A stretch of DNA of 63,707 bases, filler included, from Candidatus Hydrogenedentota bacterium (GCA_040752395.1; 4 parts of 4 records of this genome joined end to end with filler, not necessarily neighbours in it), one strand, 5' to 3'; shown: positions 1-63,707, counted from the whole stretch's first letter. The notes: generated by a model not told the origin, from the sequence alone. Numbers and translations: made by a program.

Positions 1-1
1 A

Positions 2-1276
2 ATGAGTGAGGAAGCACTGAAGTATCGGGCCAAACGCGGTGTCCTTGAGTTAGACGAACAAATGGCTTTACTTATCCAGCGTGTTTCAGGTGCAACGTAT
101 GGTAATTTATTCTATCCACAGCTTTCAGGCGTTGCTTTCTCTTATAACCCTTATGTCTGGAGTGAAAGTATAGACCCTCATGCCGGAGTAATGCGGCTTG
201 TATTTGGGCTTGGAACAAGAGCTGTGGACCGCGCTGATGATGACTATACGCGTGTTGTTGCTCTAAATGCGCCTGATAAACGGCCTGAACCAGATTTTGA
301 TAAAGTAAAACGCTATGCTCAAAGACGGGTGGATATCCTCGACCTCGCTAATAATAAATTCACCTACAGTTATTTTACTGATGTTGTCAAACAAAGCCCG
401 GGATTACCAGTTGAAAAGTTCGCGATATTAGACCATAATGTTAACAATCATATGAAAGATTTTGAAACTAAACCCTGGGTTCTCACATTTGATAATATCT
501 TTTCAGAAACACAGTTTATAAATGATATGCGCAAAATGCTACAAACAATAAAAAATGTATATAAAACCAACATTGATATTGAATTTACTACAAACTTTTT
601 CCCGGATGGCACTTATAAACTGAACCTGCTACAGTGCAGACCACTGCAGGTCAATATAGATGTATCTGTCCAACCATCTAAGATTCCACGCATAAAAACT
701 GAGAACATCGTTATGAAAGCTTGCGGCGGAGTTATCGGTCAAAGCAGAGTTATGAGTATAAATAAAATTATTTATGTTATACCATCTGCCTATGGAAATC
801 TAAAAGAAAAAGACCGTTATGCTGTGGCAAGGTTGATTGGAAAATTAGCTCATCTTGGTGCCACAGAAGAGTCTAATAACATAATGATTTTTGGACCCGG
901 GAGATGGGGTACAAGTATGGCCTCGCTTGGTATACCTGTATCTTTTGGTGAGATTAACACTGTCTCTGTGTTGTGTGAAATAGATATGATGCATGAAGGC
1001 CTTGTCCCTGACCTCTCATTAGGGACTCACTTCTTTAACGAAATGGTAGAGACGAACATACTCTATATCGCATTCTTTAAAGCAAGAAAGGATAATATAC
1101 TTAATGAGAATTTTTTATTAAGTATGCCAAACCACATAAACGATGTATTACAATCAAATGAGGATTGGTCCAATGTGGTACGATATATATATTCTAAAGA
1201 TTTATCCGATAATAAAAGATTATACCTTAATGCTGATCCCTTGAAGCAGGTAGGTATCCTTTATATAAGCAAATAA
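2..1276 (+). CDS. PEP/pyruvate-binding domain (PPDK_N-like) protein, 5'-partial
   Basis: Motifs MALLIQRVSG, FGLGTRAV, DIEF, LLQCRP, GPGRWG and SLGTHFF; ORF is open to the window edge. Confidence 0.8.
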   Translation: MSEEALKYRAKRGVLELDEQMALLIQRVSGATYGNLFYPQLSGVAFSYNPYVWSESIDPHAGVMRLVFGLGTRAVDRADDDYTRVVALNAPDKRPEPDFDKVKRYAQRRVDILDLANNKFTYSYFTDVVKQSPGLPVEKFAILDHNVNNHMKDFETKPWVLTFDNIFSETQFINDMRKMLQTIKNVYKTNIDIEFTTNFFPDGTYKLNLLQCRPLQVNIDVSVQPSKIPRIKTENIVMKACGGVIGQSRVMSINKIIYVIPSAYGNLKEKDRYAVARLIGKLAHLGATEESNNIMIFGPGRWGTSMASLGIPVSFGEINTVSVLCEIDMMHEGLVPDLSLGTHFFNEMVETNILYIAFFKARKDNILNENFLLSMPNHINDVLQSNEDWSNVVRYIYSKDLSDNKRLYLNADPLKQVGILYISK

Positions 1277-1316
1277 ATCGTAACCACGAGGGAATACAAT
1301 CAGTCGTAATCCTTAA

Positions 1317-1350
1317 ACCAAACACCGAACTTAAGAACTCCATTGAAGAC
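1317..1350 (+). repeat. Short dispersed repeat ACCAAACACCGAAC(T/A)TAAGAAC, possible IS end; second copy at 28956-28990
   Basis: Direct sequence match between the two loci. Confidence 0.55.
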
Positions 1351-1425
1351 TGAAGCATTACAATCAGCAAAGTTTTGTAAAAATTGTTGACAAAAGAATA
1401 AAAAACATATTAATTTTTTAGTTTT

Positions 1426-1737
1426 ATGAACATAGAATATTATCCAGAAGACAAACTCAAAAAAGAAATTATGCAAATTATAAGAAAACATCTTGATGCT
1501 GACAGATATAAAGTATTCTTTTTTGGTTCCAGAGTTAAAGGGGATAATTTTATACATGCAGACATAGATATTGGAATTGAAGGTGATGAGCCGATACCTG
1601 CAAGCAGTAAACTTGAAATAATCGATGAGCTTGATAATTTACCCACATTATATAGAATAGACTTCATTGACTTTAAGGTAGTATCGGACAAATTTAAGAA
1701 TGAAGCATTAAAATATTCGGAAAGGATTGACACGTGA
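1426..1737 (+). CDS. Minimal nucleotidyltransferase (MNT) antitoxin
   Basis: FFGSRVKG..ADIDIGI motif, 103 aa, overlaps the HEPN gene. Confidence 0.85.
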   Translation: MNIEYYPEDKLKKEIMQIIRKHLDADRYKVFFFGSRVKGDNFIHADIDIGIEGDEPIPASSKLEIIDELDNLPTLYRIDFIDFKVVSDKFKNEALKYSERIDT

Positions 1738-2108
1738 GCTTGCCAGTGCTTGGAGATTTTGTTAAATCCATTGAAAGATTAAAGGAAGTTCTTTTGCTTG
1801 TAAAAACACCGGTAATCCGCGACTCGGCCATAAAAAGGTTTGAAATCTGTTTCGATTTGGCCTGGAAATCGATTAAGAGCTACGCAAAAAAAGAGGGTAT
1901 TGAATGCAATTCACCACGTTCTGCTTTTAAAACTGCTTTTGAGCTGAAATTAATTGATTATGACGAAAGATGGCTTGAAATGATTGATGACAGGAATTTA
2001 ACTGCGCATATTTATAAAGAGGAATATGCCGAAGCAATTTTTTTAAAACTGAATGAATACACAGATATGTTCAATATGTTGTCAGACAAACTGCAGAAGG
2101 CTTTATAG
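1734..2108 (+). CDS. HEPN (HI0074-like nucleotidyltransferase substrate-binding) toxin
   Basis: RDSAIKRFEIC and the R-X4-H motif RNLTAHIY. Confidence 0.85.
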   Translation: MSLPVLGDFVKSIERLKEVLLLVKTPVIRDSAIKRFEICFDLAWKSIKSYAKKEGIECNSPRSAFKTAFELKLIDYDERWLEMIDDRNLTAHIYKEEYAEAIFLKLNEYTDMFNMLSDKLQKAL

Positions 2109-2176
2109 TCACTAAAATAATCTGCATAACCAATGTAGTGTATTATAACATTAATTTCTGATCGTAGATTTTTTAT

Positions 2177-2238
2177 GTCATACCCCCAAAAGCGGGAACC
2201 CATACTCTTTTACTGGATTTCACGGTTGAGCCGGGAAA
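2177..2238. repeat. Degenerate REP-like palindrome (GTCAT...AAAGCGGGAA..CA...CTGGAT type)
   Basis: Resembles the GTCATTCCCGC-GCGGGAATCC palindrome class; several mismatches. Confidence 0.4.
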
Positions 2239-2292
2239 TTTATGTCACAAGCCAGTAGTGCTTAACTATAGTATTGATTATAAACTTAGGAG

Positions 2293-3612
2293 ATGAAAAT
2301 GCAAAAGTTCAGTAATTTAAATATTGTTTTAGTAGAAATATTCTTTTTTTTAGTCATATTTAAAAATTCTGCTACAGGAGATTACTGGGACAAGTTTAAA
2401 CACATTCCTTTGGGATGTGTCAAGCTTGATATAGGCAGTAGTTTGCGGTTAAGATACCAATCACAACATAATTTTAACATAAAGAAATACGGCCAAACCT
2501 GTGATGACTTTTTTGAAGAACGTTTTCGGCTGGAATTAAATTTTAAACTTGGTAATAATAAGCGTATGTTTATTCAATTACAGGATGCACATGTTGAGAA
2601 TTTGAATTTTACTGTCGAAGATTTTTATCCGCCATATTCTCCTTATGAAAATCCTTTTGACCTGAGGCAAGCTTTTATTGAATATCAGAACATTGCTAAT
2701 ACGCCATTAGGTATCAAACTTGGCCGTCAAACAATCTTTTACGGTGATAATCGTATTTTTGGTCCTGGAGAATGGGGTAATGTCGGACGTTATTTTTGGG
2801 ATGCCGCAAAGATTATTTATGATGATTTAAATTATCTTAAAATGGATATGTTTATAGCTCAACAGGTAATGAGTAAGCCTCATGAGTCTGATACTAAAAA
2901 ATCTGATTTAACTGTCTATGGGTTATACTCAACCATAAAAATATTCAATCCTGCTATTGATTTGTTTTATGTTTTGAAGAAAAATGATAAAACTAAACTC
3001 AAATGTTCTACTCTTGGGACAAGATTTGATGGAAATCTCTCTATGCTTTTTTACTCCGGTACATTTGCTTATCAGTTTGGCGATAAGAATGAAGATGACA
3101 TAGATGCCTGGGGATACAACGCAAAAATAGGTTATCTTATACCAAGACTGTGGTTATCTGAACTCGGAGTTGAATATTCTTATGCTTCTGGTGATGATGA
3201 CCCAAAAGATGGAAATTACAAAACATTTGATGGAGTATTGGGTGCTATTGATATGTACTATGGCAGGATGGCTTTTTTCTCATGGATGAATTTGAAAGAT
3301 TACCAGATCAACTTGGATACTAAACCTACACGGAAACTATCAACTACACTGCAATATCACTGGTTTAAACTTGCAGAAAGTAAAGACGCATGGTATTATG
3401 GTAATGGAAAGCCACAAAGACAGGATAAAACAGGTAAGGCTGGTTCATTTTTGGGCAAGGAAATACTTTTAGCAGTAAAATATGTCTTCAATAAACATTT
3501 TAATATTTTCACTGGATACTGTTACTTTTTTCCGGGTGAGTTTATAAAAAATACTGGAGGCTACAAAGGAGAGTCTTCTTTGTTATTTTTCCAGACAGAG
3601 TATAAATTTTAA
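2293..3612 (+). CDS. Alginate-export-family outer-membrane beta-barrel protein
   Basis: Signal-like N-terminus, DLRQAFI, LGRQ, YASGDDDP.DG motifs, C-terminal Phe. Confidence 0.75.
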   Translation: MKMQKFSNLNIVLVEIFFFLVIFKNSATGDYWDKFKHIPLGCVKLDIGSSLRLRYQSQHNFNIKKYGQTCDDFFEERFRLELNFKLGNNKRMFIQLQDAHVENLNFTVEDFYPPYSPYENPFDLRQAFIEYQNIANTPLGIKLGRQTIFYGDNRIFGPGEWGNVGRYFWDAAKIIYDDLNYLKMDMFIAQQVMSKPHESDTKKSDLTVYGLYSTIKIFNPAIDLFYVLKKNDKTKLKCSTLGTRFDGNLSMLFYSGTFAYQFGDKNEDDIDAWGYNAKIGYLIPRLWLSELGVEYSYASGDDDPKDGNYKTFDGVLGAIDMYYGRMAFFSWMNLKDYQINLDTKPTRKLSTTLQYHWFKLAESKDAWYYGNGKPQRQDKTGKAGSFLGKEILLAVKYVFNKHFNIFTGYCYFFPGEFIKNTGGYKGESSLLFFQTEYKF

Positions 3613-3633
3613 GAAATAGGAGGAGATGCTAAG

Positions 3634-4572
3634 ATGAAAACTTTATTACAAGCAAAAAGTTTTTGTAAATCACTAGTAATATTTATCAGTATTGTATTGC
3701 TTTTGGTAATTACCAATCATGAAGTATTTGGGAAAGGAAAGAAACGACTACTTTTTCATGCTGGTGCTGGGCAACGTCCTTCACTTGATGAAATTGCTGA
3801 AATATTTCAACAGCGTCATCCTGATGTCAGAGTAGATTTTTCTTATAAAGGTTCTGGCTATTTCTTAGCAGATATGACAATTTCTAAAGAAGGCGACCTG
3901 TATATGCCAGGAGAAGAATTTTATCTTTTACAGGCAGATAAAAGAGGATTTGTTGCTGACTATAATCCTGAAACAGACATAGCTGCATATTTTGTTACTG
4001 TGATTATCACTCCAAAAGGTAACCCTAAAAACATCAAATCAGTGGCTGACTTTGCAAAATCCGGTACCCGAGTAGGTTTAGGTGATCCCAAAGCATGCGC
4101 TATAGGAATCTGGCATGAAACAATATTTAAAAAAGCAGGTATCCTGGAGAATGTTCGCAAAAACGCTACTATGAATGCAAAAACTATACCTGAATTAGGT
4201 AATGCCTGCCAGTTAAAAGCTATTGATGCAACTATTGTCTGGGCTACTACTGCTATGCTTTACCTTAAAGATATTGAAATAATACCTATGGAACCTAAAT
4301 ACCGTGGATTGATCAGATTACCTGTTGCTATCCTGAAATTTTGTAGGTACCCAAAAGAAACAAAAGAACTTAAAAACTTTATTCTATCTGATGAAGGAAA
4401 GAAAATATTTCACAGTCACGCTTATTGTATTGACCCGAATAAAGTAGACGAAGATATGAAATGGTTAGTTGAAGCATCAAAAGTTGCTAAAGACCCGTCT
4501 ATCCCTGTTACAGAAGAAACTGTTGGTCCGTTTGTAAAAGAAGTAAAACGCCAGCGTGAAACAAAAAGATGA
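3634..4572 (+). CDS. Molybdate/tungstate-type ABC substrate-binding protein (ModA-like)
   Basis: Signal peptide, AGAG, GSG and GDPKACAIG motifs; operon context. Confidence 0.75.
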   Translation: MKTLLQAKSFCKSLVIFISIVLLLVITNHEVFGKGKKRLLFHAGAGQRPSLDEIAEIFQQRHPDVRVDFSYKGSGYFLADMTISKEGDLYMPGEEFYLLQADKRGFVADYNPETDIAAYFVTVIITPKGNPKNIKSVADFAKSGTRVGLGDPKACAIGIWHETIFKKAGILENVRKNATMNAKTIPELGNACQLKAIDATIVWATTAMLYLKDIEIIPMEPKYRGLIRLPVAILKFCRYPKETKELKNFILSDEGKKIFHSHAYCIDPNKVDEDMKWLVEASKVAKDPSIPVTEETVGPFVKEVKRQRETKR

Positions 4573-5372
4573 ATTACAGCAAAATTAAACAATCAGTCTG
4601 GATAACTTCTTTTTCAGCGTTTGTAGTCATTGTTCTTATTGCAATAGGTTTCCTTATTATTACTAATGTTTTATTCTTAGGTTTAAGTGATTTTTTATAT
4701 TACGCAGGCGAATCACGTACTTGGGTAAGTTTTGTTACTACTTTATGGACAACAACAATAGCAACTGTATTATCAATGTTTATTGGTGTACCTGTAGGTT
4801 ATACTCTTTCCCGATATAAACTTCCCTGCTCAAAGCTGATGAAAACTTTAATTGACCTTCCTGTAATGGTACCGCCAGTAGCAACAGGTGTGTTTCTTTT
4901 GGGGGTATTTAAATCTGTACCATTAGTAAATATAACACAGTTTTTAGGGATAAGAATAGACCATGCATTACCAGGAGTAATTGTAGCTCAGTTTACCGTG
5001 ACAGTATCCTTTTGTATTCGTCTTGTAATGGCATCTTTTGATACAATCAGCCCCAGGTTTGAAGCAGTAGCGAGGAGTTTAGGTGCAGATTTGCCGTATA
5101 CATTTTTCAAAGTAAGTTTACCTTTAGCTAAAAATGGTCTCATAGCAAGTTTAATCATAGTATGGGCACGAGCTGTTGCAGAATGGGGCTCATTGATGCT
5201 TTTTGTTGGCGGTATTCAGGGAAGAACAGACGTAATGCCTTTTGCAGTGTATCTTGATTTTATTAGTGGTAAAATAGGCTCGGCACTTACAATGAGTATG
5301 TTATGTATATTGATTGCTATAGGAAGTATGTATGCTGTATACCGGGTCGGAGGTAAAACACGTGTCTGGTAG
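4569..5372 (+). CDS. ABC permease (ModB/WtpB-like) 1
   Basis: IDLPVMVPP, EAVARSLGA (EAA loop), WARAVAEWG. Confidence 0.8.
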   Translation: MNYSKIKQSVWITSFSAFVVIVLIAIGFLIITNVLFLGLSDFLYYAGESRTWVSFVTTLWTTTIATVLSMFIGVPVGYTLSRYKLPCSKLMKTLIDLPVMVPPVATGVFLLGVFKSVPLVNITQFLGIRIDHALPGVIVAQFTVTVSFCIRLVMASFDTISPRFEAVARSLGADLPYTFFKVSLPLAKNGLIASLIIVWARAVAEWGSLMLFVGGIQGRTDVMPFAVYLDFISGKIGSALTMSMLCILIAIGSMYAVYRVGGKTRVW

Positions 5373-6201
5373 TAAATGGTTTATATCTATATTATATGCT
5401 ATAACTGTTTTATTTATCTTGTATGTTTGTTGGTTATTTTTAAGTAATACAGGACATACTGATATACAATCTATTTTGCAACTGGTAAACAGAAATTGGT
5501 TCTGGAGGTCTGTAAAACTTAGTTTAGTAACATCGTTTATTACTACTATAATAGCCATATTGATAGGCATCCCGGCAGCGTATGCGCTTTCCAGGTTTGA
5601 AATTCCTGGAAAGACATTTATTGACATAATATTCGCATCTGTTATTGTATTACCAGCATCAAGTATTGGTCTGTGTTTGATAGTCGCATTTCAATATGAA
5701 CCTGTATTAAAAATTCAAGAGGCATTAGGATTTCGTATTGTTCACAGTCTTCCAAGTATTGTTATTGCTCAATTAGTACATGCTATTGCTTTTGGTATAA
5801 AAGCATGGCGGGTTGCTTTTGATAATGTAAATCCGCGGTTTGAACAGGTAGCCCGCACATTGGGCAGTTCCAGGATAAGAACCTTCTGGAAAATTACTCT
5901 ACCTCAATCTAAAATAGGAATAATCGCTGGCATAATTTTAGCATGGACACGAGCAATGGCAGAATTCGGTGCTGTGTTACTTTTTTCTAGTACATTCCGT
6001 AACAGACATATAAGTCAATTTTCTGATATAACCAGATTTCTGGGATTGGACAGAGCAGATATACTCCCTATAAGTATGTTACTGGAAATAGAGTGTGGTA
6101 ATATTGAACAGGGTATTGCAATTGCTTTTGTCTTATTAATGATTACTGTGTTGTCAGTTTATACACTCAATAAAATAGGTGGAAAAGGAGTTTTAAGTTA
6201 A
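5332..6201 (+). CDS. ABC permease (ModB/WtpB-like) 2; true start may be the GTG at 5362
   Basis: EQVARTLGS, AWTRAMAEFGA. Confidence 0.8.
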   Translation: MLYTGSEVKHVSGSKWFISILYAITVLFILYVCWLFLSNTGHTDIQSILQLVNRNWFWRSVKLSLVTSFITTIIAILIGIPAAYALSRFEIPGKTFIDIIFASVIVLPASSIGLCLIVAFQYEPVLKIQEALGFRIVHSLPSIVIAQLVHAIAFGIKAWRVAFDNVNPRFEQVARTLGSSRIRTFWKITLPQSKIGIIAGIILAWTRAMAEFGAVLLFSSTFRNRHISQFSDITRFLGLDRADILPISMLLEIECGNIEQGIAIAFVLLMITVLSVYTLNKIGGKGVLS

Positions 6202-6203
6202 GT

Positions 6204-7268
6204 GTGATTCAAATAAAAAACTTAAATGTTACATTAGGCAATTTTATAATGAAAAATATCAATCTAAAAATCAATACAGGTGAATATTTTGTACTGCTTG
6301 GTCCGACTGGCTGTGGAAAGACTGTACTGTTAGAATGTTTGGTTGGTATTAGGAAACCTGATTCTGGAGAAATATGGATTGATAATGAAAATATTACCCA
6401 TAAATATCCAGAAGAACGGCATATAGGTTATCTACCTCAGGATTTTACTCTTTTCCCTAATATGACAGTACAGGAAAACATTGAGTTCGGTTTGAAAGCA
6501 CAAAAGAAAGATAAAAAGTATATACAATCAGTAATAAATATGCTTGCTGAATCATTGAATTTATCTCAACTATTATCACGATACACTCAAGGACTCAGTG
6601 GTGGAGAAAAACAAAGAGTAGCGCTTGCCAGAGCACTTGCGATAGAACCAAAATCAATTTTTCTTGATGAGCCTTTAAATGCTATAGATGAAAATACACG
6701 AGAACGACTCTCTTATGAATTACGCAGTATCCATGACAAGTTTGGTACGACTTTTGTCCATGTGTCGCATAATTTAGAAGAAATATCTGATGTTGCTGAC
6801 AGAGTAGGTATTATGAATTTTGGTACTCTTGAACAGGTAGATACTATCCAGGAAATACTGCGGCATCCTGTTAATCAGTATGTTGCTGAGTTTACCCGAA
6901 CTAAAAACATTTTTCCAGGGTCTTCTATCTCAACAGATGATGGGTGTCGGGTGTTAGTAAACAATACAATCTGGTTTCATACAAAATCTAAACTCGTAGG
7001 TAATGTTTTAGCAATTATCCGTCCTGAAGAAATACACTTTAATAAAAGACATCTGAATCCGTCTGAATTGGATAAAAATGTTTTCTCTGGTAAAATTGTT
7101 AAGATTACTAATAAAGGAAATTTTATTCGCTTAGAAATAGATATTGGAATATTGCTTACGGTTTGTACAATGGCTTATATTATGTATGCTGATACAGGTG
7201 TTCAAAAAGAAGATACAGTATCAGTATATATCCCACCGGATGCTGTCCATTTAATCAAAAAGATATAA
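6204..7268 (+). CDS. ABC ATPase with TOBE-like C-terminus (WtpC/ModC-like)
   Basis: Walker A GPTGCGKT, LSGGE signature, FLDEP. Confidence 0.85.
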   Translation: MIQIKNLNVTLGNFIMKNINLKINTGEYFVLLGPTGCGKTVLLECLVGIRKPDSGEIWIDNENITHKYPEERHIGYLPQDFTLFPNMTVQENIEFGLKAQKKDKKYIQSVINMLAESLNLSQLLSRYTQGLSGGEKQRVALARALAIEPKSIFLDEPLNAIDENTRERLSYELRSIHDKFGTTFVHVSHNLEEISDVADRVGIMNFGTLEQVDTIQEILRHPVNQYVAEFTRTKNIFPGSSISTDDGCRVLVNNTIWFHTKSKLVGNVLAIIRPEEIHFNKRHLNPSELDKNVFSGKIVKITNKGNFIRLEIDIGILLTVCTMAYIMYADTGVQKEDTVSVYIPPDAVHLIKKI

Positions 7269-7624
7269 AACTAAATTGAAATAGATTAATGATGCCTGTC
7301 AAATCATTTAAGAATGTAACCATAGATTAGATGAAAAAGATTCGGCATTTTTTGAATACTGTTGTAAAGAATCCTTATGTCTTTTTGGTCTTTTGTTTGC
7401 AAGCTAGTAAATTCTATTAAGTTTTTTATCTATTGCTTTTTTTCATATATTATGCTTATGAATGACTGGTTATTCATAAATCAAATTTACTATTGGTTGC
7501 TATCTTATTTTTTTCTTCTTTATTTTCAAGGGTTTTATTGAACTAAAATTCCTCAACCCTTCAACTATTTAAAATGAGGAGGAAACCTCCAGTGGTGGCT
7601 TGGCTGCGACGTCTGGGTATGAAG

Positions 7625-8026
7625 TTAGATGCAAAATATATTAATTTTATAGAGAACAGCTGATAGTGCTGCCTGACCTTCACCTGTTTCTGGAACTGTA
7701 AATTCTTTGCTGCTTAAGGAATAAAAAAGTTTTGCCACCGATTTTTTGTTTGTGGAGAAAATCGCGAATGAGGAAGAAAATAAAATATCTTCATGTAATA
7801 TAACAGAATTCTCTCCGATTAGTTTATACCATGAGTATATAGATTCTTCGGACATTTTTATTCTAAATTCTTTTAAAACATCTGCTATTTCACTTAAAAT
7901 TGATAATGTTGTATAATTCTGTAAATATCCCTTTCTCCATAAATCTAAAACTTTATAAGAATTACCGCTCCAAAAAATGCCTGAAATAAATACATTGGTA
8001 TCAATCACAACTTTTATTTTCTTCAT
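7625..8026 (-). pseudogene. PIN-family toxin whose C-terminal half appears replaced
   Basis: VVIDTNVFISG N-terminus; the later D.DD and GD.DL PIN motifs are absent after about residue 78. Confidence 0.65.
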
Positions 8027-8296
8027 TTATTGTTTATTCTTTCTTCTGACAGATTTAATAGCATCTTCTATAGTACTTTTTTTTAACTTATTTTCTTTTG
8101 CAAATTTACGAGCTTTTGCTATAAGTCTATCAAAATTATTAAAAGAGGGAGGCTCAAGAGTTTTTAAAACTATAGTATCTCCTTCATGAAAAACAATAAA
8201 ATTTTCACCTTCTTGTAACTGCATTTGTTCTCTAATTTTTTGAGGTATAACCACTTGTCCTTTTGAAGATAATTTTGTAACTTCTAATTGTTGCAT
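8027..8296 (-). CDS. AbrB/MazE/SpoVT-family antitoxin
   Basis: TKLSSKGQVVIPQKIR motif, directly upstream of the PIN gene. Confidence 0.88.
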   Translation of the reverse strand: MQQLEVTKLSSKGQVVIPQKIREQMQLQEGENFIVFHEGDTIVLKTLEPPSFNNFDRLIAKARKFAKENKLKKSTIEDAIKSVRRKNKQ

Positions 8297-8332
8297 ATTC
8301 TAATCCTCCTATAAGATTTTTTTACTAATAAG

Positions 8333-8361
8333 ATTATATCAATAAAGATATTTAATGTCAA
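8333..8361 (-). promoter_or_regulatory. Consensus sigma-70 promoter of the AbrB-PIN operon
   Basis: TTGACA-17 nt-TATAAT on the minus strand, 37 nt upstream of the ATG. Confidence 0.75.
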
Positions 8362-8387
8362 TTAATAATTTCGGATAATAATGTATA

Positions 8388-8600
8388 TGTTATGTCAATA
8401 ATTATGTTGAAAATTAATAAAAAAGGGCATATTCTTCCTTAATTAAGTATAAAAACTCTTAAAAAGGAGGAACATACCCTATGAAAAGCATGAGTAAGCC
8501 GTTAACAGCCTTAACAGAATCAGACTTATGGAAAGAAGTCAAGGTCGAAGAGGATGATATCTGGGGAGATTTGAACCCACAACATTTAAAAAAAGAATAA
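8388..8600 (+). mobile_element. IS remnant: terminal repeat plus a 39-aa truncated transposase N-terminus (IS256-like, 8481-8600)
   Basis: 25 bp exactly inverted-identical to 51478-51502; AAGGAGG RBS; the family call for peptide MKSMSKPLTALTESDLWKEVK..DIWGDL is from recollection. Confidence 0.5.
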
Positions 8601-8615
8601 ATATTCACTGAAATA

Positions 8616-9899
8616 TCAAATAAAAGAAAATAATTTTATTATTCGGCCGCTGTAGCCATCAATACTTAAACCCTGAGATAGATTTACTTTGTCGCCATTA
8701 AGTATGTCTATACCCCTGCCCCTCAATCCTAAATCTATTTTATTTTTAGTAGCTCTCATATTAACTCCAACAAGTATCGCATTCACTTTGTTAAATCTTA
8801 AAAAGGTTACCACATCATCAGAATGTGAATTAAGTAAAAATTCGCTCTCTCCATCTCTTAAAACATCATTATCCTTTCTTATCTTAAATAGCTTTTTATA
8901 AAAACTAAACAGAGATTCAGTATAAGCTGTATTAAAGTTAATCTCAAGTTTGTCAAACAACCCCCGCCAGTTAGGATAATCCTCGTCTCCAGACTCCTGT
9001 CCTGACCAGATTAAAGGAACACCATCAAGCATATACATCAGTATCGCTGCTGCAAATGTTTCCTTGAACCCAAAAAATGATATGCTCCTGTCTTCATCGT
9101 TATTCTCAAGAAATCGTAGCCTGATAGCTTTTTGTGGAAACCTTCTTTTTTGCTCCTCATACATCTTACGGATATTATCCGCAGATGCTCCCTCCTTAAA
9201 TACTCTTCTTATCTCTTTTCGTATCTCGCTCTCATAGGTTATATCAAATGAGGCTAAATGTAACTCAGGCTCATTACTCTCAGCTAATAACAGAATATCT
9301 TCTTTAACCTTTTTTAATTCTATCCGTGCCTCTACCCAGAAATCAGTAGGGACAAGTGAAGCTACATCACACCTGAATCCATCAATGCCAAATTCTTTTA
9401 TCCAGTACTTCATTGAATCAATTATATATCTCCTTAAATCACAGTTTCTATAATTCAGATTTACGACATCATTCCAATCAGGATGCGGTAATGTCAGATT
9501 ACCATTCTCATCCCTTTTAAGCCAGTCCGGGTCCGAAAATATTGTTTCATTATCCAGTGAACAGTGATTAGCTACCCAGTCAATAATAACTCTCATTCCT
9601 CTTTTATGTATCTCCTGGATAACAAGCAAAAAATCAGCTTCATTGCCTAAATCAAAATTTATTTTACGATAATCTTTCACAGAATACGGGCTGCCAAGTG
9701 TGCCTTTCCTGTTCTTTATACCAATTGGATGTATCGGCATAAACCATATAAGAGTGGCTCCTAAATTCTTTATTCTATCTAAATCAGGGATAACAGATTT
9801 AAAATCACCCTTTTTTGTATGAGCACGTACAAATAACTGATAAATCACTGTATTATATATCCATTCAGGCGAATCAACTGATTTTTTTTGCGAATACAT
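8616..9899 (-). CDS. GH13 alpha-amylase family glycosyl hydrolase
   Basis: DWVANH, DGFRCDVA, LLAE, FLENND conserved regions. Confidence 0.88.
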   Translation of the reverse strand: MYSQKKSVDSPEWIYNTVIYQLFVRAHTKKGDFKSVIPDLDRIKNLGATLIWFMPIHPIGIKNRKGTLGSPYSVKDYRKINFDLGNEADFLLVIQEIHKRGMRVIIDWVANHCSLDNETIFSDPDWLKRDENGNLTLPHPDWNDVVNLNYRNCDLRRYIIDSMKYWIKEFGIDGFRCDVASLVPTDFWVEARIELKKVKEDILLLAESNEPELHLASFDITYESEIRKEIRRVFKEGASADNIRKMYEEQKRRFPQKAIRLRFLENNDEDRSISFFGFKETFAAAILMYMLDGVPLIWSGQESGDEDYPNWRGLFDKLEINFNTAYTESLFSFYKKLFKIRKDNDVLRDGESEFLLNSHSDDVVTFLRFNKVNAILVGVNMRATKNKIDLGLRGRGIDILNGDKVNLSQGLSIDGYSGRIIKLFSFI

Positions 9900-9966
9900 A
9901 GTTCACTCTCATAATAGTTGTTAGTTTAATTAGTTGCAAAAATTGCAAATTATTGTATATGTTATT

Positions 9967-10042
9967 CCGAGGTGATGAGGAACACGTCTTCATAAAATGT
10001 GTGGCATGACCACAATTAGGAGGATGACGCCTCATTCCTCGG
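9967..10042. other. Long imperfect intergenic hairpin
   Basis: CCGAGG/CCTCGG, ATGAGG/CCTCAT and TGTGG/CCACA nested stems. Confidence 0.55.
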
Positions 10043-10066
10043 TCAAAAGCTTTGATTACATCCTGA

Positions 10067-11374
10067 CTACTTCTTCTTTCTCAACACCACCCGTATCGGT
10101 ACACCATCGATACCATATAGTTCTCTTAATTTATTGTGAATAAATCTTTTATAATTTTCTCTAAAAAGACAAGGATTATTAACAAATAAAATAAATGTCG
10201 GTGGTTCAACACTCTGTTGCGTCGCATAATACACTTTTGGGATCTCTGTTTTTGTAATAGCTGGTTGATAGTTCAGTAAAATCTCGGATAAATCAGCATT
10301 GATTTGAGAGGTATTAATTCTTTTTCTGAGCCCATTGTAAATCTGTATTACCATCGGTAAGATTCTATCTGTCCGCAACCTGTTTTTTGCCGAGATTGAT
10401 ATAACAGGCGCATGGGATAATAAAGGCATTCTTTGTTCAATAACCTTCTTTAAATTATCAAATGTTTTCTCATCCTTTTCCTTTGCATCCCACTTGTTAA
10501 TCAGGACAATTATTCCTTTACCTTCATTTTCTATATATTTAAGTAGATTCAAATCCTGTGATAAAAAACCATCGAGTGCATCAACAATGAACAGAACAAC
10601 TTTAGCCATTCGTATGCCCTGTTTAGCACGGATAACACTGATGTTCTCTAAGAGATTATGTATCTTTGCTTTTTTTCTGATGCCCGCTGTATCAATAATC
10701 TTAATCTTCTGATTTTCATATTCAATAATAGTATCAAAAGAATCCCTTGTGGTTCCAGGAATCTCAGTCACAATAGCCCGCTCTTCATTACATAAAACAT
10801 TCAGTAAAGTAGATTTACCAACATTGGGTCTGCCTATTATAGCAACAGGTATACTCTCTTCTCGTTCTATGGATTTTGAGTGAATAGACTCAATAACATA
10901 ATCAAGTAAATCACCTATCCCCCTCCCCATTTCAGCAGAAACCTCAAATATTTTATTAAACCCGAACTTAAAATAATCTGTCTCCATATCTCTCTTGATT
11001 TTTTCATCATCTATTTTGTTTAAAACAAGTACGACTTTATCACGGTAAGGTATTAAAAATTTATACACTGTTTCATCTTCTTGTGTTATTCCATGTCTCG
11101 CGTCTAAAAGAAACAATATCAATTCACTATTTTTTAATACGCTTGTTATCTGTTTTAATATACCAACAACAATAGGGTTCTTTTTATCATCAATAATTCC
11201 ACCAGTATCAACTATGATAAAACTTTTCCCGCCCCATTCCACAATGGCCTCAATCCTGTCTCTTGTAACACCCGGCGTTTTATCAACAATAGCCTTTCTT
11301 CTGCCTATTAATCTATTAAAGAGTGTAGATTTCCCAACATTTTGTTTACCGATAATCGCAACTTTTGGTAACAT
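10067..11374 (-). CDS. der: Ribosome biogenesis GTPase Der (EngA)
   Basis: Two tandem G domains (NVGKSTL, DTGG/DTAG, NK.D) plus KH-like tail. Confidence 0.96.
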   Translation of the reverse strand: MLPKVAIIGKQNVGKSTLFNRLIGRRKAIVDKTPGVTRDRIEAIVEWGGKSFIIVDTGGIIDDKKNPIVVGILKQITSVLKNSELILFLLDARHGITQEDETVYKFLIPYRDKVVLVLNKIDDEKIKRDMETDYFKFGFNKIFEVSAEMGRGIGDLLDYVIESIHSKSIEREESIPVAIIGRPNVGKSTLLNVLCNEERAIVTEIPGTTRDSFDTIIEYENQKIKIIDTAGIRKKAKIHNLLENISVIRAKQGIRMAKVVLFIVDALDGFLSQDLNLLKYIENEGKGIIVLINKWDAKEKDEKTFDNLKKVIEQRMPLLSHAPVISISAKNRLRTDRILPMVIQIYNGLRKRINTSQINADLSEILLNYQPAITKTEIPKVYYATQQSVEPPTFILFVNNPCLFRENYKRFIHNKLRELYGIDGVPIRVVLRKKK

Positions 11375-11405
11375 TGATGATTCTCCTGTATCTTGCCTCT
11401 ACATA

Positions 11406-12128
11406 TCAACTCTTCACCCTTATGCCTTTAGAAAATAAATACAATATAGAAATAAAAGATTTTATAGACGCCTTTAAAAACTTTATTTTACTCCTTCGAT
11501 CTATGGCATTCAGCTTAACCGGGAACTCTTTTATCCTGTAACCTTTATTCTGCAATCGAGTAAGAACCTCTGTGTCCCACATCCAGTCTGTTAATATTAT
11601 CTCATCTAATATGCTCTTTATCGCCGCTTTTTTAAATATTTTTAAACCACCCTGATTGTCTCTTATATCTGAATTCAATAATGTTTTAACCGTACAATAA
11701 TGGACAAGATGTAAAAAATATCTAAACTTCTTTAAGTCTTTAAGAGTGTCTCGCTCTATATATTTTGACGCAATAACAACATCATAATTATCATTTTCAA
11801 GTAGCTTTAAAAAATCTTTTATATATAGAAAATCTATTTCTAAATCTATGTCAAGATAGCCAATATAATCTCCCCCAGCTATTCTCATTGCTTTGGTTAA
11901 TATAAAACCCCTGTATGTGTTTATATCCTGTGTTACATATTTTACGTTTTCATATTTTTCTTTAAGCTCTTTTATAATTGACAGACTGTTATCCGTTGAA
12001 CCGTCATTACCTAATATTATTTCATAAGCAGGGATGTTTCCTTTTAAAAAACTATGAATTTTTTGAAAATTCTCGGCTAATATCTTTTCTTCATTAAATA
12101 CCGGTAATACAATGGACAATAAAACCAT
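11406..12128 (-). CDS. GT2 glycosyltransferase (polyprenol-phosphate sugar synthase-like)
   Basis: SIVLPVFNEE, NDGSTD, DID motif. Confidence 0.85.
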   Translation of the reverse strand: MVLLSIVLPVFNEEKILAENFQKIHSFLKGNIPAYEIILGNDGSTDNSLSIIKELKEKYENVKYVTQDINTYRGFILTKAMRIAGGDYIGYLDIDLEIDFLYIKDFLKLLENDNYDVVIASKYIERDTLKDLKKFRYFLHLVHYCTVKTLLNSDIRDNQGGLKIFKKAAIKSILDEIILTDWMWDTEVLTRLQNKGYRIKEFPVKLNAIDRRSKIKFLKASIKSFISILYLFSKGIRVKS

Positions 12129-12165
12129 CTTGATATCTTCTCTAAAAGATATTAAAATAATCTTT

Positions 12166-13713
12166 ATGAAATTTAAAGTCTTTTTTTATGCACTGATTAT
12201 CTCGTTAATAATTAATCTGCCATATCTTATGGGTCTCATTTTAACGCCTGAAGATTCCCAATATCTTCATTATACAGCAAGCGTAAATAATTATGACCAG
12301 TTATACTCAATTGATTGTTTTCATCAAGGTATGCACAGGATATTTAAAACTATAAATTTATATTCTACTGAAAAAGAACGGTTCAAACGTTTTGCACCAT
12401 TTTATCCATTCTGCGGGTTTGTTTTTAAATCAGCCGGGTTTAACATTGATTATGGTTTCACTCTGTTAAGAATAGTCTCAACAATCATATTTATCTCTGT
12501 TTTATATTATTCTCTTACTGTTTTTTTAGAAGGAGCCGAGATCTGGCGTTGTTTACTATTCATACTTTTTTCTGGTTGTTTTTATTATGTTTCGTATATT
12601 GATACAAATACTTTTCTCTCGATTTATCTACACCCCCATCTTGCAATATCCCTGTCACTTGTCTTACTTATACTATCGCGTTATTATAAGTTAGAAGCAA
12701 GAAGCAAGATGCAAGATGCAAGATGCGCAAGACAAGAGACAAGAACTCAGCAAAACTTAAATCTGGCTCTATTATGTTGTTGTATTTTTGTTCTGTCGTT
12801 TGTTCATACATATATGCTTATCCCTGTAATTTTATTCTGTTTAATATACTGCTCTTTTCTTAAGAGATCACTGATCCCTCTATTGTTTACGATATTATTC
12901 TCATCACCTGGTATTATCTATCACTTTTATACCACCTATCTATCTTATACAAAACCTGAATTTCATTTCAAAAGCGCTTATATATTCCCGAACCTATTCA
13001 TAACATTTGGTCTTTATGGTTTGCCGTTTTTCCTTGCTATATATTTCTGGTTCACTACTGATGGTCGTTCCCTCTTAAAAAATAACAAAATTTTACGGTT
13101 TTGTAGTGTATGGTTTTTTGTCTTTTTTATATTGAGTTTTGTCCCGCTTTATTTTGGTAGAAGGTTTGTTATCAGCACCCATATGGCTTTATCAATTATG
13201 GGATTTGTATTTATTGAAAAGAAATTGCTGCCAAATAGAAAAATTATAGCATCCTTTTTAATATTTTTAGCTGTTCTGCCAACTCTATTTTTCTACGCAA
13301 GACAATTCTATAATATCACTCTTAATAAAAATAGTTATTACATTTCAAGTAAAGAAAATAACATTATAAAATATCTGCGTAATTATTATCGTTCACACCC
13401 AAAATTAATGTGCTCTGAATATTCAGGGATGCTTTATCCGCCATTTACAGGTTGTACAGCTTTTTCAAGCGGGTGGGAATTCACCTCGTTCTGGGTATCA
13501 AAAAAGGAGATTATAAATATTTTCTATAGCCCAAAAACTGATAACGAAACCAGAAAAAATATATTGAGAAAATATAATATAAAATTTGTTCTGTATACAC
13601 CTAACGAGACAGGGCCTCGACCCGAACCCTGGCCTGATTTATCTGGTTTTTTAGAACCTGTCATAGATGAGAACAAATATAAATTATTTTTATTTACAGA
13701 AAACATAAATTAA
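12166..13713 (+). CDS. Polytopic membrane protein, probable GT-C glycosyltransferase; carries an in-frame repeat insertion
   Basis: Many transmembrane segments, C-terminal ILRKYNIKFV motif, divergent from the GT2; ATG 12166 avoids overlap. Confidence 0.6.
   Translation: MKFKVFFYALIISLIINLPYLMGLILTPEDSQYLHYTASVNNYDQLYSIDCFHQGMHRIFKTINLYSTEKERFKRFAPFYPFCGFVFKSAGFNIDYGFTLLRIVSTIIFISVLYYSLTVFLEGAEIWRCLLFILFSGCFYYVSYIDTNTFLSIYLHPHLAISLSLVLLILSRYYKLEARSKMQDARCARQETRTQQNLNLALLCCCIFVLSFVHTYMLIPVILFCLIYCSFLKRSLIPLLFTILFSSPGIIYHFYTTYLSYTKPEFHFKSAYIFPNLFITFGLYGLPFFLAIYFWFTTDGRSLLKNNKILRFCSVWFFVFFILSFVPLYFGRRFVISTHMALSIMGFVFIEKKLLPNRKIIASFLIFLAVLPTLFFYARQFYNITLNKNSYYISSKENNIIKYLRNYYRSHPKLMCSEYSGMLYPPFTGCTAFSSGWEFTSFWVSKKEIINIFYSPKTDNETRKNILRKYNIKFVLYTPNETGPRPEPWPDLSGFLEPVIDENKYKLFLFTENIN
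12693..12745 (+). repeat. Heptamer repeat (GAAGCAA/GATGCAA/GAGACAA) inside the CDS
   Basis: Same unit as the intergenic mosaic family; encodes EARSKMQDARCARQETR. Confidence 0.75.
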
Positions 13714-13757
13714 CTATAATGTATGAAAAAGATAGGAGCTATTTTTTATAAGAGTTG

Positions 13758-13925
13758 TCATGAGCGTGGTTTTCACTCTACACTATTGGGTTATTGGGTT
13801 ATTGCGTTTTTGCGCTCTACTCTACAATTAAAAATTAAAAATTAGAAAACAGGAGACAGGAGACAGACTTCTTGCCTCTTGCTTCTACTTGATATTATTA
13901 TAGTTACAATGTTTTTCAGAGGAGG
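13758..13925 (+). repeat. Mosaic heptamer repeat copy ending in the terminal/RBS module
   Basis: TCATGAGCG, (TTATTGG)n, (AGGAGAC)n, CTTGATATTATTATAGTTACAATGTTTTTCAGAGGAGG. Confidence 0.9.
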
Positions 13926-13933
13926 TATTTTTT

Positions 13934-14563
13934 ATGTTTGAGATCGAGGGTATAAAATTTTACTGGCTGGGACACGCTTCATTTAGAATTGAAGCCCAGG
14001 GACTTCTGGTATACTTAGACCCGTATAATGTCAAAGATTATAAAGCTGATGCTGATATTATACTCATAACTCATAACCACTATGACCATCTGAGCCTACA
14101 GGATATAAATAGATTAAAGAAATCTGATACTTCTATTGTTTTACCTGAATTTGATAAGGGATCTATCTCTGGTACTAATCTTGTCTACCTAAAACCAGGG
14201 GCTTCAATTGTGGTAAAAACAATCAATATCGAGGGTGTCGCTGCTTATAATACAAATAAAGCATTCCATCCTAAAAATAATAACTGGCTCGGCTATATTG
14301 TAAATATAAGCAACAAACGTATATACCATGCTGGAGATACTGATGTTACAGCTGAAATGAAAAATCTACAAAATATAGATATAGCATTGCTGCCGGTTGG
14401 CGGGACCTATACTATGACTGCTAATGAAGCTGCACTGGCTGCAAATACATTGAAACCGAAATATGTTGTTCCGATGCACTGGGGCAGTATTGTTGGTAGT
14501 AAGAATGATGCTCTGTCTTTTAGTAAGCTTGTTAAGGATTCAAAAGTAATAATGCCTCAATAA
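13934..14563 (+). CDS. MBL-fold metallo-hydrolase
   Basis: WLGHASF, THNHYDH, YHAGDT, PMHWG. Confidence 0.9.
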   Translation: MFEIEGIKFYWLGHASFRIEAQGLLVYLDPYNVKDYKADADIILITHNHYDHLSLQDINRLKKSDTSIVLPEFDKGSISGTNLVYLKPGASIVVKTINIEGVAAYNTNKAFHPKNNNWLGYIVNISNKRIYHAGDTDVTAEMKNLQNIDIALLPVGGTYTMTANEAALAANTLKPKYVVPMHWGSIVGSKNDALSFSKLVKDSKVIMPQ

Positions 14564-14709
14564 TCACATCTTACTTTTGCAAATAATTCATCGCGTTTCT
14601 CACAGGAATCAAGCAGTGTCTCGATAAAATCAAAGAATGTGGGGCTATCTTTTTCAATAAAACATTTGAGAGCTGAATATTTAATTATCTCGTCTCTTAA
14701 ATTTTTCAC
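14557..14709 (-). CDS. Small 50-aa hypothetical protein (not in the ORF track)
   Basis: GGGAGG-5nt-GTG start at the repeat terminus; MKNLRDEIIKYSALKCF...VRCDY. Confidence 0.4.
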   Translation of the reverse strand: MKNLRDEIIKYSALKCFIEKDSPTFFDFIETLLDSCEKRDELFAKVRCDY

Positions 14710-14714
14710 GATAT

Positions 14715-15050
14715 CCTCCCTTCGAAAAACTTGAGTAACTCTAATAATTTCACGAAGTAAGAAGTAAGAAGTATCAGGACAGGCTACAGGCTACGGACTA
14801 CAGCCGGCTGGAGCCAAAAGCCAAAAGCCTGCTGAAAAGTCTTGAGTCTTGAGTCTCGAGTCCTGTTTTGACTCACGACTCACGACTCTTTTCATATCAT
14901 CTTTAATATTATTATCGGCAAAATATTATGTAAACTTGATGATAGTACTCTCCTTCCCTACCATTATTCACTTACACTGCTTCTTGCCTCTTTCGTTATC
15001 TTTCTTTTCCGTTATCTGTCTCATGCTTCTTCATTCCACCTATAACTGAG
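14715..15050 (-). repeat. Mosaic heptamer repeat copy (terminal variant, B and C modules, then further modules at 14977-15050)
   Basis: CAGGCTAC..CAGCCGGCTGGAGCCAAAAGCC and GAGTCTT/GACTCAC modules shared with 23632 and 32865. Confidence 0.9.
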
Positions 15051-15220
15051 AACATGTGAAAAAATTAGACTTTTTTAGAAAATGGGGACTGATAATAAAA
15101 AAGTTAGCAGGTATTAATGTTGATTATTTCACACGTTAAGAATTTGTAAAAATTCTTTACACGAGGGGATAATTTTGATTAATATATGAAATTATTAAAT
15201 GAATCAGGAGGCGAATTGAA

Positions 15221-15466
15221 ATGTCAGTATCAATAAAACAAAAAATGCATTTATATGTAGAGAAAAATAATAAGAGATGTGGCGGCGTGCCTGTAATAAA
15301 GGGAACGAGAATACCTGTTACGATCATTATTAAACACTATAAATCAGGAATGTCCATAGAAGATATTCTTGAAGGATATCCAAACTTAAAACCATAATAT
15401 ATTTTTGATGCACTAAGTTACTATTATGATAACAAAGATGAAATTGAAAAAATATTAGCACAATGA
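15221..15466 (+). pseudogene. DUF433 antitoxin with an internal TAA (15395-15397)
   Basis: CGGVPVIKGTRIPV...GMSIEDILEGYPNLKP*YIFDALSYY. Confidence 0.8.
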
Positions 15467-15516
15467 ATATTAAATTATATCTCGATGAAGATGTTCATAA
15501 TTTTATTTGCTTTTAG
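15463..15516 (+). pseudogene. Truncated DUF5615/PIN-like toxin N-terminus
   Basis: MNIKLYLDEDVH then stop; ATGA overlap with DUF433. Confidence 0.65.
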
Positions 15517-15585
15517 TATATTAGTAAGGCTATATATTACGATATAGTACCTTACAAATAAAATCTTGACATTTTCAGCAAAAAT

Positions 15586-15710
15586 ATTTTACCACTGAAA
15601 CACAGAATTACTGAAACACGGAATATTTTTCTGTATTTCAATAAAATTCAATCCGATAATGCTGGAATGATCCTGTGTCTGGTGTTTTTCCGATTATTCC
15701 GTGGTAAAAT
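15586..15710. repeat. Palindromic element with 8-9-nt periodic arms
   Basis: ATTTTACCAC...GTGGTAAAAT termini; CACTGAAA/CACGGAAT units versus TTCCG units. Confidence 0.55.
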
Positions 15711-15762
15711 TTTTCCCGATTTATTCGGGTTAGGAACACATAATTTATATAAATAGATAATA

Positions 15763-16510
15763 ATGGACACTAAGAAATATTTTTTAAAATTAAAAAATGT
15801 CAAGATAGAAAAAGAAGTGCCACTCTCATATTATACTACATTCCGAATTGGCGGGGCAGCAGATTTATTAATAAAAGTTACTTCCCAAAAAGAACTCGTA
15901 GAAACTATCAATATTTGCAGAGAACATAATATACCCTTTATTATACTCGGTGGCGGTTCAAATGTCCTTATCAATGATAACGGTTTCCAGGGCGTTGTAA
16001 TACTCGATAGAACCTCTGATTATAGTTTTTACGACGAAATAGTTACAGCAAATAGTGGGACATTTTTTCGAAAGATAGCTTTTGAAAGCATCAAGCGAGG
16101 TTTAGAAGGTATAGAATTTGGCTGTTGTCTGTATGGTACTTTAGGTGGCGCTATCTATGGTAATAGCGGTGCTTATGGTAAGAGTATCGGTGATGTTTTA
16201 ATAGAAGCAGAGATTTTAAAACCTGATGGTAAAATTGAACTCGTTGATAATAATTTTTTTCATTTCCAATATAGAGATAGCTCTCTTAAAACGAATCTCT
16301 GCGTTGTCTTGAGTGTAAAACTTAAATTACAAAAATCTGACCCGATAGTATTACTTACCAGAGTAAAAGAAGACATCGAAAAACGGCTTAATAGCCATCC
16401 GCAAAAAGAGGGTTCTGCTGGAAGCTACTTTAAAAATTTGCCATCATCGGTCCAGGGTGAACCCCGTATCCCAGCAGGTAAAATACTTGATGAACTTGGG
16501 GCTAGAGGGA
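15763..16510 (+). CDS. murB: UDP-N-acetylmuramate dehydrogenase, cut by a gap
   Basis: TTFRIGGAAD, GGGSNVL, SAGSYFKN. Confidence 0.93.
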
Positions 16511-16610
16511 NNNNNNNNNNNNNNNNNNNNNNNNNNNNNNNNNNNNNNNNNNNNTTAATTAATTAANNNNNNNNNNNNNNNNNNNNNNNNNNNNNNNNNN
16601 NNNNNNNNNN

Positions 16611-16729
16611 CATATCTTATATTCACTGACAAACTTGAAGAAATATTTAAAGAAATGAATTATAAAGAGAGAGACGTAAGTTTAACACACACTGATACTT
16701 GCGCTCAAGCAGTAGTTGTGTTTATTTAG
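16611..16729 (+). CDS. acpS: Holo-ACP synthase C-terminal fragment after the gap
   Basis: Manual translation ..YLIFTDKLEE...DVSLTHTDTCAQAVVVFI*. Confidence 0.65.
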
Positions 16730-16977
16730 AAGCAAGATAACGAAAGAAGCAAGAGGCACAAAGGCACAAAGGATGAAAAACTGAAGATGATATGAAAAGA
16801 GTCGTGAGTCAAAACAGGACTCGAGACTCAAGACTCAAGACTTTTCATAGGGAGCTCCAGCCGGCTGTAGTCCGTAGCCTGTAGCCCGTCCTGACACCTC
16901 TCACTTCTTCCGTTATCTTGCTTCTTGCTTCTTGCTTCTACTTGATATCATTAGAGTTACAATGTTTTTCAGAGGAG
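16727..16977 (+). repeat. Mosaic heptamer repeat copy with nested inverted arms, ending in the RBS module
   Basis: AGAAGCAAGATAACG...CGTTATCTTGCTTCT outer arms enclose GGCACAA, C and B modules. Confidence 0.92.
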
Positions 16978-16985
16978 ATAGTAGT

Positions 16986-17240
16986 ATGCTTGTTGAATAT
17001 ATAAACGAGGCATTGAGAAGGGCTGAATATAAGATGATAAATGATGATGAACCATTTTATGGAGAAATTCCGGTGTTGGAGGGTGTATGGTCTACCGGGA
17101 AAACACTTGAGGAATGCAGAAAAAATCTTATAGATGTTCTTGATGGATGGATTTATATCAGATTGAAGAAAGGATTGGATATACCTAAATTAGGGTCATT
17201 TAAAATAAGTGAATTAAAAAGGTTAAAAGTTAGTGCCTAA
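16986..17240 (+). CDS. hicB: HicB-family antitoxin (start corrected to 16986)
   Basis: FYGEIPVLEGVWSTGKTLEECRKNL; the upstream ORF extension is repeat-derived. Confidence 0.85.
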   Translation: MLVEYINEALRRAEYKMINDDEPFYGEIPVLEGVWSTGKTLEECRKNLIDVLDGWIYIRLKKGLDIPKLGSFKISELKRLKVSA

Positions 17241-17454
17241 GTTTTCAGCTGTTAAGTGGATAGACCTTATAAAACGGTTACGAAAATTAGGATTTGAGGG
17301 TCCTTATCGCGGTGGGAAGCATCCATATATGATAAAAGACGATTTAGTATTGACGATCCCCAATCCTCATAAAAAGGATGTATCTATAGATTTACTTACA
17401 CAGATACTTCGTCGGGGCAATATAAAACAAAACGAATGGATTGATACCGAATAG
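17233..17454 (+). CDS. hicA: HicA-family toxin
   Basis: LRKLGFEGP..GGKH, IPNPH. Confidence 0.85.
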   Translation: MPKFSAVKWIDLIKRLRKLGFEGPYRGGKHPYMIKDDLVLTIPNPHKKDVSIDLLTQILRRGNIKQNEWIDTE

Positions 17455-17541
17455 ATAAAATAAAAATTTCGTTTTGACAGGATATGGAAAACGATATATT
17501 TTTAGATGTTATAAAACAGATATTGTGCATCGGGTAACAAA

Positions 17542-18123
17542 ATGGTTGAGAAGAAACGAAAGACAAAAGAGACAGAAATAAAAGTAAAAATTGAGTTATA
17601 TGGTAAAGGTAAAAGTGAGATTAATACGGGTATAGGTTTTTTTGACCATATGCTCGAAATTTTTGCGAAACATTCGTTTGTTGATTTATTTGTTTGGGCA
17701 AGCGGTGATAAAAAAGTTGATAGTCATCATATAATTGAAGACGTGGGGATTGTAATAGGGAAAAGTATTGATAAGGCTCTTGAGGAGCGAAGAGGCATAC
17801 GCAGATTTGGGTTTGCAGCTGTGCCGCTTGATGACGCATTAACACTCATAAGTATAGATCTTGGGAATAGGGCTTATCTTAAATTTGATGCAGATTTACC
17901 TAAACTTAAACTTGGCGAGTTCGATGTAGAGATGACTAAAGAGTTTTTTCAAAGCTTGAGTAATAACGCTAAAATGACTCTACATATAAAACTATTACAA
18001 GGTGAGAATACTCATCATTGCATAGAATCTATATTTAAATCATTTGCAAAAGCTTTTGAGATGGCAATTACAAAAGAAAAGAGGATCCAGGGTGAGGTAC
18101 CAAGCACAAAAGGACTCTTATGA
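17542..18123 (+). CDS. hisB: Imidazoleglycerol-phosphate dehydratase
   Basis: TGIGFFDHML, DSHHIIED, NTHHCIES, PSTKG. Confidence 0.96.
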   Translation: MVEKKRKTKETEIKVKIELYGKGKSEINTGIGFFDHMLEIFAKHSFVDLFVWASGDKKVDSHHIIEDVGIVIGKSIDKALEERRGIRRFGFAAVPLDDALTLISIDLGNRAYLKFDADLPKLKLGEFDVEMTKEFFQSLSNNAKMTLHIKLLQGENTHHCIESIFKSFAKAFEMAITKEKRIQGEVPSTKGLL

Positions 18124-19106
18124 TTGGTATCGAAGTAATTGGTATTTCAAAAAATTTTAAAGATATAAAAGCTGTTTGTGATGTCTCGTTCAGTATAGAT
18201 ACAGGTGAGATAGTAGGTTTTCTTGGACCAAATGGTGCAGGCAAAACTACTACTATGCGCATCCTTACTACCTATCTTAAACCTGATAAAGGAACTGCTA
18301 AAATCAAAGGGTTTGATATAATAGACGATTCAAAAGAAGTAAGAAAGAGAATAGGCTATGTACCTGAAAACGCCGCGTTATATGAAGAAATGAGCGTTAT
18401 TGAATATTTAGAATTTGTTTGTAGTCTGCGCGGTATTTCTAATAATCAAAGAAAAGAGAGAATAAAAAATGTTATTGATAGATGTGGTCTGGAAGAAGCA
18501 ATACAAAAATTTGTAGGCGAATTATCCAAGGGCTACAGACAAAGACTATGTCTTGCTCAAGCATTGATACATAATCCAGAAATACTTATTTTTGATGAAC
18601 CAACGCACGGGCTTGACCCAAAACAGATTATAGAAATAAGGGGACTCATAAAAGAGATAGGCAGAGAAAAAACAATAATATTATCAACACACATAATGCA
18701 GGAAGTTACAGCATGTTGTAGTAGAGTTATAATAATAAACAGAGGTGAGATACTGGCAACTGGCAGACCTGATGAATTATCAGCACAGATTTACGGCGGC
18801 AGGGTGATAAACGTTATTTTGACGAAAGAGACACCAACAGAGATTCAGTTTGAGTTTGAAAAGATAGCGTCTGTGAAGAATGTTATAAAGAAGGAACATA
18901 TTGATGGGTGGCTTTATGAGATTGTATCTGAGAAGGATATAGAGACAAGAAGAGCTATTTTTGAGATAGTGAGAAGCAAAAACGCCACATTGCTTGAATT
19001 AACTGCGAAAAAGAGAGAATTTGAGGATATCTTTCTTGAGATTATAAATGGACAGAGTGATCCCTCGGAACGTAAGAATTCTACCGAAGACAGAGAGAAT
19101 ACCTGA
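18120..19106 (+). CDS. ABC-2 ATPase (GldA-like)
   Basis: GPNGAGKTT, LSKGYRQR, DEPT. Confidence 0.88.
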   Translation: MIGIEVIGISKNFKDIKAVCDVSFSIDTGEIVGFLGPNGAGKTTTMRILTTYLKPDKGTAKIKGFDIIDDSKEVRKRIGYVPENAALYEEMSVIEYLEFVCSLRGISNNQRKERIKNVIDRCGLEEAIQKFVGELSKGYRQRLCLAQALIHNPEILIFDEPTHGLDPKQIIEIRGLIKEIGREKTIILSTHIMQEVTACCSRVIIINRGEILATGRPDELSAQIYGGRVINVILTKETPTEIQFEFEKIASVKNVIKKEHIDGWLYEIVSEKDIETRRAIFEIVRSKNATLLELTAKKREFEDIFLEIINGQSDPSERKNSTEDRENT

Positions 19107-19111
19107 CAGAA

Positions 19112-19822
19112 ATGAGAAACAGTTTAATTATTGCAAAACGTGAATTGATGTTATTTTTTAATTCTATAGTTGCGTATATTTTTCTTTTTGTATTCTTAGG
19201 GTTTAGCTACTGGTTTTTCTTTAGAGGATTTTTTTATTATGCTCAAGCTGAGATTTTAGAGATGTTCAATGTATTACCATGGTCATTTTTTGTATTTATT
19301 CCTGCAATAACAATGCGTGCGTTTGCTGAAGAAAAAAGATCAGGAACAATTGAGATTTTGATGACGTATCCTGTAACAGAGTGCGAGTTCGTTTTTGGTA
19401 AATTCCTGGCTGTTGTTATATTTATAGGTATCACCTTGATACTGACGCTGCCTCTTTTTGGTATGATCTGTTATCTTGGAGACGTTGATGAAGGCAGAAT
19501 TTTATGCGGATATTTTGGTAGCTTACTTCTTGGCGCTTCGTATGCTTCTTTAGGCTTATTTGCTTCAAGTCTTACAAAAAATCAGGCTGTGGCTTTTATT
19601 TTAGGATTAATTTTTTGTTTCGTATTTATGATAATAGGTGAGGATATTGTCAGAGTAACATTAAAGGGTAAATTACAGGAAGTTTTATATGAGACAGGGC
19701 TTATCCGAAGGTTTGATAGTATGAAACGCGGGGTTATAGATTCAAGAGATATTGTCTTTTATTTTTCATTTATAGGATTTTTTTATTATCTGACTTTTAG
19801 ACAGATGACAAAAAGTGAGTAA
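19112..19822 (+). CDS. ABC-2 permease (GldF-like)
   Basis: AITMRAFAEEKRSGTIE, RGVIDSRD. Confidence 0.85.
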   Translation: MRNSLIIAKRELMLFFNSIVAYIFLFVFLGFSYWFFFRGFFYYAQAEILEMFNVLPWSFFVFIPAITMRAFAEEKRSGTIEILMTYPVTECEFVFGKFLAVVIFIGITLILTLPLFGMICYLGDVDEGRILCGYFGSLLLGASYASLGLFASSLTKNQAVAFILGLIFCFVFMIIGEDIVRVTLKGKLQEVLYETGLIRRFDSMKRGVIDSRDIVFYFSFIGFFYYLTFRQMTKSE

Positions 19823-19825
19823 ACG

Positions 19826-21388
19826 ATGAGACGATACCAGTGGATTATCTCAATAATATTAGTTCTTGGTATTATAATTCTTATAAATATTTTAGGGGGT
19901 GAGTATTTTTTTAGAATAGATTTAACAGAAAATAAAGAATATACGTTATCTTCTTCATTTAAAAAAATCATAACATCAACAAAAGACAGGGTTATAATTA
20001 AAGCATATTTTACAGAAGACCTGCCATTTTATTTTGCAGGTATAAAACAAAGGGTTCGTGATTTTTTAGAAGAGGTAAGGATATTATCTAAAGGTAATAT
20101 AACCTATACTTTTATTGACCCGTCAAAAAATACCGAGTATCAAAGCCAGGCAAATTCATCAGGCGTACCTGAAGTCGCAGTCAATTATATTGATAGAGAT
20201 AAAGCCGAGATAAAGAAGGTTTATTTCGGGCTTTGTATGCATTATGAGGATAGACGCGAAGCGATACCGGTTATCAGAGATGTTGAGGGGATCGAATATG
20301 AGTTTGCAATATCTTTAACGAGATTGTTACAGACCGAGAAACCCAAAGTATCGTTTCTTACAGGCGTTAAACAAGAAGATATAGAATATGAGGATATCCA
20401 GGGACTGGTTGAAGAATTAAGTAAAACATATACAATAAACTGGACATCGCCGGAAAGTAAGATTGATAAAAAGGTTAAAACCTTAGTTGTAATCAAAAAT
20501 AAGGATATCACTGACAAAACATTATTTAATATTGACCAGTTTATAATGGAAGGAGGTAATGTTATTTTTTGTGTATCAGGGATGGATGGTCCACCGCAGA
20601 ATATTTTTGCATCAAGAACCGAGAATAAATTGCAGGGGTTGTTAGAATACTATGGGATAAAAGTTAATAATAATTATATTGTTGACAAATCCTGTGTTCC
20701 TGTCTCGTTTTATGCAGGATATTTTAGTGTGACTGTAACTTATCCGTTTTATATAAAGATAATACCAACTTTTAATGATAAAGCGTGGGGGTTTAATAAA
20801 AGTGTTGCCTCAGTATCAGGACTTGAGTCCCTGATACTGCCCTGGGTTTCATCAGTTACTACCTCGGATACAGAATTACTGACTGATGTGCTTGTTTACT
20901 CAACGCCTTATGCAGATGCGATGGCAGGCTTTGTTAATTTAAATTATCAGCAGGATTTTAATCTTGAATTAAAAGAAGATACTTATGCGCTTGGACTTAT
21001 TTGTCGTGGAAGGGTTAGCTCGTATTTCAAAGACAAGGAGAATATTTACAATATACCAGTTGATGATTATAAAAATAAAAAAGATTGTTCAGAAACTACA
21101 AATATCGTGGTTATAGGTACCGAGCATTTTATTCTTGATAGGATTATTAAAATGTATAATGAGAATTTATATTTTATTAACAATATTATAGACCAGCTTA
21201 CACTTGGTTGTGACCTTATTTCTATAAGGTCTAAACAGATTGTAAATAGACCAATCAAAGAATTAGAAGAGAAAGAAAAAAATATTATAAAATATTCGAA
21301 TATGATAGGGGTACCATTGTTAATAGTTGTGGCTGGTATAATGAGATATATTTTAAGAAAAATAAGGGTTAGAAAGAGCAAAATATGA
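19826..21388 (+). CDS. GldG-like ABC auxiliary protein
   Basis: RIDLTENKEYTLS, IDQFIMEGG, IRSK..RP, terminal TM segments. Confidence 0.82.
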   Translation: MRRYQWIISIILVLGIIILINILGGEYFFRIDLTENKEYTLSSSFKKIITSTKDRVIIKAYFTEDLPFYFAGIKQRVRDFLEEVRILSKGNITYTFIDPSKNTEYQSQANSSGVPEVAVNYIDRDKAEIKKVYFGLCMHYEDRREAIPVIRDVEGIEYEFAISLTRLLQTEKPKVSFLTGVKQEDIEYEDIQGLVEELSKTYTINWTSPESKIDKKVKTLVVIKNKDITDKTLFNIDQFIMEGGNVIFCVSGMDGPPQNIFASRTENKLQGLLEYYGIKVNNNYIVDKSCVPVSFYAGYFSVTVTYPFYIKIIPTFNDKAWGFNKSVASVSGLESLILPWVSSVTTSDTELLTDVLVYSTPYADAMAGFVNLNYQQDFNLELKEDTYALGLICRGRVSSYFKDKENIYNIPVDDYKNKKDCSETTNIVVIGTEHFILDRIIKMYNENLYFINNIIDQLTLGCDLISIRSKQIVNRPIKELEEKEKNIIKYSNMIGVPLLIVVAGIMRYILRKIRVRKSKI

Positions 21389-22323
21389 AGAGTCGTGAAT
21401 TAAACAGGATAAAGATACTTTTTATTATATTTGTAATACTTTTTGGTGGCGTGCTTTTTGTAAAATTGAATAAAAAAGAATATATAAATCCGGATTATGC
21501 AAAAAAAATATTAGAAAAAATATCGGCTTTTACTGAAACAGAAACTCTTAAAATAACATTTGTAAATCAATATGATTCTAAAATTATTATTGTTCGACAA
21601 AATGATAATTGGGTTATACGTGATAAAGAAAATTACCCTGTTGAAAAAGAAAGTATAAAGAATTTCTTTATTGAGTTAGAGAAGATAAAAAGAGGGGATC
21701 TGGTATCAGAAAAAAAAGAGAATTTTTACAAATATGAGCTGGAAGAAACACAAGTCACCAGCATAATATTAGAATCAGCTAAAGATAAAATACACGTGAT
21801 TGTGGGTAAGAGAGGTTCGTATGCAGGAAGTAATTATATTAGAATAAAAGAAGAACCCTATGCGCTTTTGGTACCCTCTTCCTTGAAAATGTTTACTGAT
21901 AAAACTTTGAGAGAGTGGTATAAAAAACAGATAACCGATTTTAACCCCAGAGAAATAACTGAATATAAATTATCAAAAGATCAAAAAGAGATATTTTATT
22001 CAATAAGAATGGATACAGGATGGAACATAGTAGTGAACGAGGTTAAAAAAGATACTCAATCATTACAGGTCGCTATTGAGGCTTTATCTTTATTAAGAGC
22101 TATGGATGTTTATGTAGGAGATGAACTATCATTAACTGAAGCAGAACTTGATAAACCTTTATACACGATTCAATTTAAATCTGTTGCTGGCAGAGATACT
22201 ATATATATAGGAAAAGAAATAGAAACAGTGCGATATATAAAGCTTGATAGTATAAAAAACATTATATTTAAGGTCTCTAATTATACAATAAAACAGATTA
22301 TCCTTAAAGAAAATCCCCGATAA
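21385..22323 (+). CDS. DUF4340-like membrane-anchored protein
   Basis: N-terminal TM and duplicated domain; usual fourth gene of Gld-like ABC operons. Confidence 0.65.
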   Translation: MKSRELNRIKILFIIFVILFGGVLFVKLNKKEYINPDYAKKILEKISAFTETETLKITFVNQYDSKIIIVRQNDNWVIRDKENYPVEKESIKNFFIELEKIKRGDLVSEKKENFYKYELEETQVTSIILESAKDKIHVIVGKRGSYAGSNYIRIKEEPYALLVPSSLKMFTDKTLREWYKKQITDFNPREITEYKLSKDQKEIFYSIRMDTGWNIVVNEVKKDTQSLQVAIEALSLLRAMDVYVGDELSLTEAELDKPLYTIQFKSVAGRDTIYIGKEIETVRYIKLDSIKNIIFKVSNYTIKQIILKENPR

Positions 22324-22431
22324 TATTACAATTACATCGAATAATATCCAGTAATTAATAGGTATAAACAAATCTTTTATAAATGACGATAATATTAATG
22401 TAGGGTATCCTATCACTTAGCGACATTATTT

Positions 22432-22567
22432 CGAATGTCGAATTGCAAATTGAAGTTAGAGGCACAGAGGCACAAAGGTAGAAAGAAGACAGGAGACAGA
22501 AGACAGAGGCACAATGTAGTGAGGGTCACAAGACCCGTAGTAGGCAAATAAATTTACAATTTGCAAT
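22432..22567 (+). repeat. Mosaic heptamer repeat copy (AATTGC outer arms, GGCACAG, GAGACAG, GGGTCACAAGACCC hairpin)
   Basis: Modules shared with 26030-26186. Confidence 0.85.
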
Positions 22568-22599
22568 GGAGTGAAGGACAATAGGGAGGAGGTGTTAAA

Positions 22600-22863
22600 A
22601 TGGACTTCAATATCAATAATCCAAATTATTCAATAAACTCTGATATATCCAATCAATATTTGCAGATAAATGAAGGATCTAATAAAGATAATAAAGAGGA
22701 AAAGAAATACGAAGTAAAGGATGTTGAAGTTTCCGAGGAATTTAAAGTTAACCCCGAAGATTTAGTTATAAAAGAGAGCGTAGTAAGAAATATAATTAAT
22801 TTAGCAGCTCATATTCCGCCTGAAGAAAATAAAGATAATAAAAGTGTAGATATTTTCAGTTAA
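22600..22863 (+). CDS. Small acidic hypothetical protein
   Basis: Strong GGAGGAGG RBS, 87 aa. Confidence 0.6.
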   Translation: MDFNINNPNYSINSDISNQYLQINEGSNKDNKEEKKYEVKDVEVSEEFKVNPEDLVIKESVVRNIINLAAHIPPEENKDNKSVDIFS

Positions 22864-22929
22864 GATTAATTGCTGTAGGGGGCTGGGGGCCCGGCTTAAT
22901 GTTTGCTCTACTTCGAGATATCTGCGGAA

Positions 22930-23622
22930 TTAATAAGAAAACTTACCTACCTCTACCTTACTTTCCTGATATTCAATAATTCTTGGGCCATCATTTGTCT
23001 CAATAAAGATTACCTGAATACAGTTTTTAGGTTCAGATATGACGAGTAATTTGTTTCCATCAGGTGATATACCAAACCCTGCTTTGCCTGTGAAATCACC
23101 CTGTATCACTTTAATGACTTCATAATCTTTTGTTTTATCTTTAACTGGTTTAGCTATAAACAATTTTGAGAGATTATTTTCGCTAAAATGTACAGCTATT
23201 AGCGAGGAGCCTTCTTTTATCTTTTCTGGAGTCAGTGGTTTATCACTCAGATAGCTATTAATTATCTCTTCTATATTTTTTATTTTTTCTTCTTTTATTA
23301 TATCATATCTTGTAGGAACTCCACCAAATGCTTTAACGACATCAGGGTCAGAGGCTGCTTCGAGTGGGAGCATTTCTTTTCTTTCAATAACCTCGAGATA
23401 TTTTATTTCGGTATCAGAAATCCATGAGGGTTCAGTTCTTGTTATAGTAGTTGTAATGGTAGTATCGTACTCTTCAGGAGCAAAGATGATATATATAAGA
23501 AATACCAATCCCACAGCTATTATTGCTGCTATGATAATGTAAATAATTGAAGATTTTTTTTCTTTTTCCGGTTCTTGTTGTTCGGGTGTTTGAGAAACCT
23601 GTTCTTTAATTTCTTCTGGCAT
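22930..23622 (-). CDS. Membrane-anchored hypothetical protein
   Basis: Single TM, Thr-rich linker, RBS from the repeat terminus. Confidence 0.7.
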   Translation of the reverse strand: MPEEIKEQVSQTPEQQEPEKEKKSSIIYIIIAAIIAVGLVFLIYIIFAPEEYDTTITTTITRTEPSWISDTEIKYLEVIERKEMLPLEAASDPDVVKAFGGVPTRYDIIKEEKIKNIEEIINSYLSDKPLTPEKIKEGSSLIAVHFSENNLSKLFIAKPVKDKTKDYEVIKVIQGDFTGKAGFGISPDGNKLLVISEPKNCIQVIFIETNDGPRIIEYQESKVEVGKFSY

Positions 23623-23631
23623 AATTAAATA

Positions 23632-23913
23632 CCTCCTCTGAAAAACGCTGTAACTCTAATAATTCGGGGTACAGGCTACGGACTACGGACTACAGCCGGC
23701 TGGAGCCAAAAGCCAAAAGCCTGCTGAAAAGTCTTGAGTCTCGAGACCTGTTTTGACTCACGACTTGCGACTCACGACTCTTTTCATATCATCTTTAGTT
23801 TTTCATATATTGTGTAGAGCGCAAACCGCGCTCATGAGTACCACTTTGAAAAACTTTGTAACTCTAATAATATCAAGTAGAGGCAAGAAGCAAGATATGA
23901 CAAGTTAAAAGTA
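23632..23913 (-). repeat. Mosaic heptamer repeat copy containing two terminal modules (T-B-C-D-T-A)
   Basis: GAAAAAC..TGTAACTCTAATAAT at about 23640 and again at about 23848. Confidence 0.92.
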
Positions 23914-23945
23914 GAGATTAAATAAATTGTAATATTTTTATAAAT

Positions 23946-25295
23946 TTAATCAAGAACTTTTATTAAAAAAAATCTTGAGTTTTGATATACGATTTTATCT
24001 TTAAAAAATTTTAGTACCGGGCTTGTATCATAAAGAATAAGCAAATCAACAGGGTATCCGTATATAAGTCCTGGCCATTCTTCGAAAAAATAATAGATTC
24101 TGACATAATCTTTCATCAATTTTTCGCCATATAAATCAGCCCTGCCATCAATAAAGACCCTCTTTTGAGGATGAAATTGAAAGATAAGAAACCCACAAAG
24201 ACCATAATCTGAAAATATATTTTCTCCAGGGGTTTCACGCACCTTTTGAATAAATTCGTTTGGGGGATAATAATATGGATTATATGAGTAAGTGTTAAAA
24301 CTTAAAATAACAGCAATGATAAAAGAGATAAGAAAAAAGATGCTCGGGTTATGAGTAATTTGATTAATCCTATCCGTAACCTTGAAATACTCTCTGTCTG
24401 GTAAAAAATTTAAGATAAAAATATAACAACACGCGGCAAATGGTAGGTGTCGGACTGATGTTATACCAAGATAGATTGTTAAAATGGTGATTACAAAAAG
24501 AGGTAGAAAGTTTTTTAATCTCTTAATATTTATTAAATAGAAAACAAAGATAAAAACAGAGATTATGTAAAAATATGGATACTCTTTAAAAGTTGTAGGA
24601 AACCATTCCATTATGAAAGTAGAATGTATTGTCTTACCCACATACTGGAAAGGATAGATATATAATGAAAGAAAATGGGGATTTATAATGGGGCTAAGAA
24701 ATGAGAGTAAATAGATAACAAGGGGCTTTAGTTTGAGTTTCCTTTGTAATAAATCATAACCTCCATAGACCGCTATGACCACAAGTCCTAAAATAAAACT
24801 GCCATGTATATTAGCCCATAGAAGTGTTATTACGGGAAGCGAGGTTATTTTTCTTATTTCAAGAAGAAATAGTAATAAAAAGAAGAGATAAAATGATATA
24901 AGATGTGGTCTTAAAGTAAAGGTTCTCCCAGCTAAAAGAAGCCATAATAAAACAGCGACTGCTACAATAAGTTTATCTTTTTTTCGAAAAAGGATAAAGA
25001 TTAAGGCGGGGATGCCGGTGATAAGCAATGATTTAAAAAGAATCAAAAGTTTATAGCCACCGATTTTATATAAAGAATATACAATGATACCAAAAAACGG
25101 CTCATGATAGAGCCAGTCAGCGCCATATTTTGTAAAGGAGAATATATCTTTGTATAACATCTTTAAAGAAGTGATTATTTCGCGGCCAGCTGCTAAATGC
25201 CAGAAAAGGTCACAAGCCTCAAGGGGTTTGATTGATATTATAAGAACAAGGGAGAGTATAAGTTGAGATATATCAGGGAAAAAGTATTTTTTCAT
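23946..25295 (-). CDS. Polytopic membrane protein, GT-C-like
   Basis: DLFWHLAAG, LRPHL, LWANIHGSF, INP, IMEW, FIDGRADLY. Confidence 0.7.
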   Translation of the reverse strand: MKKYFFPDISQLILSLVLIISIKPLEACDLFWHLAAGREIITSLKMLYKDIFSFTKYGADWLYHEPFFGIIVYSLYKIGGYKLLILFKSLLITGIPALIFILFRKKDKLIVAVAVLLWLLLAGRTFTLRPHLISFYLFFLLLFLLEIRKITSLPVITLLWANIHGSFILGLVVIAVYGGYDLLQRKLKLKPLVIYLLSFLSPIINPHFLSLYIYPFQYVGKTIHSTFIMEWFPTTFKEYPYFYIISVFIFVFYLINIKRLKNFLPLFVITILTIYLGITSVRHLPFAACCYIFILNFLPDREYFKVTDRINQITHNPSIFFLISFIIAVILSFNTYSYNPYYYPPNEFIQKVRETPGENIFSDYGLCGFLIFQFHPQKRVFIDGRADLYGEKLMKDYVRIYYFFEEWPGLIYGYPVDLLILYDTSPVLKFFKDKIVYQNSRFFLIKVLD

Positions 25296-25360
25296 TCAAT
25301 ATTATTATTTACTTAAAATTTAATATTGCAAGAAAATTTTAAAGTGTAGTATACTGATCA

Positions 25361-25452
25361 AGAGTTCGAAGCTCGGAGTTTGGAGTTAGTATTACGGGCT
25401 TCTAACTTCGAAAAATACGAACCCTGAACTTCGAACTCCGAACTTCTGACTT
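25361..25452. repeat. Heptamer-armed palindrome (GAGTTCG versus CGAACTC)
   Basis: 7-nt periodic AGTT/AACT cores. Confidence 0.75.
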
Positions 25453-25474
25453 TTTTCTTAGGGGAAGAATTATT

Positions 25475-26014
25475 TTGACTACATATCCAGGTGATGATAG
25501 ACGCGAGGAAATAAGATATAAATGCTTGATACCGGTTGAGGTATGGGTTGAGGATGGTAATATTGCTGCTGTGCTTAATGAATGTATTATGGTCGATATA
25601 AGTGATAATGGTATGCGCATATCAACTAAAACTGATTTTTCGCCTGTTCCGATTGGAATCTTTATGGGCCAGATTTTTAGAATAGCTGTAATGCATCAGA
25701 AGACAGGCGTTTTTACTGCATGGTGCAGACCCGTATGGGTTCAGAAAAAAGAGAAGATTTTTGAGATGGGGCTTGTGATACTTAGAATGGAAAAAGAATC
25801 AAGGGACGTTCATAGAAAATTAGTAGATTATCTTGCAGAGGAACAAATCCTGAAAACAGAGATAAAAATAATAGATAAACTTAAAAAACAGTTTGAAAAT
25901 TATTACTTAAAATACAGACTGGTTATTAAAAAAAAGAGGATAAAGGCACTGGTTATAATTATATTGAGTATGATTATAGTACTTTTGCTTTTAAAATCAG
26001 TAGCTATTATTTAG
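25475..26014 (+). CDS. PilZ-domain protein with C-terminal TM
   Basis: RREEIR (RxxxR) and DISDNG (DxSxxG). Confidence 0.75.
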   Translation: MTTYPGDDRREEIRYKCLIPVEVWVEDGNIAAVLNECIMVDISDNGMRISTKTDFSPVPIGIFMGQIFRIAVMHQKTGVFTAWCRPVWVQKKEKIFEMGLVILRMEKESRDVHRKLVDYLAEEQILKTEIKIIDKLKKQFENYYLKYRLVIKKKRIKALVIIILSMIIVLLLLKSVAII

Positions 26015-26029
26015 TAACCCATTAGTTAA

Positions 26030-26186
26030 AGAAAGATAACGAAAGAAGCAAGAAGCACAAAGGCACAAAGGCACAGAGGCACAGAGGCACAGAGTAGTGA
26101 TGGTCACAAGACCCGTAGTAGACTGAGGGGATATCAAAAAGCAAGAGGCAAGATAGGTGTTCGAATTGCAAATTGGAAATTGCAAA
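26030..26186 (+). repeat. Mosaic heptamer repeat copy filling the intergenic space before dprA
   Basis: AAGATAACGAAAGAAGCAAG, (GGCACA[A/G]A)n, GGTCACAAGACCC, (AATTG)n. Confidence 0.88.
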
Positions 26187-27266
26187 ATGAATGAGAGAGA
26201 GGCTTTAATACTTTTAAATTTAGTCGATGGTTTTGGACCTGTTCGGATATCAAAAGCACTTGAATCTTTCAGGGATATAACAAGGATATTTACAGCTAAA
26301 CGAGATGAGTTATTAAATATCCCTGGCTGGAATAATGCAGTTGTTGAAAATTTCAAGAAAATAGATTTTAGCTTGCTTGAGAAAGAAAAAGAGAACATTA
26401 ATAGATATAAACTTAAGTATTTAACAATCCTTGATAAAGAGTATCCGGAAGTACTTAAAAAGATATATGACCCGCCTGTAATTCTTTATTATAAAGGTGA
26501 TATAGAAAAACTAAAAGAGAGATGCATAGGGATAGTAGGATCAAGAAGATGCTCGAATTATGGCGCACACATAGCTTTTAAATTTGCTTCTGAACTTGGA
26601 ACCCTTGGGTTTAGTATAGTCTCAGGTTTTGCGCGCGGCATCGATACAATGGCGCACAGGGGTGCTCTCAAAACAGTTGGTGGGACGATTGCGGTATTAG
26701 GCTCGGGATTTAAAAAAGTGTATCCTGAACTGAATCGTGATTTAATAGATGAGGTTATTAAAAATAATGGGCTTATCATCTCTGAATTCGGGATAGATGT
26801 CCATGCTGATAAATCAACCTTTCCGAGAAGAAACAGGATAATAAGTGGGTTGGCTGTCGGCGTTGTAATTGTTGAAGCGACTATTATTAGCGGGTCTCTT
26901 ATAACCGCAAGATATGCGCTTGAGCAGGGTCGTGAAGTATTCGCTGTGCCAGGACCTGTTAACAGCCCATTATCACAGGGAACGCATCAACTTATAAAAG
27001 AGGGTGCAACACTTGTTGAGAAAACTGATGACATACTTGAGACATTCGGATTAGGTTTAAGGTTTAGACAGGAGAAAATACCTAAAGTAGAGCTCGGTGA
27101 AAAAGAAGCTAATGTTTATAAGTTTTTATCATACAGACCCATTCATATTGAAGAACTTATTGCAAAGACAAAACTTAGATTTCCTGAGGTCGCAGGTATT
27201 CTTGTTAATCTTCAGATAAAATCACTTATTCAACAGCTTCCAGGTCAGTATTACGCATTGAAATAA
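26187..27266 (+). CDS. dprA: DNA-processing protein DprA
   Basis: IVGSR, IVSGFARGID, FPRRNRIISG, SGSLITA; start moved past the repeat. Confidence 0.95.
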   Translation: MNEREALILLNLVDGFGPVRISKALESFRDITRIFTAKRDELLNIPGWNNAVVENFKKIDFSLLEKEKENINRYKLKYLTILDKEYPEVLKKIYDPPVILYYKGDIEKLKERCIGIVGSRRCSNYGAHIAFKFASELGTLGFSIVSGFARGIDTMAHRGALKTVGGTIAVLGSGFKKVYPELNRDLIDEVIKNNGLIISEFGIDVHADKSTFPRRNRIISGLAVGVVIVEATIISGSLITARYALEQGREVFAVPGPVNSPLSQGTHQLIKEGATLVEKTDDILETFGLGLRFRQEKIPKVELGEKEANVYKFLSYRPIHIEELIAKTKLRFPEVAGILVNLQIKSLIQQLPGQYYALK

Positions 27267-27271
27267 GACAG

Positions 27272-27364
27272 TTATTTTTCAGTTTCTGACATCCCACTTA
27301 AAACAGCAATGTCTTTCAGATTCTTTTCCTGATGTTTTTCAATATAAATCTGTTTTCTTATCAT
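27272..27364 (-). pseudogene. Truncated RHH/CopG-type antitoxin remnant
   Basis: GGAGG RBS; MIRKQIYIEKHQEKNLKDIAVLSGMSETEK*. Confidence 0.5.
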
Positions 27365-27672
27365 ATGGCTTACCTCCATTATCCAACGATTAATAATATA
27401 CATTATATTATACATCACTATTATTAATATGTTGATATTGTTCTGCATATTTTTGGTATTCCCTAAAGTTTCTGGTCATGGGCGGTAGCATTGCAAGTGC
27501 CAAAAATTGTCTAAAAAATGTCTTGATAGACGTGGAGCACTACAGGTCAAAAAATGGCGATTTTAGGGGTTAAAATTTTGAAGTTGGGTTAAATTAAAGG
27601 CTTATCTTATGCACAAAGATTTGATAATGTGCCTGGTTATACCTGTACCTGACGGTTATAATTTTTCAACTA

Positions 27673-28002
27673 TTAGGCAATTTTTAAGCCGCTTCTCTTG
27701 ATATGATAATACAGTGGCTGCGAAGAATTGAAATCAGCCGGCGTAAATGGGAGTGGTTCTATACGAACGTCAATATGTCTTCTTAATTTAAGAAGCAATG
27801 TAATATCTTTAAACCAGTCACCGGAAAAAGAATCAGAAATAATAGCTACATCAATATCGCTGTCCGCGGATGCACTCTTTTTTACGTACGAGCCGTACAG
27901 ATAAGCATCACATATATTTATGTTATTTTTTCGAAGTTCGTGAATATAGTTACGTACAGTTATTAGAATATCTTTTTCTACTGAATTTCTTTTTTTAACC
28001 AT
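27673..28002 (-). CDS. MNT nucleotidyltransferase antitoxin
   Basis: AYLYGSY..SDIDVAIIS, IEP. Confidence 0.85.
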   Translation of the reverse strand: MVKKRNSVEKDILITVRNYIHELRKNNINICDAYLYGSYVKKSASADSDIDVAIISDSFSGDWFKDITLLLKLRRHIDVRIEPLPFTPADFNSSQPLYYHIKRSGLKIA

Positions 28003-28024
28003 GTTATAAATACCGATGTTTTAT

Positions 28025-28366
28025 TCAGATATTTTTTGTAAATGTCTTTGTGCACTTTTTATAAAAACGAAATTTTGCATCGGGATAACGGCACGAAATA
28101 TTAAACGTTGTTAGTTCATCAAGGAATTCAATCTGTTTTTCCGTTAACGTGAGGCCACATTTCTTCGTAAGTAAAACAAGGCCGTGTTTATAAGGAACCT
28201 CAGGGTCTATATATTTTGAGTAGTATGACTTTAAGAGTTTTTCTACGGCTAAATGCGCCATAAAAAGAGACCAGTGATACTCTTTTATTTTAAATAAACG
28301 CTTTGCAGACTTAAAATCTCTGTTAGCCGATTTCAGCCAATAGATATATACATTCTTTGCATTCAT
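28025..28366 (-). CDS. HEPN-domain protein, probably frameshifted near the 3' end
   Basis: HLAVEKLLK, H.L, RYPD; one extra A in the A6 run restores ..KKYLNKTSVFITWLKKEIQ*. Confidence 0.78.
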   Translation of the reverse strand: MNAKNVYIYWLKSANRDFKSAKRLFKIKEYHWSLFMAHLAVEKLLKSYYSKYIDPEVPYKHGLVLLTKKCGLTLTEKQIEFLDELTTFNISCRYPDAKFRFYKKCTKTFTKNI

Positions 28367-28683
28367 AATAAAAAGGTTACCATAGTAAAATGGTGGGAGT
28401 CAATCTCTTTTTTACTGGATAACATATAATATTTTTCCTGATTGGATGCAAACCTTCATCTGGAAACAAGATTCTACAATGGCACAATAATCTTATTTCC
28501 TATACTTCACGCTCTGATGAATAACCGCTACGGCTGAAAAATGATTCCATTTTACCACTCGCACTCCAATTTGATGGAATACTGATGCTTATGGTGTCAT
28601 CTATACCAACAAGCGTGGCCGTGCCACTCCTGTGGAATTTATATATGCTTTTTTTACAGGTCTCTTTTAAAAGTTGTTTTTTC

Positions 28684-28938
28684 AGGCACAAAGGCACAAA
28701 GTTTTTTGAGGCTCTATTATTACGAACTTCTAAGTTCTAACTCCTATCTTTTTCATACTTTGTGTAGAGCGCAAAAACCCAAAAACGCAATAACGCAATA
28801 ACCCAATAACCCAATAGTGTAGAGCGCAACCCGCGCTCATGAGTACTCCTTTGAAAAACATTGTAGCTCTAATAATATCAAGTAGAAGCAAGAAGCAAGA
28901 AGCAAGATAATGAAAAAAGTAAGAAGTAAGAAGTGAGA
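28684..28938 (-). repeat. Mosaic heptamer repeat copy (GGCACAA, CCAATAA run, D-T-A modules)
   Basis: TGTAGAGCGCAACCCGCGCTCATGAGTACTCCTTTGAAAAACATTGTAGCTCTAATAATATCAAG. Confidence 0.92.
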
Positions 28939-29117
28939 ATAACTGCACACCTATCACCAAACACCGAACATAAGAACCCCACTACAAGACAGGTGGGATA
29001 CGATTTAGCTATTAGATTTATTATTAGAAAAAAAGTCCAAAAAAAATATTAGAAAATTTTGTTGACAAGAGAAGGGATTTTATCTTTTAAGTATGTTTCA
29101 GGTTTTATAAAGAGTAA

Positions 29118-29207
29118 GAACCTGTGAAAAAATTGTATTATTTTTAACAGATTATTAAAAATGGATTTTTTGACCATTACTACATTTAATATATTTTTTA
29201 CAGGTTC
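29118..29207. mobile_element. 90-bp MITE with 14-bp TIRs and TAA target duplication
   Basis: TAA|GAACCTGTGAAAAA...TTTTTTACAGGTTC|TAA; the TIR recurs at gap edge 34658-34671. Confidence 0.7.
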
Positions 29208-29230
29208 TAAGTGAAAAGGAGAATTGATAA

Positions 29231-31462
29231 GTGGATGAGAAGAGTAAACATTTAGTTATTGTGGAGTCACCTGCAAAAGCAAAGACAATAAATAAGTTTC
29301 TGGGTAACGAGTATTTGGTAACAGCCTGTTTTGGGCATATAAAAGATTTACCGCGAAATGTGATGGGGATTAATATTAATAAAAATTTTGAGCCTCAATA
29401 TATAACAATTCCGGGTAAAGGGAAAATATTGACAGGATTAAAAGCAGAGGCAGGAGAAGCTGATAAAGTATATTTAGCAACTGACCCTGACAGAGAAGGT
29501 GAAACTATTTCATCTCACCTTTATGAAGAACTAAAAAAGATAAACCATACGATTTATAGAATAACTTTTAATGAAATAACAAGAGATGCTATCAAAGAAG
29601 CGATACAAAGACCTGAAAAAATCAATATGAATCTTGTACAGGCAGGCGTTACAAGAAGACAGCTTGATAGACTTGTGGGGTATGAACTCAGCCCATTGTT
29701 ATGGAAAAAAGTTATGAAGGGGTTATCTGCGGGCAGGGTTCAATCCGTGGCACTAAGACTTATATGTGAAAGAGAGAAAGAGATAAAAGATTTTGTTAAG
29801 GAAGAATACTGGAAATTAAGTTTGCAAATTGAAAAAGATGGCAAAACGGTTATATTCTATCTCTGTGACGAAAAAAACAAAGAGGTCTCATTAAAAAACG
29901 AGGATGAATGCAGAAAAATAATCCAGGAATCAATAAATAAAAGATTGATTATAAATAGCATTGAGAAAAAAATAAAATATAAAAATCCTGCACCGCCTTT
30001 TATAACAAGCACTCTCCAGCAGGAAGCAAGTAAAAAATTAAGATTTACAGCAAAAAAGACTATGCTTATAGCACAGAAATTGTATGAAGGTATGGATATC
30101 GGAGATACAACTGTTGGTTTAGTGACTTATATAAGGACTGATTCTGTGAGGGTGAATGAAAAAGCTATATTTAGTGCTCGAAAAAAGATAGAAGAGATGT
30201 TTGGAAACAATTATTTGCCTGAAAAACCAAATTTTTATAGATCAAAAAGGGCTATACAGGATGCACATGAAGCTATAAGACCAACTGACGTTTCACTTAT
30301 TCCTCAGAGGATTGAAAAATATTTAGACAGAGACTCATATAAATTGTACAGGCTTATTTATTACAGGTTTATTGCATCTCAGATGAAAGAGGCTGTGTAT
30401 GAACAAACGAATATTATAGCAAGATGTGGTGATTATCTATATAAAACATCGGGGAGTATACTGAAGTTCGATGGATTTTTAAAATGCTGGTTAACTGATG
30501 AAGACGAAACTGAAGAGATACTGCCTGAATTTAAAGAAGGTGAAGGATATGATGTAAAAGAATTTAAACCCGAACAATATTTTACGCAGCCGCCACCAAG
30601 ATATAATGAAGCAGCACTTATTAAAACACTTGAGGAAAATGGTGTTGGCAGACCTTCTACCTATGCGGTGATTATTTCAACTATCCAGGATAGAAGATAC
30701 GTTAAAAAAGAGAAGGGAAGATTTGTTCCAACTGAACTCGGGATGATGACAAATGAGCTGCTTATTAAATCTTTCCCGGAGATCGTTGATGTTGAATTTA
30801 CTGCAAGACTCGAAGAACAGCTCGATGACATAGAAGAAGGTAAAAAAGAGAGAGTAGCGATACTTAAGAGTTTTTATGATATATTTAAAAAAGATGTTGA
30901 GAAAGCAAAACTTGAAATGCCTGATATTAAAAAAAATTTAGAAAAAAAGACGGATTATAAATGCGAAATCTGTGGCTCTCCAATGGTTGTTAAATGGGGA
31001 AAATATGGTCAATTTCTTGCCTGCTCAAAATTCCCTGATTGCAGGTTTGTTAAATCAATAGTTGAGAAAGAGGACGGCAGTTTTGAGATTGAGAAAGAGG
31101 AGAGATTAGATGAGAAGTGCCCTGAATGCGGAAGAACACTTGTATATAAAAAGAGCCGGTTTGGCAGGTTTGTAGCTTGCTCGGGTTATCCACTATGTAA
31201 ATACACTTCCTCTGAAAAATTAGGGATGAAGTGCCCAATGACAGGATGTGAAGGTGAAATTATTATTATAACAAACAAAAGGGGGAGGATGTATGGCTGT
31301 TCAGAATATCCAGAGTGCCAGTTCAGGTCATATTATAAACCCGTTGATAAAAAATGTGATAAATGTGGTTCTAATATAATGGTAGAAAAAGAATCAAAAA
31401 AAGATGGTAAATATCTTGAATGCATAAATAAAGGGTGTAAGAATAGGGTTATTGCGTTATAG
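29231..31462 (+). CDS. topA: DNA topoisomerase I with C-terminal Zn ribbons
   Basis: VIVESPAKAK, ATDPDREGE, SAGRVQS, TYIRTDS. Confidence 0.97.
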   Translation: MDEKSKHLVIVESPAKAKTINKFLGNEYLVTACFGHIKDLPRNVMGININKNFEPQYITIPGKGKILTGLKAEAGEADKVYLATDPDREGETISSHLYEELKKINHTIYRITFNEITRDAIKEAIQRPEKINMNLVQAGVTRRQLDRLVGYELSPLLWKKVMKGLSAGRVQSVALRLICEREKEIKDFVKEEYWKLSLQIEKDGKTVIFYLCDEKNKEVSLKNEDECRKIIQESINKRLIINSIEKKIKYKNPAPPFITSTLQQEASKKLRFTAKKTMLIAQKLYEGMDIGDTTVGLVTYIRTDSVRVNEKAIFSARKKIEEMFGNNYLPEKPNFYRSKRAIQDAHEAIRPTDVSLIPQRIEKYLDRDSYKLYRLIYYRFIASQMKEAVYEQTNIIARCGDYLYKTSGSILKFDGFLKCWLTDEDETEEILPEFKEGEGYDVKEFKPEQYFTQPPPRYNEAALIKTLEENGVGRPSTYAVIISTIQDRRYVKKEKGRFVPTELGMMTNELLIKSFPEIVDVEFTARLEEQLDDIEEGKKERVAILKSFYDIFKKDVEKAKLEMPDIKKNLEKKTDYKCEICGSPMVVKWGKYGQFLACSKFPDCRFVKSIVEKEDGSFEIEKEERLDEKCPECGRTLVYKKSRFGRFVACSGYPLCKYTSSEKLGMKCPMTGCEGEIIIITNKRGRMYGCSEYPECQFRSYYKPVDKKCDKCGSNIMVEKESKKDGKYLECINKGCKNRVIAL

Positions 31463-31474
31463 CATTATTAAGTT

Positions 31475-32818
31475 ATGGATGAAGGTGCTGTTGTAAACAT
31501 AATTGGTGGTGGGCTTTCAGGAAGTGAGTGTAGCCTACAGCTTGCTTCTCGCCGGATAAAAGTCAAACTCTATGAAATGAGACCAATAAAATCTACAGAA
31601 GCTCATAAGAGCGGATATTTTGCTGAGCTTGTATGTTCGAACTCGTTTAGAAGCGATGAGACCACAACTGCTGTTGGGATATTAAAACAGGAATTAAGAA
31701 CATTAGGAAGTTATCTTCTTAAGGTTGCAGATGAGACAAGGGTTCCTGCAGGTTTAAGTTTAGCTGTAAGTAGAGATGATTTTGCTAAAAAAGTAACTGA
31801 AGAAATAAAATCAAATCCATATATAGAGATTGTGATAAGAGAAGTTGAGAAACTTCCCCAACCGCCAGTTGTAGTTGCTACAGGACCTTTAACATCTGAA
31901 ACATTTTACAAGGAACTCGAAAATATATTCAAGTTTTATGGATTATATTATTATGATGCAACAAGCCCGATTATCAGTGCTGATAGTATAGATTTTAATA
32001 AAGTATTCATGGCTTCACGATATAATAAAGGAACCCCTGACTTTATAAATTGTCCATTAAATAGAGCAAAATACCTTGAGATACTAAACATATTAAGAGA
32101 GGCCCCGACTTTTTTGAAACATAATTTTGATGACGTTCGGTTTTTTGAGGGATGTTTGCCTGTTGAGGTGATGGCAAAGCGCGGGATCGATACATTGAAA
32201 TTTGGGCCATGGAAACCAGTTGGATTAACAGAAAATTCCGAAATAGAAGCAGTAATACAACTTCGTAAAGATGACCTTTATGGTAAAACATTTAATATTG
32301 TTGGATTTCAAACACAACTTTTACATAACTATCAAAAAAAGATAATCAATCTTATCCCGGGACTAGAGAATGCTGAAATTTTAAGATATGGTAGCCTTCA
32401 TAAAAATATTTATATTAATTCACCAAGATTTCTTAATAGAAAGTTTGAGATTAAAGAAAAACGCGGCTTCTGGGTTAGCGGTCAGATAACAGGGGTAGAG
32501 GGTTATGTTGAATCAATAGCTTCAGGATTAGCTACAGCATTGAGTGTATATGCACGACTAAAAAATATAGAATGGGATGGTTTTCCTTCTGAAACTATGA
32601 TAGGTGCCCTTTCTGTATACATAGAGAAAGGTATAGGTGAATTAATATTTCAACCGAGTAACATCCAGTTCGGTTTAGTTCCGCCACTTGCTTCGAGAAC
32701 TAAAAAAAGTGATAAAAAATTAAGATATAAAGAACGTGCAGAAGAATCATTAAAAAAGTTTATAGAAGATAACCCATGGATTTTAAACGATAAAATTACT
32801 TGCCAGAATTTCATATAA
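31475..32818 (+). CDS. trmFO: Folate-dependent tRNA m5U54 methyltransferase
   Basis: GGGLSGSE, AELVCSNS, FFEGCLPVE, GQITGVEGY. Confidence 0.95.
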   Translation: MDEGAVVNIIGGGLSGSECSLQLASRRIKVKLYEMRPIKSTEAHKSGYFAELVCSNSFRSDETTTAVGILKQELRTLGSYLLKVADETRVPAGLSLAVSRDDFAKKVTEEIKSNPYIEIVIREVEKLPQPPVVVATGPLTSETFYKELENIFKFYGLYYYDATSPIISADSIDFNKVFMASRYNKGTPDFINCPLNRAKYLEILNILREAPTFLKHNFDDVRFFEGCLPVEVMAKRGIDTLKFGPWKPVGLTENSEIEAVIQLRKDDLYGKTFNIVGFQTQLLHNYQKKIINLIPGLENAEILRYGSLHKNIYINSPRFLNRKFEIKEKRGFWVSGQITGVEGYVESIASGLATALSVYARLKNIEWDGFPSETMIGALSVYIEKGIGELIFQPSNIQFGLVPPLASRTKKSDKKLRYKERAEESLKKFIEDNPWILNDKITCQNFI

Positions 32819-32864
32819 AGTAATATGTTTGGTTATGATGATATGAAAAAATAAGAAATGAAAG

Positions 32865-32976
32865 TATGAAAAACTAAAGATGATATGAAAAGAGTCGTGA
32901 GTCAAAACAGGACTCGAGACTCAAGACTTTTCAGCAGGCTTTTGGCTTTTGGCTCCAGCCGGCTGTAGTCCGTAGC
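32865..32976 (+). repeat. Mosaic heptamer repeat copy (C, B modules) truncated by the contig end
   Basis: Closely matches modules at 16774-16880 and, reverse-complemented, 23685-23806. Confidence 0.9.
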
Positions 32977-33218
32977 NNNNNNNNNNNNNNNNNNNNNNNN
33001 NNNNNNNNNNNNNNNNNNNNTTAATTAATTAANNNNNNNNNNNNNNNNNNNNNNNNNNNNNNNNNNNNNNNNNNNNAATCTTCTATTTTTTGCAAAACAA
33101 AAATAGAGCAGAGATGTATAAAAAATTAAGGAGGGTGCTTGATGGTGAAATAATTAAGGAGATACAGGATAAATATGAGCCAAAAGTATTAAAAAATTTG
33201 AGAATATAATTCTTTTTG

Positions 33219-33292
33219 TTTCTTGCTCCTTAGCTTCTTTTTTGATACTTCTCACTTCTTACTTCTTGTTTCTTCACCACCTATAACCGAAG
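33219..33292 (+). repeat. Degenerate mosaic repeat copy (ACTTCTT run, CCACCTATAAC module)
   Basis: Shared with 14977-15050 and 34265-34300. Confidence 0.65.
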
Positions 33293-33308
33293 GGGCTACA
33301 CTAAAACT

Positions 33309-34013
33309 ATGCATCGATTTTTTGGTGAAATTATAGACAATACTGCTAAAATTTTAAACCCTGATTATTTTCATTTAAAAAAAGTTCTAAGAGCAAAAAA
33401 TAAAGATAAAATTTTAGTTTTCTCTCCTTTGAATGAGGAATATCTATGCGAGATAAAAGATATAACTAAAACTGAAATTATATGTTCGGTAATAAAAAAG
33501 ATTGAGAAGAAAAAATGTATAGAAACGAATGTCTTTTTTCCACTGATGAAACGTAAAGCTATGGATACTGCTGTTAGAATATGTACTGAATTTGGTGTCT
33601 CTTCTTTTACTCCGATTATTACTGAATGTTCATTGAAAAAATATAATGATATTGATAAAGTTAAAAAACGCTGGATGAATATTCATCGAGAATCAAGAAA
33701 ACAATCAGGCTCAAATATAGATATGATTATGAATAAACCAGATAGAATAGAAAAATTTATTTCTTTTAAAAATATTAACATAGTTCCACAACCGTACACT
33801 GAAACAAAAACAAAGCTTATCTTAAAATCTGATGATAAAATTAACCTATGGTTAGGTCCAGAAGCAGGTTTTTCCGAAAAAGAAATTGAGCTATTTAAAA
33901 AGTATAATTTCATTTTTATAAAAATAGCTGAGACTGTACTAAAAACAGAGACAGCTTTAGCAGCAGGACTCGGGATTATCAGATATTGTGAAATAAATCA
34001 ACAAATAACATAG
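33309..34013 (+). CDS. rsmE: 16S rRNA m3U1498 methyltransferase
   Basis: HLKKVLR, TEFGV, GPEAGFS, LKTETA. Confidence 0.88.
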   Translation: MHRFFGEIIDNTAKILNPDYFHLKKVLRAKNKDKILVFSPLNEEYLCEIKDITKTEIICSVIKKIEKKKCIETNVFFPLMKRKAMDTAVRICTEFGVSSFTPIITECSLKKYNDIDKVKKRWMNIHRESRKQSGSNIDMIMNKPDRIEKFISFKNINIVPQPYTETKTKLILKSDDKINLWLGPEAGFSEKEIELFKKYNFIFIKIAETVLKTETALAAGLGIIRYCEINQQIT

Positions 34014-34151
34014 TTTTGTTGAATTTTTTCAACGTATAATTAAAATTAAATTTATAATTTTAATATTTTCAATCTAATTTATTACGGCATTATTATTGCT
34101 AAACTAAATATTAAAAAAATACGATTATATTAAAAGAGTGGTCATAAGCCC

Positions 34152-34369
34152 TTTTGCGCTCTACACAACGTATGAAAAACTAAAGATGATATGTTGGCTT
34201 CAGGCTCCGGGCTTCGGGCTCCAGCCAGCTGTAGTCCGTAGCCTGTGGCCTGTAGCCTGTCCTGATACTTCTCACTTCCCACTTCTTACTTCTTACTTTT
34301 TTCGTTATCTTGCTTCTTGCCTCTTGCTTCTACTTGATATTATTATAGTTACAATGTTTTTCAGAGGAG
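34152..34369 (+). repeat. Mosaic heptamer repeat copy ending in the RBS module
   Basis: Near mirror image of 46533-46715. Confidence 0.92.
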
Positions 34370-34787
34370 CGATATAATGAGAATCAGGTTTCAAGAAACA
34401 ACCGCAGAAATAAACGGAAATAATAAGAAAAGGGATAAAGATTACGAAGAAAGAATCATATATAAAAGAGTGCCTGCTTTTTTAGGTATAGGCTATAATT
34501 TACAAGCAGTATATACAAAGAATTTCAAGTAACTGACCAGTCGGCCAGTTTTTCGGCNNNNNNNNNNNNNNNNNNNNNNNNNNNNNNNNNNNNNNNNNNN
34601 NNNNNNNNNNNNNNNNNNNNNNNNNNNNNNNNNNNNNNNNNNNNNNNNNNNNNNNNNTTTTTCACAGGTTCACACTTATACGTGGGGAAGAAGTAAAGAA
34701 CACAGAAGATTGATGGGATGTAAAATAGATTAACTTTTCCTTGACTTATAAAATAAGAAATTTAGTATTTTAATACTGGAAGAAAAA

Positions 34788-35387
34788 ATGTTCGAAGCTT
34801 TAGAGAAATTATATAAGAAATCAGGCAGAGTGTATAAACGAGGGAGTGTTATATTTCTTGAAAATGAGATTGGCGACGAGATGTATCTTATTTTAGAGGG
34901 GACGGTTCAGATAAGTAAACAATACAAAGAGTATGAGTTTATCCGCGATGCAAAACTAAAGATAGGATCAGATGTCCAGGTTCTTGCTAATCTTACAAAA
35001 GGTGATTTTTTTGGTGAGATGGCTCTGATTAATAATGAGCCGAGGGCCGCGACAGCTGTTGCTATTGAGGATGTTAAGCTGATTGTTATAAAAAGAGATC
35101 TATTTGAAAAAATAATCAAAGAATCGAAAGAATTATTGTATCAGATATTGAAATCATTAAGTAATAGACTGCGCGAAGCAAATAGATATATGAGAATTAT
35201 ACCACAGGAAGAACAACTCCCTTTAGTAGTCTATAAAACACCAAAAAAGAAAATACTAATCCGCGAAGAAAAAAAGGAATCAGAGACTGATTATAAAAGG
35301 ATTTTGTGTATTTATTGCAAAGCTGATATCGAGAACCGAGATATTTTTTGCTGGAAATGTGGAAAGAAAATTGACACTCTAAAATGA
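34788..35387 (+). CDS. Cyclic-nucleotide-binding (Crp-like) domain plus C-terminal zinc ribbon
   Basis: GDFFGEMAL..EPRAATA; CIYC...FCWKCG. Confidence 0.82.
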   Translation: MFEALEKLYKKSGRVYKRGSVIFLENEIGDEMYLILEGTVQISKQYKEYEFIRDAKLKIGSDVQVLANLTKGDFFGEMALINNEPRAATAVAIEDVKLIVIKRDLFEKIIKESKELLYQILKSLSNRLREANRYMRIIPQEEQLPLVVYKTPKKKILIREEKKESETDYKRILCIYCKADIENRDIFCWKCGKKIDTLK

Positions 35388-36235
35388 AAGAAATAATTAT
35401 CCCCCAAAATTATAATTACATAGCAGTATTTTTGTTTATGGGATGCAATCTTAAATGTGATTATTGTATAAATTATTTCGAGCAGGGGAAGTTTAATAGA
35501 AGATATCTAAATGGCAGGGAGTGGGTAGAGGGATTGAACAGAATAAAAAGCAGACAGGATTTACCACTGACTTTACAGGGTGGAGAACCATCATTACATC
35601 CGGATTTTATATATATAATCAATAATATAAGACAAGATTTAAATATTGATATTCTTACAAACTTGCAATTTGATATTGATAGGTTCATTAAAGAAGTAAA
35701 ACCCCAAAGAATCAAACGTGATGCACCCTATGCTTCCATAAGAGTAAGTTATCATCCCTCACAGATGGAACTACATAATACAATTAATAGAGTCCTAAAA
35801 ATGCAGAACGCTGGCTTCAGTATAGGGATATGGGGAGTAATGCACCCTACTAATCAGGAAACCTTATTAGAGGCGCAAAAGAAGTGTCAGAGATTAGGCA
35901 TTGACTTCAGGTTAAAGGAATTTTTAGGTGATTATAGCGGCAGAACTTATGGAAAATATAAATATCCGGATGCAGTATTAAAAAAAATAAAGAAAAAAGT
36001 TTTATGTAAAACCACTGAGCTGATTATTGGTTCCACAGGCGATATTTATAGATGTCATTCTGATTTATATGAGAACAGGAAACCCATTGGTAATATATTA
36101 GACCCTGAGTTTGAGATTCAGGATATTTACCGTGAATGTGACTTTTATGGACATTGCAACCCATGTGATGTAAAGATTAAAACAAACAGATTCCAGATTT
36201 ATGGCCATACCTCTGTTGATATTAAATTTCTATGA
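35384..36235 (+). CDS. Radical SAM protein with SPASM/Twitch-like tail
   Basis: CNLKCDYC, GGEP, GDIYRC, C-terminal Cys cluster. Confidence 0.85.
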   Translation: MKEIIIPQNYNYIAVFLFMGCNLKCDYCINYFEQGKFNRRYLNGREWVEGLNRIKSRQDLPLTLQGGEPSLHPDFIYIINNIRQDLNIDILTNLQFDIDRFIKEVKPQRIKRDAPYASIRVSYHPSQMELHNTINRVLKMQNAGFSIGIWGVMHPTNQETLLEAQKKCQRLGIDFRLKEFLGDYSGRTYGKYKYPDAVLKKIKKKVLCKTTELIIGSTGDIYRCHSDLYENRKPIGNILDPEFEIQDIYRECDFYGHCNPCDVKIKTNRFQIYGHTSVDIKFL

Positions 36236-38020
36236 CATAAGTTTGAGTGTTGACTGGGATTGTTTTATAGACTGGATTTCCTTGTATCTGCGTCGCTTTG
36301 ATTTTTTCATTGCAAGGATTGAGGTATCAGCTTGAAAAATATAATCTTTATTGATTTCATCAATGAACCCTGATATTTCTGTTTTGACTTTTTTACCATT
36401 ATAGAATCTGTAATCACTTAAGGATAGTATCAAATGCTGTTTAGCACGCGTTATACCAACATAAAATAATCGTCGCTCATCTTCTATATCAGAATAAAGC
36501 GAAGGGATAAAGCCCTCATTACACCCAACAATAAAAACCACAGGATATTCGAGCCCCTTTGAGGCATGTAAAGTACTCAGAGTTATAGCTTCTGCTCGTG
36601 TGTCAAGCTCATCTTCAGAGCGGAACAACATTATCTTATGATATAACTCTTTTACTGCTTTGATACCTTTACTTTTTATACTTCCGGCAATAAACGATAA
36701 TAGATTTACAGTATGGGATACCTCTTCATTATCTTTGTCGAGTTTTAAAAGGCTAACAAAATTATTTATAAAATCTAATGCAGAGATTCCCAGGCAGTCT
36801 GTGCTGGCCGCAGCCCGGAGCGCTGTCGGAACAAAAGTTCCCTCGATTAATTGGATCTCCTTATTATTAGAGATTAACATCCGGATTAAACTTAGAAGCC
36901 TGGTTACATATTTATTATTAGCTAATTTACTGCCACCAATAACCTGATACGGGATACCATTATCTTTAAATATTTTAATTAAAGGGTGTCTCATATTATG
37001 ATAACGATATAAAATTATTATGTCTTTTAAAGAGAATGGCTCTTTTATATCAAGTCCATATTCTTTAATCCCCATAATATTAGAGTTAAATCCAGCTACT
37101 GCGTTTTCTATTATAAAAGCTATATATTCTGCCTCGGTCTTGTCATTTTCCGTATGAAATAATATAATTTTAGTTTTATCTGTTTTTTGTGGTTTGAGTT
37201 CTACATCTAAGTGTTTTTTATTATTCTTAATTAAAGACTGTGAGGTACGAACAATCGAGGCAGATGAACGATAATTGTTATACAGGCAATACGTCTCTGA
37301 AGGGATAAAAATTTTTTTAAAGTTAAGGAAGGTTTCGATCGTGGTACCACGAAACGAATAAATAGACTGGTCAATATCACCGATAGCAAATATAAAAGTA
37401 TTATATCTGCGGACAAAAGTATTCAGCCATTTTATCTGCAGATTTGTTATATCCTGAAATTCATCAACAAGAATATATTTAAATTTGTTCTTATTCATCT
37501 CATTCGCTCTTGAAATCCATAGATAAAGAATATCATCAAAATCATAAAGATTATACTTTTTTAGTAAATTGGTTAAACTCGAATATTTATCCATTGTAAT
37601 TGAATCAACAGACGTATTTTTGATATAAGAGTATTCACTCAAGAATCTGTCTATCTCTTTAGCGGTTAAATCGAGTTTATGGTATCTTGCTATATTTTTC
37701 AAGAGGAGATTATCGCAGATAAAGATATCTTCATCGTTCAGAAGCCGTAAACTAAGAGAATGAAAAGTACCGACCCATAAAACAGCGTTCTGACCCGACT
37801 GAGGGATCGAACCGAGTCTTGAGATTAGTTCGTTAGCTGCCCTGTTTGTGAACGTTACAACCATTATTTGAGAGGATGGTATCCCTGAATTTAATAAAAA
37901 CATTAATCTATAAACCAGGGTTGTGGTTTTACCAGTGCCTGGACCTGCTTGTATCAGAATATGTTGATTAATTGGTAATTCTATAATTTTTGCTTGTTCC
38001 AAAGAAAGATTAAAAGACAT
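36230..38020 (-). CDS. UvrD/PcrA-like SF1 helicase
   Basis: AGPGTGKT, VDEFQD, GDIDQSIYSFRG, TLHASKGLE, ERRLFYVGITRA. Confidence 0.92.
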   Translation of the reverse strand: MSFNLSLEQAKIIELPINQHILIQAGPGTGKTTTLVYRLMFLLNSGIPSSQIMVVTFTNRAANELISRLGSIPQSGQNAVLWVGTFHSLSLRLLNDEDIFICDNLLLKNIARYHKLDLTAKEIDRFLSEYSYIKNTSVDSITMDKYSSLTNLLKKYNLYDFDDILYLWISRANEMNKNKFKYILVDEFQDITNLQIKWLNTFVRRYNTFIFAIGDIDQSIYSFRGTTIETFLNFKKIFIPSETYCLYNNYRSSASIVRTSQSLIKNNKKHLDVELKPQKTDKTKIILFHTENDKTEAEYIAFIIENAVAGFNSNIMGIKEYGLDIKEPFSLKDIIILYRYHNMRHPLIKIFKDNGIPYQVIGGSKLANNKYVTRLLSLIRMLISNNKEIQLIEGTFVPTALRAAASTDCLGISALDFINNFVSLLKLDKDNEEVSHTVNLLSFIAGSIKSKGIKAVKELYHKIMLFRSEDELDTRAEAITLSTLHASKGLEYPVVFIVGCNEGFIPSLYSDIEDERRLFYVGITRAKQHLILSLSDYRFYNGKKVKTEISGFIDEINKDYIFQADTSILAMKKSKRRRYKEIQSIKQSQSTLKLMS

Positions 38021-38095
38021 AAAGTCGAGTACCCAACACCACAACCCCTGAACTCCTGAACTCTTGAACGAGGAGTGCTTCTTAAGATTACAAAG

Positions 38096-39379
38096 TTACA
38101 ACAGCCTCATCTGCTCTGATTTAATTGCATTAATATTTTTAACGCGTATGATACCATATTTACCGTCAAAACCAGGGTTGAGCTCGATATTATAAGAATG
38201 CATATTCTTAACATACTCTAAAACAGGATATTTAATAACAGAATCTTTGATACTTGTATCAAAATCAAGTATCTTTAATTCAGGACCTAAATTCTTTATT
38301 AAATCAAAATATTGATTAGCTACAACTTTCGAAGTTTTGGTTTTACCAAGGAATTGAGAGATGATTTCTTTGAGCGGGATATAACTTTTATAAATCTTTT
38401 TATTTAATTGCTTCTGGTCTACTTTTTTTCTATCAGCAAGCTCAATAACCCTGTGTAATACACCGATAGTTAGTTTACGTTTACATACGGGACAGAGCAG
38501 CTTATTTTTAATAGATTCAAAAGGATGGAGAGCGATATTGCAATTTCTGTGGCCATCATAATGGTATTTACCTTCTTCGGGGAAAAATTCAATGGTACCA
38601 ACTAAGCCATCACCTGTTTTTAAAATATCAAAAATAAGATTATAACTTATATCAGTATTCGATTCAAAGATATTACATTCCCGACCAATATTTTCACAGC
38701 TATGAGCATCAGAGTTTGAGACGAGCTGAAACTTATCAAGCGATGAAACCATCCAGTTCATAGCCGGGTCTGAAGAGAGCCCGGTCTCAATCGCATAGAT
38801 ATGGCGGCTCAGGTCATCGAAACATTCTTCAATAGACCCAAACCCTGAAAATTCACCGAAAACAGAGAAATGAGGGGTCCAGATATGCGCAGGAATGAAG
38901 ATCGAGGAAGGGCAGGTCTCAATCACTATTTTTAAAAGTTCTTTCGAATCAAGACCAAGAATTGGGCGACCATCAGAACGTATGTTCCCAATTCTTTCAA
39001 GTGTTTTTATAAAAGTTTCCGCTGATTTTAGATCAGGCATAAGAATGACGTTATGAACCTTCCTGATCCTGTTATTTTTTCTGTAGATACAGGATATCTC
39101 TGTTGAGAGTATAAATTTAGGATTTAGATGGGAACAGCTTGAAAAGACCTCCTTTCTTATATTCTTTTTTAAATCTTCTCTTAATTCAAATAAACCGTTA
39201 TTATTCTCTACAAGAGATTTTTTTATTTCAGAGAACCACTCAGGGTGCGTAAAATCGCCAGTAGCTATAACGTCGATACCCTTAAGACAGGACCACTTAT
39301 AAATATTAGGGATTGTCATTTCTTTACTGGTTGCTCTTGAAAAAGGGGAGTGTATGTGTAAATCAGCAAGATATCGCAT
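38096..39379 (-). CDS. Endonuclease Q family PHP-domain protein
   Basis: ADLHIHS, TGDFTHP, PAHIWTP, ETGLSSD, SNSDAHS, GKYHYDGHR.C, CPVC; start at MRYLADLH. Confidence 0.88.
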   Translation of the reverse strand: MRYLADLHIHSPFSRATSKEMTIPNIYKWSCLKGIDVIATGDFTHPEWFSEIKKSLVENNNGLFELREDLKKNIRKEVFSSCSHLNPKFILSTEISCIYRKNNRIRKVHNVILMPDLKSAETFIKTLERIGNIRSDGRPILGLDSKELLKIVIETCPSSIFIPAHIWTPHFSVFGEFSGFGSIEECFDDLSRHIYAIETGLSSDPAMNWMVSSLDKFQLVSNSDAHSCENIGRECNIFESNTDISYNLIFDILKTGDGLVGTIEFFPEEGKYHYDGHRNCNIALHPFESIKNKLLCPVCKRKLTIGVLHRVIELADRKKVDQKQLNKKIYKSYIPLKEIISQFLGKTKTSKVVANQYFDLIKNLGPELKILDFDTSIKDSVIKYPVLEYVKNMHSYNIELNPGFDGKYGIIRVKNINAIKSEQMRLL

Positions 39380-39380
39380 A

Positions 39381-40367
39381 CTATTCTTTTCCGAGAAGTA
39401 TTTTGTTAACGAGTTCTTCAAAACCAGCCAGGGTCTCTTTTATTTTCTTTTCCGTGTTGACTATTTCAGCATCGAGCTTTTTAGAAAATTCATTAAATAG
39501 TTCATTCTTTGTTTTTAATTTAAAATTTTCAATACTCTCTTTTATCTCATTAGTAAATTTATCTATATCTAATTCTTTTTGTTTGTAATAATTATCAGTA
39601 TTCTGTTGAAAATTTAAGAACTTATCCTCGAGGATTTTATTCAGTCTTGTTTCGAAACCAGTCACTCTATTTAAAAACTCTTTTTCAAGAGATACTTTAA
39701 TGTTAGTCAGATATTCATTTATACGAACAATACTATCAGTGACAGCCTGATTTATTCTTGTAGTAAGTTCTTTGAGGTTTTCAGTCTGGTTTCTTGTTAT
39801 TCTTTCCTGTAACGAATTAAAGGCTGCCTCGAAATTTAGCCTGTTTGCCTCGAAATCTGAAATGGTTTTACTTGTAAAATTTTTGAAATCATTGTTTATT
39901 TGTGATTTAAATTTATCGTGGTCTAAAAGAGCTTCTTTTTTATAATCATTAAATAATGTTAGAATGTTTTTTAGGCCGTTTTCGAACTCTGCTTTATATG
40001 AATTCTGTAATTTTTCAAACCATATGTTTGCATTATGAATAAACTTGTCCAGTTCTGTTTGAACAGATGTTATGAACTTTGATTGAGTGGTTTTTAATGA
40101 GGTTTCTTCTTTCTGAAATTGTGTCGCTATGTTATTAATAGCGACCTGTAATCGGGTCTCGATGATACTTTGTAGATGAGCCCCGCTTTTATCGAATTCG
40201 ACAACTATCTCCTGTTTAACTGAATCGATTATCCTGTTGGCAATTTTCTGATAGACAGGAATTGCAGAAGGGTTTTTTATTTTCTTTTTACAAGAAGGAC
40301 AGATACCTGTTCTTATTGTAGTTTTTGTTGTAAGTGGGGTTGAGCAGAAAGGGCAGATGAATTTCAT
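39381..40367 (-). CDS. Zn-ribbon plus long amphipathic coiled-coil protein
   Basis: CPFC..CPSC N-terminus and helical repeat body. Confidence 0.65.
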   Translation of the reverse strand: MKFICPFCSTPLTTKTTIRTGICPSCKKKIKNPSAIPVYQKIANRIIDSVKQEIVVEFDKSGAHLQSIIETRLQVAINNIATQFQKEETSLKTTQSKFITSVQTELDKFIHNANIWFEKLQNSYKAEFENGLKNILTLFNDYKKEALLDHDKFKSQINNDFKNFTSKTISDFEANRLNFEAAFNSLQERITRNQTENLKELTTRINQAVTDSIVRINEYLTNIKVSLEKEFLNRVTGFETRLNKILEDKFLNFQQNTDNYYKQKELDIDKFTNEIKESIENFKLKTKNELFNEFSKKLDAEIVNTEKKIKETLAGFEELVNKILLGKE

Positions 40368-40372
40368 AGATA

Positions 40373-41323
40373 TTATCCAATTTTTTCACTCTCTTCTTTT
40401 TCTTGCGACCTGCTACTGCCCTCAGAGGATTGTTCTGTTTCTGATATCGCACCTGATATCTCAAAGAGAGGTAAATGTTCTTCAGAACCAACCTCAAGCA
40501 AGCCTTCATGTGGGATACCGAATTCATAAGATATCTCATGTGAGATATTGTTTAGAAAGGCTGTTAATTTTTGGGATAGGTCTTTGTATGTTTTTTCTCC
40601 GAGTTCTTCAAAAGACTCTTTGATAATTTTTGATTGTTCTGAAAACCTGGCTACGAGTTCATTCTGTAACCTGATGAACTCTTTATCCAGGGACTCTTTA
40701 TATTTTATCGAATCTGCTGTAAGTGATTCTTTCATTTCCTGGATATTTTTTTGTGAAACAGAGATCGATTTTTCTAATCGCTTATCAGCCTGGAAATAGC
40801 GTGTTTCGAGGTCGGTTATTGAGGTTTGATACCGAGTCTCAAGTGATGATAAAGAATCAGATAACTCTTTTTGAAATATTTTGAAATGATGCTCAAGCTC
40901 CTTTTTAGAGTTTATTATAAACTGTTCGATAATGTTTTTAAAAAGAGACTCGATTTTTGGTAACTCTTCTCTTGCCTGTCTTATAAAATCCTCGATATTT
41001 TTATTCGAACCCTCAATAAGAACATTAATCCTCTGCGAGGATTTCATCACTAAATCGTCAAAACGCGAATGCAGCAGAGTAAATTCATTCTTTGCAAATG
41101 ACCTTAAAGAATCTTTTATTTCTTTAATATCTTCTTCTAATTTAAGCATAACTCTCTGCAAAATTTTGTCAGTAATAATGTCATGAACTTTCTGACGACG
41201 GATGACTATAATATTTTTACAGCTTGGACATTTACCCTTTTTACCATCAGGAATATCCGCTACGTTGAGTTTTGCTTTACATTGCGGACACTCAAAAATT
41301 TCTACATTTTTATCCACCATCAC
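40373..41323 (-). CDS. Zn-ribbon plus long amphipathic coiled-coil protein (same architecture as its neighbour)
   Basis: CPQC..CPSC N-terminus, helical body, acidic tail. Confidence 0.65.
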   Translation of the reverse strand: MMVDKNVEIFECPQCKAKLNVADIPDGKKGKCPSCKNIIVIRRQKVHDIITDKILQRVMLKLEEDIKEIKDSLRSFAKNEFTLLHSRFDDLVMKSSQRINVLIEGSNKNIEDFIRQAREELPKIESLFKNIIEQFIINSKKELEHHFKIFQKELSDSLSSLETRYQTSITDLETRYFQADKRLEKSISVSQKNIQEMKESLTADSIKYKESLDKEFIRLQNELVARFSEQSKIIKESFEELGEKTYKDLSQKLTAFLNNISHEISYEFGIPHEGLLEVGSEEHLPLFEISGAISETEQSSEGSSRSQEKEESEKIG

Positions 41324-42846
41324 TTAATACCTCGCTCGTACCGTATCACTTTGTATAATACCGCATAAAGAATAAAAGCTATGATAAAACCAATAAACCA
41401 GGCATAAGAATACATCTCTATAAAAAATTGTGGCACGTGTTCTTTACTAATAATACCTCCAGCACAAAGAAAACCAGGTATATTCGGAATGATACCAACT
41501 ACAAGTGAAATAATAGCTGCTAAATTAAAGCCTCTATAAAACCTGTATTTACCATCGGGCTTATAGAGCTCAAGTAGATCAAGCCTTGTTCTTTGTATGA
41601 GATAATAATCACAGACCATTATCGCACATATAGGACCAATCAATGCTGAGTAACCTATTAACCAGGTATATATATAAGCATTAGTTGTTTCAATGAGTTT
41701 CCAGGGCATTATCACAATGCCAATAATCCCTGTTATAAATCCGCCAGTCTTAAAACTGATTTTTTTAGGTGCAAGATTAGAAAAGTTATTAGCAGGCGCC
41801 ACAACATTAGCAGCAAGATTTGTAGTTAAAGTAGCGATACTAAGCGAAACAAGAGAAATCATCACAAGAAGAAGTGTGTTAAAATGAGCAAGCAGATCAA
41901 TAGGATCCCAGATGGCTTTGCCATAAATTACTATGGTTGCTGAGGTCACAGCAATCCCGATAAAAGAATAAAAAGCCATAGTAGTGGGTAACCCAAGAAA
42001 TTGACCTATAACTTGAGCCTTTTGAGATTTTGTGTATCTTGTAAAATCTGCTATATTAAGTGATAAAGTAGCCCAGAAACCCACCATCGCAGTTAAACCC
42101 GGAACAAAAACTTTGAAAAATTCTTTTTTAGAAGCAAATTTAGTAGTAGTCACAAACATAGGTCCAAAACCACCTCCTTCGTTATATGCCCAGTATAAAA
42201 GTCCAAGACCAATGATTATAAGAAAAGGTGCTGATAGATTCTCAAATACTTTGATCGAACCTATCCCTTTATATATAATAAGCATATTAATTAACCAGAA
42301 TAAGAGGAAACATCCGAGTTGAGCTAAGTTCAGGCCTATAAATGGGATTTTTGATAACTCAGAGAAAGAAGGACAAAAGGTTTTGCATAATAGCTGATAA
42401 ATTGCATCACCGCCAATCCAGGTCTGGATCCCGAACCAGCCACAAGCAACAAGCGCTCTCATAATATCAGCGATGTTTGCACCCCGAACACCAAACGATG
42501 ACCTAAGAAGAACAGGAAACGGGATACCATATTTTGTTCCGGCATGCGCATTTAAAACCATTGGTATAAGAACAATAAAATTACCAAGTGTTATGGTTAA
42601 AATTGCCTGCCACCAGTTCATCCCCTGGTCAATCAATCCAGCTCCAAGCATATACGTAGGGATACATACAGCCATGCCGATCCACAAACAAGCAAGACTC
42701 CATAAAGACCAGTTTCTGTCTTTAATTTTTACCGGCATATTATCTATATTAGCAAGTGGGCTATCAAGGATATCAGCATTCAGTTCTACTAACCCATCTT
42801 TTTCTACAACAACATTTACAAGTTCATTAAACGGGATCTTTTGCAT
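41320..42846 (-). CDS. NCS1 nucleobase:cation symporter
   Basis: WIGMAVCIP, GTKYGIPFPV, GWFGIQ, WATLSLNIADFTR, NLAANVVAP. Confidence 0.93.
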   Translation of the reverse strand: MQKIPFNELVNVVVEKDGLVELNADILDSPLANIDNMPVKIKDRNWSLWSLACLWIGMAVCIPTYMLGAGLIDQGMNWWQAILTITLGNFIVLIPMVLNAHAGTKYGIPFPVLLRSSFGVRGANIADIMRALVACGWFGIQTWIGGDAIYQLLCKTFCPSFSELSKIPFIGLNLAQLGCFLLFWLINMLIIYKGIGSIKVFENLSAPFLIIIGLGLLYWAYNEGGGFGPMFVTTTKFASKKEFFKVFVPGLTAMVGFWATLSLNIADFTRYTKSQKAQVIGQFLGLPTTMAFYSFIGIAVTSATIVIYGKAIWDPIDLLAHFNTLLLVMISLVSLSIATLTTNLAANVVAPANNFSNLAPKKISFKTGGFITGIIGIVIMPWKLIETTNAYIYTWLIGYSALIGPICAIMVCDYYLIQRTRLDLLELYKPDGKYRFYRGFNLAAIISLVVGIIPNIPGFLCAGGIISKEHVPQFFIEMYSYAWFIGFIIAFILYAVLYKVIRYERGIK

Positions 42847-42852
42847 AGTTAT

Positions 42853-42998
42853 CTCCTCTGAAAAACGCTGTAACTCTAATAATTCGGGGTACAGGCTACA
42901 GGCTACGGACTACAGCCGGCTGGAGCCAAAAGCCCGGAGTTTGTGCCTCTGTGCCTCTGTGCCTTTCCTTTGAATCTTTCAATCTTCCAATTTTTCAA
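42853..42998 (-). repeat. Mosaic heptamer repeat copy whose terminus forms the NCS1 RBS
   Basis: T and B modules nearly identical to 23633-23715, then TGTGCCT and CAATCTT runs. Confidence 0.92.
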
Positions 42999-43003
42999 TA
43001 CAA

Positions 43004-45082
43004 CTATCTTCTAACTTCTTTTTCTATTTTATGCAATGGTAAATATATAAAAAAGGATGAACCTTTATTTAACTCACTCTCGACCTCAATTCTTCCTTTA
43101 TGTTCTTTGATAATAGTCTGGGATATTGATAATCCGAGGCCTGTACCGCTCCAGATGGGTTTAGTAGTAAAGAAGGGATCAAATATTTTAGAGATATTTT
43201 CTTTTGAGATACCCACACCTGTATCTTTGAAAGAGATGACCACTTCGCTACTGCTCTCTTTATGATTGATCTTTATAGATATAACAAAGGTGCCGCCATC
43301 AGGCATCGCATTGATAGCATTAACCGATATGTTCGTAAACACCTGTTGCAGCTGGTTTTCATCGCCTAAAACAAATATATTCTCTGCTGGATATTCTTTA
43401 ATAAATGATATATCTGAAGATTCAAAACTCTTTTCAAGAAGCATTAAACTGTTATCAAGTGTTTCTATCAGATTGACAGGATAGAAAGAGAACCCTTTGT
43501 TACTTGCATACCTTAAAAGATTATCGATGATATTTTTACTGTGTTCAGCTGCTTTATGGATAGACGCAAAATATTTTTTAAGCACAGAATCATTTATCTC
43601 ATCGGACTTTTTAATACCCATTTTAGCGAACCCGAGTACAGAACATAACGGATTATTAATCTCATGAGCTATACCGCCAGCCATAGTACCGAGTGTAACC
43701 ATTTTATCTGCCTGATACAGCCGTGCCTGCAGATGTTTTATCTCTGTTACATCAGTAATGACACATACGAACGAGGTTTCGTTATCGTATGATATAACAG
43801 GTGCAATGCTTAATATGACTGATAGTGTTCGGTTTGAAAGATTAAAACTGCAATCATGTATTAAAGGGGTTGAATTATAGTCAGAAAAAGCGATGTATTT
43901 CTCCAGTACTTTTTTATCATCAACCCCGAGATAATCAAATACACTTTCTGTTTTTATTTTTTCTTCGGGTAGACCGAGTGTTTCGACCATACGTTTATTG
44001 ACAAAAGTAAATCTGGAGTCTTTACTTATGGTGAAGACCATATCCTGGGTGCTTGAAAGGATATTTGTAAGGAACTCTTCACGGCGCTTTATTTCCCGCT
44101 GCAGACGTTCCCGCTCCTCAGCAGTCCTTATCTTTTCTAAAGCCTCTGCTTCTTTTTTGTGCGAACTCATAACAAATAGACTTAACAACGAATATAAAAG
44201 AAGTATCAAAAGAGTGATCACGAGAATGAATCTTGTCATTTTCTGGAGCCAGGGCTGAAGATTCGATAAAGCGACGTCCCTGGGTGTTATTATCACGAGA
44301 TGCCACTGATTTAACAAGACCATAACAGGGGTATGCGCAATCACATATTTAGTTTCAGAAAGATTATCTGTAAACTTATTTTTATGCTCTGAAATATAAC
44401 GTAACCAGGTTTCCTTATTGAAATTATATTTTTCAAAAAGATTTGTGCCGATAGATAACTCATCGTTTGAAATCAAAATCCTGAAGTTTTTATCAAGAAG
44501 ATATATTTTTGATGAATCTGTCGGGATGCTTTTTGAGATGAATAATTTTTCGATCCTCGAGAGACTGATAGTCGTACTGAAATAGCCGTATATCTTATCA
44601 GGAAAATTAAGCCGTTTTAATGGCGTGTTTATCACGATTGATGGTAAACCATCAAGCACAAGAAAATAATCAGTCACAGTTGTCTTTTGGGAAAAAGTTT
44701 TTTCCAGCTCATCAATAAAGAAACCAGGACTCGTAATAAGATCAGGGAAAAAAATAGGTGATGGGTCGCCTTTATAAGTGATTATGATATTAATAATATT
44801 TAAAAGTTCACGCGAGTATATCCTGTTTAAAAAAGGATATATTTTCTTCATATTTCTGGTTTCTATCTCAGGTGACTCTGCATAATATTCAAGGTTTTTG
44901 CAGATATGTTCTATGAAACTGCTTATCCCCTCACTCGACTGTCTCGCAAGAATAAGCTGCTGATCATTGAATTTTTCTAAAGTAACTGATTTGATGTACT
45001 CTGAAACCTGGAGCGAAACAAACCCAAGTGATATAAGGAGAAGAACCGATATAATAAATACCAGAAATACTTTTTTTAACAT
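43004..45082 (-). CDS. Sensor histidine kinase (Cache-PAS-HisKA-HATPase)
   Basis: Two TMs, AHEINNPL, FDPFFTTK, GTGLGL. Confidence 0.92.
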   Translation of the reverse strand: MLKKVFLVFIISVLLLISLGFVSLQVSEYIKSVTLEKFNDQQLILARQSSEGISSFIEHICKNLEYYAESPEIETRNMKKIYPFLNRIYSRELLNIINIIITYKGDPSPIFFPDLITSPGFFIDELEKTFSQKTTVTDYFLVLDGLPSIVINTPLKRLNFPDKIYGYFSTTISLSRIEKLFISKSIPTDSSKIYLLDKNFRILISNDELSIGTNLFEKYNFNKETWLRYISEHKNKFTDNLSETKYVIAHTPVMVLLNQWHLVIITPRDVALSNLQPWLQKMTRFILVITLLILLLYSLLSLFVMSSHKKEAEALEKIRTAEERERLQREIKRREEFLTNILSSTQDMVFTISKDSRFTFVNKRMVETLGLPEEKIKTESVFDYLGVDDKKVLEKYIAFSDYNSTPLIHDCSFNLSNRTLSVILSIAPVISYDNETSFVCVITDVTEIKHLQARLYQADKMVTLGTMAGGIAHEINNPLCSVLGFAKMGIKKSDEINDSVLKKYFASIHKAAEHSKNIIDNLLRYASNKGFSFYPVNLIETLDNSLMLLEKSFESSDISFIKEYPAENIFVLGDENQLQQVFTNISVNAINAMPDGGTFVISIKINHKESSSEVVISFKDTGVGISKENISKIFDPFFTTKPIWSGTGLGLSISQTIIKEHKGRIEVESELNKGSSFFIYLPLHKIEKEVRR

Positions 45083-45107
45083 AATTTAAGACACAACGGC
45101 ACAAAGG

Positions 45108-46520
45108 CTAAGGCGCTAATCTGTCAGCATTATCATCGTCTTTACCATCGTCTTTAAATAAAGTATAAAGACCGAATTTTTTTAGCTTCTCTCTTAATGT
45201 TTTACGAGTTATACCAAGAATCTCAGCTGCCTTAATTATTTTACCATCTGTCTCTTCAAGAGTTGCTTTTATAAGTCTTTTCTCCATCTCCTCTATAGAA
45301 TCACCAACACTTAAAAGAACGCTCCTTGCTTTTGGCGAGAACGTGAATAAATCCATAGCCTCCTGTATGTGTTTAAGAGTTATATATTTATCCTCAGCTT
45401 GACTCATAACTACTACGCGCTCTATAAAATTTTCGAGCTCCCTGACGTTACCAGGCCAATTATAATCCATAAGTATTTTTAAAGCTCGCTCTTCAACGTT
45501 TTCAATCGCTCTTCCAAATCGTTTGTTCATTATCTCGATAAAATGGGTTATAAGAAGAGGGATGTCTTCTTTATGTTCTCTAAGTGGAGGAATAAATACA
45601 GGTAAAACATTTAAACGATAAAACAGGTCTTTTCTAAACAGATTTTTTTCCATCGCTTCCTCAAGATTTACATTTGTTGCTGTTATGATCCTGGCATTTA
45701 ATTTGATTGGTTCAGTGCCACCGATCCGGGAAAACTCTTTTTCCTGGATAACTCTTAATAGTTTTGACTGCAGATTATAGGGCATTGTTCCGATTTCATC
45801 CAGAAAGACAGTGCCATCCTCTGCTAATTCAAATTTTCCAGGTTTAGACGATATAGCACCTGTGAATGAACCCTTCTCAAAACCAAATAATTCAGACTCA
45901 AGTAGTGTCTCGGGAATGGCACTTGTATTAACCGCAATGAATGGCTTGTTATATCTATTACTATTAAAATGTATAACCCGCGCTATAAGTTCTTTCCCTG
46001 TACCACTCTCACCACGTAATAAAACAATAGTATCCGTGTTGATGATTTTCTGAAGCAGAGAGAGTACCGGTTCCATAATTTTTGAACACGTGACTATTTT
46101 ATTAAAAGAATATTTTTCTTTTAATTCTTCTTCAAGCAATAACACCTTTTTACTTGCTTCAAGTGAATCAATAGCTCTGTCAATGGTTATTTTAATCTCA
46201 TCTATGTCAAAAGGTTTTACAATATAGTCATATGCTCCGAGTTTCATACATTTAACAGCACTCTTTGCATCCTGATTGGCTGTTATCATTATGACCTTGC
46301 ATTCCGAGTCAAGTTTCTTTATCACAGAAAGCGCAGTAAAACCATCCATCTCAGGCATACGTATATCAAGTAATACAATATCAGGTTTAAAACTCTGCAG
46401 TTTTTTTATACCCTCGTTACCGGAAAGCGCAACTTTTACTTTATAGTAAGAAGAAAGAAATTCATCTAACATATCAGTTACAAACGGGTCATCGTCAATT
46501 ACAAGAATTTTGTGTGACAT
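45108..46520 (-). CDS. Sigma-54-dependent response regulator (NtrC/AtoC family)
   Basis: Receiver domain, GESGTGKE, GSFTGA, WPGNVREL, Fis HTH. Confidence 0.94.
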   Translation of the reverse strand: MSHKILVIDDDPFVTDMLDEFLSSYYKVKVALSGNEGIKKLQSFKPDIVLLDIRMPEMDGFTALSVIKKLDSECKVIMITANQDAKSAVKCMKLGAYDYIVKPFDIDEIKITIDRAIDSLEASKKVLLLEEELKEKYSFNKIVTCSKIMEPVLSLLQKIINTDTIVLLRGESGTGKELIARVIHFNSNRYNKPFIAVNTSAIPETLLESELFGFEKGSFTGAISSKPGKFELAEDGTVFLDEIGTMPYNLQSKLLRVIQEKEFSRIGGTEPIKLNARIITATNVNLEEAMEKNLFRKDLFYRLNVLPVFIPPLREHKEDIPLLITHFIEIMNKRFGRAIENVEERALKILMDYNWPGNVRELENFIERVVVMSQAEDKYITLKHIQEAMDLFTFSPKARSVLLSVGDSIEEMEKRLIKATLEETDGKIIKAAEILGITRKTLREKLKKFGLYTLFKDDGKDDDNADRLAP

Positions 46521-46532
46521 AGATTTAATAGT

Positions 46533-46750
46533 CTCCTCTGAAAAACTTTGTAACTATAATAATATCAAGTAGAAGCAAGAAGCAAGATAACGGAAGAAGT
46601 GAGAGGTATCAGGACAGGCTACAGGCTACGGACTACAGCCAGCTGGAGCCAAAAGCCCGGAGCCTGAAGCCAACATATCATCTTTAGTTTTTCATATATT
46701 GTGTAGAGCGCAACCCGCGCTCATGAGTACTCCTTCGAAAAACTTCGACT
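46533..46750 (-). repeat. Mosaic heptamer repeat copy (T-A-B-D-partial T) spanning the whole intergenic region
   Basis: Runs from the PBP1A stop codon to the RBS of the regulator. Confidence 0.92.
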
Positions 46751-49011
46751 TATCGTTCTTCACCAAAAGGCTGTCTATCACGGATTTTGCCTATATTGGT
46801 AAATGGTTTTTTCTCGATTTTTTCTATATCAGGATTCCGGGTCGGTTTGACATTATCAAGTGGATAAAAGAGGCTCTCAATTGTTTCTTCTGGGAACTCT
46901 AATGTAGTAGCAGTAACCCCTTCTTTGTGTAGCTCACAAACCTCATCAGGTTCTGTGCCACAAATAAAAGCCTCCTCAATTATTGAAGGACATTTGTCAG
47001 TAGCTAATTTTCCTGTTTCATAACAAACTGGTATAAGTAGTATATTATCTGGTTTAGGAAACGGTTCCATTGGCAAATCTTTTAATAATACGAGATTAAA
47101 ATCACGCCATATCGGAGCGGCGACTCTGCCACCTGACATTTTAGGGCCCAGTGATGTACTACCCTGATCAAAACCAACCCATACCGCTGTTGTGTATTGC
47201 GGACTAAAACCAATAAACCAGGCATCAACGAAATTATTAGTAGTCCCTGTTTTACCTCCAAGTGGTCTTCCTTTAAAATAACTGCCTATACTATAAGCAG
47301 CGGTACCACGACGAACAACACCCTCGAGTATATGAGTGAGTAGATAAGCCACGTCTTTTCCTATAACCTCTCTTTCAAGAGGAACGTATGTTTTGATGAT
47401 AGTGTTATCCCGGTCTCTGATATTTTTTATAAAGATAGACTCAACATATACACCACCGTTAGCGATTGTACCAAATGCTTCAGCCATCTCAAGTGGTGTC
47501 ACACCGTATGGTCCAAGAGGCAGTGACCAGACAGGCTCAAGATGACTTTTTATCCCGAGTTTTTTTGCATAATCAATTATGAGATTACCTGAATATGTCT
47601 GTTTCTCGTAATGAGATAATTCAGTCGGAGCCAATTCTTCCATAAGACGTATAGAAGCAACGTTTATAGAATGTTCAAGTCCATAACGTAAAGTCAACCA
47701 GCCCTGATATTTACCGTCATAATTATCAGGTATCCAGGGTTCTGCACCCGCGTACGGGAAAAAATATGCGGGCTGATCAAGAAGCAATGACGAAGCCGTA
47801 AACTTGCCGCTGTCAAGTGCTGCAAGGTAAAGAAAAGGTTTAAAGGCACTGCCTGGCTGCCGATGGATTTGATAAACCCTGTTAAGCTGATTCTTAACAT
47901 TGAATCCGCTACCACCGCAGGCTACTATGATTTCACCTGTGTTTTGTTTTATTGTAACAATCGCACCCTCTATTCGGGCTTCAGGTGAGTCAGGATAATT
48001 TTTATGCCAGGCTTCATTAAGGTTCTGTAAATGAACCTTTAATATTTTTTCAGCCTCTTTTTGAAGATTTATATCAAAAGTAGTCTCGATTATTAAACCA
48101 CCACGATAGATTGCATAATCTTCAAACTCTTCTGCCTCAAGCTTCTGTCTTGTCATCTCTGCAAGATAACCAGAAGCTGCATAGGGTCTGTTTCTTTGAG
48201 AGACTAATTGCTGGGTGTCAGTTTTAAAAGTCTCCCAGAACTCTTTGAGAGATTTAGCTGCTCTATCTTCATCAATCTGGTCTAATTCAACCATCTGTTT
48301 TAATACATACATCTGTCTTTCACGAGCACGATCAGAATGATTTATAATAGAATATCTATTCGGTGCTTTTGGTAAACCGGCAAGATATGCGCATTCCGCA
48401 AGTGTGAGTTCGTTTAAGGCTTTATTAAAATAAAATCTGCTTGCTTCTTTTATCCCATAACAATTATGACCAAAATATATTTTGTTAAGATATCTTTCGA
48501 GAATCTCTTCTTTTGTATATTTCTGTTCGATTTTTATAGAAAGTAATGCATCCTGGATTTTTCGTTTTAGTTTTTTTTCTTTGGTTAGAAACAGGACCTT
48601 GGCAAGCTGCTGAGTTATAGTCGAGCCGCCCTGTATAGCCTCGCCAGCTTTTATATTGACGAAAATAGCCCGTATAATACCAACAAAATCTATACCACGG
48701 TGCTTAAAAAATCTGTTGTCCTCAGATGCAACAAAAGCATAAACTAAATCTTTTGGTAACTCTTTGTACGAAACAAGCTCACGTTTCTCTGTCGCATATT
48801 CTGCTATGAGATTATTATTTCTATCATACACCTTCGATGGCAGACTCCACTTATCAGGGTCACCAGTATAGTCTTCTAAAGGTTCAAGCGACGGCAGACT
48901 TTTAGAGATGTTTATGAGTATCCCGATACTCGCTCCTATCCCTATAACTAAAGTTACTGAAAAAATGATAAATAAAGAATAAAATATGGTTATTTTGAAA
49001 TTTTTAGACAT
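46750..49011 (-). CDS. Class A penicillin-binding protein 1A
   Basis: EDNRF..H.G, GGSTITQQL, RQPGSAFKP, SIN, KTGT. Confidence 0.94.
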   Translation of the reverse strand: MSKNFKITIFYSLFIIFSVTLVIGIGASIGILINISKSLPSLEPLEDYTGDPDKWSLPSKVYDRNNNLIAEYATEKRELVSYKELPKDLVYAFVASEDNRFFKHRGIDFVGIIRAIFVNIKAGEAIQGGSTITQQLAKVLFLTKEKKLKRKIQDALLSIKIEQKYTKEEILERYLNKIYFGHNCYGIKEASRFYFNKALNELTLAECAYLAGLPKAPNRYSIINHSDRARERQMYVLKQMVELDQIDEDRAAKSLKEFWETFKTDTQQLVSQRNRPYAASGYLAEMTRQKLEAEEFEDYAIYRGGLIIETTFDINLQKEAEKILKVHLQNLNEAWHKNYPDSPEARIEGAIVTIKQNTGEIIVACGGSGFNVKNQLNRVYQIHRQPGSAFKPFLYLAALDSGKFTASSLLLDQPAYFFPYAGAEPWIPDNYDGKYQGWLTLRYGLEHSINVASIRLMEELAPTELSHYEKQTYSGNLIIDYAKKLGIKSHLEPVWSLPLGPYGVTPLEMAEAFGTIANGGVYVESIFIKNIRDRDNTIIKTYVPLEREVIGKDVAYLLTHILEGVVRRGTAAYSIGSYFKGRPLGGKTGTTNNFVDAWFIGFSPQYTTAVWVGFDQGSTSLGPKMSGGRVAAPIWRDFNLVLLKDLPMEPFPKPDNILLIPVCYETGKLATDKCPSIIEEAFICGTEPDEVCELHKEGVTATTLEFPEETIESLFYPLDNVKPTRNPDIEKIEKKPFTNIGKIRDRQPFGEER

Positions 49012-49120
49012 AAAAACATTAGATAATGTATTCCCTCAGAATATGCCTTTCCGTTATCTTGCTTCTAAATAATAAGTATTTTACTTGACAAATTTAGTCA
49101 ATAGCAATTATCATAATAAG

Positions 49121-49431
49121 ATGAAATTAAATTTTAAAGACATATTAAAAGAAACAGATAAGAGGGAGGAAGATACTTACTTCGAATTCATTACCTGTAT
49201 ACCATCTGCCGACTTTGATAATATTGAAGAAAAAAGTGATTTTAGATATGAGTCTGATATTAGTTTGACTATAATCTCACGAAGATTGACAGATGAAGAG
49301 ATGGAAATCAAAGTGAAACTCAGTGTGATTTATTCGATGGAATGTTCACGATGTTTTGAAAGAACGAATAAAGAAAGTATCTTAAATGAGGTGATGTTTT
49401 ATATAGGGAATAAGATAGAACTCGAGAAAAA
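49121..49431 (+). CDS. YceD/DUF177-like protein, cut by a gap
   Basis: ECSRCF motif; ATG 49121 follows a TTGACA..TATCAT promoter-like sequence. Confidence 0.55.
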
Positions 49432-49731
49432 NNNNNNNNNNNNNNNNNNNNNNNNNNNNNNNNNNNNNNNNNNNNTTAATTAATTAANNNNNNNNNNNNN
49501 NNNNNNNNNNNNNNNNNNNNNNNNNNNNNNNTTATACACTATAATATGCTTCTTGGCAATATTTTAACTGAGATAATGGCAAGAGAACAAGAGCAGTATC
49601 TTAACACGCAAAACGAACACTTTCACTAGTTGTATAAACAAGATCGTCCTCCAGCGGTTGCCTAACTTTCCACATTTTGTAAGAAGACTGCAAATAGTAA
49701 TAAAACGTTTTTAATAAGTTGAATAACTTCT

Positions 49732-50455
49732 TCATTTTTTCACCTCATAAATGATCAAATATTGATAGGTTATTTTTAAATAATCTCTTGAATTCTGGTT
49801 AGTAGAATTGGGTCCATCTTGGGTAACAACCACAATTTCCTTAAGCCATAAATTATCAAGTGTCAACATATCTAACAATCTTTTAGCAAGAGGTTCTACA
49901 TATCCATCTATTCTTACATCTTGAGCTTGGATTGCCAAAAACCCATCTTTGCTTTTCATCTATTAAAGTTAATTGTTGTGATTCTAACCTAAAGTTTAGA
50001 TTCCCCTTTGCCATCTCAATGGCTTTATCGTTGATGTCAAAAGCTGCACACCTTCTTCCCAAAAGTTTACATTCTACAGCAGTTGTTCCAGCACCACAGA
50101 AATAATCTAAAACTAACTCGCCGGGTTCAGAATATTTGAGAATCACATTTCTGGGAATATATGGAGACCAATTGCCTCTGTACTCTCCACTATGAGTTGC
50201 CCAATTACCCCTTCGCTTAAAGCTCCAGACTGTAGTTTGTTCCTCTTTAAAATCGTTTGGGGCAAGCTTCGTTACTTTTTTTGAAACTTTGAAAGCACTA
50301 ATGTTGACTCCCTGCGACCTTGTAATAAGCCTCTCAATATATCTATATGTAACTTCATATCTCTGACCAATTTCTATGTCAGGAGCTCCTCTTGCCTTTT
50401 CTTGTAAGATTGCTTCTTGGAGTTCTTTTTCAGTTTTTATCTTTTGATTAGCCAT
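49732..50455 (-). pseudogene. DNA methyltransferase (N4/N6) remnant; first integron cassette
   Basis: TTVWSF..RG.WATH, DYFCGAGTT; frame switch near 49950 with the catalytic PPY region missing. Confidence 0.75.
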
Positions 50456-50486
50456 GGTATCCTCTTTTTATTAAGCCCGACTTTTC

Positions 50487-50662
50487 GTCTAACATGTATT
50501 AGACTGCCGAATGAAACTTGCAAACACTGCAAGTTTTACAGTCTAAATCAACCATATTTTTAAACCAATTAACTCCATAAATCTATATATCGCAGTTTGT
50601 TGTATCAAAATAATAGCATCATTTCGTCTGGGTTTAGACTGCGATTTTTGCAGTCTAAACCG
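50487..50662 (-). other. attI-like region downstream of intI
   Basis: Minus-strand GTCTAAT-ACAT-GTTAGAC simple site 32 nt before the cassette ATG; extra TTAGACTG/CAGTCTAA copies near 50540 and 50634-50660. Confidence 0.65.
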
Positions 50663-50681
50663 CTTTTAGTAACCTACATCT

Positions 50682-51269
50682 TCACAACCTATCTACGGGA
50701 CTAAGAACACCTTTCCCACCACGGTTTAAAACATTGGTATAGACCATCGTTGTCCTGACATCATTGTTCCCAAGAACTTCCTGCACACTGCGGATATCAT
50801 AGCCATCTCCCAATAGATGAGTTGCGAATGAGTGTCTAAATGTATGGCAACCCGCAAACTTATTAATATTTGCCTTTCTCAGTGCATCTTTTACGGCACA
50901 CTGTAATACCGTTTCATGAATGTGATGCCTTCCTTGTGCACCTGTTTGAGGATTAACAAAACGATTTGGTGCAGGAAAAACATACTGCCAACCCCATTCT
51001 TTTTCGGCATTTGGATATTTACGTTCTAAAGCATAAGGCATATACACTCGCCAATATCCTTCTTGTAGGTCTCATTGATGTATTTGACGAACACGCTTTA
51101 GGTGTTCACATAAAGGTTCCTTTACAGCCCCAGGAAGCATAGTTAATCTATCTTTGCTTCCTTTCCCGTCTCTTACAGTAATTTGATTGGTGGAAAAATC
51201 TATATCCTTTACCCTAAGTCGCAAACATTTCATTAATCTAAGCCCTGCCCCATACATTAGAGTAATCAT
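50682..51269 (-). pseudogene. intI: Integron integrase pseudogene
   Basis: YGAGLR, GKGSKDR, IntI insert [28 protein letters not shown]; in-frame TGA at 51072-51074, N-terminus missing, LGH changed to LGN. Confidence 0.9.
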
Positions 51270-51429
51270 TAACCGAAGGAAAAGACACGATTATTCTACC
51301 CGAGGTATCTATACTAACATTCACCTCTACCATAGATATATCCTTTTGTATTTTGAATTATACCATATATCAGTGGGTTGGTCAAATAATTTTTCGCAAA
51401 AATCTGTGATTCAGACAGTAACACACCCG

Positions 51430-51502
51430 TGTTCGCGGCGCCGGGAATTGCAGGAAATTGCAGGAACACAATACCTATTTCAACATAATTATTGACATAA
51501 CA
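51430..51502 (-). mobile_element. IS-end-like element sharing a 25-bp terminus with 8388-8412
   Basis: TTTCAACATAATTATTGACATAACA preceded by an AATTGCAGGA tandem. Confidence 0.55.
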
Positions 51503-51657
51503 ATCAGTATAATATATTGAAAATTTACTTTACTTAATAGTTAAGATAAGTATAATATTAAATGTAATATTAATCGGAAAGGATTAACATGATGAATGAA
51601 AAGGTGTTTCCTCGAATAAAGAAAATAGCAGGATGATTAAATTAAGATTAAGAAACA

Positions 51658-51969
51658 ATGAATGTTGATGAATTACGATACGCAGTTAAATCTGGTAATT
51701 TCGAATAGCGCAAGCATAGTTTAATTCGATTATTTGAAAGAAATATTGCTCAGAATCTAATTTTAGATGTTATTTTATACGGCGAAGTTATTGAGGAATA
51801 CCCGGAAGATAAACCTTTTTCAAGTTGTTTGATTTTTAAACTAATTGAAGGGAAACCTTATCATGTAATAGTGAGTTATGATTCAGAATTTAAAAAGGCA
51901 TATGTTATTACTGGATATATACCTACATTGGATAAATTTGAAGGTGATTTTAAAACAAGGAGGAGATAA
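51658..51969 (+). pseudogene. DUF4258 toxin with nonsense codon (TAG 51706-51708)
   Basis: FE*RKHSLIRL.ER..GEVIEEYPEDKP...HVI...VITGY.P. Confidence 0.8.
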
Positions 51970-51971
51970 AC

Positions 51972-52208
51972 TTGGAAAAATGTCCATTGTGTAAAGAAGA
52001 AAAAAAGACAGGGGTTACTACTTATAGTGTAGATTTCGGTTCAGGTGTTGTTGTAGTAAGAAAAGTACCGGCTAAAATCTGCACTCAATGTGGTGAAGAA
52101 TGGATTAATGAAAAGGTTGCTAAGAGATTAGAAAACATTATTGAGAATGCTCGTTCTACCCATTGTCAGTTAGAAGTTGTTCCTTTTCAACTATCATTTT
52201 CTAATTAA
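51972..52208 (+). CDS. YgiT/MqsA-type zinc-finger antitoxin
   Basis: CPLC...VPAKICTQCGEEW. Confidence 0.85.
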   Translation: MEKCPLCKEEKKTGVTTYSVDFGSGVVVVRKVPAKICTQCGEEWINEKVAKRLENIIENARSTHCQLEVVPFQLSFSN

Positions 52209-52396
52209 TTTTTTGTATATTTCGGTACATCAGACTACGTAAGTATATTCTAGTACTACTTCGTTAATTCGGACATATTTTAAGAGGTGTAATACGCTTT
52301 ATAGGCGTTACAATCGGCGGATGGCCTGCATATATAAACTATCGCAGAAAAAATCATAAAATAATGGATTTTTTATCTAAAGGAGGCGATGTGGTA

Positions 52397-52447
52397 CTTC
52401 TTGCTTCTTTACTTTTGCCTTTTAACTTTTAACTTGTCATAGGAGGT
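52397..52447 (+). repeat. Short mosaic repeat copy in front of the lipoprotein RBS
   Basis: CTTTTAACTTGTCATA is the reverse complement of 23897-23912. Confidence 0.6.
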
Positions 52448-52895
52448 GTATATGATTTACCATTTGTTTTTTATTTTCTTATTAGGATTGAGTATTATAT
52501 TTAATCAAGGATGTTCGATAAATCAGATTAAAAATAATGAATTGGTTCAGATATACAATGAACAGAAAGCTACAATCGAGGCATTAGTTCCGATATATCA
52601 GAATATCCGGGCAGATATTAAAACAAGGATTGATCGTGGTGATACCAAAGTTATCGAAGCAGCTGATACTACAATAATATTCTACAATGATGATACTATA
52701 ACTATATATCCAGGAGAAACACGAGTGTTATTGGTGTATGATACTTATATTATATCAAAATTACTGGAAGTTGATTCTAAAATTGTTCAAGCATATTATC
52801 GTTGGAAAGAACTTGACGAAAAAATCGAAAATACTTACAAAGCGATCAAGGTAGCAAGTCAAGCGGCGTTATATGCAATGGTTACATTATGGTGA
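52446..52895 (+). CDS. Putative lipoprotein
   Basis: Hydrophobic leader ending in QG-C, AGGAGG RBS. Confidence 0.55.
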   Translation: MYMIYHLFFIFLLGLSIIFNQGCSINQIKNNELVQIYNEQKATIEALVPIYQNIRADIKTRIDRGDTKVIEAADTTIIFYNDDTITIYPGETRVLLVYDTYIISKLLEVDSKIVQAYYRWKELDEKIENTYKAIKVASQAALYAMVTLW

Positions 52896-52980
52896 CAATA
52901 AATGGTTACACTGTGGTTACAATTTTTGAGGCAATTTTTCATTTAAAAAATGGCTTTAGATTGTCACCATAGTGTAACCA
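52879..52980. repeat. Three 21-bp motifs TGGTTACAYTRTGGTKACAAT (two direct, one inverted)
   Basis: Copies at 52879-52899, 52903-52923 and inverted at 52960-52980. Confidence 0.8.
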
Positions 52981-53095
52981 AATTTATACTTAAAAGTGCT
53001 TTTTATTATTCATTTATAATGTGATATAATTGGTTCTAATTTCTTTGAAATCAGGGAAAAACTTCAATTTTTATTGATATTATTAAAATTACATT

Positions 53096-53169
53096 CGGGC
53101 AGTGGCGCAGTTCGGGAGCGCACTTGAATGGGGTTCAAGGGGTCGGAGGTTCAAATCCTCTCTGCCCGA
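53096..53169 (+). tRNA. tRNA-Pro(GGG), CCA not encoded
   Basis: Cloverleaf: CGGGCAG/CTGCCCG acceptor, CTTGA-ATGGGGT-TCAAG anticodon arm, GGTTCAAATCC T arm. Confidence 0.95.
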
Positions 53170-53272
53170 TATAAAAGTAGGAGATAAGATAACGAAAGAA
53201 GCAAGATAACGAAAAATGTGATAAGGATTCCCACTGAAAGATTGAAAAGATACTAAAAGAAGAGGATTTGAA
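53152..53272 (+). repeat. Left ~120-bp direct repeat (tRNA 3' end plus trailer)
   Basis: Matches 56141-56264 apart from 3 nt of indel. Confidence 0.92.
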
Positions 53273-53466
53273 AGGATTGGCTAACAGGATGTAAAAATTA
53301 TCCTGTGAATAATTTTTGCCAATCCTCGGTCGACGCAGCTTTTAACAAGGAGTTATACGCAATTGGTCGCTTGAAGAAGAAAAGAATATTTATTAAGATG
53401 TCATTGGCAAAATCAAATATTGAAGAGAGGAAAAACTATGTTCAAAAATACTGAGAGTAAAAACAA

Positions 53467-54777
53467 ATGACAAAACAAACCACCATGTTCGGCACTTATG
53501 ACTTTCCCTCTTATGAGGAGATAATGGATGCTTATGCTAAAGAATTCGCAAATTATATTCTTCCTAAAGGTGATACCATATTTGGCTTCTGGATGCAGAC
53601 ATTGGCTGATTTGGAATTTTTGGATTTGGAATTACAAGGATTAACTGACGAATATACAATTGACCCAGTAAATAGAGTAGTTAAGCTCAAAGGTGATGAA
53701 GAATTTATAAGATTAAGAATAGCTCATCTGGAAAAGGTAAAAGGAAAAACTACACTTTATACCGATTTGGTAGATAAATTTGGCGATACTAATGCTTATG
53801 CTTTTCATAACCTCTACCCCTACAAAGGAAAATTTTATCCAAGGGTAGTAAGAACTCTAATTAATGCTTTCAACTTAAACAATAATTCACTCCTTTTAGA
53901 TCCTTTCAATGGCTCTGGAACTGCCACGCACGAGGCTTCTCTTATGGGAATTAAAAGCGTTGGCATAGATGTTACGCCAATGGGAATTGTTTTATCTGAA
54001 TTAAAAAACGATTTACTTTTTATTGAGGAACAGAAGTTAAATTTTGCAACAAAGGAATTACAAGATATTTTGGAGACAATCGAAAATAGAAAATGGCAAC
54101 ATCCAGATTCCTTGATACCTAAATTGATGTTAGCAGTATATTTTGATACGGTTGACGCTTTTGTAAGAACTTCAAGATATAACAGGAAAGGCAAGGTGGG
54201 TCTCTTTATTGAGAAGTTAAACTACATAAAAAATTGCTATAGAAAAACGATGGAAATTAGAGACAAATATGGACTTAAATTTGAACCTGCTAAAATCATA
54301 GAAGGGGATATACTTGAACTTAAAAATATGAGTGGAATGGAAGAAAAGTTTGATGCCTGCATTACAAGTCCACCTTATTATTTTTCAATAGACTATGTGG
54401 GGAAAGATAAAATTGCTTATGATTATTTAGGCGTTGATATGAAAAAAATTGAATCAAAATATTTGGGAATGAAAAATGGGAGGCCAAGAGGTAATTATGG
54501 TGGATTACCCTCAAGGGTTGCCATGTATTATGAGGACTTAAAGGAATCAATAAAAAATATTTTTTGGGCATTAAAACCAGGTGGTAAACTTGCGATAATT
54601 ATAGGAGATAGCACCGTTGGTGGCAAAAAAATTCCCACAACAATGACTACTAAAAAGTTTTGTGAAGAAGTGGGTTTTGAATTTGAAAAATTGATTTTCA
54701 ATCCTCTTTTAGGTGCTCGGAATAGGGCAATAAGAGGAGAAAGCGTAATAATTTGTTATAAACCAAAGGGAGTGTAA
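53467..54777 (+). CDS. DNA methyltransferase, likely N4-cytosine
   Basis: YPYKGKF, DPFNGSGT (motif I) followed by TSPPY (motif IV). Confidence 0.88.
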   Translation: MTKQTTMFGTYDFPSYEEIMDAYAKEFANYILPKGDTIFGFWMQTLADLEFLDLELQGLTDEYTIDPVNRVVKLKGDEEFIRLRIAHLEKVKGKTTLYTDLVDKFGDTNAYAFHNLYPYKGKFYPRVVRTLINAFNLNNNSLLLDPFNGSGTATHEASLMGIKSVGIDVTPMGIVLSELKNDLLFIEEQKLNFATKELQDILETIENRKWQHPDSLIPKLMLAVYFDTVDAFVRTSRYNRKGKVGLFIEKLNYIKNCYRKTMEIRDKYGLKFEPAKIIEGDILELKNMSGMEEKFDACITSPPYYFSIDYVGKDKIAYDYLGVDMKKIESKYLGMKNGRPRGNYGGLPSRVAMYYEDLKESIKNIFWALKPGGKLAIIIGDSTVGGKKIPTTMTTKKFCEEVGFEFEKLIFNPLLGARNRAIRGESVIICYKPKGV

Positions 54778-54780
54778 ATT

Positions 54781-56010
54781 ATGCGAATTAGAAAATTACT
54801 CATTTGTACAGAACCACGAAACGAAATAGAAAAGGGTTTGAAAAGAATGTACCTAAAGAGAGTGCAAGAAATGTTCAAAAGAACCCTCAGCATGGAATCA
54901 ATTTTTAATATTTTTGATGAGGTATTTCATGGATTATCTCAAGCTTCAGTAGTGAGTGAAAACTTATATAGTTTTTATGAGTCTCTATTGACGATAACAT
55001 CTTATTATCAACATAGTCAGGCAGGAAGAGGAAGTCTCATTGCTAAACTATTAGAGGAGCTAGGGACATCGGAAAAAATGGAATTTGAATTTGCTTTAAT
55101 GAAACTTTCCCAATGGTTGGGACAAACCATCAAATTGGAAGAATCTGAACTAACAAAACAAAAATTTGACATCGTTAATAAAACCAATGATAACCTTGCT
55201 TTTTGTGAGTTGAAAATGAAGGTTTATTCTGGCTGTACCGCAGGAAGGGTTGAACTGATGGAAAAATTTAATAAATTCACAAAGCTGATTATTGAGAATC
55301 AATCTTTTAGAAATTGTATTAAGAATGCTGGTATAAGAAATGTTTTTCTCATAGGTGGAATCTTGTTTGATATTCAGGGAGAACCTGCAACAACACAAAA
55401 AGATGAAGAATGGGGCATCTGTTATAATGGCCTGCTTAGAGGTAAAAACGACATAATCAAAACTCTGAAAGATAAAAATGTTCAACATAACGTTGACGAA
55501 GAAAAGCTACCTGAAAAGGCATTTCTTATAAAGTTTATAATTGATGGGATACACGTAAATATTATTGCTGTTTACGGAAATGAAGTTATAAAAAGCCTTT
55601 TTGTAGGAAAGCAAAAATATGATATTGAACATTTCAAAAAACAGTTAGAAGAAATGTTGTATGATGACCTATGGCTGGGGCAGATAATTACAATGAGTGA
55701 AAGAGCTGTGTTGGATCAAAATTTTAAGAAAAATAAAAATTTGAACAATTATGTAATATCAATTTTGAAAAACGAAAGAATGTTATCAGAAGTTAAGAAA
55801 TTCCGAGTAAGTAGGAGTGGTAAAATATTGGGAGAGGTTACGGATAGAGTAATTGAGCTGATAAAACAATATGATAAGAATTTATTAGATATAAGCCCCA
55901 CTCCTGCGGAAATAATAATTAAGTCATCAGGAGAGAATTATAATATAAGAGATTATGTTGCCGATATTATTCAGTTTCTATCCTGTAAGGAAGTTGTTAA
56001 TATTTTATGA
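54781..56010 (+). CDS. Putative cognate type II restriction endonuclease
   Basis: 3 nt after the MTase; KFD...CELK fits a PD-(D/E)xK site. Confidence 0.6.
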   Translation: MRIRKLLICTEPRNEIEKGLKRMYLKRVQEMFKRTLSMESIFNIFDEVFHGLSQASVVSENLYSFYESLLTITSYYQHSQAGRGSLIAKLLEELGTSEKMEFEFALMKLSQWLGQTIKLEESELTKQKFDIVNKTNDNLAFCELKMKVYSGCTAGRVELMEKFNKFTKLIIENQSFRNCIKNAGIRNVFLIGGILFDIQGEPATTQKDEEWGICYNGLLRGKNDIIKTLKDKNVQHNVDEEKLPEKAFLIKFIIDGIHVNIIAVYGNEVIKSLFVGKQKYDIEHFKKQLEEMLYDDLWLGQIITMSERAVLDQNFKKNKNLNNYVISILKNERMLSEVKKFRVSRSGKILGEVTDRVIELIKQYDKNLLDISPTPAEIIIKSSGENYNIRDYVADIIQFLSCKEVVNIL

Positions 56011-56046
56011 TGGTGGAATTTTGCCAATGACAAAGAACGACCAACA

Positions 56047-56130
56047 GCGTATAACACGGTGTAAAAGACTACGCTTCGCTCCGTCCAAATTTGGCTTCGC
56101 CGAACTTCTTTTACACCGAAAACGGTAAAA
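56047..56130 (+). other. attC site with degenerate R' core
   Basis: GCGTATAAC inverse core, perfect 12-bp CGGTGTAAAAGA/TCTTTTACACCG stem; complementary to GTTATACGC at 53352-53360. Confidence 0.78.
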
Positions 56131-56140
56131 GCAAGGAGAC

Positions 56141-56264
56141 CAAATCCTCTCTGCCCGATATAAAAGTAGGAGATAAGATAACGAAAGAAGCAAGATAACG
56201 AAAAATGTGAGATTAAGGATTCCCACTGAAAGATTGAAAAGATACTAAAAGAAGAGGATTTGAA
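56141..56264 (+). repeat. Right ~120-bp direct repeat (copy of tRNA-Pro 3' end)
   Basis: CAAATCCTCTCTGCCCGA plus trailer duplicated. Confidence 0.92.
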
Positions 56265-56344
56265 GCGAGCTAAAGCGCAAAATCGGATAGTGAGGAAAAG
56301 CGAGCAGGATTGCAAACAGAAGTGAAACAGAGTAAGATTAGACA

Positions 56345-59300
56345 ATGAAGAAAAGAATAATTATATATTTTTCAATCATATGCTCTATAGCCATCATCAT
56401 TACTGGAATTAATATCCTGCTCTCAAGGTTGTTGTCAAAAGATGCGGTGCAATCGCAACTTGAGAAAATATTAAATCGAAAGATAATTATAAATGATTTA
56501 AAAATAAATATTTTAACTGGCATACATCTTAATGGTCTTGAGATATTTAATCCCGATGAATCAAAATGGGTCTCCTGTGAAGATTTTATTCTTGATTACA
56601 GTTTGCTGCCATCTCTTTATAGAAGAAAATTGATAATTACAGAAATCTATCTTAAAAAGCCTTATGCAAAATTAATAAGGGGTCAAGATGGGGTATGGGA
56701 TTTTTCTTATCTAATCTCAAAAGAAAAGAAAAAAGAAGGACTATTAAAATTAGATATAATGAGGACAAAAATAGAAGATGGTGATTTTGAGATTAATGAT
56801 AGGTATCTAAACATACGCTTTCGCTGCCAGGGATTGAACATCTCTGCTTCAAACGTTTTTCAAGCAGAAAGCGGAGATTTCGAAATCTCCCTTTTTAAAT
56901 TAAATGAAAAAGAGATCGAACTCGAAACAAAGGGTAATTTTATAATAAAGGGAAAAAAAATAAAAAAATTAATCTTGAAAGAATTATATTTTAAGAATTT
57001 ATATCTCCCGGAACTTGTTAATATCTTAACTCTTTACTCCGATATCTCTCTTCCTTTTAAATGCGAGAGTGGAACACTTAATGCAGATATAAAAATGCTT
57101 GATTTGGCTAAAGAGAATATTAAAGGCAATGGTAAAATAGATTTATTCGGCGTTTCCTGTGTCGATACAGACGGATTTTATTGGAGAGCTAATGTTCTCT
57201 CCAGTCAGTTTGATATAGATTACTCTATCAGTGACAATAAAAACCATATTGAATTAAAAAAACTTGACCTGAATTATAACGGTATCCCAGCCTCTATTAG
57301 TGGCTATGGTAATATAAAAGATAAACTTACAGAATATAATATTAACATCAGTTCTGAATTAAATCTTGCTCTTTTAATGGAAATCATGCCACAAAGACTG
57401 AAACCATATATACCTCTGATCTCTATTACTGGAAATTCTAAATTAGTATTGCAGATTAAATGTGATAACAACAAAACCGCATATTCGTTGTATGGCGATT
57501 TAAAAAATGTCGGGTTTGACGACTTACGTAAAGTAAATCCCCTGCCCTCTTTAAAAAATCTTAATGGCTCTATAGAGTATAAAGATGATCAACTAGTTTT
57601 AAATAAAGTAAGCTGTTTTGTCGCTGGAATAAATATTCTTAAGATAGATGGTACTATTAAAAATTTCAAGAGACCTTATTTAGATATCAATCTTCAAACA
57701 GGAGAGATACATACAGATAAATTATTTGAGCTTTTAAAATCCTATGAAATAGATGTTCCAGAGGATATCTCAATTACAGGCCGATCAAGTAAAGCCGAGC
57801 TGAAATTTGTAGGTTATCCTGATGATATATCTGATCTATCGGGCTTTATAGAATCAGAGGATATAGCAGTATCTATACCTGATCTCCCTTTTATAATAAG
57901 AAATATCAAAGGCAGGATAAATTTTACTCGTGATACCCTGATTACTGATAATTTATCAGTTAATTTAGATAACTTCACTTTAAAACTAAATACGGTTATA
58001 AAGAATTATCTCAAAGAACCTGTTATCGAAAAACTTACTATAATCTCAGAAAATGAAGAGATAGGGAACCTTGTAACACTTGTTTCAAAATATAATAAAT
58101 CTTATGTTCCAAAGGAAACAAAATTAAGCGGGAATATCGCTTTATTAAAAGTAGATTTACAGGGTGAGTTAAAACCGCCTTTTGATAAACTTGAATATTC
58201 TGGCACTACTAAATTAAACAATATACAATTATCTCATCCATCACTTAGAGGAGATATCAAAAACATTAAAGGCGGGCTATGTTTTGATAAAAATAGATTG
58301 TTTTTTAAAGATATCAGCGGGTTATGGAAAGAATCGCAGATACTAATAAATGGTGAATTAAAAGATTTTGCTACTCCCAGCCCATCAGCAAATCTCCAGA
58401 TTAAAAGTGGGCTTATCAGTCTTCTCAGTCTCAATGAAATCCTTAAAGAATATAAAAAAGATTTATTACCCGAGGGAACATATCTTGCAGGTATGATAAA
58501 AGACGTTAATCTATCAGTTAACGGTCTATTAAAATCACCAGAGCTTAGAGGTTCATTACAGCTTGTTGGTGCAGAAATAACTTATCCGCTTTATCCGTTC
58601 CCATTAAAAAATATTTATGGGTCAGCAAAATTTGATAAAAAAAAGATTGGACTAATCATTACATCTGCATCTATCGATAATATGAAATTTAGTTCTACTA
58701 TAAGTGTATCTCATTATAACACCACTCCTGATTATAAAGTAGAGTTAGGTTCGCAGGATATAGAATTTGGGAAACTAATTAACTATCTCCCGGAGGCAAC
58801 TAAAAAAATTTTCGATGGTCTAAAGATACAGGGAAAATCCGGGATAAACCTCAAGTTACTTGGAAAAATAAAAAATTTAAGTTATTCAGTTAAAATTATG
58901 CCCCGGGGAAATACATTAGAATATCCTCCACTGTTTCCGCAACCAATAAGAGATATAATGGGTCAAATCACCATCGAGCCTGAATATATTTTTAGTTCTT
59001 TAAATCTTACTTATGGTAATTCAAAAATAAGCATTAATGGTGGTATCGAGAACAAAAAGAACCTTGCACTAAAAAACATTCCAGTATCATTAAAAATTGA
59101 GAGTCCTAAAATCTATGGTGAAGATATAATAAATGTTTTAGAAAAAAGTAAAGTACTACCTGAAGGTTTATATTTTTCCGGGGTTGGCTCTGTAAATTTG
59201 AAATTGTTCGGGGCATTAGGTAAACCGGCATTAGATGGTGATATTAATCTCAATAATATGGAGTTAAAATATCCAATTATAAAAGAACCTTTAAAAAGTG

Positions 59301-60577
59301 TCTCCGGTAATCTACATTTTAAAGATTACAGTATATCTTCAGATAATTTACAGGCATATTTAGGCGAATCAAAAATAGGTATCAGTGGTTCGGTAGAAGA
59401 TATATATAAATTCAATATTAAAGCTGATATAAATAGTAAGAATATAGATATTTCAAAACTTCTTGATATATTAAACATCTCAAAAGAGACCCGAGATAAT
59501 CTACTGATAACTGGATTATTTAGCACAAATGCAAGGCTGCGTGGTTCTGGAACTGATATTTCCATAACAGGAGATATACAATCAGATAATTTAAATTATC
59601 GTAAAGCAAACTTTACTGATATTATTGCTGATTATACTTATAAGGATAAAAAAGTAAGCGTTGATTCGTTCAAAGGCAGTGTAATTGGTGGTTTGTTAGC
59701 CGGGAAAGTTAAAGCAGATTTAAGTAAGAACACACCTGACTATGAAGTAACTGCTTCAATAAAAAAAGCAGACCTTGGTAAACTCTTTAATATGTTTGGT
59801 AATAAGGGTATGGGTTCCAGAGGCGAGATTTATGGTGAGATTGATGTTAGTGGTCTTGTTGGTAATCTTAATTCTTTAGAGGGTGGGGGTAAGAGTTGCA
59901 TAGAGAACGTTGAATTAAAGGGTCTGCCTACGGTTGATGGGCTTGCAGCTTGCTTAAATTCAATCATAAACCTTATCTCCAGCGCAGCTCATTTTTCAGA
60001 AGAGACAAAGGAACAATTAATTGCTATCCTGATCAGCCGAGTATTAAAAACCAGGCAAGCAGTCTCTGGTTTATTTGATGCAAATAATACCTCAAGATTT
60101 GATGTTATAAAAGCTGATTATAAAATAAAAAACGGATTGGTGAGATCAAATAATGTGTATGCTGTAAACAAAGATTTAAGTATCACTGGTAAGATAGAGA
60201 TAGGTTTTAACGAGAGTCTGGATTGTAATCTTAAGGTTCAATTGCAGGATGCGGGGCTTACAAAAATAGAGGATCCTGCTATGCGTGAGTTTCTACGTGA
60301 AGAGCCTATACCCATAATTCTTACAGGAACGATTTCAGCACCTAATTTTCACAAAGAAGAGGTTGGTAAAAAGTTTCTGGATGCATATCTAAAGCGTGGT
60401 TATTACAAACAGAAAGCAAAGGAGCGAGAATCAGCTGATACACAGATTGTTACCCCCTCACTACCTATACCTTCATCAGGAGATGATACCATAGAAACAC
60501 GTCCACGTAAAATCTCAAAAGAAGAGTTATTATTCGATATCTTACAGGATGTTATTAAAGACAAGCTAAAGAAATGA
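56345..60577 (+). CDS. Large AsmA-like/DUF748 envelope protein with internal repeats
   Basis: N-terminal TM, AsmA-like N- and C-termini, about six repeated beta-rich units. Confidence 0.75.
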   Translation: MKKRIIIYFSIICSIAIIITGINILLSRLLSKDAVQSQLEKILNRKIIINDLKINILTGIHLNGLEIFNPDESKWVSCEDFILDYSLLPSLYRRKLIITEIYLKKPYAKLIRGQDGVWDFSYLISKEKKKEGLLKLDIMRTKIEDGDFEINDRYLNIRFRCQGLNISASNVFQAESGDFEISLFKLNEKEIELETKGNFIIKGKKIKKLILKELYFKNLYLPELVNILTLYSDISLPFKCESGTLNADIKMLDLAKENIKGNGKIDLFGVSCVDTDGFYWRANVLSSQFDIDYSISDNKNHIELKKLDLNYNGIPASISGYGNIKDKLTEYNINISSELNLALLMEIMPQRLKPYIPLISITGNSKLVLQIKCDNNKTAYSLYGDLKNVGFDDLRKVNPLPSLKNLNGSIEYKDDQLVLNKVSCFVAGINILKIDGTIKNFKRPYLDINLQTGEIHTDKLFELLKSYEIDVPEDISITGRSSKAELKFVGYPDDISDLSGFIESEDIAVSIPDLPFIIRNIKGRINFTRDTLITDNLSVNLDNFTLKLNTVIKNYLKEPVIEKLTIISENEEIGNLVTLVSKYNKSYVPKETKLSGNIALLKVDLQGELKPPFDKLEYSGTTKLNNIQLSHPSLRGDIKNIKGGLCFDKNRLFFKDISGLWKESQILINGELKDFATPSPSANLQIKSGLISLLSLNEILKEYKKDLLPEGTYLAGMIKDVNLSVNGLLKSPELRGSLQLVGAEITYPLYPFPLKNIYGSAKFDKKKIGLIITSASIDNMKFSSTISVSHYNTTPDYKVELGSQDIEFGKLINYLPEATKKIFDGLKIQGKSGINLKLLGKIKNLSYSVKIMPRGNTLEYPPLFPQPIRDIMGQITIEPEYIFSSLNLTYGNSKISINGGIENKKNLALKNIPVSLKIESPKIYGEDIINVLEKSKVLPEGLYFSGVGSVNLKLFGALGKPALDGDINLNNMELKYPIIKEPLKSVSGNLHFKDYSISSDNLQAYLGESKIGISGSVEDIYKFNIKADINSKNIDISKLLDILNISKETRDNLLITGLFSTNARLRGSGTDISITGDIQSDNLNYRKANFTDIIADYTYKDKKVSVDSFKGSVIGGLLAGKVKADLSKNTPDYEVTASIKKADLGKLFNMFGNKGMGSRGEIYGEIDVSGLVGNLNSLEGGGKSCIENVELKGLPTVDGLAACLNSIINLISSAAHFSEETKEQLIAILISRVLKTRQAVSGLFDANNTSRFDVIKADYKIKNGLVRSNNVYAVNKDLSITGKIEIGFNESLDCNLKVQLQDAGLTKIEDPAMREFLREEPIPIILTGTISAPNFHKEEVGKKFLDAYLKRGYYKQKAKERESADTQIVTPSLPIPSSGDDTIETRPRKISKEELLFDILQDVIKDKLKK

Positions 60578-60727
60578 GGTAAATTTCAGTAATTGGGTTA
60601 CAATATAGGGTGTTAAGCAAAATTTAAAAATAAATTATTAAGTGGAGATATCATACTATAAAGTAATTATTAGTCAACAATATTTGTTACAGAGCAGTAG
60701 TTCATAATACTTCGATAAGCAACAATT

Positions 60728-62692
60728 TTATTTTGTCTTTTTTCCTTTAAGATGAAAGATTCGGTCGCGAAGCATTGCTGCTTCCTCGAACCGCCAGTTC
60801 TTTGCAGACTCGTTCATTTTAGTTTCAAGATATTGTATAGCTTCTTCCAAACTCCCGACCTTTTCTACATCAAGCTTCTCTAAAGGAACGCTTATAACCT
60901 CTTCCTCGACTTCTAATAGATTCTCAACTGGTTTTGTTATACTTCGCGGTTGTATGTTATGTTTATCGTTATATCTTATCTGTTTTTCACGTCGCCGATC
61001 CGTCTCGCTTATTGCTCGTTTCATACTATCTGTTATATTATCCCCGAACATTATCACTTTCCCGTTTATATTTCTTGCAGCTCTACCTATGGTCTGAAGT
61101 ATTGATCGTTCGCTTCTTAAGAAACCTTCTTTATCAGCATCAAGTATAGCAACTAAACTTACCTCTGGTAGATCAAGTCCCTCTCTTAAGAGATTTATTC
61201 CCACAAGAACATCAAAATCTCCTCGTCTTAATGCTGTTATTAATTTTGCTCTCTCTATGGTCTCTATCTCTGAATGTAGATATCTTGTTTTTATGTCTCT
61301 TGTAAGTAAAAAGTCACACAGCTGTTCTGCAAATCTCTTGGTAAGCGTAGTTACTAAAACCCGTTCTTTTCGCTCTATAACCTTATTTATCTCAGCTATA
61401 AGTAGATCAATCTGTCCTTCTGTTGAAAAAACCTCTACTTGCGGGTCAACAAGTCCGGTTGGTCTTATCAGCTGTTCAACAATTTGTGATGTTACTTCTA
61501 TTTCATAGGGGCCAGGGGTTGCGGATACGAAAATTACCTGTGGCACAATCTTAATAAACTCATCAAATTTTAATGGTCTATTATCGAGTGCTGAAGGGAG
61601 CCGAAACCCGAATTCTACAAGTATCTCTTTCCTAGTTCTATCACCAGCATACATCCCTCTTAATTGAGGTATAGAGACATGTGATTCATCTATAAAGACA
61701 ATATAATCAGAAGGATAATAGTCTAACAGACAATTGGGGCGCTCTCCTTTCTGTCTCCCATCAAGATGTCTTGAATAATTCTCAATACCGCTGCAATACC
61801 CCATTAACGAAAGCATCTCCATATCATATCTTGTTCTTTTTTCCAGTCGCTGTGCTTCTATTAATTTCCCCATAGAAGCGAGTTCATCTAATCTTTGCCT
61901 TAATTCCTCTTCTATACTATTTAATGCCTGCAGGATTCTATCTTCTGCTGTAACAAAATGTTTAGCAGGGAAAACAACTACTCTGTCAACTTTCTTGATC
62001 ACTTTCTTATTAATCGGGTCAACAAGTGTTATTCTGTCAATCTGGTCATCGAAAAACTCGATCCTTATTAAATAATCCTCTTCCACTGGAAAAACTTCTA
62101 TAAAATCACCCTTGACTGTAAATCTTCCGCGAGCGAGCTCGAGGTCATTTCTCTGGTATTGCATTCTCACTAATTTCTGGATGACCTCTTCAAGCATAAA
62201 ACGAGCGGTCTCTCTTAAATCTAAAATAAAGTTTTTAAATTCGCCGGGTGAACCCAGACCATAAAGGCAGGAAACAGAAGATACTATTATACAATCATTA
62301 CGGGTTATCAAATTGCCTGTAGTTGCAAGTCTCATACGGTCTATCTCTTCATTAATTGATGCATCTTTTTCTATATACAAATCCTTTTCAGGGACATAGG
62401 CTTCAGGCTGATAATAATCATAATAACTTACAAAATAATTTACTGAATTTTCCGGAAAAAAAGTCTTGAATTCAGCATATAGTTGAGCCGCAAGCGTTTT
62501 ATTATGAGAAATCACAAGAACAGGTCTGTGTATTTGATTTATTATGTTTGCCATAGTAAATGTTTTACCTGAACCTGTAACGCCAAGTAGTGTCTGAAAT
62601 TTATATCCCTTTTTTATACCTTCAACTAATTTTTCAATAGCTTCAGGCTGGTCGCCCGTGGGACTAAAATCAGCTTTTATCTTAAAATTCAT
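60728..62692 (-). CDS. uvrB: Excinuclease ABC subunit B
   Basis: GVTGSGKT, YYDYYQPEAY, DESH, INLLREGLD. Confidence 0.98.
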   Translation of the reverse strand: MNFKIKADFSPTGDQPEAIEKLVEGIKKGYKFQTLLGVTGSGKTFTMANIINQIHRPVLVISHNKTLAAQLYAEFKTFFPENSVNYFVSYYDYYQPEAYVPEKDLYIEKDASINEEIDRMRLATTGNLITRNDCIIVSSVSCLYGLGSPGEFKNFILDLRETARFMLEEVIQKLVRMQYQRNDLELARGRFTVKGDFIEVFPVEEDYLIRIEFFDDQIDRITLVDPINKKVIKKVDRVVVFPAKHFVTAEDRILQALNSIEEELRQRLDELASMGKLIEAQRLEKRTRYDMEMLSLMGYCSGIENYSRHLDGRQKGERPNCLLDYYPSDYIVFIDESHVSIPQLRGMYAGDRTRKEILVEFGFRLPSALDNRPLKFDEFIKIVPQVIFVSATPGPYEIEVTSQIVEQLIRPTGLVDPQVEVFSTEGQIDLLIAEINKVIERKERVLVTTLTKRFAEQLCDFLLTRDIKTRYLHSEIETIERAKLITALRRGDFDVLVGINLLREGLDLPEVSLVAILDADKEGFLRSERSILQTIGRAARNINGKVIMFGDNITDSMKRAISETDRRREKQIRYNDKHNIQPRSITKPVENLLEVEEEVISVPLEKLDVEKVGSLEEAIQYLETKMNESAKNWRFEEAAMLRDRIFHLKGKKTK

Positions 62693-63342
62693 TGTTGGTT
62701 TAACCAGAGAATAAGTTCTTTATAATCAGTTATTACAAATAAAGCATCGGTTATTTCATTGTCGTCACTATCCGTGAAATTACAGCCTATGAATTTTACA
62801 TCTGCCTGGACTGCTGCTTCTTTATCATTAGCTCTATCGCCAAGCATAATAGTTTCTGATGGTTTTATTGATTCCGCGTGCATTATCCTTTTTAATAATT
62901 CAGCCTTTGATTCATTCTCTTTAACTGTTCTTAACGGAGAAAAATATCGGATTAACTCAAACCCCTCAAGTATAGTTTTAAGATACTCGCGTCTACCATT
63001 TGAGACAACCTGCAGTCTGTATCTTTTATACAATTCTGGTAAAAATTTATGAATATTCCCGAGTAATCTCCCCCCCCCTTTTTTTATGTTTTTACATAGC
63101 TCCTCAAGTATCATTCTGCCGATAAAAGTTATATTTTGTTTATCAAGTTCTGGGAAAAGAGTTGAATATATAATAGTGGGATTTAAACCGATTAATTTCA
63201 TTATCTCTTTAACATTTGGTGTTTTCAAATTATGTTTGTATTCTTTATTATATCTTTTTACAGCTACGTCATAGGATTGATGGAGTATAGGTTCGGATGA
63301 ATATATGGTTCCGTCCATATCAAAGGCGATAAGTTTGATCAT
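62689..63342 (-). CDS. HAD-family phosphatase
   Basis: FDMDGT, VSNG, GDR..D; start at MIKLIAF. Confidence 0.88.
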   Translation of the reverse strand: MIKLIAFDMDGTIYSSEPILHQSYDVAVKRYNKEYKHNLKTPNVKEIMKLIGLNPTIIYSTLFPELDKQNITFIGRMILEELCKNIKKGGGRLLGNIHKFLPELYKRYRLQVVSNGRREYLKTILEGFELIRYFSPLRTVKENESKAELLKRIMHAESIKPSETIMLGDRANDKEAAVQADVKFIGCNFTDSDDNEITDALFVITDYKELILWLNQQ

Positions 63343-63418
63343 TGTATAATGTGGCAGTGCCGCAACCCCTTCTGGCATAATATAGCAGCGAATCATCTAC
63401 GCAAAAAGCGTAGGTAAT

Positions 63419-63707
63419 TTAAATAGAGAGTCTAATCCTTGCATTTTCTATTCTTTCTACAACTACTTTTTTACCGAGATGCGCTATCACCTCAAATATG
63501 CCTGGAGAGACAGTAGAGCCTGTTAATACTATTCGCAGCGGGTGTATCAGTTCTGCATCTTTTATATTTAAACGACTGCATAGGCTCCGTAGTGAATTTT
63601 CAATATTTGTTTCTTTGAAATCATCCAGTTTTTCAAGTTCAATTTTCAATTGTAGCAACAAATCTTTTGTATTTTCTTTGAAATATTTTTTCAATCCCTT
63701 TTCATCA
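63419..63707 (-). CDS. gltX: Glutamate--tRNA ligase C-terminal fragment
   Basis: LIHPLRIVLTGSTVSPGIFE..LGK. Confidence 0.88.
   Translation of the reverse strand, partial: DEKGLKKYFKENTKDLLLQLKIELEKLDDFKETNIENSLRSLCSRLNIKDAELIHPLRIVLTGSTVSPGIFEVIAHLGKKVVVERIENARIRLSI

Follow-up and report, generated by a model that had tools for sequence, protein, structure and literature searches.

A mosaic intergenic repeat family oriented toward gene starts in a Candidatus Hydrogenedentota bacterium

Copies of the repeat in the window

The stretch of DNA analysed here (the window; 63,707 nucleotides, filler included) consists of several contigs of the draft assembly of Candidatus Hydrogenedentota bacterium (GCA_040752395.1; 2.84 Mb, 349 contigs, 93.8% complete), joined by N-TTAATTAATTAA-N linkers, and some of the contig ends lie inside repeats. 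Profiles of the modules, along with motifs, served to annotate the repeat copies; inverted modules carry a prime (A', E8'), and SD stands for Shine-Dalgarno sequence. The copies, with the genes next to them, are as follows.

Copy 1, 13752..13924, plus strand: D hairpin, TATTGGGT octamers, (ACAGGAG)n, (TTGCYTC)n and T, which ends 9 nt 5' of ATG 13934 of a beta-lactamase-fold gene
Copy 2, 14718..14888, minus strand: C-B-A2-T in gene direction; T ends 8 nt 5' of GTG 14709 of a 50-aa ORF (14557..14709)
Copy 3, 16729..16977, plus strand: A'-E8-Ct-C-B-A2-A-T, beginning right after a contig junction; T ends 8 nt 5' of ATG 16986 of a UPF0150 gene
Copy 4, 22436..22543, plus strand: E8 octamers (AGAGGCAC), AGACAGA heptamers and E hairpin (GGGTCACAAGACCC), preceding a small ORF that has its own GGAGG
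Copy 5, 23633..23914, minus strand: in gene direction, (J)-(TTGCYTC)n-T, whose SD is decayed, followed by D-Ct-C-B-T; the final T ends 10 nt 5' of ATG 23622
Copy 6, 25361..25446, minus strand: hairpin of G type in a divergent spacer, its arms made of GAGTTCG / CGAACTC heptamers
Copy 7, 26029..26121, plus strand: inverted A (at 26029), E8 octamer array (5.5 units) and E hairpin, between the stop of a PilZ gene and GTG 26157 (dprA)
Copy 8, 28684..28942, minus strand: read in minus direction, A2-A-T-D (D with octamers), then partial G and inverted E8; after T comes D and not a gene
Copy 9, 32861..32976, plus strand: Ct-C-B, truncated where the contig stops (N linker from 32977)
Copy 10, 33219..33274, plus strand: A/A2-type heptamer arrays (TTCTTAC / TTCTTGC), 35 nt 5' of ATG 33309 of an RNA methyltransferase gene
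Copy 11, 34153..34369, plus strand: decayed D, then Ct-B-A2-A-T, C being skipped via the stereotyped Ct-B junction; T ends 7 nt 5' of ATG 34377
Copy 12, 42853..42999, minus strand: H-E8-B-T, making up the whole 157-nt spacer from a histidine-kinase stop (43004) to a permease ATG (42846)
Copy 13, 46533..46750, minus strand: t2 box-D-Ct-B-A2-A-T, filling the spacer from the stop of a PBP gene (46750) to 12 nt before ATG 46520 of a sigma-54 response regulator
Further copy, 52392..52445, plus strand, outside the range of an earlier sequence-only reading: J module, (TTTTAAC)n..TTGTCATAGGAGG, abutting an ORF that starts at 52446

Each of the 13 places at which the sequence-only reading had reported repeats contains modules of one mosaic family. 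Its set of five modules stands in part: at least one of the five occurs at 11 sites, but at least 13 modules exist, and the copies reported at 22432 and 25361 are built from E8/E and G, which it had not listed (copy 4 contains none of the five). The copy at 46533, given as T-A-B-D-T, does contain the T, A, B and D modules, whereas its second 'T' is only the 15-nt t2 box. As that reading also stated, no transposase lies beside the copies in the window and there are no CRISPR-like unique spacers. A CRISPR or an integron was rejected, given the lack of such spacers and the location of the genes on both strands. The genes served in the window are scattered housekeeping genes without a common function. 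The only integrase-like ORF of the window is a fragment, far from the repeat copies.

Genome-wide, the family forms 1005 regions that make up 4.5% of the draft, and 14-mers with at least 12 occurrences cover 4.8% of the assembly. The 31-nt core of T has 351 matches in the genome at up to 3 mismatches, against 0 for a reversed-pattern control. An Rfam search of the 482-nt master copy and of the window found no family, save one tRNA.

Module order and position at gene starts

The modules follow one linear order toward the downstream gene, E8/H-I-J-G-t2-D-Ct-C-B-A2-A-T. This master order spans ~480 nt and each copy is a collinear subset of it. Adjacencies counted genome-wide for 13 modules comprise 1214 forward, 48 same-module, 76 backward and 105 inverted or E-module steps; the count, which had been proposed as a check for random order, shows a non-random and polar one and bears out the earlier claim of a fixed order with module dropout. 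T, with which a copy usually finishes, is a 31-nt module (ATTATTAGAGTTACAAYGTTTTTCAGAGGAG) ending in GGAG, and t2 is a T-like 15-nt box. B, C, G and D are imperfect palindromes with conserved linkers between them, their hairpin arms being tandem heptamers in B, C and G and a GC stem in D, such that two to four hairpins lie inside a unit. By inspection, neither left end (H or D) is related to the right end T, and there are no terminal inverted repeats.

The array units are TTGCTTC, GGCTTTT/GTAGCCT, GAGTCGT/GACTCAA, CGAACTC, TTTTAAC, GATTGAAA, AGGCACAA and TATTGGGT; at least nine different unit types occur, each in a fixed place. There are 175 perfect arrays of at least three copies with period 7 and 48 with period 8, compared with 4, 9, 0 and 0 for periods 5, 6, 9 and 10. 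Between the arms of one hairpin, unit numbers show no correlation (Spearman 0.03 for B with n = 340 and -0.08 for C with n = 232); selection for symmetric hairpins was therefore rejected.

An ORF of at least 60 aa starts within 25 nt downstream of 309 of the 396 T copies, and 262 of these 309 copies end 4-12 nt before the start codon. The same ORF test is passed by 12.7% of 20,000 random positions and by 26% of 4306 AGGAG sites. The spacer and start codon that follow T are gene-specific; only D has an ATG of its own. Judged by its sequence, T is the predicted ribosome-binding site of the downstream gene, its last bases serving as the Shine-Dalgarno sequence of that gene. The element is oriented toward the downstream gene: in codirectional spacers, modules in the same and in the opposite orientation to the genes number 180 and 4 for T, 72 and 1 for D, 79 and 4 for Ct, 86 and 6 for C, and 129 and 16 for B. 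Both features had been missed in the sequence-only reading, which took the elements on the strand opposite to that of the gene served. The repeat begins at most 30 nt from the upstream stop codon in 52.5% of 200 codirectional cases. Convergent spacers (160, versus 965 codirectional ones) contain C in 1 versus 92 cases, B in 4 versus 145 and D in 2 versus 73, and because the modules are so rare there, the hairpins are probably not terminators of the upstream gene.

The same data make it highly improbable that we are dealing with an ordinary REP/BIME-type family or with an assembly artefact of a draft metagenome bin. Mosaic clusters of GC-rich imperfect palindromes with GTAG (in module B) do recall the former, but polarity is strict, convergent spacers are nearly empty of the modules and no RAYT was found in the 93.8%-complete assembly. 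The draft is indeed fragmented at repeats, with 276 of 698 contig ends (40%) falling in the mosaic; however, 710 of the 1005 regions are internal to contigs and have unique sequence to either side, and the consistent register of 309 T copies with ORF starts is not expected from misassembly.

Several expression signals are predicted. T probably supplies the gene with a strong U-rich leader along with the ribosome-binding site. The A-T junction matches an extended -10 consensus (TGATATTAT), and this junction form of T may also act as an extended -10 promoter; the H-I junction (TTGAAA-17-TATATT) matches, and may constitute, a second, sigma-70-like promoter. A promoter role deduced from genomic context was rejected, as A-T and B-T junctions are distributed alike across divergent and codirectional spacers (29 of 150 and 11 of 80 in divergent spacers; Fisher p = 0.36). 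Consensus scans of positions 13600-32976 do not discriminate, with 99 promoter-like sites versus 82 expected and 13 terminator-like sites versus 8.7 expected. Hairpins B, C, G and D would lie in the RNA ahead of the downstream gene, as part of its leader or of intercistronic RNA. Predicted RNA folds are stabler in sense than in antisense in four of the four module types (B, C, G and D), the copies of which are not independent; for B the values are -23.9 (gene-sense) and -21.4 kcal/mol (antisense). Whole-unit folds are unexceptional (z = -0.56 and -2.40).

The arrays might instead be binding sites of one or more global DNA- or RNA-binding regulators; the cassette would then chiefly be a regulatory device that carries the ribosome-binding module along. 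The marked predominance of periods 7 and 8, the fixed places of the unit types and the polar setting of the arrays before gene starts would fit, and published analogues that have been interpreted likewise are the paired tandem hepta/octamer sites of Geobacter (PMC2700814) and the TAACTGA repeats of Beggiatoaceae just 5' of start codons (PMC4679880). Yet unit number is free and independent between the two arms, no candidate binding protein was found here and the genes served in the window share no function. We consider this explanation unlikely; it is compatible with a gene-start cassette, to which it only adds a function.

The left edge of D bears on the claim of a cyclic order. In 146 of 167 copies it reads GGAG, 5 nt (with T..C in this spacer) and ATG, and the D hairpin begins 9 nt from it. 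Before the GGAG lies unique sequence in 61 copies, a T-like box in 69 and a full T in 15. The frame started by this ATG has 10, 23, 31 or 32 codons, as set by octamer number. D was rejected as a protein gene because no peptide is conserved.

The sequence-only reading had interpreted the copies as circularly permuted windows of one master, which, circular or tandem, would have spread by rolling circle or through an RNA intermediate. Some units do have T or T-like boxes at both ends, and the copies can be arranged as a series that keeps T as its 3' end and varies in its 5' starts. The order is nevertheless linear and ends at the gene start. D follows T at only 18 of 396 T copies (one of these junctions is in copy 5) and another earlier module does so at 17 more; these 35 restarts after T, out of the 76 backward steps, reach six modules besides D. 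The longest copy (482 nt) is linear and carries H-I-J-G, which the proposed cycle skips, upstream of D. Skips occur inside the units at stereotyped junctions (B-T through GTACCCCGA, Ct-B through ATGTTGGCTTCAGG, D-A within a shared CGTTAT) and are not just 5' truncations. Given also that no reverse transcriptase or HUH enzyme was found in the assembly, a circular master has very little probability. The cycle would be only apparent, because D carries its own SD and ATG edge, the SD sometimes being provided by T or a T-like box.

Proposed exchange between copies and spread of the family

Variants of different modules are unlinked, with adjusted mutual information of ~0. Of 50 site pairs, 45 have all four combinations (four gametes), and r2 does not exceed 0.21, even for variants 5-14 nt apart. 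The modules are about equally uniform, with per-site consensus frequencies of 0.934 for T, 0.922 for D, 0.982 for C and 0.965 for B. The absence of linkage fits exchange between copies, upholding the earlier suggestion of gene conversion, and speaks against spread by rolling circle or through RNA. Unlinked variants at 5-14 nt could also result from repeated mutation of a few hot sites, and linkage beyond ~100 nt could be blurred by short-read assembly, as many contig ends fall in the repeat.

Given the analyses above, we propose, with a probability of roughly 0.6, that the repeat is a lineage-specific, polar, modular intergenic gene-start cassette whose diversity stems from slippage, deletion and short-patch exchange. 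Slippage within the 7-8-nt arrays would generate the diversity in unit number, and rare deletions between short joint motifs (TATGAAAA, CGTTATC, TTTTTCnnAGGAG) would generate the few stereotyped skip junctions. Frequent short-patch exchange (gene conversion) among hundreds of copies would keep all modules 92-98% uniform and yet shuffle their variants. Gene conversion cannot explain how a cassette-free gene first gains a cassette, for which an illegitimate or enzyme-driven event is required.

No enzyme for such an event was identified. The 93.8%-complete assembly gave 0 matches for Y1/RAYT (PF01797; the control search matched 6 of 14 known genomes) and 0 for reverse transcriptase (PF00078), and TnpB was not found in it; the search for a linked enzyme suggested by the sequence-only reading thus came back empty, and these results do not support the rolling-circle or RNA-mediated spread that it had considered. 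The assembly encodes three tyrosine recombinases (two complete genes and one broken). At 93.8% completeness, the assembly could still be missing an enzyme gene. Target duplications were not detected in 50 D..T elements, as had been noted before: flanking 3-mers match in 2 (1.7 expected) and 4-mers in 0.

A rival explanation, which we think improbable, is a non-autonomous mobile element that targets Shine-Dalgarno sequences. A unit running from 'T-N3-C-ATG-D' to the end of T would insert beside GGAG, through an enzyme that is unassembled, lost or of unknown type. Insertion would leave GGAG on both sides, and the element would therefore always land at a gene start; repeated insertion at the same GGAG would stack units and account for the fixed order as well as for the T-D and t2-D junctions. 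The left edge of D, with its GGAG, T..C spacer and ATG and the 61 copies preceded by unique sequence, agrees with this, as does the right edge of T, where GGAG is followed by gene-specific spacers. Elements of the IS200/IS605 type have subterminal hairpins, which the D hairpin near the left edge resembles. MIRUs are reportedly flanked by tetranucleotide direct repeats (PMC3184786). Against such an element stand the failure to find Y1/RAYT, TnpB or reverse transcriptase in the assembly, where the recombinases found are the three tyrosine recombinases, the lack of a hairpin near the right end of T, H-type left edges that come after stop codons without GGAG, and the full shuffling of variants, which copy-and-paste of whole units does not predict. 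Bolder, and quite doubtful, is the idea that the D-to-T unit is a new kind of mobile element that recognises the Shine-Dalgarno sequence and brings a replacement SD, a leader and possibly a promoter. If so, it would be self-propagating DNA that spreads through the takeover of translation-start sites; successive waves of insertion would have been stacked, resulting in the fixed module order, and gene conversion would later have homogenised the copies.

All 40 relatives compared are related at domain level only, and module T was found in 0 of the 40. TopA-based loci from several phyla have a best identity of only 50%, and neither the modules nor perfect 6-8-nt arrays were found in 44 of these loci (273,620 nt in total). 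A 23-nt T pattern had 0 matches in metagenome contigs. Among 32 non-cassette duplicated stretches within the genome, no filled/empty paralogue pair was informative, the sole candidate pair being 71% identical.

Relation to known repeats and significance

By description, the cassette is a denser and more modular version of the rare REP2-type gene-start repeat of Neisseria, together with heptamer-array hairpins. REP2 repeats are reported to be 120-150 bp long, to number 23-26 and to include the ATG (PMC3184786). Like the IR-A/IR-B sequences of Borrelia plasmids, REP2 is described as intergenic, without terminal inverted repeats, with internal stem-loops, and as lying immediately upstream of ORFs with a ribosome-binding site and a promoter (Delihas 2011; PMC3184786). 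The cassette has in common with this account the internal stem-loops, the lack of terminal inverted repeats, the position immediately upstream of ORFs and the ribosome-binding site; where a promoter is reported for REP2 and IR-A/IR-B, the cassette has consensus matches only, at the A-T and H-I junctions. Compared with REP2 as so described, the cassette is far more abundant (~400 T copies, 1005 regions), leaves the spacer and start codon gene-specific, and is a 13-module mosaic of up to 482 nt with hepta/octamer arrays.

Other families share single features. BIME repeats (the REP clusters of enterobacteria) and BOX repeats are likewise described as mosaics of short intergenic repeats with optional modules, and BOX of pneumococci is thought to be mobilised by an IS; the alternating orientation, the 3'-end/convergent bias and the RAYT link given there for BIME/REP are not seen in the cassette (PMC3184786). 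Mycobacterial MIRUs are described as intercistronic, cotranscribed with operons and containing small ORFs that overlap neighbouring genes, and, unlike the cassette, they are given as 40-50 copies with no common 31-nt leader/SD (PMC3184786). Of the features of REP/BIME repeats, clustered GC-rich imperfect palindromes with conserved linkers are present in the cassette (B, C, G and D); of those of MITEs, neither terminal inverted repeats nor, in the 50 D..T elements, target-site duplications were found.

Intergenic tandem repeats similar in kind to these arrays and to those of Geobacter are known in cyanobacteria as STRR arrays. For Geobacter metallireducens, paired tandem hepta/octanucleotide 'global regulator binding sites' have been described (PMC2700814). 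As in the cassette, these repeats are present in many intergenic copies and pair 3-5 units of 7-8 nt on opposite strands into hairpins; the arrays of the cassette differ in being modules of a larger ordered unit with non-repetitive modules and a ribosome-binding end. The TAACTGA heptamers of marine Beggiatoaceae are reported to replace the Shine-Dalgarno sequence without having its character (PMC4679880). According to that source they resemble the cassette arrays as forward tandem heptamers just 5' of the start codons of unrelated genes, essential ones included, and as arrays that differ in length in steps of 7; by contrast, the cassette ends in a canonical GGAG and its heptamers are mostly paired into hairpins. 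None of the cassette units is TAACTGA or one of the Geobacter consensus sequences given in PMC2700814.

The mosaic family explains the poor assembly of this genome and may mislead gene callers on start codons. The value of the finding is limited for now, the organism being uncultured and without sequenced relatives. Should the proposed roles be correct, no fewer than one gene in eight (309 of ~2500 ORFs, which is too low a count, as 40% of contig ends fall in the repeat) would have an identical leader and ribosome-binding site, and whole intergenic spacers would be assembled from standard parts. These would be, to our knowledge, the most extreme natural case of copy-and-paste expression signals, and the family would offer a compact system in which to study sequence exchange among dispersed short repeats.

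Composition and order of the modules

Module profiles run across the window recovered repeats at all 13 places where the sequence-only reading had reported them and reproduced its module strings, three of which are listed in that reading's orientation.

Repeat copies in the window identified by module profiles
46533-46744, T-A-A2-B-Ct-D-t2
23633-23914, T-B-C-Ct-D-T-J
28684-28938, a copy containing D-T-A

In the first of these, the element taken for a second T (46730-46744) is a T-like 15-nt box, t2. The sites at 22432 and 25361 are built of modules that the reading had not named (E8 octamers plus hairpin E; hairpin G), and these belong to the same network because, of 1910 segments built from k-mers frequent in the genome, 1855 form a single connected component. 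The core of T, a 31-nt module ending in GGAG, occurs 351 times in the genome with up to three mismatches, versus 0 for the reversed control, and the repeat family is far beyond chance. Genome-wide there are 396 copies of T at E <= 0.01 (453 at E <= 10), 385 of A, 354 of B, 243 of C, 202 of Ct, 175 of D and 160 of E8, together with the rarer A2 (87), H (80), G (61), t2 (51), J (29) and I (23). The family accounts for 4.5% of the assembly.

The genome is a draft of 2.84 Mb in 349 contigs, estimated at 93.8% completeness. The 63.7-kb window is a chain of several of its contigs: positions 1-16510 are contig C283 and the remainder consists of further contigs, joined by N44-TTAATTAATTAA-N44 linkers (N runs at 16511-16610, 32977-33076 and 49432-49531); gene order across these three points is not biological. 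There is an additional 100-N gap at 34558-34657, and two of the contig junctions cut through repeat copies. We regard it as highly improbable that the repeats are assembly artefacts or REP/BIME members, because 710 of the 1005 repeat regions lie inside contigs with unique flanks.

In gene direction, the 13 modules follow the order E8/H-I-J-G-t2-D-Ct-C-B-A2-A-T throughout the genome. Measured against this order, 1214 module adjacencies are forward, 48 join copies of the same module, 76 are backward and 105 involve an inverted module or hairpin E. Restarts after T make up 35 of the 76 backward steps (T-D 18, T-A 6, T-G 5, T-B 2 and four single cases) and H-E8 another 19, the mutual order of H and E8 being loose. 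The longest copy, 482 nt on contig C11, reads H-I-J-G-t2-D-Ct-C-B-A2-A-T. Thus the fixed order proposed earlier stands, but its cyclic closure does not, as T-D occurs at only 18 of 396 T copies; the order is linear. The apparent closure arises because D has its own left edge, GGAG plus five bases (TACTC, TCAAC, TCGTC and others) plus ATG, in 146 of 167 classifiable copies, with the ATG directly preceding the GC hairpin GAGCGCGGTTTGCGCTC. The sequence ahead of this GGAG is unique in 61 copies; in 69 it is t2 (TTTTTCGAAGGAG) and in 15 a complete T. The reading frame that opens in D behind its Shine-Dalgarno motif and ATG has 10 codons, or 23, 31 or 32 with octamers (for example 46650-46745, minus strand). 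Its TGA stop and the ATG that follows share bases as ATGA, an overlap also present twice in Ct; the D-Ct frames may form a string of mini-ORFs or be a coincidence in AT-rich sequence.

Position and polarity relative to genes

The earlier reading took the elements on the strand opposite to the gene; read towards the neighbouring gene, T is ATTATTAGAGTTACAAYGTTTTTCAGAGGAG, and the start codon comes after it. In 309 of 396 copies, an ORF of 60 aa or more begins within 25 nt 3' of T, at a distance of 4-12 nt in 262 of these; for 22 further copies the ORF is 30-59 aa long, and 65 have none. By the same proximity test, the background is 12.7% for 20,000 random positions and 26% for 4306 AGGAG sites. 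T is therefore read as the leader and Shine-Dalgarno region of the gene that follows it. In the window, starts lie 6-12 nt past the end of T at 13934, 14709, 16986, 23622, 34377, 42846 and 46520. The genes flanking copies have ordinary housekeeping roles (hisB, topA, dprA, der, a GidA-family gene, and genes for a class A penicillin-binding protein, ABC transporters, a histidine kinase and a sigma-54 response regulator), and no transposase adjoins any copy in the window.

The other modules share this polarity. With spacer classes derived from crude gene calls, ORFs being trimmed behind modules, modules are nearly missing from tail-to-tail spacers: C occurs once in 160 of these versus 92 times in 965 head-to-tail ones; the corresponding numbers are 4 and 145 for B, 2 and 73 for D, and 8 and 184 for T. 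Within head-to-tail spacers, copies in the same and opposite orientation to the genes number 180/4 for T, 72/1 for D, 79/4 for Ct, 86/6 for C and 129/16 for B; A is the only module often inverted (122/51). Every module is therefore tied to the 5' side of a gene. General terminators and REP-like stabilisers of 3' ends are ruled out by this polarity. T is found 19 times per 100 spacers after a codirectional gene versus 17.6 in divergent spacers, which have two starts each, amounting to about a twofold difference per gene start. In 52.5% of 200 codirectional cases, no more than 30 nt separate the upstream stop codon from the start of the repeat, and the spacer is essentially all cassette, that is, an ordered module string upstream of a gene (42847-43003 and 46521-46749 in the window).

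We consider the repeat, whose anatomy, order, polarity and Shine-Dalgarno position are directly observed, to be a polar gene-start cassette of cis-acting parts, with a probability of roughly 0.6. T would supply a U-rich leader and Shine-Dalgarno sequence to the downstream gene. The A-T junction, which the junction classifiers assign to between 215 and 225 of the 396 T copies, would create an extended -10 box, TGATATTAT, judging by consensus match. The junction of the H octamers with module I would create a putative promoter, TTGAAA-17-TATATT, seen on the minus strand at 535-507 of L055 (4880-5480 of contig C11, the locus of the longest copy); nothing else in the full-length cassette matches a sigma-70 promoter as well, and module I has only 23 copies. 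The hairpins may sit in leader or intercistronic RNA. Two weak points are that A-T and B-T junctions do not differ in genomic context (p = 0.36), and that the first arrival of the cassette at a naive gene falls outside the explanation.

In the B, C and G hairpins, each arm is a tandem array of heptamers whose 4-5-nt core is complementary to that of the other arm (GGCT/AGCC, GAGTC/GACTC and GAGTT/AACTC), and D is a simple GC stem expandable by TATTGGGT octamers. Perfect arrays of at least three units number 175 for period 7 and 48 for period 8 in the genome, and 4, 9, 0 and 0 for periods 5, 6, 9 and 10. The number of units in one arm does not correlate with that in the other (Spearman 0.03 for B, 340 of 354 parsed; -0.08 for C, 232 of 243 parsed): the arms change length independently, as slippage predicts, and a long symmetric stem is not maintained. 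All four hairpin types fold more stably in gene sense than antisense (B, -23.9 versus -21.4 kcal/mol), the sense fold being better in 271 of 353 B, 49 of 60 G, 150 of 242 C and 143 of 162 D copies. As copies are not independent, these predictions give a weak hint of a role at the RNA level. Whole-unit folds are not unusually structured (z = -0.56 and -2.40), and Rfam gave no family match to the cassette. A predicted 533-aa ORF without a Pfam match (12112..13713) also contains heptamer arrays at 12693-12744 (AGATGCA x4.9 and AGACAAG x2.1, with GAAGCAA units ahead of them); the ORF may have been called too long, or else the repeat lies within a gene.

Variation among copies and spread of the cassette

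Where modules are skipped, the junctions are a few stereotyped sequences, each common to many copies: B-T via GTA(C/G)CCCGA (122 copies), Ct-B via ATGTTGGCTTCAGG (45 copies), D-A inside a shared CGTTAT, and E8-C and E8-Ct via a recurring CACAAAG(G/T)ATGAAAA. This suggests that rearrangements were rare events at short shared motifs, multiplied afterwards. Uniformity is much the same in all modules (per-site consensus frequency 0.934 for T, 0.922 for D, 0.982 for C, 0.965 for B, 0.941 for G and 0.978 for I), with no special conservation of T. The variation falls mainly on a few sites where alternative states occur at intermediate frequency, and these states are shuffled. The adjusted mutual information between variants of different modules is about 0, all four combinations are present in 45 of the 50 two-state site pairs (each of them in two or more copies for 39 pairs), and r2 is at most 0.21 even 5-14 nt apart; for the D spacer and D loop, 14 nt apart, the counts are 12, 12, 10 and 8 (r2 0.003). 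Shuffling beyond 100 nt may be an assembly artefact, but that at 5-14 nt is not, because such distances fit one sequencing read. Such unlinked shared polymorphisms are expected of copies exchanging short patches, whereas a copy-and-paste burst from a few masters would give private mutations and linked subfamilies. Both the diversity and the uniformity of the family would come from slippage combined with infrequent deletions at short shared motifs and frequent exchange of short patches among copies.

The main rival, which we find unlikely, is that the D..T unit is a mobile element targeting GGAG at gene starts. It would account for GGAG on both sides of the unit, for 61 D copies being preceded by unique sequence and for the stacked T-D and t2-D junctions; yet H-type left edges come after stop codons without GGAG, and no enzyme for such an element was found in the genome. 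Y1/RAYT, reverse transcriptase and TnpB zinc-ribbon domains are absent from this 93.8% complete draft, which encodes three tyrosine recombinases, one of them broken. Nor do the flanks carry a signature of mobility: among 50 D..T elements, a flanking 3-mer is duplicated in 2 (1.7 expected) and a 4-mer in 0. The earlier proposal of spread by rolling circle or an RNA intermediate we hold to be very improbable. T is absent from 40 relatives, all kin at domain level only, and 44 TopA-matched loci contain no module or short-period array. The best TopA identities, to Bacillota, Cloacimonadota, Ignavibacteria, Aquificota and others, are at most 50%; the host is without close sequenced relatives.

Other loci and known repeat families

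Other features of the window and genome
1426-2108 and 27673-28366, two nucleotidyltransferase/HEPN-type (or substrate-binding) gene pairs that look like MNT-HEPN toxin-antitoxin modules
about 8501-8540, a 40-mer between PIN-domain and alpha-amylase-family genes, on five contigs including C5, C114, C137 and C190; a second dispersed repeat, outside the cassette family as annotated
50682-51047, a broken integrase-like ORF
53095-53170, 53152-53272 and 56141-56264, the 3' part of tRNA-Pro(GGG) and about 100 nt downstream, duplicated 3 kb on as exact blocks, one of 70 nt and one of 51 nt; between the repeats lie an unknown gene and one for a DNA methylase, and the region looks like a small island integrated at the tRNA
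C291:10687-10965 and C90:842-1105, also C3, C298, C79 and C69, a family of 5-6 small genes (93-128 aa, MEWVITM start, one N-terminal hydrophobic stretch, repetitive DVQ..SL region); the C291 and C90 copies, examined in detail, have T before and H octamers after

A full-text literature search for repeat families that give a Shine-Dalgarno sequence to many genes returned only those of PMC3184786, PMC2700814 and PMC4679880. The nearest functional analogues are Neisseria REP2 and Borrelia IR-A/IR-B (PMC3184786), which lack terminal inverted repeats, form two stem-loops and carry a promoter, RBS and ATG; they lie immediately upstream of genes in 23-26 copies, and their origin is described there as unknown. 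BIME, BOX and MIRU (PMC3184786) are like the cassette in modularity or intercistronic placement, but unlike it in orientation, location bias or enzyme link. The paired tandem hepta/octanucleotide sites of Geobacter metallireducens (PMC2700814) resemble the hairpin modules, and the TAACTGA repeats of marine Beggiatoaceae (PMC4679880) share the position before start codons. The cassette family differs in its scale (about 400 T copies and 4.5% of the assembly), its ordered mosaic of 13 modules and its measured shuffling.
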